A stretch of 64,000 bases of DNA from Mariniblastus sp. (GCA_965250075.1 CBDFNH010000007.1:554709-618708); one strand, 5' to 3'. Counted from the first letter of the stretch, positions 1 through 64,000 are shown. Numbers and translations: made by a program. Notes: generated from the sequence alone by a model not told the origin.

Positions 1-879
1 CAAAACGTCAAAGGAGCCAGCCGGATTCTGCGGATCGGCTGGGAAGCAACCTGGCGGATCATGCAGCGGGCCGTGGCCAGAGGCAAAGCGCGAAAGCAGG
101 CTCAGCCGCTGCCGCACATCGGTATCGACGAGAAGTCGTTTGCCAAAGGCCAAAGCTACATGACGCTGATTTATGACGTGGCGGGCAGCACCGTTGAAGC
201 GATTGCCGAGGGGCATGACACCGAGGCGGCGAATGCCTGTTTCGCCGGTCTTTTACCGGGTCAAACTGAAACCGTGGAAGCGATCGCGATGGACATGAGT
301 TCCGCCTTTATCAAAAGCGCAAAAGAGAACATTCCACGGGCCGAAAACAAGATCGTCCACGACCGCTTCCACGTCATGAAGTTGATGACCGAAGCAGTCG
401 ACAAAACGCGCAGGAAGGAAAACAAGTCGCTCCAGGCTGAAGGGGACAAACGGCTCACTGGAACGCGCTACCTGTGGCTTCGCAATCTGGAGAATCTCAG
501 TGAGAAACAACGAGCGGCATTCGATGAAGTGTGCGATGCGAAACTACAGACAGGCAAGGCGTGGACCTACAAGGAAATCCTCCGGGACATGTGGCATCAC
601 GACTGTTCCGCCGAAGCGAAACAGTTCTTCAAGTTCTGGTACAAGAAAGTCATCCACACCAATCTGAACGAAGTCAAAAAGGTCGCTCGCACGATCAAAA
701 AGCGGCTGGAAAACATCGTCAACTATTGCGACTTCGACGGACTCACCAACGCTGTCGCCGAAGGAATCAACAGCAAGATCCAGTCCATCAAACGAAGAGT
801 CGGAGGATTCAGAAACAAAGAAAACTACAAAACCGCGATCTTCTTCTACTGCGGTGGACTCAACCTGGACCCACACTAA
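1..879 (+). mobile_element. ISL3-family transposase gene, 5' end cut by the window edge
   Basis: Frame 1 is open from nt 1 (QNVKGASRILRIGWEATWRIM...) into ORF 61..879. ISL3 DDE-type motifs: IGIDEKSFAKGQSYMTL, HDRFHVMK, GINSKIQSIKRRVGGFRN. Terminal inverted repeats cannot be called without the left end. Confidence 0.85.
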
Positions 880-997
880 ACCGCGATGGACCAAAAAGTG
901 CAATACGTCTAATCGTCACCGCTTGCCAAGAAAAAAACACTCGATAAACTGCGTTCTCCTATTTCGAGAAAGTCAACATATTCACAGGAACGCAGAC

Positions 998-2515
998 ATG
1001 AAAAGACGGACAAGAATTGTTAACGGTAACGGAAATTCATACTCAAAACTCGAAGATCGAAAACTCCTTGCATCTCTAAGCAACGGCATTCTGTTTGTGC
1101 CCGGGACAAATTCGGATGATACGATTCAAATTGACCCGTCAGGAGACATGATTGACGTTACGGTTAATGGAAGCGTAGAGTCGTTCTTGGCGTCGGCAGT
1201 TACCGATAAGATTGACATTAGGGGTTATGATGGTAACGACACGATTTCGAACAACACGTCGTTGCCATCAACCATTCGGGGTGCAGGCGGGGACGATATA
1301 ATCAATGGTGGATCGGGCCAAGATTTCATGTACGGAGGGCTCGGAGTCGACGAATTTCATGGGGGCGATGGAAACGACTGGATTTACTCTGGTGGGATGT
1401 TTGTTGGCAACAACGGTCCCGTAGGTGGAGAGCTTGTTTATGGAGATGCTGGAAATGATACAATCCGCATCCAGCCAGACACAAAGGGCTCGGATGATGA
1501 ACATGGCGCGACCGTTTATGGCGGAGACGGAAATGACCGTATCTATGGCATCCCTAGCAAAGAGGGTGATCTGAGTCCACAAATTGGCGGAGACGACACG
1601 TTTTTCGGTGGTGATGGCGATGATTTTATAAGGGGACAGACAGGCCGCGATCGAATTTTTGGAGGCAATGGTAACGACAGGATTTTTGGTGGAGATGGAA
1701 TTGACACGCTCGAAGGCGGACTGGGCGATGACGAAATTTACACGGAACTCGGACAGGGAAACGGTTATACCGATCAAGAGACCGCCTTTGGTGACACCAG
1801 TATTGATACGGCGAGCAACACGGCAACAATCGAAATCGAGGCCCTTTATCACGACCTCTCAACAGGCGACATTGTTGAGATCTGGGGCGTCAAAGGAAAC
1901 GATGCGGCCAATGGGCGACACACTATTACGGTTACTGACCAGCACCATTTTGAACTTCAGGGAGCAACCGGAAGCGGTACCTACACCGTTGGCGGCGAAT
2001 ACGCGCTGGTTGACCCCATCACCAATGAACCGGGTGGTGGAAATGATCAGGTATACGGCGGAGACGGCCTTCAGTTCCTTTATGGAGGGGCTGGAGACGA
2101 TACCATTCGAGATGATGGTACTGGTGCGGACCAACTCTTTGGTGGATTTGGTGATGACAACGTGGTATCAGCTTCGCAGGGAGATAAACTATTTGGCGGT
2201 GAAGGGAACGACACAATGAGATTGCTTGACAGCAGTTTCTACACAGGTGTCACTGCTCTCATTGAAGGGGGCAACGGTAACGACCACTACTTAGTTCGTT
2301 ACACCTTCGACCCGAATGCAACGACCGACATAATCAGGTTGACAGAATTGGATCTTCAAGGCAATTTCGACAGGGTATCAATAGTTGGCGATACGCCGAC
2401 AACTATCGAGTGGGCAGGCACAAACGATGAAGAAATTTGGGTTGATGGAGAGGCGATCAAGATCGTACTAAATACATTTGACGATTTCGAACTCTTTCCT
2501 GCGGGAATAGTTTAG
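998..2515 (+). CDS. secreted RTX / hemolysin-type calcium-binding repeat protein
   Basis: ATG at 998 inside ORF 854..2515. Many GGxGxD nonapeptides (GGDGNDWIY, GDAGNDTIR, GGNGNDRIFGGDGIDTLEGGLGDDEIY). N-terminal KLEDRKLLA motif. Confidence 0.85.
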   Translation: MKRRTRIVNGNGNSYSKLEDRKLLASLSNGILFVPGTNSDDTIQIDPSGDMIDVTVNGSVESFLASAVTDKIDIRGYDGNDTISNNTSLPSTIRGAGGDDIINGGSGQDFMYGGLGVDEFHGGDGNDWIYSGGMFVGNNGPVGGELVYGDAGNDTIRIQPDTKGSDDEHGATVYGGDGNDRIYGIPSKEGDLSPQIGGDDTFFGGDGDDFIRGQTGRDRIFGGNGNDRIFGGDGIDTLEGGLGDDEIYTELGQGNGYTDQETAFGDTSIDTASNTATIEIEALYHDLSTGDIVEIWGVKGNDAANGRHTITVTDQHHFELQGATGSGTYTVGGEYALVDPITNEPGGGNDQVYGGDGLQFLYGGAGDDTIRDDGTGADQLFGGFGDDNVVSASQGDKLFGGEGNDTMRLLDSSFYTGVTALIEGGNGNDHYLVRYTFDPNATTDIIRLTELDLQGNFDRVSIVGDTPTTIEWAGTNDEEIWVDGEAIKIVLNTFDDFELFPAGIV

Positions 2516-2523
2516 GCCCACAG

Positions 2524-2570
2524 AAAAAAAGTCAACAACCGGTCGAGGCCGGTTGTTCTTTTGTCTCTTT
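2524..2570. terminator. bidirectional intrinsic terminator between convergent genes
   Basis: 9-bp stem AACAACCGG (2534-2542) / CCGGTTGTT (2549-2557). It is preceded by A7 and followed by a T-rich run, between the RTX stop (2515) and the kinase stop (2577). Confidence 0.7.
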
Positions 2571-2576
2571 AGGCAA

Positions 2577-4220
2577 TCAATTACCGTTTTTTCTTCGCCG
2601 GTAATACTTCAAACCGGAAAAAAAGAAACACGCTCCGGCAACGACGCCGAAAATCGACATCGCGTACGTCGGATAGACTGCCATCACCCATGACGTTGCA
2701 AACAGTGCAACCGCCTGAATGTAAAAACTGCCGGACAGAATCCCGGCTTTGATTAGAAACGTCATTCCCGCAACGATCGCGAGAACCGGCGCGAGCGACA
2801 AGACCTCCAGATCCAACTGCCTCTCAATTGGAAACAACAAAGCGACACAGCACATGCTGGCCGCCCAGACATGGGCAACCTGTCGCTCGACAAAGGTCAC
2901 CGGCCCCATCCGCCGCCGTACATTCATAAACACGATCGCCCACATTCCGAATCCGGCGGTCCACAAGAGCCAGTAGCCCAGAGTCGACTCGACATTGCAC
3001 AAAAACATGACATTCGTTGCCACGCTTGCCACCAGCAGAACAAGCGAATGCCACATCCAGAGCAACCCCCAGTTCTCCAGCACCGCGGCGTGATGCGTTT
3101 CGCGAAAGAGATTCGACACGACCTGGCCGATCCGCCCCTCGCTCGCAGACACCGGTTCATTATTGAGGAACGCTTCGAGATCATTGGCCAGTTGCCCCGC
3201 ACTCGAATACCGAAGATCTCGTGGTTTTTGCAAACATCGCATGGCAATGTTTTCAAGCGACCGGTCGACGCGCCGGTTCAGAACGCGCGGCGCAATCGGA
3301 TCCTGTTCGAGAACCATCAAAACAGTATCAACCGGAGTCGAAGCCAGGAACGGCGGGCGTCCGGCCAGCATATGATAGAGGATTGCACCCAGCGAATAGA
3401 CATCGCTCGCGCTTGAAATCTCGCCGCGAGTTCCCGCCGCCTGTTCCGGAGCCATGTATGACGGCGTGCCCAGAACGGCACCGGAACGAGTCAACGAATG
3501 CTGGTTCATGTCATGTTTGGCCAGGCCGAAGTCAGCGACATACGCTATGCCCTCTTCATCGATCAGAATGTTGGACGGTTTGAGATCGCGATGCAGGACC
3601 CCGTTTTCATGCGCGTAGTCGATCGCGCGGGCGATATCGGCCAGCATTTGCGCGCCGCGACGAGACGGAACCGGGCCGCGTAGCAATCGTTGAGAGAGTG
3701 TCTCACCTTCGATCAGTTTCATACAAAAAAACGGCCGCCCCTGATGTTCTCCGATTTCATAAATCGGAATGATATTCGGATGGTCCAGTCGCAGTGCTGC
3801 ATCGGCTTCCGCCTGAAACCGTTTGCGCTCGATGTCTGAAGCGAATTCGCCCTTGAGCATCATCTTGATCGCGCAGTACGAACCGTCCGAATCTCGCCGG
3901 GCTCGGTAGACGATCCCCATCCCGCCGCGACCGATCTCTTCGAGCAGCGTGTAATGGCCCAGCGAAAACGGCAACTCCAGTGCCGATGCCGCCCCGCTTG
4001 AACCTGAATTTGAACCTGCACTGTGAAACGAAGTAGTCGGCTGATCGCGTCCCGCCGCACCGGTCAGCACCAGCGTGCCCCATAATTCACGCAGGTCGTT
4101 AGCAAACTGCGGATGGTCGCGGCAGACATCTTCCAGCAACACCTGCTGACCTTCCGTCATTCGATCACCAATCCCTGCAATCAGGTTTGCAAAACGTTGC
4201 TCGTAGTCAGCATCAGGCAT
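2577..4220 (-). CDS. Ser/Thr protein kinase with C-terminal multi-pass membrane domain
   Basis: ATG confirmed at 4220. Hanks kinase motifs GRGGMGIVY, HRDLKPSNILI, DFGLAK, GTPSYMAPE. C-terminal ~190 aa is hydrophobic with several predicted TM helices. Confidence 0.9.
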   Translation of the reverse strand: MPDADYEQRFANLIAGIGDRMTEGQQVLLEDVCRDHPQFANDLRELWGTLVLTGAAGRDQPTTSFHSAGSNSGSSGAASALELPFSLGHYTLLEEIGRGGMGIVYRARRDSDGSYCAIKMMLKGEFASDIERKRFQAEADAALRLDHPNIIPIYEIGEHQGRPFFCMKLIEGETLSQRLLRGPVPSRRGAQMLADIARAIDYAHENGVLHRDLKPSNILIDEEGIAYVADFGLAKHDMNQHSLTRSGAVLGTPSYMAPEQAAGTRGEISSASDVYSLGAILYHMLAGRPPFLASTPVDTVLMVLEQDPIAPRVLNRRVDRSLENIAMRCLQKPRDLRYSSAGQLANDLEAFLNNEPVSASEGRIGQVVSNLFRETHHAAVLENWGLLWMWHSLVLLVASVATNVMFLCNVESTLGYWLLWTAGFGMWAIVFMNVRRRMGPVTFVERQVAHVWAASMCCVALLFPIERQLDLEVLSLAPVLAIVAGMTFLIKAGILSGSFYIQAVALFATSWVMAVYPTYAMSIFGVVAGACFFFSGLKYYRRRKNGN

Positions 4221-4270
4221 AAAGAGAAAGAGGGTTCAGGAACGGAATGCGGGACGCTTGCGCTTTTCAT

Positions 4271-4310
4271 TAATTGTCAATTATTTCTTGTTCACTATTA
4301 ATTATTGACA
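4271..4310. promoter_or_regulatory. AT-rich block containing the perfect palindrome TAATTGTCAATTA (4272-4284)
   Basis: 40-nt AT-rich island in otherwise GC-rich DNA, 50-90 nt upstream of the kinase start and just downstream of the sigma gene. Related blocks at 7987-8030, 10883-10920, 37877-37918 and 40336-40362. Confidence 0.3.
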
Positions 4311-4358
4311 GCGCAATTTTTGACCGCGCAAGCTCTCAACCGGCCTCCATCGTCACTG

Positions 4359-5009
4359 CTACCTGGCATCCTGAATCGAATCATCATCCGGCAGTTCATC
4401 CTGCAGCGCCGCCTTCAGTCTGCGAACCGCGCGCAGGTATCGCATGCTCGCCGCCGGTTCGCTCAGGTCCAGCAAATGCGCGATTTCCTGATTGGAAAGA
4501 TGTTCGTAATGGCGCATGACAACGATTTCGCTGTCGCGGTCGTCCAGTTGCGTAATCGCCTGTTCAACTTTTCGTGCCATCTCCGCCTGAACCGCCTGAG
4601 CGGCTGGAGTCAGTCGCTGATCACCCAGCATTGCCATCAACTGCACCGAGGACTGGTCGTAGCCTCGCAGCGCAACCATCGCCTGTTCGCGATCGACACT
4701 TCTGCGTGCGGAAACACGGTGGCGGCGGTGAGCATCAATGATCCGGTCGCGGGCGATCTGGCGCAGCCATAAATGAAACGGCATGACCGGATTTGCGAGG
4801 TAGGTCTGCAGCCGGCGATTGGCTTCGACAAACACATCCTGAACCACATCGCTGACATCCACGCGCCGCTGAATCTTGTGATCCAGCCGCATTCGCACCA
4901 GCTGTTTGACGGAATCGCGATGGCGGTCGAGCAACTGATTCACGGCGGAATCGTCGCCCTTCCGGGCATCGGCGAGCAACTCTTGCGTTTTGTCCTGTTC
5001 GGGCCACAT
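4359..5009 (-). CDS. ECF-type RNA polymerase sigma-70 family factor
   Basis: ATG at 5009 (MWPEQDKTQELL) inside ORF 4359..5090. Region 2 (DVVQDVFVEANRR...PFHLWLRQIARDRIID) and region 4 HTH (LSNQEIAHLLDLSEPAASMRYLRAVRRL). Confidence 0.9.
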   Translation of the reverse strand: MWPEQDKTQELLADARKGDDSAVNQLLDRHRDSVKQLVRMRLDHKIQRRVDVSDVVQDVFVEANRRLQTYLANPVMPFHLWLRQIARDRIIDAHRRHRVSARRSVDREQAMVALRGYDQSSVQLMAMLGDQRLTPAAQAVQAEMARKVEQAITQLDDRDSEIVVMRHYEHLSNQEIAHLLDLSEPAASMRYLRAVRRLKAALQDELPDDDSIQDAR

Positions 5010-5100
5010 ACAGCTATTATCACCACCGCAGCAGAAAACACCACGTGTATTTGGACCATCGTGGACGTGAAAAAGTGTCGCAACACCCACCCTTCATCCT

Positions 5101-5129
5101 TCCTCCGGGAGGGCCGGAGCCTAAGCGAC
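5101..5129. repeat. dispersed element GGGAGGGYCGRAGCCTAAGCGA, copy 1
   Basis: TCCTCCGGGAGGGCCGGAGCCTAAGCGAC. It shares 19/21 nt with 37963-37983. Confidence 0.6.
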
Positions 5130-5171
5130 TGGCAGTGACGAATGTAAGTGAGATCGGACGGTCAACGCCAA

Positions 5172-6485
5172 CTAGTTGTCGTGTCGGACAAGAATCCGCA
5201 ACGCGTCGCTGAGATAGTCGATCTGTGCTGCCGAGTTGTAGAGATGACATGAAACGCGGACAAACCAGCGACCGGCGAAATCAATGATAGGAATCTCGAT
5301 CCCGAACACCTCCCACAAACGGAGCTGCAATGTGGAATAGTGGCCGGCGGCGGAGTCGGGCATGTCACCTTCGGCCATGTCCGATGCCAGAACCACGCCG
5401 GCGGCGGGTAGCGGAACATGCGCCATCGATCCGTACCAGCCGTTTTCGCGTTTGCCGATCGGAGTCGTGCCAAACTGAGCTGCGAGTTTCTTCTCGGCGT
5501 AATTCGCCAGCGAACGGGATCGCCCGCGGAACTCCGAAACTCCGACGCCCTGCATGAACTCGATCGCATCAGGCAACGTGAGAAAAACACTCGGGTCCTT
5601 CGTTCCCATCCACGTAAATTCCTCGTCCCAGCGCTCGGGTAGCGCAGGCAACAGCCGACCCCAGCTCTTGATCGCCGGTCGAATAAACTTGTGGGAATGC
5701 GGAACCGCGTAGAGAAACCCGCTTCCCAACGGTCCGCACAACCACTTGTGACAACTAGACGTGTAGAAATCACAGCCGATTTCCTCGACATTCAAGTCCA
5801 CATGCATCGGCGCGTGAGGTCCGTCAATACAAACCGGAACCCCCCGCTCCGCCATCGCAGCACAAATTTCCTTGACTGGAAGAATCAGCGCGGTAGCCGA
5901 TGTGATGTGGCTGATCACCAGCAACCGTGTCCGGTCAGTCACACGCGAGACGATGGCATCAACGACTTCCTGTTTGGAATCGATTTGCGCCGGGAGGTTA
6001 ACGATCTTCTTTTGAGCGCCGCTCCGAATGCAGGCCCGGTCCCAGATCCGGTTGACTGCGCCGTATTCGTGGTCGCTCAGCAAGACCTCGTCGTCCGTTT
6101 GCAGCGGAAAACTGTCAGCGACAACATTCATCCCGTACGTTGCGTTGTCGACGAAGACCAGGTTTTCCATCTTCGTACCGACGGACCGGGCAAGAGAATC
6201 ACGTGCATGTTCAAGGTGACCTTCCAGCTGCCGCACGTAGAAATCCATCGGCTGTTCGTCCAGCCGCATGATCCAGCGCCGCCTGGCCATGCGAACACGG
6301 TCCGGTGACGGTCCGAACGATCCATGGTTCAGATACGTCGTGTCGGCACGAATCGACCATTCGGCCGCCAGTTGTACCCACTGCGAATCATCGAGAAACC
6401 GGCCGCCGCAGGATGCACTTGCAGTTCCGGCAGCCAAACGGGACAGCCTGGTCGTCGCACCGTTTTTCGTTCCGGTTTGCTGCAT
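5172..6485 (-). CDS. class V aminotransferase (cysteine desulfurase / isopenicillin-N epimerase-like, PLP-dependent)
   Basis: 437-aa ORF with ATG at 6485. PLP-lysine context SSCHKWLCGPLGSGFLY, N-terminal YLNHGSFGPSP. Confidence 0.85.
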   Translation of the reverse strand: MQQTGTKNGATTRLSRLAAGTASASCGGRFLDDSQWVQLAAEWSIRADTTYLNHGSFGPSPDRVRMARRRWIMRLDEQPMDFYVRQLEGHLEHARDSLARSVGTKMENLVFVDNATYGMNVVADSFPLQTDDEVLLSDHEYGAVNRIWDRACIRSGAQKKIVNLPAQIDSKQEVVDAIVSRVTDRTRLLVISHITSATALILPVKEICAAMAERGVPVCIDGPHAPMHVDLNVEEIGCDFYTSSCHKWLCGPLGSGFLYAVPHSHKFIRPAIKSWGRLLPALPERWDEEFTWMGTKDPSVFLTLPDAIEFMQGVGVSEFRGRSRSLANYAEKKLAAQFGTTPIGKRENGWYGSMAHVPLPAAGVVLASDMAEGDMPDSAAGHYSTLQLRLWEVFGIEIPIIDFAGRWFVRVSCHLYNSAAQIDYLSDALRILVRHDN

Positions 6486-6607
6486 CGTTCACATTTCCAT
6501 GTCTGAATCACAATGACGCGGGATCCGCTTCCAGCCGTGTCTTTTCCGTTCGTCACGTCAACAAGCTGAAAGCGTATCCCACGTACCTGCCGGCATCAGG
6601 GGCATAT

Positions 6608-7639
6608 TTACGCGTTTACGTTCATGTTGCCGCAAGCACCCTTCACTGTCTTGATAATCTCGGCGGCAACCTTATACGGATCAGCGTTGGAAGCAGGTCG
6701 ACGGTCTTCCAGCCAGCCCTTCCAGCCATTGGTAACGGTCGCAACCGGAATTCGGATCGACGCGCCCCGATCTGAAACGCCATAACTGAATTCGTCGATC
6801 TTCTGTGTTTCATGCAGGCCGGTCAGCCGCTGGTTGTTGTCCGCACCGTAGACTTCAATGTGCTGTTTGACGCGCGGTGCAAAAGCCTCGCAGACCTTGC
6901 TGTAGATTTCCTTGCTGCCACACTCACGCAGGATCGTGTTCGAGAAATTCGCGTGCATCCCGCTCCCGTTCCAGTCAGTCGGGCCGAGCGGTTTCGGGTG
7001 CCAGTTAATCGCCATGCCGTAGTTCTCTGCCGTTCGTTCGAGCAGGTATCGGGCGATCCAGACTTGATCGCCCGCCGCGCGCGCGCCTTTCGCAAAAACC
7101 TGGAACTCCCACTGTCCGGCTGCAACCTCCGCATTGATTCCTTCAACATTCAGACCTGCGTCAAGACAAAGGTCGAGGTGCTCTTCGACCAGCGGACGGC
7201 CGTGCGCGTTTTTCGCGCCGACCGAACAGTAATAAGGACCCTGTGGCGCGGGATAGCCACCGATCGGAAATCCAGGAGGCAGATTCGTATCGACATCCCA
7301 GAGAAAATACTCCTGCTCGAAACCGAACCAGAAATCGTTGTCATCGTCTTCGATCGTCGCACGGGCGTTGGATTCATGAGGCTGGCTCTCCGCAGACAAC
7401 ACTTCGGTCATCACCAGATATCCGCCGCGGCGGGCAGGGTCATCAAAAACAGCAACCGGTTTGAGCAGACAGTCGGACGAACCGCCCTCAGCCTGTCCGG
7501 TCGAACTTCCGTCAAAGCACCAGACCGGGCAGTCTTCAAATTTTCCACTGAAATCTGTTTCAACCCGGGTCTTGCTGCGGAGACCCTGAGTCGGACTGCT
7601 GCCGTCCAGCCAGATATACTCGAGTTTGGATTTAGCCAT
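6608..7639 (-). CDS. glnII: glutamine synthetase, type II (GSII)
   Basis: ATG at 7639 (MAKSKLEYIWLDG); the track start at 7648 is TTG. GGAG lies 11 nt upstream. GSII-type motifs DWNGSGMHANFS and RLTGLHETQKIDEFSYGVSDRGASIRIP; ~343 aa. Confidence 0.9.
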   Translation of the reverse strand: MAKSKLEYIWLDGSSPTQGLRSKTRVETDFSGKFEDCPVWCFDGSSTGQAEGGSSDCLLKPVAVFDDPARRGGYLVMTEVLSAESQPHESNARATIEDDDNDFWFGFEQEYFLWDVDTNLPPGFPIGGYPAPQGPYYCSVGAKNAHGRPLVEEHLDLCLDAGLNVEGINAEVAAGQWEFQVFAKGARAAGDQVWIARYLLERTAENYGMAINWHPKPLGPTDWNGSGMHANFSNTILRECGSKEIYSKVCEAFAPRVKQHIEVYGADNNQRLTGLHETQKIDEFSYGVSDRGASIRIPVATVTNGWKGWLEDRRPASNADPYKVAAEIIKTVKGACGNMNVNA

Positions 7640-7986
7640 GACCTGCAAAACTCCATAGTTTTCTTGTTAGTCTTGATCGTCCGTATTCACCCTGCCTGTT
7701 TAGGGCAGGCCGGACGCAGTAGCAGCCGGGGAGAGAGACCGGGCTCGGCTCGTACTCCCGTTTACACTTCAATGCATGCTACTGATCTTAGCTGACTCAG
7801 TCTGAATTCAAAGAGCTCGGTCGGCTTTGCAATGTTCACTCGGCCCGGTCAAAACCTGCGATCCGGCCAACGCAAATCGCAACTGCTCCGGTCACGCGAA
7901 CAAACCGTCCTTTAGCCATGCGTTCCGGCGCGCGCTTTTCCGTTCACTGACCGGTGACGTGTTGCAGTTTTTCTCCCGCCCCCCTA

Positions 7987-8030
7987 TTTTCAATTCTCTA
8001 ATTTCAATTCTCTAATTGTCAAAATTTTTC
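7987..8030. promoter_or_regulatory. AT-rich block with 14-bp direct repeat TTCAATTCTCTAAT x2 followed by TGTCAAAA
   Basis: Repeats at 7989-8002 and 8003-8016, 15-55 nt upstream of the ATG at 8045. Contains CTAATTGTCA, related to the 4272 palindrome half-site. Confidence 0.3.
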
Positions 8031-8044
8031 CTGAAGAGATTTTC

Positions 8045-9454
8045 ATGCCCGCGATCGGACCGGAAAAACACGTCCTAATTCTTTGCACCGGCAATTCCTG
8101 CAGGTCCCAGATGGCTCAAGCTATCTGGCAGCATCTGGGCAACCGGCCGGGGCAGCATTGCGCCTGTTCATGGACAGCGAGTTCCGCCGGCAGCAAACCG
8201 TCAGGCTACGTCCATCCGCTGGCCATTCGGGCAATTGAAGAAATCGGCCTGCCCGTCGAAGGCCTCAACAGCAAACACGTTGATCAGTTTACCGCCGACT
8301 CCAGCCGGGTTCCAATCGATCTCGCTGTCACCGTTTGTGATAACGCAAAAAAAAGCTGCCCCGTGCTGCCCGGTGCCGGAGAGACACTGCACTGGCCGTT
8401 TAACGACCCCGCCGATGCGACCGGCGACGACGAACAAAAAATGATTACTTTCCGTCGCGTTCGCGACGAAATCAAATCTCAAATCGAACATTACCTTTCT
8501 GGAAAAATGATGGACGAACCAACAAGCAACGATTGCCTTGAATTGATCCGCCTTGCTCTGATTGAAGACATTGGCACGTCCGACGTCGCTCAGGGTATCG
8601 ATTGCACCAGCGATGCCGTGGTCCCGGGCGGCGCGACTGCATCAGCCGCATTTGTTGCGCGCGAGGACGGGATCGTCTGTGGGGTCGAGGTCGCTCGACT
8701 TGCGATCGAGCATTTCGCCCCGAAACTTTCACTCGAGATCCGGATTGAAGACGGGGCCGAAGTAAAAAAAGGCGAGACCATCGCCGTACTCGCCGGTCCG
8801 GCCCATAAGATTCTAGTCATGGAGCGAACCTGTCTGAACTTCATGTGCCGCCTGTCCGGGATTGCAACACTGACCCGCCAGCATGTCGATCGCGTTGCAG
8901 GCACGAACGCGGAAGTACTCGACACCCGCAAGACATTGCCCGGCTGGCGACGGCTGGAAAAGTACGCGGTCAAATGCGGTGGCGGAACGAATCACCGGAT
9001 GGGGCTCTACGATGCCGTGATGATTAAGGACAACCATCTTGCGTTCCACCGTACGATGGTCGATGACAGTGACGACACCATTCCAGCAGCCGTCAAACTT
9101 GCGCGGAGTTGGATCGCAGATCACGAGGAGAGGCTGCCAGGCGGAGCCAACACGATCCTTCAACTTGAAGTCGATACGCTCGAGCAGTTTGCAATCGCGC
9201 TCACCTGCGCGCCCGACATCGTGTTGCTGGACAACATGAGCACCAAACAACTGACGCGAGCCGTTGAGATGCGAGATGCGGCAGGTCCTGGCGATCCGAT
9301 CAACGACAAGACGATCCTGCTCGAAGCATCGGGAGGAGTAAACCTCGATACGATCGGCGCGATTGCTCAGACGGGCGTCGAGAGAATCAGTGTCGGCGCG
9401 GTAACGCATTCGTCGAAGAACTTCGACATTGGGCTCGACTGGACTCGCTCCTGA
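8045..9454 (+). CDS. nadC: fusion protein: ArsC/LMW-phosphatase-type arsenate reductase domain + nicotinate-nucleotide pyrophosphorylase (NadC)
   Basis: Single uninterrupted 469-aa ORF. aa 1-150 carry CTGNSCRSQMA plus SAGS..VHP..VTVCDNA. aa ~160-469 carry LIEDIG, TRKTLPGWRRLEKYAVKCGGGTNHRMGLYDAVMIKDNH, LLEASGGV. Internal MM at nt 8507. Confidence 0.85.
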   Translation: MPAIGPEKHVLILCTGNSCRSQMAQAIWQHLGNRPGQHCACSWTASSAGSKPSGYVHPLAIRAIEEIGLPVEGLNSKHVDQFTADSSRVPIDLAVTVCDNAKKSCPVLPGAGETLHWPFNDPADATGDDEQKMITFRRVRDEIKSQIEHYLSGKMMDEPTSNDCLELIRLALIEDIGTSDVAQGIDCTSDAVVPGGATASAAFVAREDGIVCGVEVARLAIEHFAPKLSLEIRIEDGAEVKKGETIAVLAGPAHKILVMERTCLNFMCRLSGIATLTRQHVDRVAGTNAEVLDTRKTLPGWRRLEKYAVKCGGGTNHRMGLYDAVMIKDNHLAFHRTMVDDSDDTIPAAVKLARSWIADHEERLPGGANTILQLEVDTLEQFAIALTCAPDIVLLDNMSTKQLTRAVEMRDAAGPGDPINDKTILLEASGGVNLDTIGAIAQTGVERISVGAVTHSSKNFDIGLDWTRS

Positions 9455-9557
9455 ATCTTGCCCGGCTGTTGTCTCAACCGAACGGCGATAGCCGCAGTTT
9501 TCATTGAGACGCCGGAAATTGATATTACGTGGCTGCCTAGGCGATCCGTCAGCGCAT

Positions 9558-9602
9558 AAAAAAAAGCGGCAGTCCCCGGTGGCTCCTGCCACCTCCTGCC
9601 GC
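9558..9602 (-). terminator. minus-strand intrinsic terminator with no annotated gene upstream of it
   Basis: On the minus strand: GCGGCAG-G-A-GGTGGC-AGGA-GCCACC-GGGGA-CTGCCGC followed by U8 (A8 at 9558-9565 on plus). There is no U tract in the plus orientation. Confidence 0.55.
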
Positions 9603-9932
9603 ACAAGCCCGATTGTTGCTCCCCAGCTCAACCGGGCTCAAACAACAATAGGTCGCACTTGAAACGTGTCAAATCTGCCTAGTCCAGAAATCAAGAACAG
9701 CAGGATTCAGCTGGGTATTCGGGCGTATCTGCAATTGATGCAGCGAACAAAAAGCCGAAAACACGCGTGAAACGTGGATTTCCGGCACCTTGGCGACTTC
9801 AGCCAAAAATATTCTGAATTTTCCAAAGATCGCAATCTGAGGGGCGAAGAACCCATAACAACACGGCAGACCGCCGCAAATTACCCGTCACTTTTAAACC
9901 AAGCGACACAATTCCATATCAGGAGGAACATT

Positions 9933-10751
9933 ATGTTCAAAAAATTGACCCTCGCTGCAGCTGCCGTTTTGGTTATCGGCGGCGTTCTATTCGGCACCAA
10001 CATGGTTACGTACATGCAAGCAGCTTTCGATAACGCCCGTCAAGCCGGCCAGGATCTGGTCTCGGTCGAGTTTCAGCTTGAAGCAGCTGAAAAACAACTC
10101 GCAAAAATCGAACCTCAAATCTACGACATGATCCACCAGGCAGCCAAAGAAAAAGCTGAAATCAAACGGCTGGCTGCCGAAGTGAATCGTCAGAACGAAG
10201 CTCTGGATAAGAGCAAGGACGAAATGCTGACTCTTCGTTCACACATGGATTCCGGTGATCAGGTTTATGTTGCAACCAATGGCAAAGCCTACACGAACGA
10301 TCGGGTTGAAGAGGATCTTCGTCACCGCTTTTCGCTGCACAAGACTACGACTCAGACACGTGACAAGTCGGCTCAAATCCTTGAGCTCCGAGCGCAAGCT
10401 CTCGCATCGGCTCTGGTCAAGATTGACGACGCCCGCGCACTTCAGCGTGAGCTGGAAGTTCAAATCGAAAGCCTGAACGCTCGTAACCGAATGGTCGAAG
10501 TTGCTCAGACAGCAAGCAACCTGAACATCGACGACAGCCAGCTTGCTCGGACTCAGGAGATGCTTGACGACATCTCGGCACGAATCGACACGGACGAAGA
10601 GATGCTCGCTATGGCTCCTGAGTACCTGGGTCAGATTCCTGTCAGCCAAGACAGCGTACTGAGCACTGACGGCAACATTGTTGACGAGATCGACGCCTTC
10701 TTCGACGCATCGGACGATGCGGATGACGAAACCGATTACGTCTCAAACTAA
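9933..10751 (+). CDS. membrane-anchored coiled-coil protein with acidic C-terminus (hypothetical)
   Basis: ATG at 9933, 6 nt after AGGAGG (9921-9926). N-terminal TM (LTLAAAAVLVIGGVLFG), long heptad-like helical region, DDADDETDY tail. Confidence 0.75.
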   Translation: MFKKLTLAAAAVLVIGGVLFGTNMVTYMQAAFDNARQAGQDLVSVEFQLEAAEKQLAKIEPQIYDMIHQAAKEKAEIKRLAAEVNRQNEALDKSKDEMLTLRSHMDSGDQVYVATNGKAYTNDRVEEDLRHRFSLHKTTTQTRDKSAQILELRAQALASALVKIDDARALQRELEVQIESLNARNRMVEVAQTASNLNIDDSQLARTQEMLDDISARIDTDEEMLAMAPEYLGQIPVSQDSVLSTDGNIVDEIDAFFDASDDADDETDYVSN

Positions 10752-10834
10752 CGGGCCCACGTTGACGGTGGCTCAGATGGAAGATTCCTGAAAGTGGTTG
10801 ACTCTATTACTGACCTCGCCACTTCCGGAAATCC

Positions 10835-10869
10835 AGTCCGGGTTCCTCACGGGGCCCGGGCTTTTTTTT
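10835..10869 (+). terminator. intrinsic terminator
   Basis: Stem AGTCCGGG (10835-10842) / CCCGGGCT (10855-10862) followed by T8. Confidence 0.75.
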
Positions 10870-10882
10870 GTGCCACACGTCG

Positions 10883-10920
10883 TTAATTGTTAGTTGTTAA
10901 CTATTCCCTGTTAATTATTG
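10883..10920. promoter_or_regulatory. AT-rich block TTAATTGTTAGTTGTTAACTATTCCCTGTTAATTATTG
   Basis: 77-114 nt upstream of the ATG at 10997. Shares TTAATTGT...TTGTT.ACTATT...TAATTATTG with block 4271-4310. Confidence 0.3.
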
Positions 10921-10996
10921 TCCGCCTTCGCACCCGCAGTCACGTAAAATAGCTGATAACGCGGGATACGCCACAAACCTCAACTCCGAATCCGTC

Positions 10997-12514
10997 ATGC
11001 CGAACTCGTGGCTTAACCGACTACAGAATCCTGTCACCAGGAATCAACGCTGCGCTCAGCGGGCGATGAAGCAGGGCGACCTGATTACTGCCGCGCGATT
11101 CGCCCGGCGCGAACGGTTTGACACGAATTCACGCGGTCGAAAACTGCTCACGCAACTCACAGACGCTTTGATCGGGCAGGCATCGGACAACATCAGCACG
11201 GGAAAAATCCGCCGCGCCTGGACTGCAATCACCGCCGCATCCGATGTCGCCATGCTGACGGACCGCGATCGGATTTCACGCGAAAAGAACTCGCTGGTCG
11301 AACTCACCGTCGAGGCGGCCAACGAACTGCTTGCCCATGCGAGAACAACATCGGTCCTGCAACTGGTTAAGGAACTGAAGGGTCGCGCGATCCGCGACTG
11401 GCGTGCCGAACGGATCGAACAAGTCGCAGTTCTGATCCAGCGCAGCGAAGAAGCGTCGGCGCGCGGTGAGTTTGAACTGGCTGTTGAACTGATGAGCAGG
11501 GCGCTGGAACTTCGACCCGATCTGGCGTTCCTTGAATCGAGAATGGCGACCTGCCAGATCCATGCCGCTCAAATGAAACAACTGACCACAGCGCTGAAAG
11601 CGGCACTGCTGGAAACGCGCCGCAAAGATGTCGAGCAGATCTGCCGCGAAATGCTGGTCCTTGCTCCGAACTTTCAGCTGGCCGTTGACGCTCACCGACA
11701 AATGGCTCAGATTCCGAAACGGGCGTGGCAGCAGAGCCCGTCCAGTTCACTGCTGCTGTCCGCCAACCCGTCATCATCAAGGGCCAGAACGACCTATGCC
11801 GGCATTTGCGCTGCCGATCAAAACGATAGCAATCCGAAAGACGGCGATCCGGCGGTTGGGACTGACTCCGTTACTTTCATGAACATCGACGCCAATACGA
11901 AAAACAAACAAATGGACGCAAACGGAAAACCGTTCATGATCTGGATCGACGCGGTGGGCGGCTTTCTGGTCTGCCCGGGAACGAGCAACGTGATCGGTCA
12001 GGCCGTACCGAACCACAATGTTCAGATCCCGATGTTGGGCGATCTCCAGCGGTGTCACCTTCGCATCGATTCTCTCGACGGAGCGCACATCCTTCATCCG
12101 CTCGGGCGGACCTCAGTCGACGGGCGGCCGATCGAACAGCAACACGGGCTCAGCCACGGACAGATCATCGAACTCGATGGCGGCGTCCAACTGGAATATC
12201 AAAAGACACATCCGCTCAGTGCAACCGCATTTCTCAGTTTTGTCAGCCGCCACCGAACCCTGCCATGGTCCGACGGTGTCCTGCTCGCAAGCGGACCGGT
12301 CATGCTCGGTCCCGATCCTCGTTCACACGTACATTGTCCTCGCTGGAAAAACCAGCTGATGTTGTTCAATCGCGACGGAATATGGTCGTTGCGGACGTCC
12401 GGAGCGATTGAAATTGACTCGGCTGTTCATCAGGGGCAGGGTCCAATCCAGCTGAATTCCCAAATCCGGTCAGAGGACTTTTCTCTGGCGTTTGAAATAA
12501 TTAACCAGCAGTAG
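10997..12514 (+). CDS. FHA-domain protein with helical/TPR-like N-terminal half
   Basis: 505-aa ORF, ATG confirmed. C-terminal FHA-like segments (HLRIDSLDGAHILHPLGRTSVDGRPIEQQHGLSHGQIIELDGGVQLEY). Lies immediately upstream of a Ser/Thr kinase. Confidence 0.7.
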   Translation: MPNSWLNRLQNPVTRNQRCAQRAMKQGDLITAARFARRERFDTNSRGRKLLTQLTDALIGQASDNISTGKIRRAWTAITAASDVAMLTDRDRISREKNSLVELTVEAANELLAHARTTSVLQLVKELKGRAIRDWRAERIEQVAVLIQRSEEASARGEFELAVELMSRALELRPDLAFLESRMATCQIHAAQMKQLTTALKAALLETRRKDVEQICREMLVLAPNFQLAVDAHRQMAQIPKRAWQQSPSSSLLLSANPSSSRARTTYAGICAADQNDSNPKDGDPAVGTDSVTFMNIDANTKNKQMDANGKPFMIWIDAVGGFLVCPGTSNVIGQAVPNHNVQIPMLGDLQRCHLRIDSLDGAHILHPLGRTSVDGRPIEQQHGLSHGQIIELDGGVQLEYQKTHPLSATAFLSFVSRHRTLPWSDGVLLASGPVMLGPDPRSHVHCPRWKNQLMLFNRDGIWSLRTSGAIEIDSAVHQGQGPIQLNSQIRSEDFSLAFEIINQQ

Positions 12515-12826
12515 ATCTTCGTGGCCGGACGGTCGAGTTCGGAATCGAAACGAAACACGAACCGTCAATACGCACAACCCTAACTCATTGCCCGAAAACA
12601 CTTAGCTTCTCATCATTCGAACTCCGGTAGGCACGTGAAATCTAGACAAGCAGACAACCGGGCGGCTACGCTGGATAGCGGAGAATCCCGCGCGCCTGCC
12701 ACCGGGTCCGGTGATAATAGCCATGAAGGTGCTCAGGCCGGGGCGGGAACCGATCCGCATGATCGCGACGCGGTTGTGGACTTGCACAAGGAAACAGGAA
12801 CGGCCCCTTCGGCTGGCAGACGGGTG

Positions 12827-15100
12827 ATGAAGTTTGCGTATACCAGCGGCTCAAAACCGCTGGCCGGGTACACCATCAAACGCGGAATCGGCATTGGCGG
12901 ATTCGGCGAAGTGTACTTTGCGCTTTCGGATGCAGGCAAAGAAGTCGCGCTCAAACGAATACAGCGGAATCTCGATGTCGAACTGCGCGGCGTTCGTCAG
13001 TGCTTGAACCTCAAACACATCAATCTGATTTCGCTCTGGGACATTGCCACCAACGATCTCGGCGAAAGCTGGGTGGTGATGGAGTACGTTCCCGGCCAGA
13101 GTTTGATGGATGTGGTCGATGCCAATCCGCAGGGAGTTCCCGAGGCGGACGTCAAGACCTGGTTCACCTCGACCGCTGCCGGTGTCGCCTATCTGCATGA
13201 GCAGGGCATCGTGCATCGCGATCTCAAACCGGCCAACATCTTTTTCGACGCCGATCAGCAGGTGATCAAGATCGGCGACTACGGTCTATCGAAATTTATC
13301 TCGTGCAGTCGAAAAAGCGGCCAGACAGAAAGCGTCGGCACATTCCACTACATGGCTCCCGAGATCGGCAAGGGCGTGTATGGAAAAGAGATCGATATTT
13401 ATGCGATGGGAATCATCCTGTTTGAGCTGTTGACCGGCCGTGTCCCGTTTGATGGTGAAAGCTCGCAGGAAATCATCATGAAGCATCTGACCGCCGACCC
13501 GATTCTGGAAGGTGTGCCTCGCGAGTTTCATCAGGTCATTCGCGGCGCACTAGGAAAAGACCCGGAGCAACGCTACTCGAACGTTCCCGAGATGCTCTGC
13601 GATATCCCGTGGCCCGAGATTGCAAAGAACAGCCGCAAGATCATCACGCTCAACTCTGTCGGCCCGCTCGTACTCAACGGACATATGGACCGTCCGCGCA
13701 TCAACACCGGCAATACGCCCGGGCCGGCGAACAAGAAAACTGCGCCCCACTCGCCGACTGAAAATCCGCAAGACGCCGGAACACAAGACACAAACCCGCC
13801 TGATTCGACAGCCTCCGGAAATCAGGGGCCGGTCGGCTCGATGTTGATCAACAAACGGCCCGACATCATCTTTGGCGAATTGCGCGACACCAACGCCGGC
13901 AACAAACCCTCCTCCGACGATCCGGTCGTTGAGGGAATACGTATCAGTAGTCCCGGTCGAAACGAAAATATTTCGGCTGAAGGAACCTATCGCGAGTCCC
14001 TCGAAGTTTCAGCAACTGTAGAGATCGTCAGCCCGACCTCGATCTCTCATCACAGTCCCGGAGACCGCATGGCCGGAAACGCAACCGGCGGAATCTCACG
14101 GATCCCTGATGAGCCGATCGCCCGCGCGATGCACTCGGGGCTCTGGCGGTTTACCGACTGGTGGAACAACGCCAACGTCTCGACTCCGCTGAAGATTGCG
14201 ATCCTGATTGCCGGAACCGTGGTTGCCGTCTCGAATTCCGACTGGCTGCTCCCCGCCGCATTGGCAATCGGGCTGGCCTACCTGGTCTATTTCTTCTTCA
14301 GGACATGGATGATACCGGGTGACAAGGTCGCCCAAAGCGGAACTGGAATCGGTCATCCCGATATTTCGTCAAAGAAAAAATCAGTGCGGTCCGCTCATCG
14401 CGAAGCAGCATCGTTGCGCAATTCGCAAGTCCGGTCCTGGCTCGGAGCACGACAGTGGAATGACCGCGTCATGGAGTTGCTTGGATCGATGTTGATCGCT
14501 GCGGCGGCCTGCGTCGTGTTCAATCTGCTTGGCCTCGCAATCGGCGGATCGATTCTGGTTTCAACGATCGAAAGCTGGGCGATGTTTGCCTGGATGACGA
14601 TCACAACGGTGTTTGGTGCCTGGGCGCTTCTGATGGCTGGCAAATACTGGGAGAACTATGAAGGAGACAACTGGCTGCGTCGAGTTGCGCTTGGGGCGAT
14701 CGGCATCGCCACGGGAACAGTTGCTTTCTCTGTGGCCGGAATGTTGAACATCGAACTCGCCTCGTTATCGGTGGAATACAATCCGATGCAGGCGACGGGG
14801 GTTTCGCTGGAAAATGTTCCCGCGTTGCCAGCCTACCTGGTGCTGTTCACGGTCCTGTTCGCAGCGCTCGGGTGGTGGAAGCAAACAGATCCGGTTCGCT
14901 ACACGAGATTGAGCATCTGGAACGTCGGGCTTTGTCTGGTCTGTGCGGCGGTGCTGAGCCATCTATTGAATTTCGCGCCGCTTTGGAATTGCATCATGGC
15001 GGTTGTAATTTCGATTGCCGTGCAACTGGCATCGCCCTGGCTTCATCCGGATGATCGCACACGCGTTTCGCAAGACAGGATCAATACACTGGCTGGCTAG
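12827..15100 (+). CDS. Ser/Thr protein kinase with large C-terminal polytopic membrane domain
   Basis: ATG at 12827 (MKFAYTSGSKPLAGY) inside GTG-initiated ORF 12635..15100. GIGGFGEVY, HRDLKPANIFF, GDYGLSKF, GTFHYMAPE. C-terminal ~330 aa has many TM helices. Confidence 0.88.
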   Translation: MKFAYTSGSKPLAGYTIKRGIGIGGFGEVYFALSDAGKEVALKRIQRNLDVELRGVRQCLNLKHINLISLWDIATNDLGESWVVMEYVPGQSLMDVVDANPQGVPEADVKTWFTSTAAGVAYLHEQGIVHRDLKPANIFFDADQQVIKIGDYGLSKFISCSRKSGQTESVGTFHYMAPEIGKGVYGKEIDIYAMGIILFELLTGRVPFDGESSQEIIMKHLTADPILEGVPREFHQVIRGALGKDPEQRYSNVPEMLCDIPWPEIAKNSRKIITLNSVGPLVLNGHMDRPRINTGNTPGPANKKTAPHSPTENPQDAGTQDTNPPDSTASGNQGPVGSMLINKRPDIIFGELRDTNAGNKPSSDDPVVEGIRISSPGRNENISAEGTYRESLEVSATVEIVSPTSISHHSPGDRMAGNATGGISRIPDEPIARAMHSGLWRFTDWWNNANVSTPLKIAILIAGTVVAVSNSDWLLPAALAIGLAYLVYFFFRTWMIPGDKVAQSGTGIGHPDISSKKKSVRSAHREAASLRNSQVRSWLGARQWNDRVMELLGSMLIAAAACVVFNLLGLAIGGSILVSTIESWAMFAWMTITTVFGAWALLMAGKYWENYEGDNWLRRVALGAIGIATGTVAFSVAGMLNIELASLSVEYNPMQATGVSLENVPALPAYLVLFTVLFAALGWWKQTDPVRYTRLSIWNVGLCLVCAAVLSHLLNFAPLWNCIMAVVISIAVQLASPWLHPDDRTRVSQDRINTLAG

Positions 15101-15113
15101 AGCGACACGGGTC

Positions 15114-15869
15114 CTAGTCCGCGTCGATATTTTCCATCAGCGTTTTCGCCAGATCGTAAATCTCCTGATCGAGCGCATTGAGTTCGCGGATTCCAGCCAG
15201 CGTCGATTCAGGCAACTCAGGCGCGACCTTGGATTTTGACTGATTGACGACCGGCAGTTTGTAGCTCAAACCCAATTTCGCGCACAACGTGGCCGTATCC
15301 TGCTCAAGCGTTTCAACGAATCCGATAAACGACATCTTGCTGATCAGGTCTCGCGCCAGCGATAACTGTTCGCGCGGGTCGTCAATCTGCCAGCGTTTGG
15401 TCGACCAGTCGGGATGGTTCGCCGCAGCAAGGTAGTTCGTCACCAGGTTGTGCCAGTACTGGCGGTCAACGCTCTCCTGGATCGTCAGCAACCGGTCACC
15501 GTCGGTCATCTTGTTGCAAGCAAACTCATGAATCGGCGACTGGCTGTCCTGTGCACAATCGACCAGATACCGATACTGCGAAACGTAGCGGACGACCGGA
15601 TCGCGCAGGATCGTGATGTATTCTGCAGGGCGTTTCGAGATCGTATGCAATCCGTAGAAAACGTCGTGCCCGATGATCAAGTCAACGTCCTCAATCTTCT
15701 GCCGTCGTGCACGCACCTCCGTCTTGCAATCCTCGAGCGCAGCATTTTTGGATTCGGGCGATTCGGACAGAATCAACATTTGCCGTTCGCCGATTCTTGA
15801 GAGGCTGTTTAAGACAGACGTTCCCGCGCATTTTGGGAGATGTAGAAAATAGAATTGTGGAGCGGGCAT
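15114..15869 (-). CDS. sulfotransferase family protein
   Basis: ATG at 15869 (the track start at 15881 is TTG). N-terminal PAPS-binding-type motif FLHLPKCAGTSV. 251 aa. Confidence 0.7.
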   Translation of the reverse strand: MPAPQFYFLHLPKCAGTSVLNSLSRIGERQMLILSESPESKNAALEDCKTEVRARRQKIEDVDLIIGHDVFYGLHTISKRPAEYITILRDPVVRYVSQYRYLVDCAQDSQSPIHEFACNKMTDGDRLLTIQESVDRQYWHNLVTNYLAAANHPDWSTKRWQIDDPREQLSLARDLISKMSFIGFVETLEQDTATLCAKLGLSYKLPVVNQSKSKVAPELPESTLAGIRELNALDQEIYDLAKTLMENIDAD

Positions 15870-16034
15870 AGAGGCTGGCAAGACAACAATGTGAAGGCGA
15901 GAGTAAACTCAACGGAATCGTAGTTTAACCATTGCGAGTTCGTAACGATTCAGCAAGTACGAGGAACAGCGAATTCATGGCTTTGAATCCCGAAGCGGAA
16001 CGGGAATATACGCTAACGCGGTTTCTTGTGGTAT

Positions 16035-16961
16035 GGAACCCCGCCGCGTTAGCAAGGACCCGAGCGCAAGCGAGAAAAAGGGAACCCGCCGCGTTAGCAA
16101 GGACCCGAGCGCAAGCGAGAAAAAGGGAACCCGCCGCGTTAGCAAGGACCCGAGCGCAAGCGAGAAAAGGGAACCCGCCGCGTTAGCAAGGACCCGAGCG
16201 CAAGCGAGAAAAAGGAACCCGCCGCGTTAGCAAGGACCCGAGCGCAAGCGAGAAAAGGGAACCCGCCGCGTTAGCAAGGACCCGAGCGCAAGCGAGAAAA
16301 AGGGAACCCGCCGCGTTAGCAAGGACCCGAGCGCAAGCGAGAAAAAGGAACCCGCCGCGTTAGCAAGGTCCCGAGCGCAAGCGAGAAAAAGGAACCCGCC
16401 GCGTTAGCAAGGACCCGAGCGCAAGCGAGAAAAAGGGAACCCGCCGCGTTAGCAAGGACCCGAGCGCAAGCGAGAAAAGGGAACCCGCCGCGTTAGCAAG
16501 GACCCGAGCGCAAGCGAGAAAAGGGAACCCGCCGCGTTAGCAAGGACCCGAGCGCAAGCGAGAAAAGGGAACCCGCCGCGTTAGCAAGGACCCGAGCGCA
16601 AGCGAGAAAAGGGAACCCGCCGCGTTAGCAAGGACCCGAGCGCAAGCGAGAAAAAGGAACCCGCCGCGTTAGCAAGGACCCGAGCGCAAGCGAGAAAAGG
16701 GAACCCGCCGCGTTAGCAAGGACCCGAGCGCAAGCGAGAAAAGGGAACCCGCCGCGTTAGCAAGGACCCGAGCGCAAGCGAGAAAAAGGAACCCGCCGCG
16801 TTAGCAAGGTCCCGAGCGCAAGCGAGAAAAAGGAACCCGCCGCGTTAGCAAGGTCCCGAGCGCAAGCGAGAAAAAGGAACCCGCCGCGTTAGCAAGGACC
16901 CGAGCGCAAGCGAGAAAAAGGGAACCCGCCGCGTTAGCAAGGACCCGAGCGCAAGCGAGAA
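16035..16961. repeat. tandem array 1: 21 units of 44-46 bp (GGAACCCGCCGCGTTAGCAAGGACCCGAGCGCAAGCGAGAAAA(A)G(G))
   Basis: Unit starts (GAACCC): 16036, 16082, 16127, 16171, 16215, 16259, 16304, 16348, 16392, 16437, 16481, 16525, 16569, 16613, 16657, 16701, 16745, 16789, 16833, 16877, 16922. No unique spacers. Confidence 0.97.
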
Positions 16962-17069
16962 GCAATCCTGACCCGTGCTACCGCATTGCGTTTCTATTCC
17001 ACGGAAAGCAATGACTACGAACGGGCAGAACTTGTTGCCGGACTTCAATCGATTAGACTCAGAGTTGAC

Positions 17070-17843
17070 ATGCAAACTTGTTCACAAAATGACTCGCGCC
17101 AAACACCTATCAGGGATCGCAACCGGGATCTTCCTGTTGCGTTTTTTGCGGCGATCATGCTGTTTCCTTTCGCGCATGAGACAGTCCACGCAAATAGACC
17201 TTTAACACAAGCCGCCGACACAGAGCAAACCGAAACTCAAGATGCCGATATTCAGGGAACACACCAACTCGACCACAATCATCCCGTCTGGTTCGATCAC
17301 GGCTCGTATCTAAAAGATGGCGTCGAGCACGTCGCGGTGCAAACGCTGCCCCAAACCACAACGCTGGAGGCGAAGAATTCGATTGGACGAACGGCTCTCG
17401 GCGCCGTGCGAACCCGGGCCGAGCTATGGACCGGCGACCACGATCCGTCGATCATGGAAAACATCGGCATTGACACGGGATATGTGCTGGCAAACGTTGT
17501 TGATTCGGATCGAACGGAGGTCCGCGCTTATTCCAGCGTCATTGAAACGGGTGTGCCCGGCACAGACGAGACGAAACTTTTTTGCGGATATGCGCAGCTC
17601 CGCCTGACTCCGGATTTCAAGCAGGACGTCATGCAGCGGTGGAAAGAGTACCAAACGCGCAGCCGACTGTTTACAACCGGCGCGATCGCACTCGGCGTGT
17701 TCGGATTGCTGGCGGTTGTGTTTTCCTATCTGAGGCTTAATCATGCCACTCGCGGATTTTACAGCCGCAGAATCATGATGGGGGCGGCGGTTGTAGCGAT
17801 CGTTGTCGTGCTGTTTTGCATTAGCCTGATCAATCACATTTGA
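17070..17843 (+). CDS. hypothetical membrane protein (signal/anchor + two C-terminal TM helices)
   Basis: ATG at 17070 inside ORF 16986..17843. N-terminal hydrophobic LPVAFFAAIMLFPFA. C-terminal TMs AIALGVFGLLAVVFSYL and MMGAAVVAIVVVLFCISLI. No recognisable domain. Confidence 0.55.
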   Translation: MQTCSQNDSRQTPIRDRNRDLPVAFFAAIMLFPFAHETVHANRPLTQAADTEQTETQDADIQGTHQLDHNHPVWFDHGSYLKDGVEHVAVQTLPQTTTLEAKNSIGRTALGAVRTRAELWTGDHDPSIMENIGIDTGYVLANVVDSDRTEVRAYSSVIETGVPGTDETKLFCGYAQLRLTPDFKQDVMQRWKEYQTRSRLFTTGAIALGVFGLLAVVFSYLRLNHATRGFYSRRIMMGAAVVAIVVVLFCISLINHI

Positions 17844-17915
17844 ACCTCGCATCTTGTTTACTGATATTTCGCCTGCTGACTTTTTCCGACTCCTGGTTTT
17901 TTTGAACTCTCCGGA

Positions 17916-19742
17916 ATGCCTGAACTTATCGCTCGAGGAACCGCATCTGACAATCGCTGGCGACGGCGCATTCCTGAAGGGCACGAGATCGTGGTCGGAC
18001 GGACTGTGGCAGGCTGGGCGGTTCCCTGGGACACAAAAATCTCGCGCCGCCATTTTGCGATGCGGCTGACCGGACGTTCGCTGCATGTCAGCACGATCAA
18101 GGACTCCGCGAACCCGGTTTTCTACAACGGGAGAAAAACCTCGACGTTTGATCTTGCGCCCGGCGAGCACTTTGTGATCGGCGACACAACGTTTCGACTC
18201 AGTGACGACCGCGCGTTTGTGACTCTGGACGTCCCTGATCCCGTCCGTCAGCGAACATTCACACATGAGTTTCTTGCCAATGTCCAATATCGCGATGCCG
18301 ATCGGCGGATCGCGGTCCTGAACCGTCTGCCCCGTGTCATCTCCGGCGCGGGCACCGAACAGGATCTGATGATTCACCTTGTCAACATTCTGATCGACGG
18401 AATTCGCAGCGCATCGACAATCGGAGTTGTCCGAATGAATGAAAACGTCAGTTCGTCCGGTGCAGCAATTGAGGTTCTTCACTGGGACCGGAGACAGAAC
18501 GCTGCGGGAGATTTCCAGCCGAGCGAATCGCTGATCCGGCAGGCAATCAGTGAATTCAAGTCCGTTCTGCACGTCTGGAATCAAAACGTCGACAAAACGG
18601 AACCGGCCGCTGAGATTGAGCAAAGTGTTGATGACTCGACGATTGTTCCCCGCCGAAGCGGGCAAAACTACACGATCGATTATGAAAACGACTGGGCCTA
18701 CGTCTGCCCGCTGCCGGGCGAAGTCTGTCGTAGCTGGGGCGTGTACGTTGCCGGCCGAAATCGGAGCGGCAGTGGATCCGATCCACTCTCTCACCCCCGC
18801 GATCTGCAGGGCGATATCAAATTTACGGAGCTGATCAGCGTTACTCTTGCTAACGTGCTGGATCTGAAAAACATGGAGCAGAGGCAATCGAGCCTGCGTC
18901 CGTTTTTTGCTCCCGTTGTTATGCAGGCGATGGCCGATCGGGATCCGGGCGAAGTGCTGACTCCGCGCGAGTGCGACGTATCTGTTTTATTCTGTGACCT
19001 CCGCGGTTTCACTGCGACGTCAGAAGAGATGGCTGACGATTTACTCGGACTGTTGGCACGCGTCAGCGAAACACTCGGGATCATGACCCGGAGTGTGATG
19101 AATCATGGTGGCGTAATCGGCGATTTTCACGGTGACGCTGCGATGGGTTTCTGGGGCTGGCCGATCGACGACCCGGCTGCAATTCTCCGCGCCTGCAATG
19201 CTGCGCTTGATATACAGAGTGAATTGAAACGCATTGCGGCAGACGCAAATTCCCCGCTGCGAGATTTTCAGATGGGAACCGGAATCGCAACCGGACCTGC
19301 TGTCGCGGGAAAAATCGGGACCAGCGATCAGGTCAAGGTCACAGCATTCGGACCCGTTGTGAACCTTGCCTCACGCCTCGAAAGCATGTCGCGCTGGTTC
19401 GCTTCGATGATTTTGACCGATGGCACAACAGCGCGGGGCCTCGACGGCTCTTCACTTGTTAGCGCACGGCGACTGGGACGAGTCCTGCCATTTGGTCTCG
19501 CACGGGAGACAGAAGTTTTTCAGATTTATTTCGAATCAGACAGCCCCGGCAAGGAACATCTGGACAAGTTTGAATCAGCGCTGCGGAATTTCGAATCGGG
19601 GGAATGGCAGACTGCGGCAGCCCGGTTTACTCCGCTGGCAGAGAATGATTCCGGGGCCGCATTTCTGCTCAACCGCATGATCGAAGCAGGAGGTCAGGCT
19701 CCGGATGGTTTTGATGGCATGATCCGGATGGCGGCCAAGTAG
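17916..19742 (+). CDS. FHA-domain class III adenylate/guanylate cyclase
   Basis: 608 aa. N-terminal FHA-like (HEIVVGRT...ISRRHFAMRL...FYNGRK). C-terminal cyclase motifs VLFCDLRGFTATSE, GDFHGDAAMGFWGWP, GIATGPAVAGKIG, FGPVVNLASRLES. Confidence 0.88.
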   Translation: MPELIARGTASDNRWRRRIPEGHEIVVGRTVAGWAVPWDTKISRRHFAMRLTGRSLHVSTIKDSANPVFYNGRKTSTFDLAPGEHFVIGDTTFRLSDDRAFVTLDVPDPVRQRTFTHEFLANVQYRDADRRIAVLNRLPRVISGAGTEQDLMIHLVNILIDGIRSASTIGVVRMNENVSSSGAAIEVLHWDRRQNAAGDFQPSESLIRQAISEFKSVLHVWNQNVDKTEPAAEIEQSVDDSTIVPRRSGQNYTIDYENDWAYVCPLPGEVCRSWGVYVAGRNRSGSGSDPLSHPRDLQGDIKFTELISVTLANVLDLKNMEQRQSSLRPFFAPVVMQAMADRDPGEVLTPRECDVSVLFCDLRGFTATSEEMADDLLGLLARVSETLGIMTRSVMNHGGVIGDFHGDAAMGFWGWPIDDPAAILRACNAALDIQSELKRIAADANSPLRDFQMGTGIATGPAVAGKIGTSDQVKVTAFGPVVNLASRLESMSRWFASMILTDGTTARGLDGSSLVSARRLGRVLPFGLARETEVFQIYFESDSPGKEHLDKFESALRNFESGEWQTAAARFTPLAENDSGAAFLLNRMIEAGGQAPDGFDGMIRMAAK

Positions 19743-19848
19743 AGAGACACCGTCAATGGACGGCGCGAATTCCGGATGAAACTTCCAGTGAACATCTGTT
19801 ACAATCGTGCCGACAACGTCATTCTCCATCGTCATTGCTCGAAAACGC

Positions 19849-20730
19849 ATGTCACGAATCACTCGAAAACAAAACCAGAAACTCGCCGGTAAAAAAGCGA
19901 GTCAGATTTCGTTCAAGTCCACGCCCGGACCGCTCTCTGAAATGACTGAACTCCAGCGTTCGTTGTTTCTTGCTGAGTGCTCAATGATGTCCTATCTTTC
20001 GGTCGAAGAAACCAACAAGGCCGCTGGAAAACTCGGATTCCTCGACGGAAATTTCTACAACAGCGACGGCGCTCAGGCGTACTGGTTTCACAACGAGACG
20101 GACAGCGTGGTTGCCTGTCGCGGAACCGAACCCAATGAATGGAGCGACATTCGCGCTGACGCCAACGCGCTGACTGCGTTGGCGGAAACAGTTGGCAAAG
20201 TCCATCGCGGTTTCAAAAGCGAAGTCGATCAACTCTGGCCGTACCTCGAAGAGAGTCTGGCCGGCAATCAGCGATCGTTGTGGTTCTGCGGCCATTCACT
20301 TGGCGGAGCAATGGCAACGATCTGTGCTGCACGTTGTCTGTTGTCGCACATCAAATCGGAGCCCGATGGTTTGTACACGTTCGGCAGCCCGCGTGTCGGC
20401 TGCCGGAAATACACCAGCTTTGTCAAATTCCCTCACTACCGCTGGGTCAACAACAACGACATCGTCACACGCGTTCCACCGGTCTGGCTAGGGTATCGGC
20501 ACTCAGGAACCGAAATGTATATCAATCGAAGCGGAGTTCTGAAGGATATCAAAGGCTGGCGGCGTTTCAGTGACCGGCTTCAGGGATTCATAAAGGAACT
20601 GACGCGGTTCCGCATCGATCAGCTTTCCGATCATTCGATCGTGGACTACATCAGCATCATTCATCAGATGGTCCGCGATGAACAAAAGTCGGGCATCAAT
20701 CAGTCGATGTCTTCAGAACAAGCAGCATAA
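19849..20730 (+). CDS. class 3 lipase family protein
   Basis: ATG at 19849 (the track start at 19807 is GTG). Nucleophile elbow CGHSLGGAMA, VACRGTEP, YTFGSPRVG, NNNDIVTRVP. Confidence 0.8.
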   Translation: MSRITRKQNQKLAGKKASQISFKSTPGPLSEMTELQRSLFLAECSMMSYLSVEETNKAAGKLGFLDGNFYNSDGAQAYWFHNETDSVVACRGTEPNEWSDIRADANALTALAETVGKVHRGFKSEVDQLWPYLEESLAGNQRSLWFCGHSLGGAMATICAARCLLSHIKSEPDGLYTFGSPRVGCRKYTSFVKFPHYRWVNNNDIVTRVPPVWLGYRHSGTEMYINRSGVLKDIKGWRRFSDRLQGFIKELTRFRIDQLSDHSIVDYISIIHQMVRDEQKSGINQSMSSEQAA

Positions 20731-20900
20731 GAAACGGCAGTTTGTGCAAGTTTGCGCCGCATCCGCGTACGCATTTCGGCAATCAGATTCGGAATGAGCC
20801 GTTTTTTTTCTTGAGCTGCTTGCGGCACTCGATCGTAGCAACGACTAAAATAGAACGAACGAATCAGGAACCCGGATTGACAGCCAGTCGATCGTTCCGG

Positions 20901-22277
20901 ATGTTTCGAGTCCTAACTTGCGTCTGTCGAATGCCGTTACGAGTCCACTGCCCGTCGGGCTGCCATATCCGAATGCCGTCCAATCGCGCAGGAAAGATTG
21001 TGCGCTGTCCGGAATGCAAGGCGACGATCCGGCTTGGCGTTCCGTCATCGACTGAATCCAGCAGCGGCAAACCGATTCCGATGTTTGCCGAACTGGTCGG
21101 ACTGTCCGTCGACAAGTCCGGATTTCCAGACGAACCGGATGTGTTCCCCTCAATCGATCTGACCGCCGGCGATCATCCGCCCGACGAAGCGGTTGCCGGA
21201 ATGAGCAACGAACCGGAAACTGCAAAACAACCGCGGCAAAATCCGCTTCCGACTCTGCCGCCTCCGTCCTCAAAACAGAAACGTAACATTCTGCCGTTCG
21301 AGAATAAGCGTTCCGACCCGCGTGACGCTGCATTTGAAAATCTTGCGCATGAGCAGACAACGCGGGGAACTTCCGAATCCGCCAAAGACGCCGCAACGAG
21401 CAGGAAAAAGAAACGGAAGAAAAATCGCACACGGAAATCATCGGTCTCTTCCGAGGCAACTGAACCGCCCGTCAGCAGAACTTCGGCTGGCGACCCGGCC
21501 AGGCCTAAAGAGCCGGCACCGGTCGGACATGACAAGGCCGCGGCTGAAAAACTACCCGGTGGCGGTTTCTCGTTGCCCGTTCCCGCTCCTCCGGTCGGCA
21601 AGGCCCGCCACAAGAAGCAAATTACAACACAACGCTTGTCATCGACTCCGTCGACTGACCGGGTCAACGAGCACGTGCCCGATCCGTCCGTCGCCAGTCC
21701 AATCGGCTTGTCGGACGCTATCCAGATCGATACCGAATTCAAAGTCGCGGAGGTCGAACAGCCTTCACCCGCAACGATTCGGGCAAGGGCGAGGGAATCG
21801 AGGTCAGACCGGATGATTCTGACCCGGTTTATCGCTGTTTGTATTCTGATTCTCGGAGTGATAAACCTTGCTCCGGCGATCTCACAGTGGCTGGCATGGA
21901 GCAGCGGCACCGAGTCCGGTGCGACGCCGCGCTGGATTTATATCCTGATGTTTCTCGCAGCCTTGCATCTGGTTTATGCGATCTACCTGATACAAATCCC
22001 TGACTGGTCGGCGCTGATTTCGGTCAGCATCGCAATGCTCGCGTTTGCATTTGTGTTCGGCGTTGTTTCAACCGGCCTGGTGCTCGGCGGGTCGCAGGGA
22101 ACCATTGCCCGGACGCTCCAGTTGGCGACCGTTCTAACCGGACCGGCAAGTATCTGGTGCGTGGCAATGTTGTGCCTGGCAACGCTGGTCAGCTATATGG
22201 GCGGCCGCGAAGCAATCAACTGGCATCGAGCCGATCGTTTGCTCGCCGAGATCATTTCTTCGAAGGCGCGTCCATGA
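20901..22277 (+). CDS. zinc-ribbon membrane protein (hypothetical), Pro/Ser/Lys-rich linker and 4 C-terminal TM helices
   Basis: ATG at 20901 (MFRVLTCVCRMPLRVHCPSGCHIRMP...RCPECKATIRL). KKKRKKNRTRK basic patch. Its stop overlaps the next start (ATGA at 22274-22277). Confidence 0.65.
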   Translation: MFRVLTCVCRMPLRVHCPSGCHIRMPSNRAGKIVRCPECKATIRLGVPSSTESSSGKPIPMFAELVGLSVDKSGFPDEPDVFPSIDLTAGDHPPDEAVAGMSNEPETAKQPRQNPLPTLPPPSSKQKRNILPFENKRSDPRDAAFENLAHEQTTRGTSESAKDAATSRKKKRKKNRTRKSSVSSEATEPPVSRTSAGDPARPKEPAPVGHDKAAAEKLPGGGFSLPVPAPPVGKARHKKQITTQRLSSTPSTDRVNEHVPDPSVASPIGLSDAIQIDTEFKVAEVEQPSPATIRARARESRSDRMILTRFIAVCILILGVINLAPAISQWLAWSSGTESGATPRWIYILMFLAALHLVYAIYLIQIPDWSALISVSIAMLAFAFVFGVVSTGLVLGGSQGTIARTLQLATVLTGPASIWCVAMLCLATLVSYMGGREAINWHRADRLLAEIISSKARP

Positions 22278-22948
22278 TACTGTTGCTCGTGCCGACGCAG
22301 AGGGAAGCCGATTTGCTTGAGAAGCATCTTCAGTTTCAATGGCAATCCGGTATCTGCGAATTACGCCTCTGCGGATTCGGCCCTGTGATTTCCGCTGCGA
22401 CGTCGGCACGGCTGATCGAACAGAAGCAACCGTCGACGATAATTCTTGCCGGCATCGCCGGAAGTTACTCTCCTGATCGACCGCCCGGCAGCGCGTCGGT
22501 TTTCAGCCACGTCACCTGTTACGGAATCGGTGTCGGCACCGGTTCGGCATTCAAAACCGCAGCCGGTTCGGGTTGGCCGCAACTGCAATCTGCAAATTCA
22601 AGCGCAAACAAAGACGACTCGATCGAACTACACATTCCCGAAGGCCTATCGGAAGTTGTCTCAGATGAACTGCTTACTGTCACATCAGCGGCGGCCGGTC
22701 CGAATGACGTACAGCTGCGAATGGAGAAGTTTCCAAGTGCAGAAGCAGAAGAGATGGAGGGATTTTCCGTTGCCGCTGCATGTCACTTGACCGGCGTCCC
22801 CGTTACGATCATTCGCGGCATTTCGAACGTCGCCGGCGATCGCGATCAATCAAACTGGAAAATCGAATCCGCAATGAAGGCAGTGGCCCGACTGGTTGAC
22901 CGAGCCGTATTAATAGCAGCCGAAAAAACAACCACGGATAAACGCTGA
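22274..22948 (+). CDS. mqnB: futalosine hydrolase-like nucleosidase (PNP/UDP family)
   Basis: ATG at 22274 (MILLLVPTQREADLL). EMEGFSVAAACHLTGVPVTIIRGISNVAGDRD. Lies next to mqnD. Confidence 0.7.
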   Translation: MILLLVPTQREADLLEKHLQFQWQSGICELRLCGFGPVISAATSARLIEQKQPSTIILAGIAGSYSPDRPPGSASVFSHVTCYGIGVGTGSAFKTAAGSGWPQLQSANSSANKDDSIELHIPEGLSEVVSDELLTVTSAAAGPNDVQLRMEKFPSAEAEEMEGFSVAAACHLTGVPVTIIRGISNVAGDRDQSNWKIESAMKAVARLVDRAVLIAAEKTTTDKR

Positions 22949-23012
22949 TGAACACGGATAAAGTTGGACTGGAAAATCCGTGTTGATCCGTGTTGATCCG
23001 TGTCCATCCGTG
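22933..23012. repeat. cluster of CACGGAT / ATCCGTG heptamers (2 forward, 4 reverse)
   Basis: CACGGAT at 22933 and 22953. ATCCGTG at 22976, 22986, 22996 and 23006 with 10-bp phasing. Straddles the mqnB stop and the mqnB-mqnD spacer. Confidence 0.85.
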
Positions 23013-23059
23013 GTTCAAAACTGGCAGCCGGACCAAGAACACCTTAATTCTCTTCGACA

Positions 23060-23923
23060 ATGACTCAAAAGAAAATCAAGCTCGCGATTTCGACTTGCCC
23101 GAACGACACGTTCGCATTTCACGGAATCCTCACCGGTGCTGTCGATACACGCGGATTGAACTTCGATATCGAATTGCTGGACATCGCAGCCTTGAACAAA
23201 GGACTGTTCGCTGGAAGGTTTGATGTGGCCAAAGCGAGTTTCCATGCTGCTGCTCTGTTAACTGACCGGGCGCAGGTCCTGCCGTCCGGTTCCGCGATTG
23301 GATTCGGAGTCGGACCGTTGTTGCTGGCTGCAAGAGAAAATTCTTCGCCGGAGACCGAACCGCTTGCGAAGACACTTTGCCCGGGACAGCACACGACGGC
23401 CACTCTGTTGCATCGAATTTTCTACCCCGATGCCGCGCAGCCTGAACACGTTGTGTTTTCCGACATCATGCCCTCGCTGGAGCAGGGGAGGGCGGACTTC
23501 GGTGTGTGCATTCATGAAGGAAGGTTTACCTGGAAAGAGTCCGGATTGTTTCTGATAGAAGACCTCGGGACTCGCTGGGAGAAAGAATCAGGAATGCCGC
23601 TGCCACTGGGCGGGATTCTGGCCCGTCGGAATCTGGGCAGCAAAACGATCGCGACCGTCGCCCGTGTGATTCACGACTCCATTCAGTTTGGCCTGGCAAA
23701 CCGCGATCAGACGCTTCCGACGATGCGACGATATGCGCAGGAATCAAGCGACAATGTTCTGATGAGCCACGTCGATTTGTATGTCAACGAATGGACACTC
23801 GACCTTGGGCGCGCCGGCAGCGACGCACTCGCTCATCTTTTCCAACGCGCGGTTGAGTGCGGACTCGTACCAGGCGGGACTGAACCGCTTGAGATTGCAA
23901 CACTCGAGAACGATCGCGAGTGA
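23060..23923 (+). CDS. mqnD: 1,4-dihydroxy-6-naphthoate synthase (futalosine pathway)
   Basis: 287 aa, ATG confirmed. Characteristic KLAISTCPNDTFAFHG N-terminus and GSAIGFGVGPLLLA. Confidence 0.8.
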   Translation: MTQKKIKLAISTCPNDTFAFHGILTGAVDTRGLNFDIELLDIAALNKGLFAGRFDVAKASFHAAALLTDRAQVLPSGSAIGFGVGPLLLAARENSSPETEPLAKTLCPGQHTTATLLHRIFYPDAAQPEHVVFSDIMPSLEQGRADFGVCIHEGRFTWKESGLFLIEDLGTRWEKESGMPLPLGGILARRNLGSKTIATVARVIHDSIQFGLANRDQTLPTMRRYAQESSDNVLMSHVDLYVNEWTLDLGRAGSDALAHLFQRAVECGLVPGGTEPLEIATLENDRE

Positions 23924-23945
23924 CAGCCTGCATCTGCGATGCGGT

Positions 23946-24431
23946 CTACAACAACGGCGACAACCGGTGAATGAGCTCGTTGGTCTCGTTACGTTTCTTG
24001 AGCCGGGCTGCTTTGCGAATCTCGCGTTCACCGAACAGCAGCTGTTCCTCTTCGGACCCCGGTTCAACGAGCGGAACCTGTATCGGGCGACCGTCTTCGC
24101 CTAAAGCGACAAATGTTAGAAACGATGTCGCAGCGATCTCTTTGGACCCGTCATTTTTTTCCGTAAGAATCTTGACGAATATTTCCATCGACGTCCGGCC
24201 AGCGCTGCAGACGTACGACAACAACGTGACAATGTTGTCTCGCTGGATCGGCTGGTGAAAGTGGACACCGTCATTGGACGCTGTGACGACCGGAGCGCGG
24301 CAGTGGCGGCGGGCGCTGATGGCAGCCGTTTCGTCGATGTGTTTCATCAACTGGCCGCCAAACAGCGTATCATGCGCATTGGTATCGCCGGGCAAGACGA
24401 TATTCTCGGAACGGGCAGCGGAATCTCGCAT
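23946..24431 (-). CDS. acyl-CoA thioesterase (hotdog fold, YciA/Acot-like)
   Basis: ATG at 24431 (the track start at 24461 is TTG). VLPGDTNAHDTLFGGQLMKHIDETAAISARRH. Confidence 0.85.
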   Translation of the reverse strand: MRDSAARSENIVLPGDTNAHDTLFGGQLMKHIDETAAISARRHCRAPVVTASNDGVHFHQPIQRDNIVTLLSYVCSAGRTSMEIFVKILTEKNDGSKEIAATSFLTFVALGEDGRPIQVPLVEPGSEEEQLLFGEREIRKAARLKKRNETNELIHRLSPLL

Positions 24432-24594
24432 CGGTTTGGTTTCGCGGTCTGACACTGACAATCCAAAAAAAATAAATGAAATCTGGTAACGGTTAGGAGT
24501 ACTCGGATCAGGATTGCTTAAGCTTCAGCTTTTCGTGACCCTCCACTGTGATTCTTAAGTCGCAGTCTAGTTCTTGAGGTGTTCCTGGTAGCAC

Positions 24595-27500
24595 CTACTG
24601 TTCGCTGTCCGACTTCCGTCTTCGCAATTGAATTTCCGGAATCATGTTGCCCTGAGCCACTCGCCGGGCAATCGATGGAAGTACTTTTTCGGCATCCCTC
24701 CATTTCGACCAATCGGCGCGCAGCAGCTTCATACCGGCATCGATCCGTCCTTCGGCTGCCCACTCTTCCAGCGTCCGTTTGGTGAGCGGGCCATACTCTT
24801 TCACGCCGTTGCCTGCATCGATCGTCGAACGAATTCTAAGAATCCAGCTGTCAAACGGCGGCGGCACCGACCACGACTCGTCAATCTCCAACAGCTCTGT
24901 GGCAGGGGCAACCACGGCCGGCTTGGAGGGCTTGATCAGGACGTCAGGTGCCATGAACAACTCCGGTGTTGGCTGGCTCAAATCCGACAACCAGCTCATG
25001 CCTGCCAGTGCGGAAGAATGATCCGGATCGAACTTCAACACGGACTTGAAATCGTCGCTGGCGCGTTTCCAATGTTCCAACTGAGCCCACGCGATCGCCC
25101 GTGCGACTCGCGCTGGTATTTGAGCCCGCGCGTCAGCCCGGAACAATACGACAACCTGGCTGAAATTGTTGATCGCCGGGCGGACACGTCGCATCTGGTA
25201 AAACGATTTACCCCGTGCGAACAGGATCTCGGCCAGATCCCGGGTTTTGTCAAAACGATGCAGGGCCTTGGTCAGCCAGATTAACGCGTATTCGTGACGA
25301 CCGGTTGCCGTCAAAGCCGCAGCGCGACCCGCGTAAGCCCGTGCCAGGCGGTTGTCTCGCCCCAGCGCAATTTCGAAATCACTGAGTGCATTGTCGTGCT
25401 GCCCGCGTTTCAGGTTTGCGAATCCGCGCTCGACGAGGATGTCGGTGCGCGTTGGATCAAGCTCCAGAGCGCGGGTAAAGTCATCAACGGAATGAAGCAG
25501 GCGGTCGGAAAGCATGTTCGCGTTTCCCCGTTTCCGCAACGTTTCCGGATCCGAGGAATCGATTCTCAAAGCACGATCGTAGGCCCGAATGACTTTTTCG
25601 TATCTTATATGCGTTCCGGTCGCATCTGGAATCTGCAGCAGGTCGCCGTGCAATACATGGTAAACAGGATTGCCCGGAAACTGTTTGATCGCCTTAACCA
25701 CATCCATCAGCGCAACCTGATACCGGCCGCGCCGGGTTCGCGCTGAAGCCCGGTGATATCTTGCCAGGTGGTCGGACAAATCGCGGCGGATGATCTTCGT
25801 GAAGTCCTCACCAGCCGGTTCATGTTCACCCGCTTTGCCATAAGCCTGACCGCGTCGCATCAGCGTTTCGTGATCGTCAGGTTCGATTGAAAGTGCGCCG
25901 GTGTAGTAGACGACTGCCTGTTTGTAGTCGCCCAGAAAATGCCAGGCCAGCCCGAGGCTGCGATAGACGTCCGCGTTTTCTTTTCCGCGCTGGAGCTCGT
26001 GGCGGAAGAAATCGACGGCGCGTCTTGCAACCGGTCGCCCGAGTTTCAAATAACGGCCGGCCATCGAAGGGCGCATTGTAATCGCGTTCTCTAAGGAGAG
26101 AATCGCACCGGGCCAGTCCTCCAGCTTTGAACAGACGGCCGAATTCCAGATCCAGGTTCCCGCATGATGTTTGCGTAGTTCCAGCGACGCTTTGAAATCG
26201 TCAGCCGCCTTGTAGTACTCGCTCAGTTCGTATTGCGACGTCCCCCGACGGTACAGATTTTCCGCCTTCTGTTCGTCATACGGAGCCAGCCGGATCGCCC
26301 GGGTGAATTCCTCAATCGCGCGAGGATAATCGCAAAGACCAACGTACACTTCCGCCAGCGCCGCAAACGCTTCGTGGTTACGGTTGTCCAGCCGGACTGC
26401 TTTTTCAGCTTCTGTCAGGGCGAGATCCAGCTGGTTCCGCTTTGTAAAAATCCGGGCCCGCCCGAGAATGGCATCGATGTTTGACGATTCGATTTTCAGC
26501 GCTCGATCGAAATCAGCCAGCGAAAGATCGGGACGGCTCAATTTCAGATAGGACTGCCCCCGCCGGATCCGCACCGCGAGATCTTCAGTGTGGGTGCAGA
26601 GATATTTCGTGTAATCATCGATTGCCAGCTGATAGTTGCGAATCGCCTGGTAGCTGTCGCCACGCCGTTGAAGGGCGAAGTAGTTGTGCGGGTCAGTTTC
26701 GATCGCATCCGAGAAGTCGCTGATCGCCTCGACATGCTGTTGCAGCTGTTGTCGCAGCGTTCCGCATTGGATCAGTCGCCCCGCATCGCCGGCGCATTTT
26801 TCCCTCAGAATTGTCATGTCTTTGGCAGCCCGTGCGTAATGACCGAACGCGTATTTTGCCTTGGCGCGAATTTTCAAGGCGTCGAACTGCCATTCCGGAT
26901 CAGTGCTTCGAAATGCAAGATCGCACAAACGGATAATCTCCTGCATCTCGTCTCGATCGAGTTCCTCGCGAGCAGCTGCTTTTTCGCCCAGCCGCGTTTT
27001 TGCCATTCCGAGCGCCGCCGGTGGATGTTTCGGATCCTGATCGAGTGCCAGCTTGAAATCCCGGGCCGCACGATCGTAACGATCCAGCCGGTAATAGATC
27101 CAACCACGTTCGAAAAACATTTGCGGGCTGTCGCGACCGGCTTTTATCATCTCACGAAAATGATCGCTGGCCGCCTCCGAGTACGAATCCATGAGTTGTA
27201 GATAGGGATCGGGCTGATCGCCCGCCTCTTCGCAGGCGCGGGCAAGGTCGTCAAACGCCAGCCTCCATTTTGACTGCTCGCCACGCGCCGCCGCACGCCA
27301 CGCAAAGCTCTGCGGCTGAGTCCAGAATCGCTCAATCGCGAGTGTGCAATCGTCTTCCGCTTTTTCAAACTGACCGCTCTTCAGTTTCGAATATCCCCTC
27401 AGCGCATACAGTTCGCCAAGCCGCTCCGGAGGTGCATCAACGATCGCGCGATTGAGAAACTTGATCGCGGCAGAAAAGTTCTCCTGCTCCACGTAGTCAG

Positions 27501-27696
27501 CGGCGCGATCCATCAATAACTCGGCCTCGGTTTGCATACTGGCGATCGGAATGCCGTCGCTTGATTCCGCTGCAACCGGAACCGGTTCAGCCTTGCCTGC
27601 TGATTCAATCTGGGCGTCGAGGTTCCAACCACAACGGCCACAATCAAACGCAAAGTCGTTCAATCGAGCGCTGCAGTTTGGACACGTGCCGTGCAT
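24595..27696 (-). CDS. large TPR-repeat protein with N-terminal zinc ribbon and C-terminal GYF_2-like domain
   Basis: 1033 aa, ATG confirmed. CPNCSARLNDFAFDCGRCGW. More than 15 TPR-like 34-aa repeats. C-terminal EYGPLTKRTLEEWAAEGRIDAGMKLLRADWSKW. Confidence 0.85.
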   Translation of the reverse strand: MHGTCPNCSARLNDFAFDCGRCGWNLDAQIESAGKAEPVPVAAESSDGIPIASMQTEAELLMDRAADYVEQENFSAAIKFLNRAIVDAPPERLGELYALRGYSKLKSGQFEKAEDDCTLAIERFWTQPQSFAWRAAARGEQSKWRLAFDDLARACEEAGDQPDPYLQLMDSYSEAASDHFREMIKAGRDSPQMFFERGWIYYRLDRYDRAARDFKLALDQDPKHPPAALGMAKTRLGEKAAAREELDRDEMQEIIRLCDLAFRSTDPEWQFDALKIRAKAKYAFGHYARAAKDMTILREKCAGDAGRLIQCGTLRQQLQQHVEAISDFSDAIETDPHNYFALQRRGDSYQAIRNYQLAIDDYTKYLCTHTEDLAVRIRRGQSYLKLSRPDLSLADFDRALKIESSNIDAILGRARIFTKRNQLDLALTEAEKAVRLDNRNHEAFAALAEVYVGLCDYPRAIEEFTRAIRLAPYDEQKAENLYRRGTSQYELSEYYKAADDFKASLELRKHHAGTWIWNSAVCSKLEDWPGAILSLENAITMRPSMAGRYLKLGRPVARRAVDFFRHELQRGKENADVYRSLGLAWHFLGDYKQAVVYYTGALSIEPDDHETLMRRGQAYGKAGEHEPAGEDFTKIIRRDLSDHLARYHRASARTRRGRYQVALMDVVKAIKQFPGNPVYHVLHGDLLQIPDATGTHIRYEKVIRAYDRALRIDSSDPETLRKRGNANMLSDRLLHSVDDFTRALELDPTRTDILVERGFANLKRGQHDNALSDFEIALGRDNRLARAYAGRAAALTATGRHEYALIWLTKALHRFDKTRDLAEILFARGKSFYQMRRVRPAINNFSQVVVLFRADARAQIPARVARAIAWAQLEHWKRASDDFKSVLKFDPDHSSALAGMSWLSDLSQPTPELFMAPDVLIKPSKPAVVAPATELLEIDESWSVPPPFDSWILRIRSTIDAGNGVKEYGPLTKRTLEEWAAEGRIDAGMKLLRADWSKWRDAEKVLPSIARRVAQGNMIPEIQLRRRKSDSEQ

Positions 27697-28260
27697 TTCC
27701 TATCCCTGTTGTTCGTCAGAATTTCAAACGCCTGGATTGATTCGATACCGCAAGTACTTGCCAACCCAATTTGGTATCGCAATGCGGGACCGCCAACACC
27801 GCCCATTTCCACCGGACGCGACCGAATTGCAGCTAAGGCTGTCCGATTATTCGTGAAAAAGCGTGTAAGTTGTTTCAGAGCAAGGGATTTCGCGAGGTCG
27901 AATCGGGCTGATGTTGATGAGATTGCGGAGCGGATGCCAGCGTTTGGCCTTGTTTCATTATCGACACGAGCATGAATACAGTCAAACCATCGGGCCTCAG
28001 AACCGGAAAAATCAATGGTTTCCTCGTTGAATCGGTGTTGGCTTCCCGGTATTACCTACGGTCCGGGATCTGCGGAAGTTGGCGGCCAATTTGTCGGGAT
28101 AGAACAGGGTGTTGAAAAGATGGATGGAGGCAGGAACCAGGATTAGATGCAGGAAACGGTATAATTAGGGAGTAAGAAAGGACCTGGCGGAACCTCAGCC
28201 GAAACCGAAACCGTTCCCTGTGGTTTAATGTCCGGGTGCTTCAGACGGCGCAGGCCCAAA

Positions 28261-28327
28261 CGATTCAGGCATGGGCGATTCAGGCATGGGCGATTCAGGC
28301 ATGGGCGATTCAGGCATGGGCGATTCA
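28261..28327. repeat. 15-bp tandem repeat CGATTCAGGCATGGG x4.5
   Basis: Perfect copies at 28261, 28276, 28291 and 28306, plus a partial copy at 28321-28327. Lies 50-115 nt upstream of the EF-hand gene start. Confidence 0.95.
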
Positions 28328-28376
28328 ATAGTCCGCATGCCACGATCTTTCCTCAACAAGAGTGAATACAGGTGCA

Positions 28377-29489
28377 ATGATTTCTCTGCGAACCATTTTG
28401 ATCGCGACTGTTGCAGTTTGTGCCACTCGATTCGTATCCGATTCAAACGCTCAAGGGCAGGTCATCAAGCAGATTCTGAGACAGATGGATCAGGATCAAA
28501 ATGGCTATATCAATCCTCAAGACGAAATGACGCCGCGATTGGCAACCCTGGTCAGGCGATACGGTTACAACCCGGAGGAATATGTTGAAATCGACTCACT
28601 GATTAGCACGATCGATGAACGCAATGCAGGCCGCAGCACTCCTGTAGGCCTGAGAAAAGTTCCCGGTTTTGGAAACGGGAATGATGGAGATACGATCGAT
28701 ACTCCCGGATTCGGACCGCCTGTCGAAAATACTGAACTGTCAAACGAAGAGCTCTACGCGACCTACAGTGAAAGTGTCATGGAACAGGTTGAAGACGTGA
28801 TGGGTAGATACGATGGAGACGGCAACCAGATCATTGACACCAATGAGAAGGAGGGTGGCCGCTGGCGCAATCCCCGGTTTGATCAAAGTGATCTCGATGG
28901 CGACGGTGGATTGTCAAGAACCGAATTAGCCAAACGTTACCATTCAAGAGAATCTACAGCGGAACGGAACAACACAGGCGAAAACAGTGAGGAACCGCGA
29001 GAGGAAGAGAATGATGACAATCGGCGCGGGCGGCGGCAGCGTGACCGGAATTCGCCCGGTTCGGGACAGGACATTGAAGAAAGATCACAACGTTATGTTG
29101 ACGGGATCTTTGAACGATACGACGCTGACGGAGACGGAACAATTGATGCGGAAGAAAAACGAAAAATGCGGCGCGCGCCTGACGGTGCGGATGCGGACGG
29201 TGACGGAAATTTGACTCGCGATGAACTGCTGGAATTTTCCAGAACCGGCCGGTCGCAATCGGGAAGCCGTGGTCGGGGCAGCGCAGAACGATTGGCATCA
29301 GGAGAACAAAACCGGACTCGCGAACGGGGCTCGCCTCCGTTCGCCGAATACGACACGAACGATGATGGACAAATTCAGATGAATGAATTTTCCGATACGT
29401 GGGACAGCACGATTTTTCAACAGTTTCAATCGCGGGACCTCAATGGCGACGGCTTGATCACAGCAGAAGAATGGACTGGCTCACGCTGA
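28377..29489 (+). CDS. secreted multi-EF-hand calcium-binding protein (paralog 1)
   Basis: ATG at 28377 (MISLRTILIATVAVCATRFVSDSNAQG signal peptide). EF loops DQDQNGYINPQD, DGDGNQIID, DLDGDGGLSRTEL, DADGDGTIDAEE, DTNDDGQIQMNEF, DLNGDGLITAEEW. Confidence 0.85.
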   Translation: MISLRTILIATVAVCATRFVSDSNAQGQVIKQILRQMDQDQNGYINPQDEMTPRLATLVRRYGYNPEEYVEIDSLISTIDERNAGRSTPVGLRKVPGFGNGNDGDTIDTPGFGPPVENTELSNEELYATYSESVMEQVEDVMGRYDGDGNQIIDTNEKEGGRWRNPRFDQSDLDGDGGLSRTELAKRYHSRESTAERNNTGENSEEPREEENDDNRRGRRQRDRNSPGSGQDIEERSQRYVDGIFERYDADGDGTIDAEEKRKMRRAPDGADADGDGNLTRDELLEFSRTGRSQSGSRGRGSAERLASGEQNRTRERGSPPFAEYDTNDDGQIQMNEFSDTWDSTIFQQFQSRDLNGDGLITAEEWTGSR

Positions 29490-29584
29490 GTACCGATAGA
29501 TGTTTGCGAGACCGGTTGCGACTCGTCAAACTCAACACCGGCCAAACTCAAGATAGCGCCTACCGAATCTCCTCAGACAACGAT

Positions 29585-30778
29585 ATGCCACGGACACTCA
29601 TGAAATTACCCTGCCTCATCCCGTTACTGAGCATCGTGATGTTGGCACTCAACGTTTCGATCAGTGAACCGGTCGCTGCCCAGGGACAGTCACAACTGGA
29701 AGCAATGTTGCACCGGCTCGACACCGGTCGGGATGGCGATCTCGACCCGAACGAAATGGTCGGCGGCACGCGCGAATGGGTACAGTCGCTCGGGTTTGAT
29801 CCGGAACAGTACTACGACATCGACGTTTTGCTGGAAGCCCATCGAACCCGCGGACATGCCGTGTTGCGAGGTCCATTGGTCAGGAAAGTCCCCGGCTTTG
29901 GAAACGGAAATGACGGTGACGCGATTAACACGCCCGGATTCGGAGCCAACAGCAGTTTTGTCGAACTCAGCTATGACCAGCTTGCGGAAAAGTATGGTGA
30001 GTCGGTGATGGAGCAAGTCAACCGCGTGCTTTCCAACTATGACGGTGACGGCAACGAAATTCTCGACCCTCAGGAAATTGAGAATACGACATGGGGCAAA
30101 CCACTGCCCTCGGTGAGCGATGTTAATCGAGACAGTTCTCTGTCTCGAACCGAATTGGCACTAAGATACTTCGCACGCGACAAAGCCACTAAAAGCGGCC
30201 GGCGTAACCAGGCTGCCGACGTTGCAGCAGGAGAAAACGGGGAGGAACCAGAGCCGCAAGTGCGAGCGAGAGACATGAACCGGCCAAACAACACACGCGT
30301 TTCCGGCGGCGCGTCAAGTGAGGGCGGCAGATCGAGCGGGAACTCCGGATTCAGCCCGGAACAAAACAAAGCCCGTTACGACAAATTCGTAGAAAGCGTC
30401 ATGGGCAAATACGACAAGAATGAAGACTTTTACATTGATCAGGAAGAGCGCGAGTCGATGCGCAATCCTCCCGAAGGCGCCGATGCCGATGAAGACGGGC
30501 GTTATTCTAGAGAAGAGCTGTTCAATCACTATGCCCAACAGGACAGCAGTGTAAATCAATCCGGCGACGAGGCGGACAATGGTGGTCGCCGACGGGATCG
30601 GGACCGGCGCGGCTCGCGACGGTCAGGAAGCCTTGCTGATCTGGACACCAACAACGACGGACAGATTCAAATGAACGAGTTTTCTGAAACGTGGGACAGC
30701 GTTATTTACACGCAGTTCCTCGAAAAGGACACCAATCAGGACGGCGTCATCACCGCTGCGGAATGGTCAGGCGGCTAG
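29585..30778 (+). CDS. secreted multi-EF-hand calcium-binding protein (paralog 2)
   Basis: ATG at 29585 (MPRTLMKLPCLIPLLSIVMLALNV...AAQG). Collinear with paralog 1: VPGFGNGNDGD.I.TPGFG, YGESVMEQV, YDGDGNEILD, DTNNDGQIQMNEFSETWDS, DGVITAAEW. Confidence 0.85.
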   Translation: MPRTLMKLPCLIPLLSIVMLALNVSISEPVAAQGQSQLEAMLHRLDTGRDGDLDPNEMVGGTREWVQSLGFDPEQYYDIDVLLEAHRTRGHAVLRGPLVRKVPGFGNGNDGDAINTPGFGANSSFVELSYDQLAEKYGESVMEQVNRVLSNYDGDGNEILDPQEIENTTWGKPLPSVSDVNRDSSLSRTELALRYFARDKATKSGRRNQAADVAAGENGEEPEPQVRARDMNRPNNTRVSGGASSEGGRSSGNSGFSPEQNKARYDKFVESVMGKYDKNEDFYIDQEERESMRNPPEGADADEDGRYSREELFNHYAQQDSSVNQSGDEADNGGRRRDRDRRGSRRSGSLADLDTNNDGQIQMNEFSETWDSVIYTQFLEKDTNQDGVITAAEWSGG

Positions 30779-30798
30779 CGGTTTGTAGAGCTGCGCCC

Positions 30799-30832
30799 AT
30801 CAACCAAACGCGGCGAGCGCCGTTCGGTTGAT
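30799..30832 (+). terminator. possible terminator hairpin without a clear U tract
   Basis: ATCAACCAAACG / CGTTCGGTTGAT, a 12-bp stem with 1 mismatch and a 10-nt loop, 21 nt after the stop at 30778. Confidence 0.35.
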
Positions 30833-30983
30833 ATCAGCCGATGGCGGCGATAGCCCCGGTTTTTTCCTCGCGCTTTATCCGTACGAGTCCTCCCGTGTCA
30901 TCCAGGCACCGAATCCCCGATGTCCACAGGGGAGTCGTTTACTCACGTTTGTGATAAGATGCGGGTTTCGTCTTTCGTTTTCG

Positions 30984-31592
30984 ATGCCCAATCCGACCCG
31001 CGTGATGTCTCATCGTCCGACCGATACTGCTGACTCTGATCGTACTGCGCCCGCGCGGGCTTTGGGGCCGGACGATTCAGAGTCAGAAGATTCTGTCCGG
31101 GACTCTTTTGACTTCTCGGCAGAAAATCTTGAGCAAGACAAAAACAGCGATCCGCCTGGTCTGAAAGATAGCCTCGCAACAGTATCAGAAGACGAATCGG
31201 GCTGGGTCTACCGCTACCAGTTGTTGATCCGCAAGAGCGATCAACTGGTTGTTTTTCTGCTCACCGCAGTTTCCCTGGCCGGAATGATTTTCTATTTCTT
31301 GTACCGAAACCATGTCGAAAACGGACTGATCGAAATCGACCGGAGCGGACGGATTTCTGCCGCCGTCTATCAGGTCGATATCAACAGCGCCGACTGGCCG
31401 GAATTCGACAATCTTCCCGGCATCGGAACTGCGATGGCTAAAACCATCGTCCAGTTTCGCGAAACGCATGGACCGTTCCGTTCACACGACCAACTGGGTT
31501 TGATCGACGGGATTGGGGCAACGACGATCGAAAAACTGGAACCGCATCTGGCACCGGTCAAACAATCGAATAACGCGCCGGCAGATAATTGA
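30984..31592 (+). CDS. comEA: ComEA-family helix-hairpin-helix DNA-binding protein, membrane anchored
   Basis: ATG at 30984. TM LVVFLLTAVSLAGMIFYFL. HhH region DINSADWPEFDNLPGIGTAMAKTIVQFRETHGPFRSHDQLGLIDGIGATTIEKL. Confidence 0.75.
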   Translation: MPNPTRVMSHRPTDTADSDRTAPARALGPDDSESEDSVRDSFDFSAENLEQDKNSDPPGLKDSLATVSEDESGWVYRYQLLIRKSDQLVVFLLTAVSLAGMIFYFLYRNHVENGLIEIDRSGRISAAVYQVDINSADWPEFDNLPGIGTAMAKTIVQFRETHGPFRSHDQLGLIDGIGATTIEKLEPHLAPVKQSNNAPADN

Positions 31593-31649
31593 TAGAACGG
31601 CAAATCGGTAGCCGGCAACAATACTCCTCAACACCCGATCCGACCGTCA

Positions 31650-33716
31650 ATGTTCAAACTTCGCGCACCTTTCGAACCGGCCGGTGACCAGCCGCAGGCA
31701 ATCGAAAAAATTGTCGATGGACTAAAATCCGGCACAAAACACCAGACGCTTCTGGGCGTGACAGGCTCCGGAAAGACGTTCACCGTTGCCAGCGTGATCG
31801 AGCAGATTCAGATGCCAACGCTGGTGATTTCTCATAACAAAACGCTGGCCGCACAGCTTTACGCAGAGTTCAAGGAGTTCTTTCCGCACAACGCCGTCCA
31901 CTACTTCGTCAGCTACTATGACTACTATCAGCCCGAAGCCTACATCCCGGCTCGCGATATCTACATCGAAAAAGACGCCTCAATCAATGAGGAGATCGAC
32001 CGGTTGCGGCTCGCATCCACCAGTTCACTCGTCAGCCGTAACGATGTAATCATCATTGCCAGTGTCTCCGCGATTTACGGACTCGGATCGCCCGACGACT
32101 ATAAAAAAATGGTCGTTGCGATGAAGAAAGGCCAGACCATCGACCGTGACGAAATGCTGGGCAAACTGGTCGATATTCAATACCAGCGAAACGATGTCGC
32201 GTTCGAGCGGACGAAATTCAGGGTGCGCGGCGACACCGTCGAGATCTGGCCATCCTATGAAGAATACGCATACCGGATCGAGTTCTGGGGCGACGAGATC
32301 GAGCAACTGGCGATCATCAATCCGCTGACCGGCGAAACGATTTCGCCGCAGGACCAGCTGTACATCTATCCGGCAAAGCACTTTGTCACTTCCGAAGCCC
32401 GGATTAAGAATGCAATCGGCGAGATCAAAGTAGAGCTGGCTGACCGGCTGGAGCATTTTCGTGAAAACGGAAAACTGCTCGAAGCACAGCGGCTCAACGC
32501 GCGCACCCGATTTGATATTGAAATGCTACAGCACGTCGGCCATTGTCCCGGAATCGAGAATTACAGCCGGATCCTGGCAGGGCGAAAAGAAGGTGAAACG
32601 CCTGAGTCCCTCTATAACTTTTATCCGGACGAATTCCTGCTGATCATTGACGAATCGCATGTGACGATTCCCCAGGTCGGCGCGATGTACGCAGGTGATC
32701 GCAGCCGCAAGACCACGCTGGTCGAACACGGGTTCCGCCTGCCAAGTGCGCTTGATAACCGGCCGATGAAGTTTGAGGAATGGGAAAACCGGATTCATCA
32801 GGTCGTCTACGTCTCCGCGACGCCGAACGACTACGAGCTGGAAAAAACCGGCGGCGAAGTGGTCGAACAGCTGATTCGCCCGACCGGTTTGCTCGATCCG
32901 GAAATCCAAGTCGTCCCTGCCCGGGGACAGGTCGCGCATTTGCTGGAGCAGATCATCGAGCGCCGTGATATGGGTGACCGCGTACTCGTCACGGCGTTGA
33001 CGAAAAAACTGGCGGAAGACCTTGCCGCTTATCTTTCCAGGAACGGCGTTGCCACCAAATGGATGCACAGCGAACTCAACGCGTTCGAACGGGTTGAACA
33101 TCTGCGTGATTTGCGAGCTGGAAAATTTGACTGTTTGGTTGGCGTGAACCTGTTGCGAGAAGGTCTGGACTTGCCTGAGGTATCCCTGGTTGCGATTCTG
33201 GACGCCGACAAGCAGGGCTTCCTGCGCAGCGAGACATCGCTCATTCAAACGATTGGTCGTTCAGCCCGGAATGTGAACGCAAAAGTCATTTTGTACGGCG
33301 ACAAAATGACGGCTGCGATGAAGAACGCGATTCAGGAAACGGGCCGACGCCGCGCGTTGCAGGCTGAGTTCAACCGCCAGAACAACATCACGCCTCACAC
33401 CGTGGTTCGCGAAGTCAGCGCCAGTATCGAATCGGATTTGAAATCACACCGCGACGCCAACAAGGCGCTCGAGGCGGCATCGGCGACGGAGTATGTGACC
33501 GAGGAGTTTATCGCGAGTCTGCAAAAAGAAATGCTGGAGGCTGCCGAGGAACTGGACTTTGAACGCGCCGCGCGGCTTCGCGACCGCGTATCGCAGATGT
33601 CGGGCATGATCGGCGAACCGATGCCGAAAGCAGACGCTGCGAAAAAAGGCGGGCGCAAGGGCCGGCGCGGACGCCGTAAAGGTGCGAAGGTGCCGCGACC
33701 AAAACGCCAGGACTAG
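31650..33716 (+). CDS. uvrB: excinuclease ABC subunit B
   Basis: 688 aa. GVTGSGKTFT Walker A, YYDYYQPEAY, DESH, helicase C motifs, C-terminal UVR domain (EELDFERAARLRDRV). Confidence 0.97.
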   Translation: MFKLRAPFEPAGDQPQAIEKIVDGLKSGTKHQTLLGVTGSGKTFTVASVIEQIQMPTLVISHNKTLAAQLYAEFKEFFPHNAVHYFVSYYDYYQPEAYIPARDIYIEKDASINEEIDRLRLASTSSLVSRNDVIIIASVSAIYGLGSPDDYKKMVVAMKKGQTIDRDEMLGKLVDIQYQRNDVAFERTKFRVRGDTVEIWPSYEEYAYRIEFWGDEIEQLAIINPLTGETISPQDQLYIYPAKHFVTSEARIKNAIGEIKVELADRLEHFRENGKLLEAQRLNARTRFDIEMLQHVGHCPGIENYSRILAGRKEGETPESLYNFYPDEFLLIIDESHVTIPQVGAMYAGDRSRKTTLVEHGFRLPSALDNRPMKFEEWENRIHQVVYVSATPNDYELEKTGGEVVEQLIRPTGLLDPEIQVVPARGQVAHLLEQIIERRDMGDRVLVTALTKKLAEDLAAYLSRNGVATKWMHSELNAFERVEHLRDLRAGKFDCLVGVNLLREGLDLPEVSLVAILDADKQGFLRSETSLIQTIGRSARNVNAKVILYGDKMTAAMKNAIQETGRRRALQAEFNRQNNITPHTVVREVSASIESDLKSHRDANKALEAASATEYVTEEFIASLQKEMLEAAEELDFERAARLRDRVSQMSGMIGEPMPKADAAKKGGRKGRRGRRKGAKVPRPKRQD

Positions 33717-33801
33717 TGGCCTAAACATCGCTAGCTGTACTGCGTTAGCCCAGTACTGGTGGACTCCGTCGGAATATTTAAGATCCGTACAGGAGGATGC
33801 T

Positions 33802-34068
33802 ATGAATACGAAAGTCAAACCGAAACGTCGAACGTTCAAGGAGGATTTTAAGCGGGAAGCGGTGAATCTGATCGTGACCGAAGGCTACTCGTTCAAGGCG
33901 GCAGCGGAGGCCGTGAATGTAACTGAGAACAGCCTTCGGAACTGGCACCGCAAGTTTGCCCCAGTCTTCAATCTGCATGTCAAACTGATGTTCGGTTGGA
34001 CTAGCCGTTTGCGCGACGATTTGGCCGCAAAAGTTCGATACGGCGATGACCAGGATCGCGACCGTTAG
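33802..34068 (+). pseudogene. IS3-family transposase OrfA remnant
   Basis: AGGAGG then ATG at 33802. MNTKVKPKRRTFKEDFKREAVNLIVTEGYSFKAAAEAVNVTENSLRNWHRKFAP is the IS3/IS911 HTH. The C-terminal part is unrelated and no OrfB follows in this orientation. Confidence 0.7.
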
Positions 34069-34356
34069 AGCTGTCGCAAGTTCTCGAGTGAAAACAGCCT
34101 TTATTGATCATTTTGAGTTGCACTGGAATCTCCTTCGTCTTGGAAAGGCCATCGGGCAAGCCGTATCAGCCGAGAACTCATCAATCGTGCCAACGAAACG
34201 CTCATTCGCACTCCCATGTGGAATGAGATGCCTCCCTGAGTCTTGCCGGTTCAGGTGATACATCTCATTTGACCACCGTATGGACTCTGGGGCAAGGTAA
34301 ACGTTCAGCGACCTGAACTGGCATTCCTTTAATTGCTGAGACTTCGTAATTGTCAC
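34050..34356 (-). pseudogene. IS3-family transposase OrfB (rve integrase) C-terminal remnant, frameshifted
   Basis: Minus strand reads ...IRWSNEMYHL...SANERFVGTIDEFS...AFPRRRR, then in a shifted frame ...NDQ*RLFSLENLRQL. This resembles ...NAxxESFFxTLK...YNxxRLHSSLGYLxP. Orientation is opposite to the OrfA remnant. Confidence 0.4.
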
Positions 34357-34544
34357 GGATCATGGCAACGACCGTTACGCAACCGAATATCGACACCGAC
34401 TTCCTCAGCAAATTCCTTGCTGGCCAGACTTAGGAATTCGGTTCTAAAGTCCGCGTGATCTTTTCACGTTTCCGAACAACAATAGATTCTCATCATCTTA
34501 CCCTGCTACAATTGGCGCGGGTCATACAGAACAGGAGATAGAGA

Positions 34545-34769
34545 ATGAGCACCGTAACTCTTCAACTTGAATTGCCTGACGACCGGGCCGATTTCAGTCT
34601 ACCACCCGCGTTGGAATCTCGACTCTCCAAACTACTTGACCAGCAGGACAAGGCTGGAGCATTGGACGAGTCAGACCGACTCGAAGCTGAAGCACTTTGT
34701 GAGTTGATCGACATGTTAGCGTTGTTGAAATTGCGAGCAGAACGCTCTTCTGGTCAGAAATACAAATGA
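34545..34769 (+). CDS. small acidic protein (74 aa), translationally coupled partner of the HNH gene
   Basis: AGGAG 8 nt upstream of the ATG at 34545. The stop overlaps the next ATG (ATGA at 34766-34769). Helical, acidic (LDESDRLEAEALCELIDMLALLKLRAE). Confidence 0.55.
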   Translation: MSTVTLQLELPDDRADFSLPPALESRLSKLLDQQDKAGALDESDRLEAEALCELIDMLALLKLRAERSSGQKYK

Positions 34770-35184
34770 GTTCCCGCATTCCGTCTAGCCTGGCCGGCGC
34801 AGTGCGGCACGAACCTGCGAGATCCGTGAATATTGCATGCTGCCGCAAAACAGTCAAGAAGCGACGTTTCATATCGATCACATCAAGCCTCGATTCGAGG
34901 GCGGTGCGACTGAAGCCAGCAATCTGGCATTGGCATGTGTTACATGTTCTCTCCGAAAAGCCGCGTGACTTGGAGCGAACGATCCGGTCAACGGAGAATT
35001 CGTTCCGCTTTTTCATCCTCGAAGAGATATTTGGTCAGAGCATTTCTTGTTGACTGATGAATTCCTGATCGAAGGTCTGACAGCAACGGGTCGGGCGACA
35101 TCGGAAGCGTTGCGAATGAACCGGACGATAATCGTATCCATTCAAAAAGAACTGAACATCCTCGGACGATTCCCGCCAACCTAA
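34766..35184 (+). pseudogene. HNH endonuclease, disrupted by one frameshift (~34810) and one in-frame TGA (34966-34968)
   Basis: Frame 2 reads MSSRIPSSLAGAVRHE. Frame 1 reads TCEIREYCMLPQNSQEATFHIDHIKPRFEGGATEASNLALACVTCSLRKAA*LGANDPVNGEFVPLFHPRRDIWSEHF...GLTATGRATSEALRMNR, ending at TAA 35182. Confidence 0.8.
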
Positions 35185-35209
35185 CCCCTGGCATTCAAGG
35201 ATAATTTGG

Positions 35210-36456
<1,247 letters not shown>

Positions 36457-36708
36457 CGGCAATCCGGGAGCCAAAGCTCCCGCCAAAGCAGCACGCCGCC
36501 AGCGAGGACCCAACTCGAATGGAGCCGGAGCCTGGCGAAACCGGCCAGGACAAATCAGTCAGCATGGCCGAAACAAACGGTCTGTTTGATCCCGAAGCTG
36601 CACTCGCCGGACTTGGGAACAACTCGAACAATTCCTCTCAATATTACGCAGCTATCTCGACGACCGGTGAATTTTCCTATGCGTGCAAAATCCGTGGCCT
36701 ACGACCGG

Positions 36709-37266
36709 TCACCAAGGATCTGACGTGCCGCCAGTTTCCCTGGGCCGCCGATCACGCAGCCGTTCCATGTCCAGCGGTGTGACGACTTCGCGATGCAAAA
36801 TCAAATTGGCAAAACCGGGAAAAAACTTTTCCAGTGTGGCCTGAACAACATCACCAAGATTTTCCCGTTCATCGTCCCAGTTGCTTTTGGCAAGATGATA
36901 CGGCGCGTACATCACAAAGCAGGACATGATGTGTTTGCCCGGTGGAGTCATGTCCGGATCGATCGTTGACTGCACACAGCAGTCAGGAAACGGACGCCGA
37001 CTGTATCGACCCGCCAGGCAATCCGCAAACGCTTCTTCCAGATAATCGATCGAAGGTCCGACATTGGCAATCGCGATCGGCCGTTTCAAAAGTGACGAGT
37101 ATACGAAACTGCTCACGTATCCGGCGTAATCCCACTCCTTCCCGCCGCGACGATAGATACTCATCGTCGATTCGCGATAGACTCCGTTGAGACGCGGCAT
37201 GATCCCTGCTTCAAGATGAACACGTTCATAGCATGCCAATCGACGGCGAGACCGACCGTTTTCCAT
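36709..37266 (-). pseudogene. FAD-dependent oxidoreductase (phytoene desaturase family), C-terminal fragment only
   Basis: STIDPDMTPPGKHIMSCFVMYAPYHL...NWDDERENLGDVVQATLEKFFPGFANLILHREVVTPLDMER. The N-terminal ~300 aa are missing and the 3' end is frameshifted. Confidence 0.7.
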
Positions 37267-37816
37267 CGACTCGTTTTCCCGGCGATCTCAGTTACGATGG
37301 CACTGCGGCCGATAAAGTCACGACCATCCTTCTTAAGCCCGCGAAACATCCAGCTCCAGCCGAGTTCGATCGGCGTTTCGCGCCGGGCATCGGCCCATGC
37401 GTAACGTGACGAACAGAAGTCGACATCCATTAGCAGCAGGCCGGCTTCGACCCTTGCCATCTTCAACGCTGTCGTTCCGAGCGGCGTAATATTGTGACCT
37501 TCGCCTGCCGACCAGATCGCGTCCCAGACAATTTCCGCATCACCTGACCGGACCCGGATTTCGTAACCAAGATCGCCCGTGAATCCGGTTCGGGAAATCG
37601 TGACGTCACAGCCGTCGACTCTGCATCCGGGCCGGCGAAGCGATACTTAAACAGGGGTGTAGTATCGAGCAATCCGACCGAGTTGCGAACCGAATAGTAC
37701 TCGACCACTCCAGCGTCGAGATACTTTGGCGCGACAAGATATCCTGACCAGTGTTTCCAGATCTTCGTCTGGTTAAGCGGCTCGGTTCGGGAATGGAAAG
37801 GAGCTTGTTCTGGCAT
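37161..37816 (-). pseudogene. aminomethyltransferase (GcvT) family gene, frameshifted and truncated
   Basis: ORF 37463..37816 reads WSGYLVAPKYLDAGVVEYYSVRNSVGLLDTTPLFKYRFAGPDAES, then goes out of frame. ORF 37161..37466 reads EAGLLLMDVDF...PIELGWSWMF...FIGRSAI...WKTVGL. Confidence 0.75.
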
Positions 37817-37876
37817 TTTGTTGAACGATGAGATTGGTTGCGCGGACGTTGATCGCGATTCGCTGCGGTCGATGGA

Positions 37877-37918
37877 GTGAATAACTAATTGTGAATAACA
37901 AATTGTGAATAATTAGTG
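37877..37918. promoter_or_regulatory. AT-rich block, 14-bp period GTGAATAAC(T/A)AATT x3
   Basis: GTGAATAA at 37877, 37891 and 37905. Flanked by inverted CTAATT (37885)/AATTAG (37911). Lies 60-100 nt upstream of the GcvT-like start at 37816. Confidence 0.3.
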
Positions 37919-37950
37919 TACGCGCAAGCGAGGTTCTTAGGGAGTCTCTT

Positions 37951-37995
37951 CACCCTCCCCCTGGGAGGGTCGAGCCTAAGCGAGGGGAGGGTTTG
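37951..37995. repeat. dispersed element GGGAGGGYCGRAGCCTAAGCGA, copy 2, embedded in a palindrome
   Basis: CCCTCCCC (37953-37960) pairs with GGGGAGGG (37984-37991) around TGGGAGGGTCGAGCCTAAGCGA. Confidence 0.6.
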
Positions 37996-38053
37996 ACATC
38001 GCAATCGCACCAATCGCCAAAACGGCCATTCCAACCTTGAGCTTTGATAACCT

Positions 38054-39049
38054 CTAACAACACGCCGACATCTCTTTCAACAAATCCAGCAGGTGATCCG
38101 GAATCGGGCGATGAGTTGCAAACGTCTTTTCGAACGGAGTGCTGATGCAACGATCGTTGTCCGTCCCGATCATCACGCCCGTTTCCCCACGCAGCACCGC
38201 AGCCACCGCGCCGCTGCCCATCTGTGTTGCACGTCTCCTGTCTTCGGGAGTTGGCGCGCCGCCACGCTGGAGATGACCGAGCACAATCGTGCGCGTTGCG
38301 AAAGGGCAATTCTGTTCGATCAACCGCTTCTCGATATCACAAACGCCGCCTTCCTCGTCTCCTTCCGCCACGATCATCAGGATCGATTCTTTTCCACGCT
38401 CTTTCAGTTCGCAAAGGTGAGATACGATTGCTGGAAAATCTGTTTTGGTTTCCGGAATCGCAACCGAATCCGCACCCGCCGCCAACGCTGTGTAGGCTGC
38501 GATGTATCCGCTATGCCGGCCCATCACTTCGACCAGAAACATCCGGTCGTGGCTGGACGCCGTGTCGCGCAGTTTATCAACCGCCTCGACTGCGGTTTGA
38601 ACCGCTGTGGAAAACCCGATCGTGTAGTCGGTCCCGTTCAGATCGTTATCAATCGTGCCCGGACAGCCGACAATCCGGCCGTCCCAGCACTTCGCCAGCG
38701 CGACTGCTCCGTTGAATGTGCCGTCGCCGCCGATCGGAATCAATGCGTCGATGTTGTGCCGATTGAGAATTTCTGCTGCCCGTTGCTGCCCCTCCTCCGA
38801 CCGGAAATCTTCGCTCCGGCTGCTCCGCAAAAAAGCGCCGCCAAAGTTTGACCAGTCTTCAACCCGTTGAAGCGTCATCAAAGGCTGACCATGATGATTA
38901 AGGAAAAAGTCCTCATTCAGCAGGCCCTGATAGCCGCGCCGGATTCCGACAACCTCGTGCCCCGCTTCGATTCCAGCGCGAACCACCGCGCGAACACAGG
39001 CGTTCATGCCCGGGGCATCTCCGCCACTGCAAAAGACTCCAATTCGCAT
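38054..39049 (-). CDS. pfkA: ATP-dependent 6-phosphofructokinase
   Basis: ATG at 39049 (MRIGVFCSGGDAPGMNACVRA) inside TTG-initiated ORF 38054..39154. IGGDGT, PGTIDNDL, MGRHSGY, LGHLQRGG. Confidence 0.93.
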   Translation of the reverse strand: MRIGVFCSGGDAPGMNACVRAVVRAGIEAGHEVVGIRRGYQGLLNEDFFLNHHGQPLMTLQRVEDWSNFGGAFLRSSRSEDFRSEEGQQRAAEILNRHNIDALIPIGGDGTFNGAVALAKCWDGRIVGCPGTIDNDLNGTDYTIGFSTAVQTAVEAVDKLRDTASSHDRMFLVEVMGRHSGYIAAYTALAAGADSVAIPETKTDFPAIVSHLCELKERGKESILMIVAEGDEEGGVCDIEKRLIEQNCPFATRTIVLGHLQRGGAPTPEDRRRATQMGSGAVAAVLRGETGVMIGTDNDRCISTPFEKTFATHRPIPDHLLDLLKEMSACC

Positions 39050-39299
39050 ACCGGGTTCTCTCTCTAAGATCTCGCAATTGTTCCAAGCCACTAATGATGT
39101 TCGTTCACGGTCCACCAAAATAATTGCAGCAATATACCGTTGTAGACCACTCAATCGCAGGTGGTCGCTGATCGATATGGCCGGATATTCATAGGGTATT
39201 AGCGTCTAATTAGACCTTGAATCGCCCGGCTTCGACACGTACAATCGCTGGATTACTTTTCGACTTCAAAAGCACTAACGACATAAAGCCGACGATACG

Positions 39300-39524
39300 A
39301 TGACCATCGACAAAAGCCTGAAAATCAAAGCCGGGGCGAGCAAAACCCGCAACGTGATGACCCGTGCCGAACGCATCACCAAACTCATCGAACAGGAACG
39401 CTGGGCAGATGGCAATTCGGTTATGGGACTACCCAAAGTCCGTGTCCAGAAGATCTCGCTAAAGAAGAAAAAGAAGGTCAAGAAGACGGAAGAAGAAGGT
39501 GGTGAAGGGGAAGCCACGCCCTAG
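39300..39524 (+). CDS. small basic protein (74 aa) with Lys-rich tail
   Basis: MTIDKSLKIKAGASKTRNVMTRAERI...GLPKVRVQKISLKKKKKVKKTEEE. Followed by a strong terminator. Confidence 0.6.
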   Translation: MTIDKSLKIKAGASKTRNVMTRAERITKLIEQERWADGNSVMGLPKVRVQKISLKKKKKVKKTEEEGGEGEATP

Positions 39525-39553
39525 TCGGTTCTTGCGAACGGAAAATGAATTAC

Positions 39554-39586
39554 AAAAAGCCACTGCGGTTGCAGTGGCTTTTTTTT
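39554..39586. terminator. intrinsic terminator (A5-stem-T8, potentially bidirectional)
   Basis: AGCCACTGC (39558-39566) / GCAGTGGCT (39571-39579), loop GGTT, then T8. Lies between convergent genes. Confidence 0.85.
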
Positions 39587-39645
39587 GTGCCGTCACAATC
39601 GACAAATCACAGATTCGCCGTAGGCGATCGCGAAACCCGCCGGAT

Positions 39646-40080
39646 TCATGCAGCCCGACGAATAACGGGGCGGCCTAGGCTTGGAACCGGAACACAATCG
39701 ACCAACCCGTTATCGCGAAAGACTCGAATTTCAATCGAGTCCGTCATCCACTCGGCATGAAACAACCCAAGGCGGTATCTCATTCCGCAAAAATGGTCGT
39801 CGCGAAAAACGAATGACTCGCGGGGTCGGTCCTCCAACCGCGAAACCCGGCCGATCGCTTGATGCGAAAGGTCGCGAATCTCACGAGCGAGCTCAGGCGT
39901 CATCTCAGCGACAACCGATTCGCTTTGTTTAACTTCCGCGCCCTGTTTGCGGATGTCAATAATATCTGATGTTGGATCGTTATCCATTGCCGACAAAGCG
40001 TCCTTACAAAACTCTTTACAAAACGACGGTAGTTCGAACTTGATCAGCCGCCCTATTGATTGGACGTCGATGCAGTCCAT
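39646..40080 (-). CDS. hypothetical protein (144 aa)
   Basis: ATG confirmed at 40080. No recognisable motif; balanced composition. Confidence 0.5.
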   Translation of the reverse strand: MDCIDVQSIGRLIKFELPSFCKEFCKDALSAMDNDPTSDIIDIRKQGAEVKQSESVVAEMTPELAREIRDLSHQAIGRVSRLEDRPRESFVFRDDHFCGMRYRLGLFHAEWMTDSIEIRVFRDNGLVDCVPVPSLGRPVIRRAA

Positions 40081-40464
40081 TTATCGACAATTCCGAGTGT
40101 CCAGGGTTAACTTTCGCAGCAAATTCGGGCCGCTTTTAGCTCTGTTTCTCCATCACCGCGAACTGATATCATCGCTATTTTTTGAATAAAACGATGTCAA
40201 TCACGGGTATCCGGCTGTGATACCGTCGATTTGGCACCAGTTTATTCCGCTCACGTACGAATTAGTATTTGTGCTGCGTACCGAACTCGCTTTTCAGCAA
40301 GACGGCAAATTGCCGGCGTTGGGCCGGAGTTCTACGATTAACAAGGTTAATGATTAACAAAGTCAGCCAGCAGTACGCCAGCTGCGAGAAACGCCGTTTG
40401 ACGAGCCGGCCAAGCTACGTTTGCTCATTGGATTCCGGCATCAATTTAATAAGACAAGATAAGA

Positions 40465-41235
40465 ATGAATCACGAAACGCCTTCAGAACAAACAAACCGC
40501 AACGAACCAACGAACGACGCAGGGCCATCCGTGATCGGTTCCCCGCAACGTGGCGACCACCTCCGTGTGCGATACCGGTTCTACCATCATCACGGAATTG
40601 AAATGGGCGACGGCACGGTGATTCACTTTGGACGCGGTCTCAGCGACATCGCCAACGCCAGAGTCGAAATTGTCACACGAGACGAATTCGCAGCGGGACG
40701 TGAAATCCAGGTAGTGAACAGCCCGTCAGATTTCTCTGCTGACCAGATCATTGACCGCGCGATCAGTCGGGTAGACGAAACGAATTACAATTTGTTCAAC
40801 AACAACTGCGAGCACTTTGTGAACTGGTGCCGGCACGACCGCGCCGAAAGCCGCCAGATTTCACAAACCGAGTCACTGGCGCGGTTCGCTGCGGCGGCAA
40901 TTAGCAAACCGGTCGTCACGCGGGTCTTCTCACGCCAGCTCGGCAAGCAGATGGCTCGCCAGGCGGCAACGCGTTGCGGAGCAGCAGCTCTGGCAGGAGA
41001 TGCCTCGCAAGCGGCCGTCGAAATGTACGCTACAAAGCGCGGCGTCAATCGCGAATCAGCTCGAAAAATCGGATTGCAGGCGGGAGCAGCAACCGCGGCA
41101 ACGACAGGCCTTGCCGTCGGAGGCCCCGTCGGCAGCGCTGCCGGATTGGTGATGTGGGCGGCCGGCCAGGTGATTGCCGGTCGGACCGTTGATCGGACGA
41201 AGCAATTCGCCAATGACTCAATTCACCGTTTGTAG
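40465..41235 (+). CDS. LRAT/NlpC-P60-like papain-fold protein with Gly/Ala-rich C-terminal membrane segment
   Basis: H-box YHHHGIEMGDGTVIHF and catalytic NCEHFVNWC. C-terminal GLQAGAATAATTGLAVGGPVGSAAGLVMWAAGQVIAG is glycine-zipper-like. Confidence 0.75.
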   Translation: MNHETPSEQTNRNEPTNDAGPSVIGSPQRGDHLRVRYRFYHHHGIEMGDGTVIHFGRGLSDIANARVEIVTRDEFAAGREIQVVNSPSDFSADQIIDRAISRVDETNYNLFNNNCEHFVNWCRHDRAESRQISQTESLARFAAAAISKPVVTRVFSRQLGKQMARQAATRCGAAALAGDASQAAVEMYATKRGVNRESARKIGLQAGAATAATTGLAVGGPVGSAAGLVMWAAGQVIAGRTVDRTKQFANDSIHRL

Positions 41236-41298
41236 AGCATGCGTCTGACCATCAGGCATTCGGCGATCATCAGGCGCGCGCCTAGCCGGAATTCCGGG

Positions 41299-42273
41299 CT
41301 AAACCAGTGATCCACGTTCGGCGATCGCGTCGTCGATACGTACCATCCCCACGTCGCTGATCGTTAACGCCAGCGAAGCTGCGGTTTCCCGAATTTGCCA
41401 ATCACGCTTTGCACCACTCAACACAGAGGTGATTCCGGATTGTGCGATCGTCCAGCAAATCACGAGTTGAGCGATGGTCATCGATTCGTCGGCGGCAATC
41501 GTTTCAAGACGGTCCAGAAAATCCTGCGTCCGGTTCCAGTTGTCACCCTGATAGACGCCGTAGGTAAGACGTTTGTCTTCCGGATCAAACTTGAAGTCGC
41601 GCCGCATCTTACCGGCCAGCACTCCCTTCATTAGCGGCCAGTACGTAACCACGGAAACATTCCGTTTATTGCACCACGGAATGATATCTTCCTCGATGTC
41701 GCGCTGGAGCATGTTGTACGGCGGCTGAACCGCAGAGACAGGACAGACCGACTGAAATTCGTCCATCTGCTCGATCGTCAAATTAGAGACTCCGGCACTG
41801 CGGATTTTCCCTTGCTCCAGCAGCTTCGCAAATGCGGTTGCCGAATCGCCGACAGGTACTGCAGGATCTGGCGCATGAAGATAATACAGATCAATTTCAG
41901 TGATCCCCATTCTGTGCATGCTCTCTTCACACTCGAGTATGATCATACCGGGCGATCCGTCATATTTTCGCTCGGTGGGTGAATCCCAGTGAATCCCGCC
42001 TTTGCTGGCGATCACCAGCGACTCTCGCGACAGATCCCGGATCGCACGCCCAATCAGTTTTTCACTTTCGCCGTTTGCTCCATAGCAATAGGCCGCATCA
42101 ATAAAATTGATGCCGGAATCAACCGCAGCGCGGACAGTTGCTATTGAATTGGTGTCGTCCACATTCAGCGACGTCATTCCAGCAATCGGCCAGCTTCCAA
42201 ACGCGACCGGTGTGACCCGAATATCTGAAGTGCCGATTTGCCTGAGTTCACATTTGTTTCCGGACTGGCTCAT
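41299..42273 (-). CDS. aldo/keto reductase
   Basis: 324 aa, ATG confirmed. GINFIDAAYCYG, LYYLHAPD, IRSAGVSN, QPPYNMLQRDIEEDIIPWC. Confidence 0.9.
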   Translation of the reverse strand: MSQSGNKCELRQIGTSDIRVTPVAFGSWPIAGMTSLNVDDTNSIATVRAAVDSGINFIDAAYCYGANGESEKLIGRAIRDLSRESLVIASKGGIHWDSPTERKYDGSPGMIILECEESMHRMGITEIDLYYLHAPDPAVPVGDSATAFAKLLEQGKIRSAGVSNLTIEQMDEFQSVCPVSAVQPPYNMLQRDIEEDIIPWCNKRNVSVVTYWPLMKGVLAGKMRRDFKFDPEDKRLTYGVYQGDNWNRTQDFLDRLETIAADESMTIAQLVICWTIAQSGITSVLSGAKRDWQIRETAASLALTISDVGMVRIDDAIAERGSLV

Positions 42274-42453
42274 TTTCTTGTTCCGTTCGTAATTCTTCAG
42301 CCTGGTGAATTGCGCTATCGCGAAACGATGTTCAGCTGTACCGGTCGATAGCCATCATTCACGTTCGCGCAATCGCGGCTGTCGGGCAACACACACCGGT
42401 GCTACTTACTTATTCCGCCCGGCTGAATTGTAACGCCTGCAACGTAACGTGAC

Positions 42454-43290
42454 CTACTTTGCCGCCACGATGTAGCAGACCCAACACGCAGCGCTTTCGG
42501 CGGTTTCCATTTGTTCGTATTCGCCGGTGTCCTCGCCGTCCTCGTCCTCGGTTTCCCAATAGACATAACTTGCGCTGAACCCGGCTTCGGCCAGCATTTC
42601 GCGCACTTCGGGAATCGTCCAGAAACGCCAGTGGTATTCAAAGGCGCGTTTCAGCTTGCTGCCGTCGCGAAATCGGAATGAGATATAGAAACTGGCATCA
42701 TGATTCACCGGATTGAAGCTCGCCTGTTCCCAGTGATATTTGAATCTTTTTTTCCCTTTGAGAATCTTGCGTTTGTCGGTTTGACCTTCAACGTAGCATT
42801 CGCCGCCGCCCATCATGTCCATGACCATCAGGCCTTCTGATTTCAGGTTGGCCCGTGCCGTCTTGAAATACTCGACCACAGCTTCGCGTGTTTTGAAAAT
42901 CCAGAACGAAAAATTTTGTGCAGCAAGGATATCAACGGCCGGTCGGTTTTTCTTTCGCACGTCCTGGTTGATCAGCTTGACTCGTTTCTGCTGGGCGGAT
43001 TTCAGCTTGGCCAGATTGTTGTCGCGGCCCCACTGCAGGGTTTCCTCATCGAGATCAATTCCAAGTGCGGTCCGTTTCGAGTTCGATTTCGCCCACTCGC
43101 AACAGACCGCAAACGTGCCGCAAAAATCTTCCCGCAATGCATACGGCTTGCGGTCGTAGATTTCTTTGAAGACGTGCTCAAAGAATTCAACTTCATGTTC
43201 AGGTGACTGGACTGATTTCTGGTAGCAGGCGAACTTGTCTGCTTTGTCGGCAAGAGTCTTGCGTTGTTTTTTTCGATTGCCGCTGCCCAT
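42454..43290 (-). CDS. class I SAM-dependent methyltransferase
   Basis: 278 aa, ATG confirmed. Motif I-like LREDFCGTFAVCCEW...RTALGIDLD and post-I AAQNFSFWIF. Confidence 0.7.
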   Translation of the reverse strand: MGSGNRKKQRKTLADKADKFACYQKSVQSPEHEVEFFEHVFKEIYDRKPYALREDFCGTFAVCCEWAKSNSKRTALGIDLDEETLQWGRDNNLAKLKSAQQKRVKLINQDVRKKNRPAVDILAAQNFSFWIFKTREAVVEYFKTARANLKSEGLMVMDMMGGGECYVEGQTDKRKILKGKKRFKYHWEQASFNPVNHDASFYISFRFRDGSKLKRAFEYHWRFWTIPEVREMLAEAGFSASYVYWETEDEDGEDTGEYEQMETAESAACWVCYIVAAK

Positions 43291-44091
43291 TGTCGTGCCT
43301 GATAATTGTCATGATGCGAGTCAATAATGAACATCTGAATGTACTTGCAAGCAGCCCCGGAAACGAGCCTCGCAAAGGACATGCAAGAGTAATACCGGAA
43401 TAATGCAGCCGGGTTTGACCCCCTGAGCCTCAGGAGCCGACTGTCGGGAAAGTTCATGTCAAACAGTTCGTGGACGATAGCCTTTCGATTTCGGCGTTTT
43501 AAGTTTTGCCCAAATTCAAAGCCACTTGAATGAGATTGTTAAGTAAGCGCGTGAGCCAAGGCAGCACAAAGAACTGCCAAGTACGCTATGAGAACCATCA
43601 GTTGTTTCAGCTCAAATTTCATCCCGATAATTCTACCAGGTTCTAAGGCCGATCCGTCCCGTTGATCTGACGACGCTGGCCACTGAGATGCTGTTTCGTC
43701 CCGGTGAACGGCATGCAGACGTTGGCAGTGGCACCATAGGTGCGCAGTTTGATAACTCTCAATTAGGGTGAACCGACGTTGCCGGACGATCGGCCATTGG
43801 CCAAACCGACGTTTTCAAACGGCGTCGAGAAACTGATGACCAAGGTCGTCAGTTGGCAGCGGGAACACTACGCATTGTCCAACTGGTCACGCGCTAACGA
43901 CCGGATCCGCGAAGTCGGCATCTGGGCTGTCGATCGCGGTATCTGCAAATTAATCCGTTTTTCATTGCTGCCCAAGCCGGAGCAGGTGCAAAATCAGGTG
44001 AGAGTCCGAATTTGCGTGAGACGTTTTAGGTAGAAATTTAGGTTGCCGGATTTGTTTTATTTGTCGTATTTGTTTTCAAAAACGACCGGAG

Positions 44092-44164
44092 TGACCCCTA
44101 CGGGACTCGAACCCGTGTTGCCGGCGTGAAAGGCCGGAGTCCTGGACCACTAGACGAAGGGGCC
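44092..44164 (-). tRNA. tRNA-Glu (anticodon UUC)
   Basis: GGCCCCTTCGTCTAGTGGTCCAGGACTCCGGCCTTTCACGCCGGCAACACGGGTTCGAGTCCCGTAGGGGTCA. Full cloverleaf, anticodon loop CTTTCAC, near-identical architecture to E. coli tRNA-Glu. CCA is not encoded. Confidence 0.95.
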
Positions 44165-44528
44165 GGTCGGATGTTCATCGACAAACTATGCTGCAAGGAT
44201 TAGACAATCCCTGCCCTGAGCGAACAACTCCTAAAGTCATCCCGCCGTGAATGTTCGCGAAACGAAATATCGCCCCGCGAAAGACGGTGTAAATTAATAT
44301 CTCCCCCCGAAGCGCGTCAATAGCGGTGGGAAGAAAGCAGTGGAAATGGCTTTCATGCTGGAACGTGGTCGGCCGATTCATCAATCAATCTGGTCAATAA
44401 GAGACTACAGATTTGGCCATCCAATCTCTACCGTTGCGATCGTCAGGCCGCCAAGAGAAATTCAATGGCAACCGGCAACGGTGAGTCGCTAATCGAATAG
44501 AGAGAGCGTAGGGGGCCGGGTTCGCGCG

Positions 44529-44559
44529 AAAAAAACGCCTCGTCAACCGATGACGAAGC
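44529..44559 (-). terminator. intrinsic terminator of csrA
   Basis: Minus strand: CUUCGUCA-UCGGU-UGACGAGG (8 bp including one G-U), then CG-U7. Lies 60 nt after the csrA stop. Confidence 0.75.
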
Positions 44560-44618
44560 AACAAATTTTTCTGTTTAAACTAGAGCGCGCAAGGGCACGG
44601 AAACCGCGTTTTTCGCGA

Positions 44619-44855
44619 TTACTCGGCGGTTGCGGCCGCGTCACCTTCAATAGAAGGACTCGCCTGGCCTGTAACACCGTTATTCTGTTGCTCGGATCGC
44701 TTGATCGCATCGTAGACTTCACGCCTGTGTACGGGGACCTCCTTGGGAGCCTCCACGCCAAGACGGACTTTGTCGCCACGAATCTCCACGACGACAATTT
44801 TGATGTCGTCGTTGATCACGATACTCTCGTTTTTCTTACGGGACAGAACTAGCAT
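44619..44855 (-). CDS. csrA: carbon storage regulator CsrA
   Basis: ATG at 44855. [54 protein letters not shown] Shine-Dalgarno 8 nt upstream. Confidence 0.93.
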
Positions 44856-45032
44856 CTGACATTCCTTTGGTCTCGAACAGTCCCTGCTGGACTGAGTGTG
44901 TGCGTCTTTCGGCCTCAACTTTCTGGGGGCTTGACAGCCGCAAAAAGACGGTTTTCATTACTCAACTTTACGTGCTGAGACCTGATAGTCAACAAAATCA
45001 GACCCCCAAACAGGCAATTTCGAGTCAAAGAC

Positions 45033-45374
45033 TCACTTTTGCTGCCAATAAAGGAAATCACGGCCTAAATTGCCATCATTTTGCTGGACGACAGCTCCAT
45101 AGATCAGGCCCAAACCGTACCATTTACCATGCACCCAACTGTCACCCGGGTATGGATTTCGCCAATGGATTGGTTGAATATCAAACTCACACGTATTACA
45201 CGACTGCCGCCAACCCAATTCCGGCGGCCCGAATTTCCGTGCCCTGAAGAATCTGGCTTGTTTCGCCTGCTCGAATTCGTACCCATCGCTATCACCGGGT
45301 ATTCCAGTCACCCATTTGACGAAAAAGACTGACGCATGCCAGACTCTTTTGAACTGTTCGATACTCACGCACAT
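45033..45374 (-). CDS. possible small Trp-rich hypothetical protein (start uncertain)
   Basis: 3' part of ORF 45033..45812. It fills the otherwise empty 480-nt csrA-tatD gap. The first in-gap ATG at 45374 overlaps the tatD 5' end antisense by 39 nt. No motif recognised. Confidence 0.25.
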   Translation of the reverse strand: MCVSIEQFKRVWHASVFFVKWVTGIPGDSDGYEFEQAKQARFFRARKFGPPELGWRQSCNTCEFDIQPIHWRNPYPGDSWVHGKWYGLGLIYGAVVQQNDGNLGRDFLYWQQK

Positions 45375-46124
45375 CTCGACGATCCTCAAATCCGAGCCAA
45401 TCTTGATCAGCACCTGGATAATGCCCTCGAGGCTGGAGTGGCTTGGATCACTGCGATCGGCACGACGCTCGAATCGAGTCGCACGTGTGTCGATATCGCT
45501 TGCCGCTATGAACCTGTTTTTGCAGCTGTCGGAATTCACCCTAACCATTGTAAGAAGGCTTGCGACCAAGATTGGCAGTTGATCGGGCAACTCGCCGCTC
45601 GACCGGAAGTCGTGGCAATCGGAGAAACCGGCCTCGACCGACATTGGGACTACACGCCATTCGAAACCCAGCTGCACTGGTTCGATCGGCATCATGACCT
45701 GTCGCGTAAAACCGGCAAACCGATGGTTGTTCACATGCGTGATTGCGAGTCCGACATTCTCAGCGCCGTCGAACGATTTTCCGCGATCGGACCCGTCAAT
45801 GGAATCATGCACTCCTTCGCAGGTTCACGGGAGACTGCCGGGCGATGCCTGAAAGCCGGTATGCACGTCAGCTTTGCCGGAATGGTCACATTCAAGAAAA
45901 GTGCGGAGCTGCGCGAGATTGCCGCAATGATTCCGGCGAATCGGCTGCTGGTCGAAACCGATGCGCCTTACCTTTCTCCGAATCCACACCGAAGCCGGAG
46001 ACCAAACGAACCCGCCCTGGTGGTTCACACCGCCCGTTGCATCGCGGACGCTCGCGGAATTTCGTTCGAGGAACTTGCTGCTACCACCACGGCCAACGCG
46101 CGACGACTGTTCGGGCTTTCTTGA
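45336..46124 (+). CDS. tatD: TatD-family metal-dependent hydrolase
   Basis: 262 aa. FDTHAHLD, GETGLDRHW, VVHMRD, HSFAG, ETDAPYL. Confidence 0.9.
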   Translation: MPDSFELFDTHAHLDDPQIRANLDQHLDNALEAGVAWITAIGTTLESSRTCVDIACRYEPVFAAVGIHPNHCKKACDQDWQLIGQLAARPEVVAIGETGLDRHWDYTPFETQLHWFDRHHDLSRKTGKPMVVHMRDCESDILSAVERFSAIGPVNGIMHSFAGSRETAGRCLKAGMHVSFAGMVTFKKSAELREIAAMIPANRLLVETDAPYLSPNPHRSRRPNEPALVVHTARCIADARGISFEELAATTTANARRLFGLS

Positions 46125-46126
46125 GA

Positions 46127-46327
46127 CTATGACGGCGCAACAATCTCGGCGACAACGATCGCGACAACCACTGCAAACGTCGTATACGCCAACTGAGGGT
46201 CGACGCGTTCGGGCTCCGCGAGAAACTCCTTGACCGATCCGGGTTTGTGCCAACAGAAAAGGCCGCCGAACATTGCAACCATGCCAAAGGCCAGGAGGCT
46301 CCAGAATGGCGATCCGGTACGAAGCAT
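46127..46327 (-). CDS. possible small two-TM membrane protein downstream of secY
   Basis: MLRTGSPFWSLLAFGMVAMFGGLFCW...YTTFAVVVAIVVAEIVAP. Lies ~90 nt after the secY stop on the same strand. No homology recognisable. Confidence 0.35.
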   Translation of the reverse strand: MLRTGSPFWSLLAFGMVAMFGGLFCWHKPGSVKEFLAEPERVDPQLAYTTFAVVVAIVVAEIVAPS

Positions 46328-46417
46328 CTCGCCGCAGTCACCCCACACGATCAAACGCACCGAACGCAATGTAAGCCCCGTTGGCGTCCTTTGTCAGAAG
46401 ACATCTTTCGCCCTCAA

Positions 46418-47809
<1,392 letters not shown>

Positions 47810-47939
47810 CGTTTACTTCCTGATTGCCCGCCGTCCGTGCCGCAATCGGATCGCTGCGGAATCGTGCCGCAGGATCAAGTTGCTCGCAAAGGCCGGCGAA
47901 TTCGTGCCTACTTTTGAGCTGACTTCTTTGGTTTCTGGA

Positions 47940-48431
47940 TTATCGCGTTTTTTGCTTCATCTTGTTCTTGACCACAGGCTTCTTGCCCGGCAGAACAATG
48001 CACTCGCCACCAGCCGCTTCGATTTTTTCGCGGGCCGATTTACTGAAGCGATGGGCTGTGACCTTCAGCGCCTTGGTGACATCACCGTCACCGAGAACCT
48101 TGAGTACGTCATAGCGGTAGTTGGCAAAACCGTTCTCACGAATGGTCTGCATGTTAATGTCGTCACCGGCTTCAAAATATTCGTTCAGTTCGGCGACGTT
48201 AACTTCGCCAACCTTCAGCGCGAACTTGTTATTGAATCCGCGTTTTGGAAGTAGGCGGAACATCGGCATCGATCCGCCGCGGAAATTGACGCCCTGCGAA
48301 TGACCCGCGCGCGAACGCTGCCCCTTGTGTCCCTTGCCCGCTGTCTTACCCAGACCCGAACCGGTACCACGACCGATTCGCTTGCGGCGCTTGAATTTCC
48401 GGATGCCTTCGTTAATGTCGTTTAGATTCAC
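47940..48431 (-). CDS. rplO: 50S ribosomal protein L15
   Basis: GTG start overlapping the rpsE stop (GTGA, 48428-48431). RKRIGRGTGSGLGKTAGKGHKGQ. Confidence 0.95.
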   Translation of the reverse strand: MNLNDINEGIRKFKRRKRIGRGTGSGLGKTAGKGHKGQRSRAGHSQGVNFRGGSMPMFRLLPKRGFNNKFALKVGEVNVAELNEYFEAGDDINMQTIRENGFANYRYDVLKVLGDGDVTKALKVTAHRFSKSAREKIEAAGGECIVLPGKKPVVKNKMKQKTR

Positions 48432-48907
48432 AGCTCGACTCCTCGCAGTCGTTCAATATCTTCTTTGGTTCGCAGCGACTGAAGGGCACCGATCGTCGCT
48501 TTGACGAGCGTCACCGGATTATTGCTGCCGAAACTTTTAGTCAGAATGTTTTTGATGCCTGCCGCTTCGCAAACTGCACGAACCGCAGAGCCGGCGATGA
48601 TACCGGTACCGGGACCGGCGGGAAGCAGAACCACTCGAGCCGCACCGAAACGTCCATCGACGCGATGCGGAATCGTGCCATCGACGATCGGCACCTGCAC
48701 CTGCGAGCGGTTAGCCTGCTTGTTTGCCTTCTCGACGCTGGGCGGAACCTCATTCGCTTTTCCGTAACCCCAGCCAACTTTGCCGTTGCCGTCACCGACC
48801 ACGGTCATGGCCGCAAAGCTAAAACGGCGGCCACCTTTGACCACGGCTGCACAGCGTTTGATTTTTACGGTCTGCTCGAGATTGTTTGATTGATTGTCGT
48901 GTGCCAC
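48428..48907 (-). CDS. rpsE: 30S ribosomal protein S5
   Basis: GTG start. VKGGRRFSFAAMTVVGDGNGKVGWGYGKA. Confidence 0.95.
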   Translation of the reverse strand: MAHDNQSNNLEQTVKIKRCAAVVKGGRRFSFAAMTVVGDGNGKVGWGYGKANEVPPSVEKANKQANRSQVQVPIVDGTIPHRVDGRFGAARVVLLPAGPGTGIIAGSAVRAVCEAAGIKNILTKSFGSNNPVTLVKATIGALQSLRTKEDIERLRGVEL

Positions 48908-48945
48908 GGCACTACCTTTTTGTTACTCGTTCTTGTCTTTTCGCT

Positions 48946-48968
48946 CGTCGGCAGGATGCCAACGCTAC
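48946..48968. repeat. REP-like hairpin CGTCGGCA-GGA-TGCCAACGCTAC (single copy)
   Basis: In the 61-nt rplR-rpsE spacer. 23/23 identical to 61240-61262. Confidence 0.85.
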
Positions 48969-49337
48969 CTAGAACTCCAGCCCGCCCTCACGTGCGGCAT
49001 TCGCCAGTTCAGCAACGCGACCGTGGAATTTGTAACTGCCGCGATCGAATTTCGCTGCCGTCACTCCAGCCGCTTTTGCCCGTTCTGCGATCGCAGCACC
49101 GATGATCTTGGCCGCTTCACAGTTGCCGCCGTACTTGATCTTCGAAGCAATATCCTTGTCACGCGTCGAAGCCGAGGCGACGGTTTTCCGCGCCGCATCA
49201 TCAATCAACTGACAATACAGATGCTTGTTGCTGCGATGGATACTCAAACGAGGACGCTCGGCATCACCGCGAACTTTTTTGCGGACGCGATTCTTTCGAC
49301 GCCAGCGCTGTTTGTTTGCAAGTTGTTGAGCTCTCAC
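48969..49337 (-). CDS. rplR: 50S ribosomal protein L18
   Basis: GTG start. RKKVRGDAERPRLSIHRSNKHLYCQLIDD...GRVAELANAAREGGLEF. Confidence 0.95.
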   Translation of the reverse strand: MRAQQLANKQRWRRKNRVRKKVRGDAERPRLSIHRSNKHLYCQLIDDAARKTVASASTRDKDIASKIKYGGNCEAAKIIGAAIAERAKAAGVTAAKFDRGSYKFHGRVAELANAAREGGLEF

Positions 49338-49421
49338 GGTACCGTCTCACTTCTACTATTCGTTTTGTCGTTATCGTTTTTTCAGCGGTTGCCTGCTATC
49401 CACAACCACCGACTGCCGTCA

Positions 49422-49967
49422 CTACTGCTTGGCAGCTTTACCCGGTTTGATCTTCACGTACTCGCCCACGTATCGAATCCCTTTACCCTTGTAAGGTTCA
49501 GGTTTTCGCAGGGCCCGGACCGAAGCAGCAAACTGGCCGACGGCCTGTTTGTCACAGCCGTCAACATTGATGTGCGTTTGATCAGGGCAGGTGACGTTGA
49601 CTCCCGGCGGAACTTTGACAACCAGTTCGTTGGCAAGCCCGACCCGCAGTTTCAGTGTATCGCCCTGCAAATTGCAGACGTAACCGACGCCCTGCAATTC
49701 AAGCTTCTGCTCGTACCCGTCTTTGACTCCAACCACCATATTGGCGATCAAAGCCCGGGTCAGTCCGTGCAGTGCTCGCGACATCCGGTCGTCCTTCTTG
49801 CGGGCGACCACAATATCTTTTGTTTCGTCGTCAATCTTGACCGTAATTTCATTGCGGTAATCAAAATTGAGCTTCCCTTTCGGGCCTTCGACTGCAACCG
49901 AACCGTCGGTCAAATCAACTTTGACGCCGTCGAGAACGGGAATCGGTTTATTGCCAATACGAGACAT
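49422..49967 (-). CDS. rplF: 50S ribosomal protein L6
   Basis: MSRIGNKPIPVLDGVKV...PEPYKGKGIRY. Confidence 0.95.
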   Translation of the reverse strand: MSRIGNKPIPVLDGVKVDLTDGSVAVEGPKGKLNFDYRNEITVKIDDETKDIVVARKKDDRMSRALHGLTRALIANMVVGVKDGYEQKLELQGVGYVCNLQGDTLKLRVGLANELVVKVPPGVNVTCPDQTHINVDGCDKQAVGQFAASVRALRKPEPYKGKGIRYVGEYVKIKPGKAAKQ

Positions 49968-50084
49968 GACTCGTCAACTTTCCAGTGATGGTTTCTTCGT
50001 TTTACTAATGGTCGATTAAGCGAACTGGATGGATTCCGGCAAAGCAAACGGCACCAGTCGTCCGCTGTAGCAGTCGGAAGATCG

Positions 50085-50480
50085 CTACCAGATCTCGCAA
50101 AGGACTTCGCCGCCGAGCTTCTGCTGCCGCGCTTCGCGATCGGACATCATTCCCTGCGAAGTGCTGAGAATCGAAATACCGAGCCCGTTGAGTACCGGTC
50201 GCAGATCTTTGGCGCGGGAATAAACACGACAGCCGGGCTTGCTGACACGTTTAATCTTGCGAATAATCTGTTCGCCGCTTGGTCCGTATTTCAGGTCGAT
50301 ACGCAGCTGGCCTACCGGATCCGCTTCTTCTGCGGACCAGTCCCAGATAAAGCCCTCGCGTTTGAGAACTTCTGCGACGCCCGTTTTCACTTTGGAAATG
50401 GGCATTTCAACCATCGGCCGTTCAACACTTACCGCGTTACGAATGCGGGTAAGCATGTCGGCAATAGGGTCTGTCATCAT
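50085..50480 (-). CDS. rpsH: 30S ribosomal protein S8
   Basis: MMTDPIADMLTRIRNA...GGEVLCEIW. Confidence 0.95.
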   Translation of the reverse strand: MMTDPIADMLTRIRNAVSVERPMVEMPISKVKTGVAEVLKREGFIWDWSAEEADPVGQLRIDLKYGPSGEQIIRKIKRVSKPGCRVYSRAKDLRPVLNGLGISILSTSQGMMSDREARQQKLGGEVLCEIW

Positions 50481-50535
50481 AGTTGCGTGTTTCCCTCAAA
50501 ACTCGCTTCGCCAAAAACTCCGGTCAGCGGTTACG

Positions 50536-50721
50536 TTACCAACTGGCCTTTCGAACTCCAGGAATCAAACCTCGATCGGCCAGATTGCGAAAGCAGATCC
50601 GGCAGACACCAAATTTGCGATAGACCGCTCGCGGCCGACCACACAATTGACAACGCCGTTCACGACGCACGGGGTACTTGGGTTCCCGATTCGCTTTGGC
50701 TATTTTCGATTTTCTTGCCAC
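50536..50721 (-). CDS. rpsN: 30S ribosomal protein S14, zinc-binding type Z (61 aa)
   Basis: GTG start. [22 protein letters not shown] (CxxC...CxxC), ends KASW. Confidence 0.95.
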
Positions 50722-50816
50722 AGCAAAAACCTGTTAAAGAGTTAGTTGTAGAACGGAACTCATGCCGTTCACGAGTATGTTGTTATTTCGCTCTGCCACG
50801 ACGGAATGAATCCGTT

Positions 50817-51386
50817 CTACGCAACAGCTTCTTCCTCTTTTTTGTTGTCTTTGAACGGCATGCCGAACATCCGAAGCATCTCGCGACCTTCTTCATCGCT
50901 CTCAGCCGACGTTACCAGGACAATATTCATTCCCTGCGTCCGAGTGTACTTATCCGGGTTCAATTCCGGGAAAACCACATACTCGTTTAATCCGAGCGAG
51001 TAGTTTCCACGACCGTCAAATGCCTTCTCATTGATTCCGCGAAAGTCACGAACACGAGGAAGAGCAAGGTTGACCAGGCGATCCAGGAACTCGAACATCC
51101 GGTCACCGCGAAGCGTCACCTTACAGCCGATCGACTGGCCTTCACGCAAACGAAAGTTCGCGATCGACTTACGGGCCTTGGTGATGACAGGCTTCTGGCC
51201 GGCGATCAATTCCATGGCTGACGACGCGTCTTCAAGATCTTTTTTATCCTGAGTCGCTGAGCCGACACCCATGTTGATGATGATCTTTTCCAGCTTCGGA
51301 AGCGACAGGATGTTCTTGCGATTGAATTTCTTCGCAAGTTCCGGTCGAACCGTTGTATCGTAAAATTCTCTTAATCGAGCAGCCAT
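50817..51386 (-). CDS. rplE: 50S ribosomal protein L5
   Basis: MAARLREFYDTTVRPEL...NMGVGSATQDKK...RDFRG. Confidence 0.95.
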   Translation of the reverse strand: MAARLREFYDTTVRPELAKKFNRKNILSLPKLEKIIINMGVGSATQDKKDLEDASSAMELIAGQKPVITKARKSIANFRLREGQSIGCKVTLRGDRMFEFLDRLVNLALPRVRDFRGINEKAFDGRGNYSLGLNEYVVFPELNPDKYTRTQGMNIVLVTSAESDEEGREMLRMFGMPFKDNKKEEEAVA

Positions 51387-51502
51387 GCCGCTGTCTCCCC
51401 CCGAAATCGGGTTTTGGTCTCTGGTCGTTTTTGTTTCCTGCCGGCGACAAGCTCAAAGCCTGTGCACCCAAATCGCCTGGTCACTTCGCATTTACTTCGC
51501 GT

Positions 51503-51871
51503 CTAAATCACTTCGTTCGCGAGGCTGACAATCTTCATGTAGTTCTTGTCCCGCAACTCACGGGCAACCGCACCGAAGATCCGTGTGCCCTGCGGGTTTT
51601 TGTCTTTGTCAATAATGACTGCCGCATTCGTGTCAAATCGAATGTAGCTGCCGTCCGAGCGGCGGGTTGGTGCTTTGGTCCGCACGATCACAGCCTGGAC
51701 AATGGACTTCTTTTTGATGTCGCTACCGGGAATGACACTTTTCACGCTGCACACGATCGTGTCACCGAGTCCGGCCGTCCGGCGCCGCGAACCGCCGAGC
51801 ACCTTGATGCACATCAGCTCACGGGCACCCGTGTTGTCCGCGACTTCTAGTCTGGTTTCCTGTTGAATCAT
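51503..51871 (-). CDS. rplN: 50S ribosomal protein L14
   Basis: [27 protein letters not shown]. Confidence 0.96.
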
Positions 51872-51969
51872 TTCCGGCTTCGCTTGTTCTAATGTCTGTT
51901 CGATTTGCCCGTGACGTTCTCGTTCGGACTCGTCATTTCAGACTTACCCGATGGTATCCGTTTGAGCGA

Positions 51970-52275
51970 CTACTCGCCTGTCTCAGATTCAGCGGCTGCT
52001 TTGGCAGCCCGCATCGCCTGGAGATCCACCTCGCGGCTTTTCTCAATCACCTCAACCAGGTTCCAGCGTTTCTTCTTGGAGGTCGGTGGAGCTTCGATGA
52101 TTTTCACCGTGTCGCCCTGACCGGACTCGTTGTTTTCGTCGTGGACATAACAGATAGTCCGCTTGCGAACGATCTTGCCGTATTTCGCGTGACGAACCAT
52201 CCGCGGAATCTCAACGACCCGGGTCTTATTCATCTTGTCACTTTTGACTTTTCCGACTGCTTCGCGCTTAGGCAT
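51970..52275 (-). CDS. rpsQ: 30S ribosomal protein S17
   Basis: GKVKSDKMNKTRVVEIPRMVRHAKYGKIVRKRTICYVHDENN...GDTVKI. Confidence 0.93.
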   Translation of the reverse strand: MPKREAVGKVKSDKMNKTRVVEIPRMVRHAKYGKIVRKRTICYVHDENNESGQGDTVKIIEAPPTSKKKRWNLVEVIEKSREVDLQAMRAAKAAAESETGE

Positions 52276-52371
52276 TTTGTTTCTCTGCTAAATCTCTTTT
52301 TTTAATCTCAATCTCCGCCTTCCAGTCAGCCGCGGCTATCACCAACCGGCTGATTCATGTCCCGGCGGACT

Positions 52372-52596
52372 CTACGCCGAGGCAGTTGCTCTCGCAGCAA
52401 TTTCTCGTTCGGTCTGAATCGTTTTAACGCGGGCGATCAAGCGGCGATTCCGCATCAATTCCGAAGGTACGTCGAGCCGTTCGGTTTGCGACTGTACACG
52501 CAGCTTGAATAAGGCCTTGCTGGCTTCTTTGAGCGTCGCGTTCAGATGATCATCGCTCATCTCGCGCAATTCTGAGTTGGATGTAATTGTCGCCAT
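52372..52596 (-). CDS. rpmC: 50S ribosomal protein L29
   Basis: ATG at 52596 (MATITSNSELREMSDDHLNATLKEASKALFKLRVQ) inside the longer ORF 52372..52650. Confidence 0.9.
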   Translation of the reverse strand: MATITSNSELREMSDDHLNATLKEASKALFKLRVQSQTERLDVPSELMRNRRLIARVKTIQTEREIAARATASA

Positions 52597-52637
52597 CGGT
52601 TGTCTGCTTATTCTGCTGGTTACATTCTGCTGGTTAC

Positions 52638-52659
52638 GTAGTGTTGGCATCCTGCCGAC
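52638..52659. repeat. REP-like hairpin, inverted orientation (GTAGTGTTGGCA-TCC-TGCCGAC)
   Basis: In the rplP-rpmC spacer. On the transcribed (minus) strand the loop reads GGA, 42 nt upstream of the rpmC ATG. Confidence 0.8.
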
Positions 52660-52707
52660 GGGTTAATTCTTCCTTAACGCCGGCTGGAAGCCCGCTACAG
52701 GTTTGCG

Positions 52708-53124
52708 CTACATCGTGCGGCGTTTTACCATTCGCACCTTGAACGGCATCTTATGAGCCAGGCGAGCGAAACAAATTTTCGCTTGAGCCTCACTCACACC
52801 GCTCAATTCGTAAAGGACCGTGCCCGGACGGATGGTAGCCACCCAGTATTCCGGTTCACCCTTACCTTTGCCCATCCTTGTTTCAAGCGGCGTCGATGTA
52901 ATCGAACGATGCGGGAAAACGCGAATGTACAACTTACCTTCGCCCCGGATGTATTGCTGAGCAGCAATCCGTCCGGCTTCAATGGTCTGCGCTTTGAGCC
53001 AACCGGGCTCAAGCGACTGCAGTCCGAAATCTCCAAAGACAACGGTATTACCCCTGGAGGCTTTACCTTTTATATGTCCTCTTTGGACCTTTCGATGTTT
53101 TACCCTTTTTGGCATCAACGCCAT
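52708..53124 (-). CDS. rplP: 50S ribosomal protein L16
   Basis: ATG at 53124 (MALMPKRVKHRKVQRG) or 53115 (MPKR). Overlaps the rpsC 3' end by 62 or 53 nt in another frame. Confidence 0.93.
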   Translation of the reverse strand: MALMPKRVKHRKVQRGHIKGKASRGNTVVFGDFGLQSLEPGWLKAQTIEAGRIAAQQYIRGEGKLYIRVFPHRSITSTPLETRMGKGKGEPEYWVATIRPGTVLYELSGVSEAQAKICFARLAHKMPFKVRMVKRRTM

Positions 53125-53770
53125 CGGTCTCTTCTCCGTATAATCCCTGGTTAATCCAAACCTGAACGCCAATGTGCCCCTGTGCCGTCAGAGCTTCAGT
53201 GAAGCCCCAGTCAATATGTGCACGCAGGGTACTCAATGGAATCGATCCGGAAATTTGTTTTTCTCGACGAGCCATTTCAGCTCCACCCAACCGGCCCGCC
53301 AGCTGAATCTTGATCCCTTTCGCTCCGGCTTCCATCGTCTCTTCCATCGCACGTTTCATTGTGCGGCGGAAACTCGAACGCTTTTGCAGCTGTTCGGCGA
53401 TCTTCTCAGCCACCAGCTGAGCGCGAAGCTCGGGGCGTCCGATCTCTTCAATCTTCAAATTGATTTTTCTTCCGACGAGGTTTTGAATCTCGTCCTGCAG
53501 TCGCTCGATCTCCGAGCCCTTTTTACCGATGATCAAACCGGGCCGGGCAACGTGCAACGTCACGCGGACTTCGTCGCGGGTTCGGTCGATCTCAATCCGA
53601 TCAATCCCGGCCGCTTTGTAATTTTGAGTCGGGTGTTTCTTGATGAAGTCACGGATCCGCTTGTCTTCCACAAGCAGAGCTGCGAACTCCTTCTTCGGAG
53701 CGTACCAGCGGCTTTTCCAGCCTTCCATCACGCCCAGACGGAAACCGATTGGATTTACTTTTTGACCCAT
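53063..53770 (-). CDS. rpsC: 30S ribosomal protein S3 with Lys-rich C-terminal extension
   Basis: MGQKVNPIGFRLG...KH domain...GRLGGAEMAR. The tail DGVDAKKGKTSKGPKRTYKR is encoded inside the rplP 5' region. Confidence 0.95.
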   Translation of the reverse strand: MGQKVNPIGFRLGVMEGWKSRWYAPKKEFAALLVEDKRIRDFIKKHPTQNYKAAGIDRIEIDRTRDEVRVTLHVARPGLIIGKKGSEIERLQDEIQNLVGRKINLKIEEIGRPELRAQLVAEKIAEQLQKRSSFRRTMKRAMEETMEAGAKGIKIQLAGRLGGAEMARREKQISGSIPLSTLRAHIDWGFTEALTAQGHIGVQVWINQGLYGEETDGVDAKKGKTSKGPKRTYKR

Positions 53771-53878
53771 GAGTTCTCTTTATTGCGTTAGCTGATTGAG
53801 CTTTTGTCTACGTCGTGTTGCATTTATTCGCGTTGTCAATTAACCGCAGCTATCGCCGTGCGGCTGAGTTTTTCGTCG

Positions 53879-54226
53879 TTATATTTCGTCGATCTCAACA
53901 CTGATGTGAGACATTCGTTTTTTGATCAGGTGCGACATCCCGCGTCCGCCCGGACGCATCCGCTTGAACATCGGTCCGCCATCGATCCGTGCATCGGTGA
54001 TCAGCAGATTATGCTCGTCAACAATCCGGCCCGGATTCTGTTCCGGGTCCTGAGCGTTGGCCAGCGCGGTTTGTATCACACGCTCAAGCATCCGCGCTCC
54101 GCGATGAGGCTGAAAGCGGAGGATGTCCAGCGCTTCGTCGACAAACTTCCCGCGAACAAGGTCGGCCAGCGGGCGTACCTTACGCGGGCTGATCCGGGCA
54201 TAGCGATGTGTTGAATTGAATGGCAT
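53879..54226 (-). CDS. rplV: 50S ribosomal protein L22
   Basis: RISPRKVRPLADLVRGK...RMRPGGRGMSHLIKKRMSHISVEI. Confidence 0.95.
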   Translation of the reverse strand: MPFNSTHRYARISPRKVRPLADLVRGKFVDEALDILRFQPHRGARMLERVIQTALANAQDPEQNPGRIVDEHNLLITDARIDGGPMFKRMRPGGRGMSHLIKKRMSHISVEIDEI

Positions 54227-54274
54227 GAGATTGCTTGATCTGTTGATCGTCGTTTGGTTTGTATTTTGCTTCTA

Positions 54275-54544
54275 TTACTTACGCTTCGATCCGGCGTGTC
54301 CGCGGAATGTTCGCGTTGGCGCGAACTCACCCAGCTTATGACCGACCATGTCCTCGGTGATCTGGACCTTCATGTGCTGACGACCGTTGTGAACCATAAA
54401 CGTATATCCGATGAATTCAGGAACGACCGTGCAGGCCCGAGCCCACGTCTTGATCGGCTCGCGCAAACCAGTGGCTTCCGCCTTCTGAACCTTGCGGTAC
54501 AGACTCTCGTCAACGAACGGGCCTTTTTTCTGGGATCTACTCAT
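54275..54544 (-). CDS. rpsS: 30S ribosomal protein S19
   Basis: [15 protein letters not shown]...[16 protein letters not shown]. Confidence 0.96.
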
Positions 54545-54629
54545 GTTTTCCTGCTCGGCTGATTAGCTCGATTGTTTCCAATATTCTGAGACGGAATGAA
54601 CTCCGCTCTACTTCAATTTCAATAAACCG

Positions 54630-55487
54630 CTATTTCAATCTTAAAAGACCATAACGTCGCGATCGACGGCGACGAACGATCGCTGCATTCGATGCTTTCT
54701 TACGCTTACGAGTACCACCACCTTTGGCCGGAACTCCCGAAGGGCTCACCGGATGACGACCACCCTTGGTTCGACCCTCACCACCACCGTGAGGGTGATC
54801 GACAGGGTTCATCGCAGTACCGCGAACATGTGGGCGGCGACCGAGCCAGCGACTACGCCCGGCTTTGCCGAGCCGAATCGAACTGTGCTCCGAGTTTCCA
54901 ACGCGACCGATCGTTGCGCGGCAAGTCGAAGGCACACGACGAATCTCACCGCTCGGCAGCGAGATCTGAGCCCAACCACCTTCGCGAGCCATCAGGACCG
55001 CGTTGACTCCGGCACTGCGACACAAAATGCCGCCCTGACCGGGCCGCAACTCGACATTGTGAATCACGGTCGACAGGGGAATGTTTTTCAGCGGCAGGCA
55101 GTTTCCGACCGACGGGGGAGCGTCCGCTCCGCTTTCGACGGTCATGCCAGCCTTCAACTTATCAGGGGCAATGATGTATCGTTTTTCGCCGTCCAGATAA
55201 TACAGCAACGCAATCCGGGCACTGCGATTCGGATCGTACTGAATCGAGTTAACCGTTGCAGCTACACCATCTTTAGATCGCTTGAAGTCGATCACACGGT
55301 ACATCCGCTTGTGACCGCCACCGCGATGACGACAGGTAATCTTTCCCTGATTATTCCGACCGCCTTTTTTACGAATCGGGCGCAGCAGGTTCTTCTCCGG
55401 CTTTGCGCCTTTGGTCAGATCCTTGAAATCGCTGACGCTTGCGTCGCGGCGACCTGCTGATGTCGGTTTGTATTTTCTTATGCCCAT
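54630..55487 (-). CDS. rplB: 50S ribosomal protein L2
   Basis: [19 protein letters not shown]...[16 protein letters not shown]. Confidence 0.97.
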
Positions 55488-55577
55488 GGCTTTTATTTAT
55501 TGTTCAGCTGGATTTATTCTTGCCTGGTCTCGTCTTCACAGGCCTATTTCACAGGCCACAGGCCTATGCCACGCTTA

Positions 55578-55952
55578 TTAAAAGAAGTCGATCTTGTCGT
55601 CACCGGCGAGTGTGATAATCGCTTTCTTCCAGTCCTTGGTTCGACCCCAGGTAAACTTGTACCGGCGAGGCTTGCCCTTTCGGTTCTGAGTCGAAATTCC
55701 ACCGCGAGCAACCTTGACCTCAAACAGCGACTCAACGGCATTGCGAATGTCAGTTTTGGTCGCTGCAGGATTCACCTGAAACGTATACTGATTCAGGGCC
55801 TGCGATTGGAACACGCCTTTCTCAGTCACAACAGGCTTGATGATCACCTGATGCGGCTCCAGCGCCAGACCACCGCGCCGACTTTCGCCTTTAGCGCGCT
55901 TCTTGTCAGACGTTTTCGGTTTTAAGGCTTTTCGCTTCGGGGCTTTCGCCAT
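55578..55952 (-). CDS. rplW: 50S ribosomal protein L23 with basic N-terminal extension
   Basis: IIKPVVTEKGVFQSQALNQYTFQVNPAATKTDIRNAVESLFEVKV. Confidence 0.92.
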   Translation of the reverse strand: MAKAPKRKALKPKTSDKKRAKGESRRGGLALEPHQVIIKPVVTEKGVFQSQALNQYTFQVNPAATKTDIRNAVESLFEVKVARGGISTQNRKGKPRRYKFTWGRTKDWKKAIITLAGDDKIDFF

Positions 55953-55997
55953 TTCACCAACTCCAACTCTTTGTATTTACAAATCAGGCATGCGAAC

Positions 55998-56019
55998 GCG
56001 GGCAGGATGCCAACGCTAC
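55998..56019. repeat. REP-like hairpin (GCGGGCA-GGA-TGCCAACGCTAC), single copy
   Basis: In the 83-nt rplD-rplW spacer. The left arm is degenerate (GCGGGCA instead of GTCGGCA). Confidence 0.8.
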
Positions 56020-56035
56020 AGCCATCTTTCGACGA

Positions 56036-56677
56036 CTATCGCTCAACCTTGACTTTCGCTTTTTCTTTCAACTCGTCCATTGCTTCACGAGTCACCAGCA
56101 ACCGATGCTGACGCAAAATCGTCCACGCATTCAATTCGCTTGCAGGCGAAACGGAAACGCCCTGAATATTCCGGGCACTTTTGTACACATTCACGTCATA
56201 GCCGTTGGTGGCAATCAATGTTCGCTTGCCACCAAGATCCATCGCACCGATCATTCCCGCCATATCTTTTGTACGCGGCTGATCAAATGACAAACCGTCG
56301 ATCACAGCAACCTGACCGGCCTCAATCTTTCCAGCCATCGCCATCCGCGTCGCCAGGCGAACCGCCTTGCGGGGCAGGCGATACGAAAAATCGCGATTGT
56401 TCAATGCAAACGCATGACCGCCGCCGCGCCGAATATTCGACCTGCGGCTACCGGCACGAGCATTACCCGTTCCCTTCTGGCGGTACATTTTCTTCTTGTT
56501 ACCGGCAACTTCGGCACGCGTCTTTGTCTTCTTCGTTCCCTGCCGCGCACTGGCCTGGTACATCACGACCACGTCGTGCAACAACTGCTTGTTGATCGAC
56601 TCAGCAAACACAGCGGGATCGATATCGTACTTACCGACTTCTTTTCCGGATTTATCGTAAACAGGCAAATCTGCCAT
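56036..56677 (-). CDS. rplD: 50S ribosomal protein L4
   Basis: KKMYRQKGTGNARAGSRRSNIRRGGGHAF. Confidence 0.95.
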   Translation of the reverse strand: MADLPVYDKSGKEVGKYDIDPAVFAESINKQLLHDVVVMYQASARQGTKKTKTRAEVAGNKKKMYRQKGTGNARAGSRRSNIRRGGGHAFALNNRDFSYRLPRKAVRLATRMAMAGKIEAGQVAVIDGLSFDQPRTKDMAGMIGAMDLGGKRTLIATNGYDVNVYKSARNIQGVSVSPASELNAWTILRQHRLLVTREAMDELKEKAKVKVER

Positions 56678-56734
56678 GACTCAACTCGCTATTTGGATTC
56701 AACTTCAAGCAACACGCGAACAGTCGCGACCACG

Positions 56735-57454
56735 TTACTTCAGCATGTTTGTTTCTTTGACAATCAGGTAGCCGCCATTGGGGCCGGGCACCGCACCTTC
56801 AACCAGCAACAGATTGTTTTCGGCATCAACTTTGACCAGATTCAGATTGCGAACCGTGGCCTGCTTTCCGCCATAACGACCCGCCATCCGACGGCCCTTC
56901 ATGACACGACCCGGAGACGCACTCATACCGGTGCCACCCGCGTGGCGATGACATTTCTTGACTCCGTGCGTTGCACGCTGACCGGAGAAATTATGCCGCT
57001 TCATCACACCGGCGTAACCGCGACCCTTTGAAGTGCCGCTAACATCGACCGAATCGATACCTTCAAGAACATCGACCTTGATCTCCTGGCCGACTTCAAG
57101 CTCATCAAACCCGCCACGAAATTCGCGAACGAACTTTTTGGGCTCACAACCGGCCTTCGCAACAGCATCAACTCCGGCGAGAGCGCGATTCTTTGACCGC
57201 TTGCTCTTGATGTCGGCAACGTGACCGCGTTCTGAGCGGGAAGCCTGTGACTGACGGGTCCGCTTGTCTTTTTGCGGACGCTTTTTATCAAGATAACCCA
57301 ACTGAACAGCGCTATAGCCGTCGCGGTCCTCGGTGCGGACCTGCAAAACGTGGCAGGGGCCGGCCTGAATTACAGTAACCGGAGTTGCAACACCTGTCTC
57401 AGGGTGCAGAACCTGCGTCATCCCGACCTTGCGGCCGAGTATTCCTTTTGCCAT
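56735..57454 (-). CDS. rplC: 50S ribosomal protein L3
   Basis: MAKGILGRKVGMTQV...GTSKGRGYAGVMKRHNFSG. Confidence 0.96.
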   Translation of the reverse strand: MAKGILGRKVGMTQVLHPETGVATPVTVIQAGPCHVLQVRTEDRDGYSAVQLGYLDKKRPQKDKRTRQSQASRSERGHVADIKSKRSKNRALAGVDAVAKAGCEPKKFVREFRGGFDELEVGQEIKVDVLEGIDSVDVSGTSKGRGYAGVMKRHNFSGQRATHGVKKCHRHAGGTGMSASPGRVMKGRRMAGRYGGKQATVRNLNLVKVDAENNLLLVEGAVPGPNGGYLIVKETNMLK

Positions 57455-57589
57455 GACTATTTCGCCTTGTAATGTTGGGCTGTCCGGAGGAAGCGCGACC
57501 TATGTCGCCTTATCCCCGGGACGTCCGTTCATATATTCTTGCTTCATTATTTACGCAAAAAGCAGCCGATGATGACTGCTCGTTAATAT

Positions 57590-57913
57590 CTACTTGGTTG
57601 ATGCTTTGATCTTGATCTCGACACCGGCTGGAAGACTCAGCTTATTAAGGGCTTCGATTGTCTTTGCGGTCGCCTGCACAATATCGATCAGCCGTTTGTG
57701 AGTCCGGATTTCGAACTGTTGACGGGCTTTCTTATTGACAAACGGGCTGGACAAAACCGTATAACGCTCAATTCGAGTCGGCAGCGGAATCGGGCCATGC
57801 ACTTCCGAGTGAGTCCGTTTTGCGGCTTCCACAATTTCCTGAGCGCTCTGGTCCAGGATCGAATGGTCGTAAGCTTCCATTCGAATTCGGATTACTTCAT
57901 GAATTGCAGCCAC
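57590..57913 (-). CDS. rpsJ: 30S ribosomal protein S10
   Basis: GTG start. [27 protein letters not shown]...GPIPLPT...[12 protein letters not shown]. Confidence 0.95.
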
Positions 57914-58210
57914 TAAGATTCACCCCAACGAGTTCTGCCACTCACCAAACTTCGTACGAATACCACAAAACCGGTATCAAAGGTGCGAAAGATCGTGAGC
58001 TGTTTGCATCCGGCAATCACAGCGCTGTCAGGGAATGAGCCGGAAAAAGCCTGCAATTTGCAGACTAAGCGACTCGCAGATCAACCCACGAACCAGCGCA
58101 AGAACGCCTCCTCCGGCTCTCGCCGAAGGTGAAACCGCTAAATTTATGACCCACGATGAGAACCGTCAACCGCAAAAACCGGGAAAACGGTCCTTGGATC
58201 AAGCCGTTGG

Positions 58211-58507
58211 TTATTCGGAGTCCGAAGGAACACTGCCACCATTTCCCTTGGTTATTTCCACCACCTGGCAACAACGGCGAACGAGTGACGTCAGAACATC
58301 ATCGATACATCTACTATCGTCACCTTCCCAAAATCCGTGCAGGCTATCGAGCTCCTGCTTCAAGTCGTCAACCAGGACCTGAACTGACTCGACGTCGATC
58401 TCACCTCTTCCAGAAGGAATCTTCAGTACGTCCATTACCACTTCCTTGAGCGAATTCAAGTTCTGCAATTCTTCAAATATTTCGTCATCAGTCCCCTCTG
58501 CCGCCAA
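58211..58507 (-). CDS. hypothetical acidic protein (98 aa, TTG start in track; start uncertain)
   Basis: ORF only. No motif recognised. Lies between the MscS-like gene and the rpsJ leader on the same strand. Confidence 0.3.
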   Translation of the reverse strand: MAAEGTDDEIFEELQNLNSLKEVVMDVLKIPSGRGEIDVESVQVLVDDLKQELDSLHGFWEGDDSRCIDDVLTSLVRRCCQVVEITKGNGGSVPSDSE

Positions 58508-58534
58508 GACATCGATACATTGGTTAAGGTGCGA

Positions 58535-59413
58535 TTACTCACCCGTAGATTCGATCTCGCTTTTCACCTGTGCTATTTTTGCCTCCGGCATGTACGTATG
58601 GCTGGTGGGAGCAGCTTGGTAATGCCTACGTTTTCGGGCAGCCGATTTAGCTTTTGAGGCTACTTTCGGAATTGTTAGCCGATTTGCATCTATCCGACGT
58701 TGAGCTACGAAAGCAGGCGAGACAATTTCGACCTGATTTTCATGCAACTCATCCAGTAGTTTTTCAATGTCGGCGAGTGTTCCAGTCACACGATAACTAA
58801 TCGAGTAGTCTCCCAGTTCATCAACATGCACGACCGCTTCATTGAGCCCGGCCCTTTCGGTTGCCGCGCGCAGCAAACACTGACTAACCGTGGCATGATG
58901 CACGTCATAGCCCAGAGACACCTTGCTGGTAATAACGGTCCCCCTTTTTTTGAGAAATTTCGCAGGCGTTCCAGACATGTAGGTGTATGGAACGATAATA
59001 GAGTCGTTGTGAACGTTTTGAAGCTTTAGATGAAACAAGCCTTTTTCGACAACCTTCCCGAAATGATCTCCGACCTCAACTCAATCTCCGTCACCAAAAT
59101 TCTCGGCTCGGTTAACAAGGAAACCGGCCATTGCGTTTGCCACAAATGATGATGACGAGATGGCCAGCAACGATGAAATGATGAGCCCGAAAATGGTAGC
59201 AAACAGAGCCCGATTGGACACATCAACCTCGGCAAACAGGATTGCAACAATACCAACAAACGAATAGCAAACGCAAAGCGAAGGGAAGATCAACTTCTGG
59301 TCACCTTCCGGCTTGGGTATCTTCCGATTCAAACGGACTCTCGTCAGCCAGATCGCAAGCCCAACCAGGACTAAAACCGCAAATACAAACAGAATTGAAT
59401 ACAAAAAAGACAT
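58535..59413 (-). pseudogene. MscS-family mechanosensitive channel interrupted by one in-frame TGA (59081-59083)
   Basis: ORF 59081..59452 gives 3 TM helices then ...ANAMAGFLVNRAENFGDGD. After the TGA the same frame continues VEVGDHFGKVVEKGLFHLKLQNVHNDSIIVPYTYM... (ORF 58535..59038). The combined ~291 aa is typical for MscS. Confidence 0.75.
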
Positions 59414-60005
59414 CCGGCATCCTTTCGCGCATTGAACCAGTTTGGATTGCAATGAATTGGAACCGAGAGGCGAACGCCTGTCAAAAAGAGACCCTGTTGG
59501 CTGGGGATCAAAATGCCACGGTCCAACGTTGACAACGACTTCATCGCCAAACCCCTTTACCCGATAAAGCGATCAACCGACGATGGCAACTCTCAAAAAT
59601 CAACTCTGGAGAGTTGAACAGAACGAACAAGTGGCGCACCCAATCAGTCAGCCGTCCGGCAAACGCCCCTTCGATGACTATTGCCAAAGACGATTGCCAA
59701 AGTACTTCCTCTCGAAGTAAATATGACGACCAGTTGGGTTGTTACGCTACAGGCGCAGACTCGCCTCGGAATCGACGCCCTCGTAAAATCTGAACCACGA
59801 AAAAGCTTCGGCAAGCGGATGATTGAGCAACATATACACGCTCTCCGGCTTCGAGCGAGCCGAATGTTTGGATCCGTAAGATGTTGTACGCTGTGGACTT
59901 AACTGAATTGCCGGTAGTTGGCAAATTTTCCCGGGCGAGTACGCTGGTCAGACGTTACGATTTATCAGTTGGAACGGCGGATAAATTTCGTAGAATATGC
60001 AGCAT

Positions 60006-60275
60006 CGGAAAGGAAACCCGACGCGTGAGCGAGGGACGTGGTCGAAGACTACCGGAAAGGAAACCCGACGCGTGAGCGAGGGACGTGGTCGAAGACTACC
60101 GGAAAGGAAACCCGACGCGTGAGCGAGGGACGTGGTCGAAGACCACCGGAAAGGAAACCCGACGCGTGAGCGAGGGACGTGGTCGAAGACTACCGGAAAG
60201 GAAACCCGACGCGTGAGCGAGGGACGTGGTCGAAGACCAAACCGTCCTTGCTCACGCGGCGGGTTTCCTGGTAGC
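60006..60275. repeat. tandem array 2: 5 x 47 bp (CGGAAAGGAAACCCGACGCGTGAGCGAGGGACGTGGTCGAAGACTAC) plus one inverted diverged unit
   Basis: Unit starts 60006, 60053, 60100, 60147, 60194. Unit 3 has GACCAC. The inverted unit TCCTTGCTCACGCGGCGGGTTTCCTGGTAG lies at 60245-60274. Confidence 0.95.
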
Positions 60276-60379
60276 GCTTCGCTTATTCCGGATTTCATTC
60301 GTCTTGCTGAAGCTCGCGGCGTTGCTAACGCGGCACCAAAGCAATTTTCCAATCGAGCCGCCTGTCACTTGGATCAAAA

Positions 60380-61111
60380 ATGAAAACGCTAGATCGAATT
60401 TGCAAGTCGTTCGCCGTGACACTCATTGCTTTGACATCATTTGCTCATGCGCAAAATCCGCAGCAAACGGGCGTGACCGTACAACTGCCGACTCAGTCCA
60501 TTTTCCGAATCGATACGGTGGTCGGAGTTCCTGACGGCGGATCGATGGTTCTGGGCGGAGTCAACAGCTTTGGTTCATCCAGCATCAGTCGAGGTACACC
60601 GGGACTGTCCGGGATTCCCGGTGCCAACCGCTTGTTCCGCAATCAGGGGATCGGGAACGAGATCAATTCCAGCGGTGCCCGGGCGCATGTCCAGATTCTG
60701 ATCCGCGAAGAGCTGGAAGCCGATGTGCTGGCCCAAGCACGACAGATGCAATCTGTGCAATCACTGATCAACCTGAACGGATCCCCGGAAGTCCGTGCTC
60801 AGGCCGATTTCCTGACGCGACATATGGGCGGCTCGGCTAATCGCGGCCCAAACGGATTTGGTTACAGTTCGAATTCGCCTGTGCCAGGTTCGGATGGATA
60901 TCATGCCGAAACGACCGGTCAGAATTATGCACCGGGATATCCGAGCCAGTCCAATTCGATTTCCGGCCGGATTTTTGACATGCCGCAAGCCAGCAGATCG
61001 CCAGTTCCGACAAACAATAACGATCAGTTTTTTCCAGCTCGGCCGCGCCCGCAAACCGACGGGTATCGACCTCCGAACTTCAACGGAACGCGATTTAACA
61101 ACCGTCGGTAG
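60380..61111 (+). CDS. short secreted protein with secretin C-terminal-type motif
   Basis: Signal peptide MKTLDRICKSFAVTLIALTSFAHAQ. VGVPDGGSMVLGGV...GTPGLSGIPGANRLFRN...AHVQILIRE resembles the conserved end of GspD/PilQ secretins. Pro/Asn-rich tail. Confidence 0.5.
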   Translation: MKTLDRICKSFAVTLIALTSFAHAQNPQQTGVTVQLPTQSIFRIDTVVGVPDGGSMVLGGVNSFGSSSISRGTPGLSGIPGANRLFRNQGIGNEINSSGARAHVQILIREELEADVLAQARQMQSVQSLINLNGSPEVRAQADFLTRHMGGSANRGPNGFGYSSNSPVPGSDGYHAETTGQNYAPGYPSQSNSISGRIFDMPQASRSPVPTNNNDQFFPARPRPQTDGYRPPNFNGTRFNNRR

Positions 61112-61133
61112 GCCGGGGTTCATCGTTCATTAC

Positions 61134-61262
61134 GTAGCGTTGGCATCCTGCCGACGCTACTTCTCAACCTACATCGGCAGGATGCCGACGCTACTTCTCA
61201 ACTCACGTCGGCATCCTGCCGACGTTACTTCTCAACCTGCGTCGGCAGGATGCCAACGCTAC
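61134..61262. repeat. 4 x 34-bp tandem cluster of REP-like hairpins with alternating TCC/GGA loops
   Basis: Hairpins at 61134-61160 (12-bp stem, loop TCC), 61172-61194 (GGA), 61205-61228 (TCC) and 61240-61262 (GGA). Each of the first three is followed by CTACTTCTCAAC. Confidence 0.9.
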
Positions 61263-61374
61263 AAGCTTATTCTGAATTGGTTTTGCGTCTATGATGGAAG
61301 GCGGCGCAAGGACCAGGCAAGGTCGCTCTGAAGGTCAATTCTTACCGGCAACTTACCAACGGCAGCGCGACACG

Positions 61375-62064
61375 ATGATCGAAGTTGAGCAACTCGAATT
61401 CACGTATCCGCGCAGCGAATTCCGGCTGGTGATCGATCGGCTCACGATTGCGTCCGGCGAAAAAGTTGCCATCGTCGGCCCAAGTGGCAGCGGAAAAACG
61501 ACGCTACTCAACTTGATCTCCGGAATTTCGACGCCCGAGTCGGGGATGATTTCGGTCGATGGGAATCGTGTCTCTGCGATGAATGACGGCGCACGCAGAA
61601 ACTTCCGCATCTCAAACATCGGGATGGTGTTTCAACAGTTTGATCTCGTGGAATACCTGAACTCGCTCCAGAATATTCTCCTGCCGTATCAGATTAATGG
61701 CTCGTTGAACATAAATGCCGACATCCGCGAAGGAGCCGCTGAACTGGCTGCCTCGGTTGGCCTGGGTGACAAACTCAGGCGATTCCCGAACCAACTGAGC
61801 CAGGGCGAACAACAGCGGGTCGCAATCTGCCGGGCGCTGGTGAACGAACCGAGTTTACTGCTGGCCGATGAGCCAACAGGAAACCTCGATCCGGCCAGCA
61901 AGAAAACCGTACTCGAAATTCTATTCGACCAGGCCGATCGGGCGGGCAGGACGCTGGTCGTCGTGACGCACGACATGAGCATCCTCGACGGGTTTGATCG
62001 CAGCATCGACTTCGAGGTGTTTCGCCAACCGGTTGCGGCGGCATCATCGGGAGCATCACAGTGA
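61375..62064 (+). CDS. ABC transporter ATP-binding protein (MacB/LolD-like)
   Basis: ATG at 61375 (MIEVEQLEFTY). GPSGSGKTT, LSQGEQQRVAICRAL, LLLADEPTGNLD. Confidence 0.92.
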   Translation: MIEVEQLEFTYPRSEFRLVIDRLTIASGEKVAIVGPSGSGKTTLLNLISGISTPESGMISVDGNRVSAMNDGARRNFRISNIGMVFQQFDLVEYLNSLQNILLPYQINGSLNINADIREGAAELAASVGLGDKLRRFPNQLSQGEQQRVAICRALVNEPSLLLADEPTGNLDPASKKTVLEILFDQADRAGRTLVVVTHDMSILDGFDRSIDFEVFRQPVAAASSGASQ

Positions 62065-63236
62065 AAGGACCGATGCTGCTGGCCTGGCGATACATCTGCT
62101 ACCACAAAATGAAAACGCTGATTCTGATCGCGTGCATTTTCCTGACGATCATTCTGCCGGTCGCGATTAACATTATCATTCGCCAGTTCGACAGACAGAT
62201 ACTCGCCCGGGCGGACAGCACTCCGGCCGTGATCGGTGCCAGGGGAAGCGATCTGGATCTGACGCTCGGGACGATCTACTTCAAACACAACAACGCCGGC
62301 ACGATCCCGTTTTCAGAAACGGAAACAGTTGAACAGTTCGGGATCGCAATTCCTGTTTACTCGCGGTTCACAGCAAGCGGGTATCCGGTCGTCGCGACGA
62401 CGCTGGACTATTACGACTTTCGCCGGATGCAAATTGAACGCGGCAACATGCTGACGATGCTGGGCGATTGCGTGCTCGGTCAAAAAACGGCTGAGACGCT
62501 CGGGTTGAATCCTGGCGACCGTTTGCTTTCGGACGCTGAAGCAACACTGGATATCGGCGGAATCACACCTATCAAAATGCGCGTCACAGGAATCTTCGCG
62601 GCGACCGGAACGGCTGACGACAACGCCGTGTTTGTTGATTTGAAAACCGCCTGGGTGATCGAAGGGCTCGGTCACGGTCATCAATCACTTGAGGATGAAA
62701 CCGACGAAGGGATGGTCCTGTCGCGCACCGAAGATGGCATCGTCGCCAGCGCTGCGGTCAGGCCCTATCTCGAAATCAATGAAACCAACATCGATTCGTT
62801 TCACTTTCATGGCGACCCCGGCGGTTTTCCAGTGGGCGGAATCATCGCGCTAACGACTGATCCGAAAAATGAACGACTGCTCGAAGGCAGATTCCATGGT
62901 GAAGGAGCGACGGCCCAGTTCGCCAGACCGGGCAAAGTGGTGCGCGAGTTGATGTCGCTGGTCTTTAAGGTTAAGTCTGTGTTCGACGCGAACTCGATTC
63001 TGATTGCGTTGTCGACCGGGATGTTGTTGCTGCTGGTGATTCTACTGTCATTGAAATTGCGACAACGAGAAATGCAAACGATGTTCCAGCTCGGAGCCAG
63101 CCGCAGCACAACAGCGCTGTTGCAGATCTGGGAGATGGGTTTTATTTTCCTGATCAGCGGTTTGCTGGTTGCCGGTGCAACCTGGTTGCTGCTCCAATAT
63201 TCAGGAGACTTTGTGCAACGGTTGCTGCTGGGCTAG
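62061..63236 (+). CDS. ABC transporter permease, FtsX/MacB-type
   Basis: GTG at 62061 overlaps the ATPase stop (alternative ATG at 62073). N-terminal TM, ~250-aa periplasmic domain, 3 C-terminal TMs (ILIALSTGMLLLLVILLSL...). Confidence 0.85.
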   Translation: MKGPMLLAWRYICYHKMKTLILIACIFLTIILPVAINIIIRQFDRQILARADSTPAVIGARGSDLDLTLGTIYFKHNNAGTIPFSETETVEQFGIAIPVYSRFTASGYPVVATTLDYYDFRRMQIERGNMLTMLGDCVLGQKTAETLGLNPGDRLLSDAEATLDIGGITPIKMRVTGIFAATGTADDNAVFVDLKTAWVIEGLGHGHQSLEDETDEGMVLSRTEDGIVASAAVRPYLEINETNIDSFHFHGDPGGFPVGGIIALTTDPKNERLLEGRFHGEGATAQFARPGKVVRELMSLVFKVKSVFDANSILIALSTGMLLLLVILLSLKLRQREMQTMFQLGASRSTTALLQIWEMGFIFLISGLLVAGATWLLLQYSGDFVQRLLLG

Positions 63237-63312
63237 TCGTTCAAGACAGAAAATACCAGCAGGTGATACTAGCCGTTTGGCGATGTCAAGAAATAGAAGT
63301 AACGTAAAATCA

Positions 63313-63375
63313 AAACACAGAGGCACAAAGGACACGAAGTCTCGCTTCGTCGCTTTCCGCTGTGCCTCTGTGTTT
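63313..63375. terminator. compound hairpin (15-bp outer stem, nested 6-bp hairpin), possible terminator/REP
   Basis: AAACACAGAGGCACA (63313-63327) pairs perfectly with TGTGCCTCTGTGTTT (63361-63375). Inner hairpin ACGAAG-TCTCG-CTTCGT (63334-63350). Confidence 0.5.
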
Positions 63376-63415
63376 CAAAACTGACGACGGTGGATAGTGA
63401 ATGTCGTGTTTTTCA

Positions 63416-64000
63416 TTCCTTGCTCACGCGGCGGGCTACTGTTTTCGTTCCTTGCTCACACGGCGGGTTACTGTTTTCGTTCCTTGCTCACGCGGCGGGC
63501 TACTGTTTTCGTTCCTTGCTCACGCGGCGGGTTACTGTTTCGTTCCTTGCTCACGCGGCGGGTTACTGTTTCGTTCCTTGCTCACGCGGCGGGTTACTGT
63601 TTCGTTCCTTGCTCACGCGGCGGGTTACTGTTTCGTTCCTTGCTCACGCGGCGGGTTACTGTTTCTTTCCTTGCTCACGCGGCGGGCTACTGTTTTCGTT
63701 CCTTGCTCACGCGGCGGGTTACTGTTTCGTTCCTTGCTCACGCGGCGGGTTACTGTTTCGTTCCTTGCTCACGCGGCGGGTTACTGTTTCGTTCCTTGCT
63801 CACGCGGCGGGTTACTGTTTCGTTCCTTGCTCACGCGGCGGGTTACTGTTTCGTTCCTTGCTCACGCGGCGGGTTACTGTTTCGTTCCTTGCTCACGCGG
63901 CGGGTTACTGTTTCGTTCCTTGCTCACGCGGCGGGTTACTGTTTCGTTCCTTGCTCACGCGGCGGGTTACTGTTTCTTTCCTTGCTTGCGCGGCGGGTTA
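63416..64000. repeat. tandem array 3: at least 19 units of 31/32 bp (TTCCTTGCTCACGCGGCGGGTTACTGTTTCG), truncated by the window end
   Basis: Unit starts 63416, 63448, 63480, 63512, 63543, 63574, 63605, 63636, 63667, 63699, then every 31 bp to 63978. The 32-bp variants carry GGGCTACTGTTTTCG. Confidence 0.97.

Follow-up and report, generated by a model that had tools for sequence, protein, structure and literature searches.

REP, BIME and REPIN repeats are short, GC-rich, mostly intergenic, multi-copy sequences found singly, in tandem clusters, and in inverted dimers whose copies are 13-150 bp apart and can form long hairpins, and in all these respects the 21-nt core described here is like them. 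However, REP units are imperfectly palindromic and bear a GTAG or CGTC tag, whereas a single unit of the core is not palindromic and carries neither tag, and a classical REP was therefore rejected. Moreover, a REPIN is conserved as a whole, while the loops of the core dimers are unrelated; REPs are usually species- or genus-specific, while the core spans a phylum and reaches the Gammaproteobacteria; and long, purely direct runs of about 20 units, as found here, are atypical for REPs. TIR repeats, which are non-palindromic, about 20-30 nt long and present as singles, dimers and clusters, were described from genomes with GTAG REPs, including that of R. baltica (Di Nocera et al. 2013, PMC3733652), and tandem reiteration has been documented for both REP and TIR repeats, in REP clusters together with variable-length flanking DNA (PMC3733652). 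The core is likewise non-palindromic and forms single copies, dimers and clusters, and its sequence is absent from PMC3733652 and its supplements. In TIR/TIRYT systems, however, the repeats are the terminal inverted repeats on either side of a Y1 transposase gene, an arrangement not observed for the core in the window and the genome-scan loci.

Dispersed families of non-coding long-unit satellites were found in only Leptospira interrogans and Methanocella conradii in a previous survey (Subirana & Messeguer 2019, PMC6749651). Such families, like the arrays reported here, comprise several related head-to-tail arrays per genome, which are intergenic and have periods that are not multiples of 3. 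Unlike the surveyed families, the present arrays share just the 21-nt core, differ in period, and belong to a core that also occurs outside arrays. The mycobacterial MIRU types also have a common core and differing unit lengths, but, unlike the arrays here, MIRUs are found within operons and have overlapping stop and start codons.

Three arrays in one chromosomal window

The window, that is, the whole 64-kb stretch of DNA analysed, has the content of ordinary chromosomal DNA; a ribosomal-protein/secY operon occupies 46-57 kb. Tandem Repeats Finder detected three head-to-tail arrays in it (Table 1). As the original prediction proposed, the arrays have different periods and one common core: TCCTTGCTMACGCGGCGGGTT, with at most 3 mismatches, matched 46 times in the 64-kb window against 0.01 matches expected by chance, namely 21 times on the minus strand in array 1, five times on the minus strand in array 2, once on the plus strand at 60245-60265 and 19 times on the plus strand in array 3. 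At the same threshold, no match was found in the whole 64 kb outside the three arrays and the inverted unit. Array 3 continues past the end of the window, and thus its 19 units are a minimum.

Table 1. Arrays, associated elements and flanking genes in the window
Feature	Position	Strand	Tandem Repeats Finder	Description
Sulfotransferase gene	15114-15881	-		One flank of array 1
Array 1	16035-16961	-	16035-16961; period 44, 20.9 copies, 97% matches	21 core copies, TCCTTGCTAACGCGGCGGGTT on the - strand; unit of core module A and probable diverged module B (CTCGCTTGCGCT-CGGG)
Membrane-protein gene	16986-17843	+		Other flank of array 1
Gene	59081-59452	-		Flank of array 2, divergent
Array 2	60006-60240	-	60006-60237; period 47, 4.9 copies, 98% matches	5 units of 47 bp; core variant CCCTCGCTCACGCGTCGGGTT, tail TCCTTTCC and array-specific segment GGTAGTCTTCGACCACG
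Long imperfect hairpin (predicted)	60199-60269			Arms 60199-60222 and 60246-60269
Single inverted unit	60245-60274	+		TCCTTGCTCACGCGGCGGGTTTCCTGG, facing the final unit of array 2 head-to-head
Degenerate core remnant	60322-60334	+		GCGTTGCTAACGCGGCACC; family-profile E-value 0.21, alone not significant
Secretin-like gene	60380-61111	+		Flank of array 2, divergent
Array 3	63411-64000	+	63411-64000; period 31, 18.9 copies, 97% matches	At least 19 units, 31 bp x14 and 32 bp x4; core TCCTTGCTCACGCGGCGGGTT followed by ACTGTTTCGT

Unit lengths are 44/45 bp in array 1 (44 bp x15, 45 bp x5), 47 bp in array 2 and 31/32 bp in array 3, although some of the 44/45 and 31/32 differences are of homopolymer length and could be sequencing errors, and the copy numbers are those of the assembly. 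None of these lengths is divisible by 3, and the units abut without unique spacers, both as predicted. CRISPR, which the prediction had also set aside, was rejected, since the units abut, the non-core part is identical in all units of an array, and spacers are absent. Units within an array are 97-98% identical, and the few variants are grouped in blocks, with T/A substitutions at unit position 1 of array 1 and C/T substitutions in array 3; in array 1, four unit variants follow one another in the order BCDDAACAAAABCDBACABB. This fits the view of related satellites that have apparently expanded recently. The variation lies mostly in the tails and at family-variable positions, and less at the invariant positions of the core. 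The GC content of the arrays is 57-58%. Stop codons are present in every frame of arrays 1 and 2; the sense strand of array 3 has none, but with units of 31/32 bp the reading frame changes from one to the next, in agreement with the claim that the repeats are not coding. The arrays are young and non-coding, and with several related runs of head-to-tail 31/32-, 44/45- and 47-bp units they have the make-up of a minisatellite or prokaryotic satellite family.

The 44-bp unit of array 1 probably consists of two diverged 22-nt modules (~2 x 22). The original prediction had taken part of the unit for an array-specific filler, but this part, CTCGCTTGCGCT-CGGG, probably represents the same module again in diverged form. 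The GCTTGCGC variant is also present in the last visible unit of array 3 and at loci L029, L034 and L103 of other genomes.

The core of array 2 had been described as matching at about 18 of 21 positions with one indel; the three differences from the cores of the other arrays are real, but all are substitutions and there is no indel. Array 2 and the inverted unit beside it form a layout of n direct units plus one inverted, which recurs at loci L084 (4 x 33 bp + 1) and L041 (twice), in Rhodopirellula and a Planctomycetaceae MAG. The last unit and the inverted unit together are predicted to form a strong hairpin, with arms of 24 nt that are 92% complementary and 23 nt apart; the modelled fold of 60150-60280 has a free energy of -68.6 kcal/mol (z -7.3) on the minus strand and -70.9 kcal/mol (z -6.6) on the plus strand. 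The earlier statement that no convincing hairpin exists within the units is therefore right for arrays 1 and 3, which fold no more stably than shuffled sequence (z +0.1 to +1.1), but not at this end of array 2.

Array 3 begins 175 bp past the stop codon of a MacB-type permease gene (62061-63236), directly downstream of the operon and in sense orientation, and an unrelated hairpin (63313-63375) sits 36 bp before it. Arrays 1 and 2, as predicted, fill divergent intergenic regions, according to the orientations of their flanking genes. A cluster of GTAG REPs is also present in the window, at 61134-61262.

The core as a dispersed repeat

The core, in the form CCTTGCTNACGCGGCGGG(YT), is a dispersed, mostly intergenic repeat present in at least 35 Planctomycetota genomes and five Granulosicoccaceae MAGs. 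An exact-match scan with one genome per species yielded more than 114 loci; among the matches listed, about 35 Planctomycetota genomes contribute 77 loci and the five Granulosicoccaceae MAGs 12, and the flanks of the copies are lineage-specific. A family profile built from sequence alone collected 237 members in 604 kb of related loci, with invariant positions CCT.GCT.ACGC..CGGG.T. The pyrimidine- and T-rich tail, which was predicted to follow the core always, does so in the three arrays but is missing from the family in other genomes.

Elsewhere, the core was found solitary, in inverted pairs with unrelated loops, and in short tandem arrays with periods of 33-364 bp, including a 38-bp-period array at the end of a metagenome contig. 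According to rough gene calls, 102 dispersed copies are intergenic and 23 intragenic, with no orientation bias relative to genes (25 vs 28); nor is any type of intergenic region favoured. Among 52 tandem arrays with a period of at least 20 in the fetched loci, 17 contain the core where 1.6 would be expected, an enrichment that is inflated to some degree because the loci were chosen for holding an exact core. The core is thus not a ubiquitous REP lacking conservation and any arraying tendency, which would have spoken against the prediction; rather, it is conserved across the phylum, and a core family prone to tandem reiteration exists. No other genome showed arrays as long as about 20 units, but short-read assemblies would collapse them, and those of relatives show 2-4 copies only or break at such arrays. 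The source genome has unusually long arrays of a planctomycete repeat. No core was found in 22 kb of the nearest relative found.

Being dispersed, multi-copy and mainly extragenic, the core is like REP and BIME in these traits, although the window itself holds three loci only. Its self-complementarity amounts to a possible 6-pair stem with 3 G.U pairs at most. Among 119 close pairs, head-to-head inversion is commonest (51, against 22 tail-to-tail and 46 direct), and in Schlesneria the two arms of a pair agree, in 55 of 72 cases, at the variable positions (40.4 +/- 4.5 expected; 55 was reached in 5 of 5000 partner shuffles), whereas such co-variation is absent in Granulosicoccaceae. Unlike those of REPINs, which would be conserved, the loops of the 18 Schlesneria dimers are unrelated in sequence and length (13-145 nt). 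The core is one arm of a REP-like repeat that apparently has not been described before. The claim that it is not a simple REP stands insofar as the unit is not palindromic, but the core behaves as one arm of a REP/REPIN/TIR-type repeat. In Rhodopirellula loci, GTAG REPs adjoin the core, in mosaics with other repeat modules.

Several further classes were rejected. The unrelated internal sequences of the 18 Schlesneria dimers, together with the lack of direct repeats beside the arms in the flanks inspected, exclude a MITE; in a few of these dimers, complementarity extends some bases beyond the arms. DNA uptake sequences (DUS/USS) occur at about 1 per kb, inside genes too, whereas the core is found at three loci in 64 kb, in none of the window genes and nowhere in those 22 kb of the relative. 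The boundary consensus of integron attC sites is RYYYAAC ... GTTRRRY, which by inspection the outer dimer ends CACACYAACCCG and CGGGTTRGTGTG do not fit.

Origin of the arrays

We consider it fairly probable that the arrays are minisatellites seeded by a REP/TIR-like interspersed element and recently expanded. Three resident copies of the core would each have been amplified with a different length of neighbouring sequence: the core with 10 nt of neighbour sequence may have given the 31-bp unit, the core with a second diverged module the 44-bp unit, and the core with its tail and a small hairpin-like segment the 47-bp unit. Amplification may have proceeded by replication slippage or unequal sister-strand exchange once two copies adjoined, or copies may have been made by a core-recognising enzyme, for which a HUH tyrosine transposase acting on single strands would be the leading candidate, by analogy with REP/RAYT and TIR/TIRYT. 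Such an enzyme is a conjecture, since a regular expression for a Tyr/NP motif with an upstream HUH motif found no RAYT/Y1-transposase motif in six-frame ORFs of the window and the genome-scan loci, and no recurrent transposase family lies near cores in the window and about 800 kb of loci. Arrays of this origin would presumably have no dedicated cellular role, yet at arrays 1 and 2 they would still alter the promoter spacing of the divergent flanking genes, and array 2 would place a strong predicted hairpin at its site.

It is unlikely that the arrays serve, in the manner of iterons, centromeres or decoys, a DNA-binding protein that is sequence-specific and conserved among Planctomycetota. In that case the protein would bind each core, and a run of about 20 cores would assemble it into a nucleoprotein complex or titrate it, with an effect on neighbouring promoters or chromosome organisation. 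Such a role is suggested by a 20-nt motif that is non-palindromic, information-rich and invariant at the same positions in many lineages, by array variation that mostly spares those positions, and by the location of arrays 1 and 2 in divergent promoter regions; the distances from module to module, about 22 and 31 bp, may also correspond to nearly 2 and 3 helical turns. However, the 47-bp period sets successive sites on opposite faces of the helix, periods range from 31 to 364 bp across loci and genomes, which argues against a fixed binding geometry, and the dispersed family prefers neither promoter regions nor an orientation. Array 1 is also not kept, being absent, like the adjacent sulfotransferase gene, from the syntenic site of the nearest relative found, which also speaks for the seeded-minisatellite reading.

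Iteron plasmids carry direct repeats together with one inverted repeat, a layout formally shared by array 2. The arrays further resemble plasmid iterons in their direct repeats of about 20 nt, in the modules of array 1 that follow each other every 22 bp or so and in the inverted copy near array 2, but here about 20 or more copies occur and many loci in many genomes carry the motif. Genes for an initiator, a partition protein or a regulator do not adjoin the arrays, whose neighbours encode a sulfotransferase, a membrane protein, a secretin-like protein and a MacB-type ABC transporter, and no TTATCCACA-like DnaA box was found near array 1 or in the 10 kb around arrays 2 and 3. Lacking an initiator gene, DnaA boxes and an AT-rich unwinding element, and lying, with 57-58% GC, among chromosomal housekeeping genes, the arrays were rejected as an iteron-type origin, as was an iteron motif confined to one origin, because the core occupies three sites in the window and many in dozens of genomes. 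The predicted likeness to iteron-type binding-site arrays is not supported.

An action of the arrays as RNA, either as runs of weak terminator-like hairpins or as a CsrB-like sponge, appears very improbable. On the core strand, CUUGCU could pair with GGCGGG through G.U pairs ahead of the U-rich tail, and in arrays 1 and 3 a consensus scan called a terminator-like site in each unit (22 and 21 sites in the two regions scanned, where shuffled sequence gave 5.3 and 6.6); a sponge, transcribed from the opposite strand, would expose about 20 GCAAGGA motifs, and AAGGA is present in the complement of every core. Compared with intrinsic terminators, however, the stems need 3 G.U pairs and the fold z scores exceed zero, and array 3 is the only one that follows an operon, in the sense direction, whereas arrays 1 and 2 are upstream of the genes they point to. 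The missing tail and the lack of orientation bias elsewhere likewise disagree with this reading, no Rfam family matched the arrays, and the link to CsrA is pure conjecture.

That the arrays or their lengths are mis-assemblies of a short repeat has only the slightest probability: the assembly-derived copy numbers, the homopolymer differences typical of long-read error and the few copies or breaks in relatives' short-read assemblies would allow it, but the three arrays are independent and bordered by unique sequence at both ends (at one end in array 3), they carry base-substitution variants in blocks, the source contig measures 861 kb, and relatives independently show the same arraying tendency.

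With regard to minisatellites seeded by an interspersed element, 17 near-invariant positions across a phylum and a gammaproteobacterial family are unusual for a selfish repeat, and could reflect a host function.

Tandem arrays and their shared core

All three tandem arrays of the original prediction are real; Tandem Repeats Finder recovers each of them. The core TCCTTGCTMACGCGGCGGGTT has 46 matches with up to three mismatches in the 64-kb window (0.01 expected), including 21 in array 1 and five in array 2 (- strand), 19 in array 3 (+ strand), and one at 60245-60265 (+ strand), in the inverted unit beside array 2. Outside the arrays, a looser pattern and a family profile gave no significant core match in the 64 kb, and the profile placed a weak, degenerate remnant (E = 0.21) downstream of the inverted unit.

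Coordinates of the arrays, their neighbours, and other features in the window
Feature	Position	Strand	Details
Array 1	16035-16961	- (core)	period 44, 20.9 copies, 97% matches
Array 1 neighbour, sulfotransferase gene	15114-15881	-	
Array 1 neighbour, small membrane-protein gene	16986-17843	+	
Array 2	60006-60237	- (core)	period 47, 4.9 copies, 98% matches
Array 2 neighbour, membrane-protein gene	59081-59452	-	
Array 2 neighbour, secretin-like gene	60380-61111	+	
Degenerate core remnant	60322-60334		
Array 3	63411-64000, ends at window edge	+ (core)	period 31, 18.9 copies, 97% matches
Array 3 upstream neighbour, MacB-type ABC transporter operon	61291-63236	+	
GTAG-type REP cluster	61134-61262		four palindromes, alternating orientation
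Hairpin	63313-63375		20-nt arms, 90% complementary
Lower-GC stretch	58400-59800		GC 0.47-0.50 vs ~0.55
14-bp tandem repeat	37877-37912		2.6 copies, intergenic
15-bp tandem repeat	28261-28327		4.5 copies, perfect

Unit lengths are 44/45 bp in array 1, 47 bp in array 2, and 31/32 bp in array 3, with few unit variants, arranged block-wise (BCDDAACAAAABCDBACABB in array 1 and BDBAAAACBAAAAAAAAC in array 3). For the array 2 core, formerly aligned with an indel, three substitutions suffice to explain the difference from the other cores, with no need of an indel. As well, the part of the array 1 unit that had been regarded as an array-specific filler, CTCGCTTGCGCT-CGGG, corresponds to a diverged family variant, CCTCGCTTGCGCTGCGGG of locus L029 from another genome, minus one deletion. 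Similar GCTTGCGC variants are also present in comparison loci L034 and L103, and the last unit of array 3 shows the GCTCACGC to GCTTGCGC change as in the array 1 filler. Because of this resemblance to family variants, the 44-bp unit most likely consists of two diverged modules of ~22 nt.

The core as a dispersed family

An exact-match scan for CCTTGCTNACGCGGCGGG, with one genome per species, returned at least 114 loci. Among the matches listed, 77 loci came from ~35 Planctomycetota genomes, such as Pirellulaceae, Planctomycetaceae, Schlesneria, Rhodopirellula, Stieleria, Mariniblastus, and Anatilimnocola, and 12 from five Granulosicoccaceae (Gammaproteobacteria) MAGs. The other 25 listed loci belong to unrelated GC-rich genomes, mostly as single matches and largely within ORFs, and are read as chance matches. 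Viral contigs carried seven single, scattered matches, the plasmid collection had none, and Rfam contained no family for the core at the gathering threshold or E <= 1. A tRNA or tmRNA as source of the core was rejected.

The core is nearly invariant between lineages, and its flanking sequence is lineage-specific. An iterated sequence-only profile identified 237 family members in 604 kb of scan loci, with the consensus (C)CCT[T/C]GCT-N-ACGC-[G/T/A][G/T]-CGGG-[T/C]T-[A/G]. According to a rough gene caller based on codon-position GC, 102 members are intergenic and 23 intragenic; their orientation is unbiased with respect to co-directional genes (25 vs 28), and no type of spacer (convergent, divergent, or co-directional) is preferred.

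Core pairs no more than 400 bp apart comprise 51 head-to-head inverted (gaps mostly 13-145 nt), 22 tail-to-tail, and 46 direct pairs. The inverted pairs of Schlesneria possess arms of ~27 nt (CACAC-YAACCCG..GCGTGAGCGAGG and CCTCGCTCACGC..CGGGTTR-GTGTG) around loops that are unrelated in sequence. The two arms of a pair agree at the variable positions in 55 of 72 cases vs 40.4 +/- 4.5 in shuffled partners, a value reached in 5 of 5000 partner shuffles, and no such co-variation was detected in the inverted pairs of Granulosicoccaceae. In the Schlesneria MAG L092, four inverted core dimers are spaced 500-900 bp apart (1589-4137), and a 696-aa ORF runs through two of them. Pfam matches this ORF in its C-terminal PP2C part only, so that it may reflect either insertion in frame or mere read-through of elements free of stop codons. 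In the Pirellulaceae MAG L048 (1-1750), inverted composite repeats of ~188 bp, core included, bracket a two-gene unit that looks ArsR-like and SRPBCC-like by reading of the sequence, with no transposase there.

Direct reiteration of the core is frequent, at periods that vary from array to array (33, 36, 38, 51, 66, 84, 102, 118, 141-142, 173, 181-182, 188, 275, and 364 bp). The core lies in 17 of 52 tandem arrays with a period of at least 20 in the scan loci, which were chosen for the exact core, vs 1.6 expected from core density outside arrays. The layout of array 2, namely a run of direct copies and then a single inverted one, is also found in Rhodopirellula sp. JB055 (L084; 4 x 33 bp plus 1) and twice in the Planctomycetaceae MAG L041. 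The core family is prone to tandem duplication, mostly intergenic, and indifferent to strand and context. A metagenome scan for at least three tandem cores gave one match, a 38-bp-period array broken off at the contig end; short-read assembly probably fails to recover long arrays.

Three loci from Granulosicoccaceae MAGs (L061 6522-7166, L093 7483-7998, and L106 351-1301) contain tandem units of 181-183 bp with an inverted core pair per unit, and the tail GGGTTTCCTGG is common to these arrays and the inverted unit beside array 2. Since the gammaproteobacterial arrays carry the same core and tail, horizontal spread of the repeat family, or of its recogniser, is suggested.

Origin of the arrays and competing explanations

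All three arrays are minisatellites that probably grew from an interspersed element of the REP/TIR type, whose core would have been amplified with a different length of adjacent DNA in each case. In L115, the locus from the nearest relative found, the gene order kinase, small membrane protein, cyclase, and lipase is kept, while array 1 and its sulfotransferase neighbour have no counterpart there (L115 8861-9600 vs window 15114-16985), and the 22-kb L115 locus contains no copy of the core. High unit identity, block-wise variants, and the lack of array 1 at this syntenic site indicate that the arrays expanded recently and locally. Two adjacent copies, once present, could have been extended into an array through slippage or unequal exchange. 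Alternatively, because the core recurs in arrays of many different periods, the first duplications might have been made by a putative core-recognising enzyme, by analogy with RAYT and TIRYT systems conceivably a Y1 HUH transposase. No Y1 HUH transposase gene was found in the window or the scan loci (~800 kb), no transposase family was recurrent near the cores, and none lay between inverted core pairs, where the genes are ordinary (ArsR-like, SRPBCC-like, and dehydratase by reading of the sequence, and HicB-like by Pfam). Comparison locus L090 holds one IS3-like integrase fragment without a clear link to cores.

Like REP, BIME, and TIR repeats, the core family pairs dispersed copies with tandem clusters. 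Two features that define REPs are a palindromic unit, which the core family lacks, and a RAYT link, for which no gene was found in the window or the scan loci. The family is also unusually conserved between lineages. Four GTAG-type REP palindromes (GTAGCGTYGGCA-TCC/GGA-TGCCGACGCTAC, separated by TTCTCAACYNN) form a BIME-like cluster, flanked by the secretin-like gene and the ABC-transporter operon, and represent another family than the core. This cluster is only 900 bp from array 2, and GTAG REPs also lie beside the core in Rhodopirellula loci, so the core shares a mosaic repeat landscape with them. Core strings yielded only unrelated primer matches in the searchable literature and are not listed in the main REP survey, supplements included. 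Dispersed families of non-coding satellites with long units were reported in only two species among 261 prokaryotic reference genomes (PMC6749651). For a family of this kind the arrays offer a concrete starting point, namely an interspersed repeat reiterated repeatedly with different unit boundaries.

The reading of the arrays as iterons or a protein-binding platform keeps some weight, because a non-palindromic motif of 20 nt, invariant throughout the phylum, resembles a protein recognition site. However, no marker of an origin, partition locus, or regulator is present near the arrays, and array geometry is not conserved between loci. That the core is nearly invariant in a whole phylum, and also in a marine family of Gammaproteobacteria unrelated to it, points to a putative recognition factor that is itself conserved. 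It is also conceivable, though we consider it rather unlikely, that the core is the site of a putative protein common to Planctomycetota and transferred to Granulosicoccaceae, which itself makes head-to-tail copies of adjacent DNA, for instance through HUH-type nick-and-rejoin or rolling-circle re-initiation on single-stranded DNA. In that case the arrays would be satellites that amplify themselves rather than slippage products. As a variant, the protein might be a host DNA-binding factor, with the long arrays as titration or organising sites.

An assembly artefact is unlikely to explain the existence of the arrays and could have affected their copy number. That they act as RNA, as weak terminators or sponge RNA, is a reading whose only basis is a consensus scan, and it is contradicted by the fold statistics, by the family's lack of orientation bias, and by the T-rich tail, which accompanies the core in all three arrays as predicted but is missing from the family in other genomes. 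Neither strand of arrays 1 and 3 shows RNA structure (fold z +0.1 to +1.1), consistent with the earlier statement that units lack hairpins, whereas at the end of array 2 a long hairpin (-68.6 kcal/mol, z -7.3) results from pairing of the last unit with the inverted unit. No sigma-70 promoter was found within the units by consensus scan, and sigma-54 and ECF-type spacing did not fit by eye. A replication origin by array 2 was rejected, as the skew tracks gene strand across the window and no DnaA boxes were found.

Surroundings of the arrays

The window represents ordinary chromosomal DNA from a Pirellulales-like planctomycete, with a ribosomal-protein/secY operon at 46-57 kb. The adenylate cyclase adjoining array 1 shares at most 54% identity with any other database protein, and its named relatives include Mariniblastus proteins (~50-51%). 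By reading of both sequences, a separate 219-aa gene in L115 appears to correspond to the C-terminal membrane part of the 821-aa kinase of the window.

The sense strand of array 3 has zero stop codons in all three frames. Core elements create long spurious ORFs, such as the open ORF of at least 203 codons across 63390-64000, which gene callers may mistake for a repeat protein. In planctomycete assemblies they may also account for contig breaks and odd 'hypothetical proteins'. For strain typing, the arrays are candidate VNTR-like markers (variable repeat number).

Close to both the permease stop codon and array 3, and between them, sits a hairpin unrelated to the core (arms AAACACAGAGGCACAAAGGA and TCCGCTGTGCCTCTGTGTTT), whose motif CACAGAGGCACA is nearly missing from the rest of the window. 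The lower-GC stretch beside array 2, where gene orientation switches, holds a local minimum of cumulative GC skew. Beside the phosphofructokinase gene, the 14-bp tandem repeat holds two TTATTCACA sites, each one mismatch off a DnaA box. Finally, the 15-bp repeat CGATTCAGGCATGGG may be coding, given its ORF overlap and a period that is a multiple of three.
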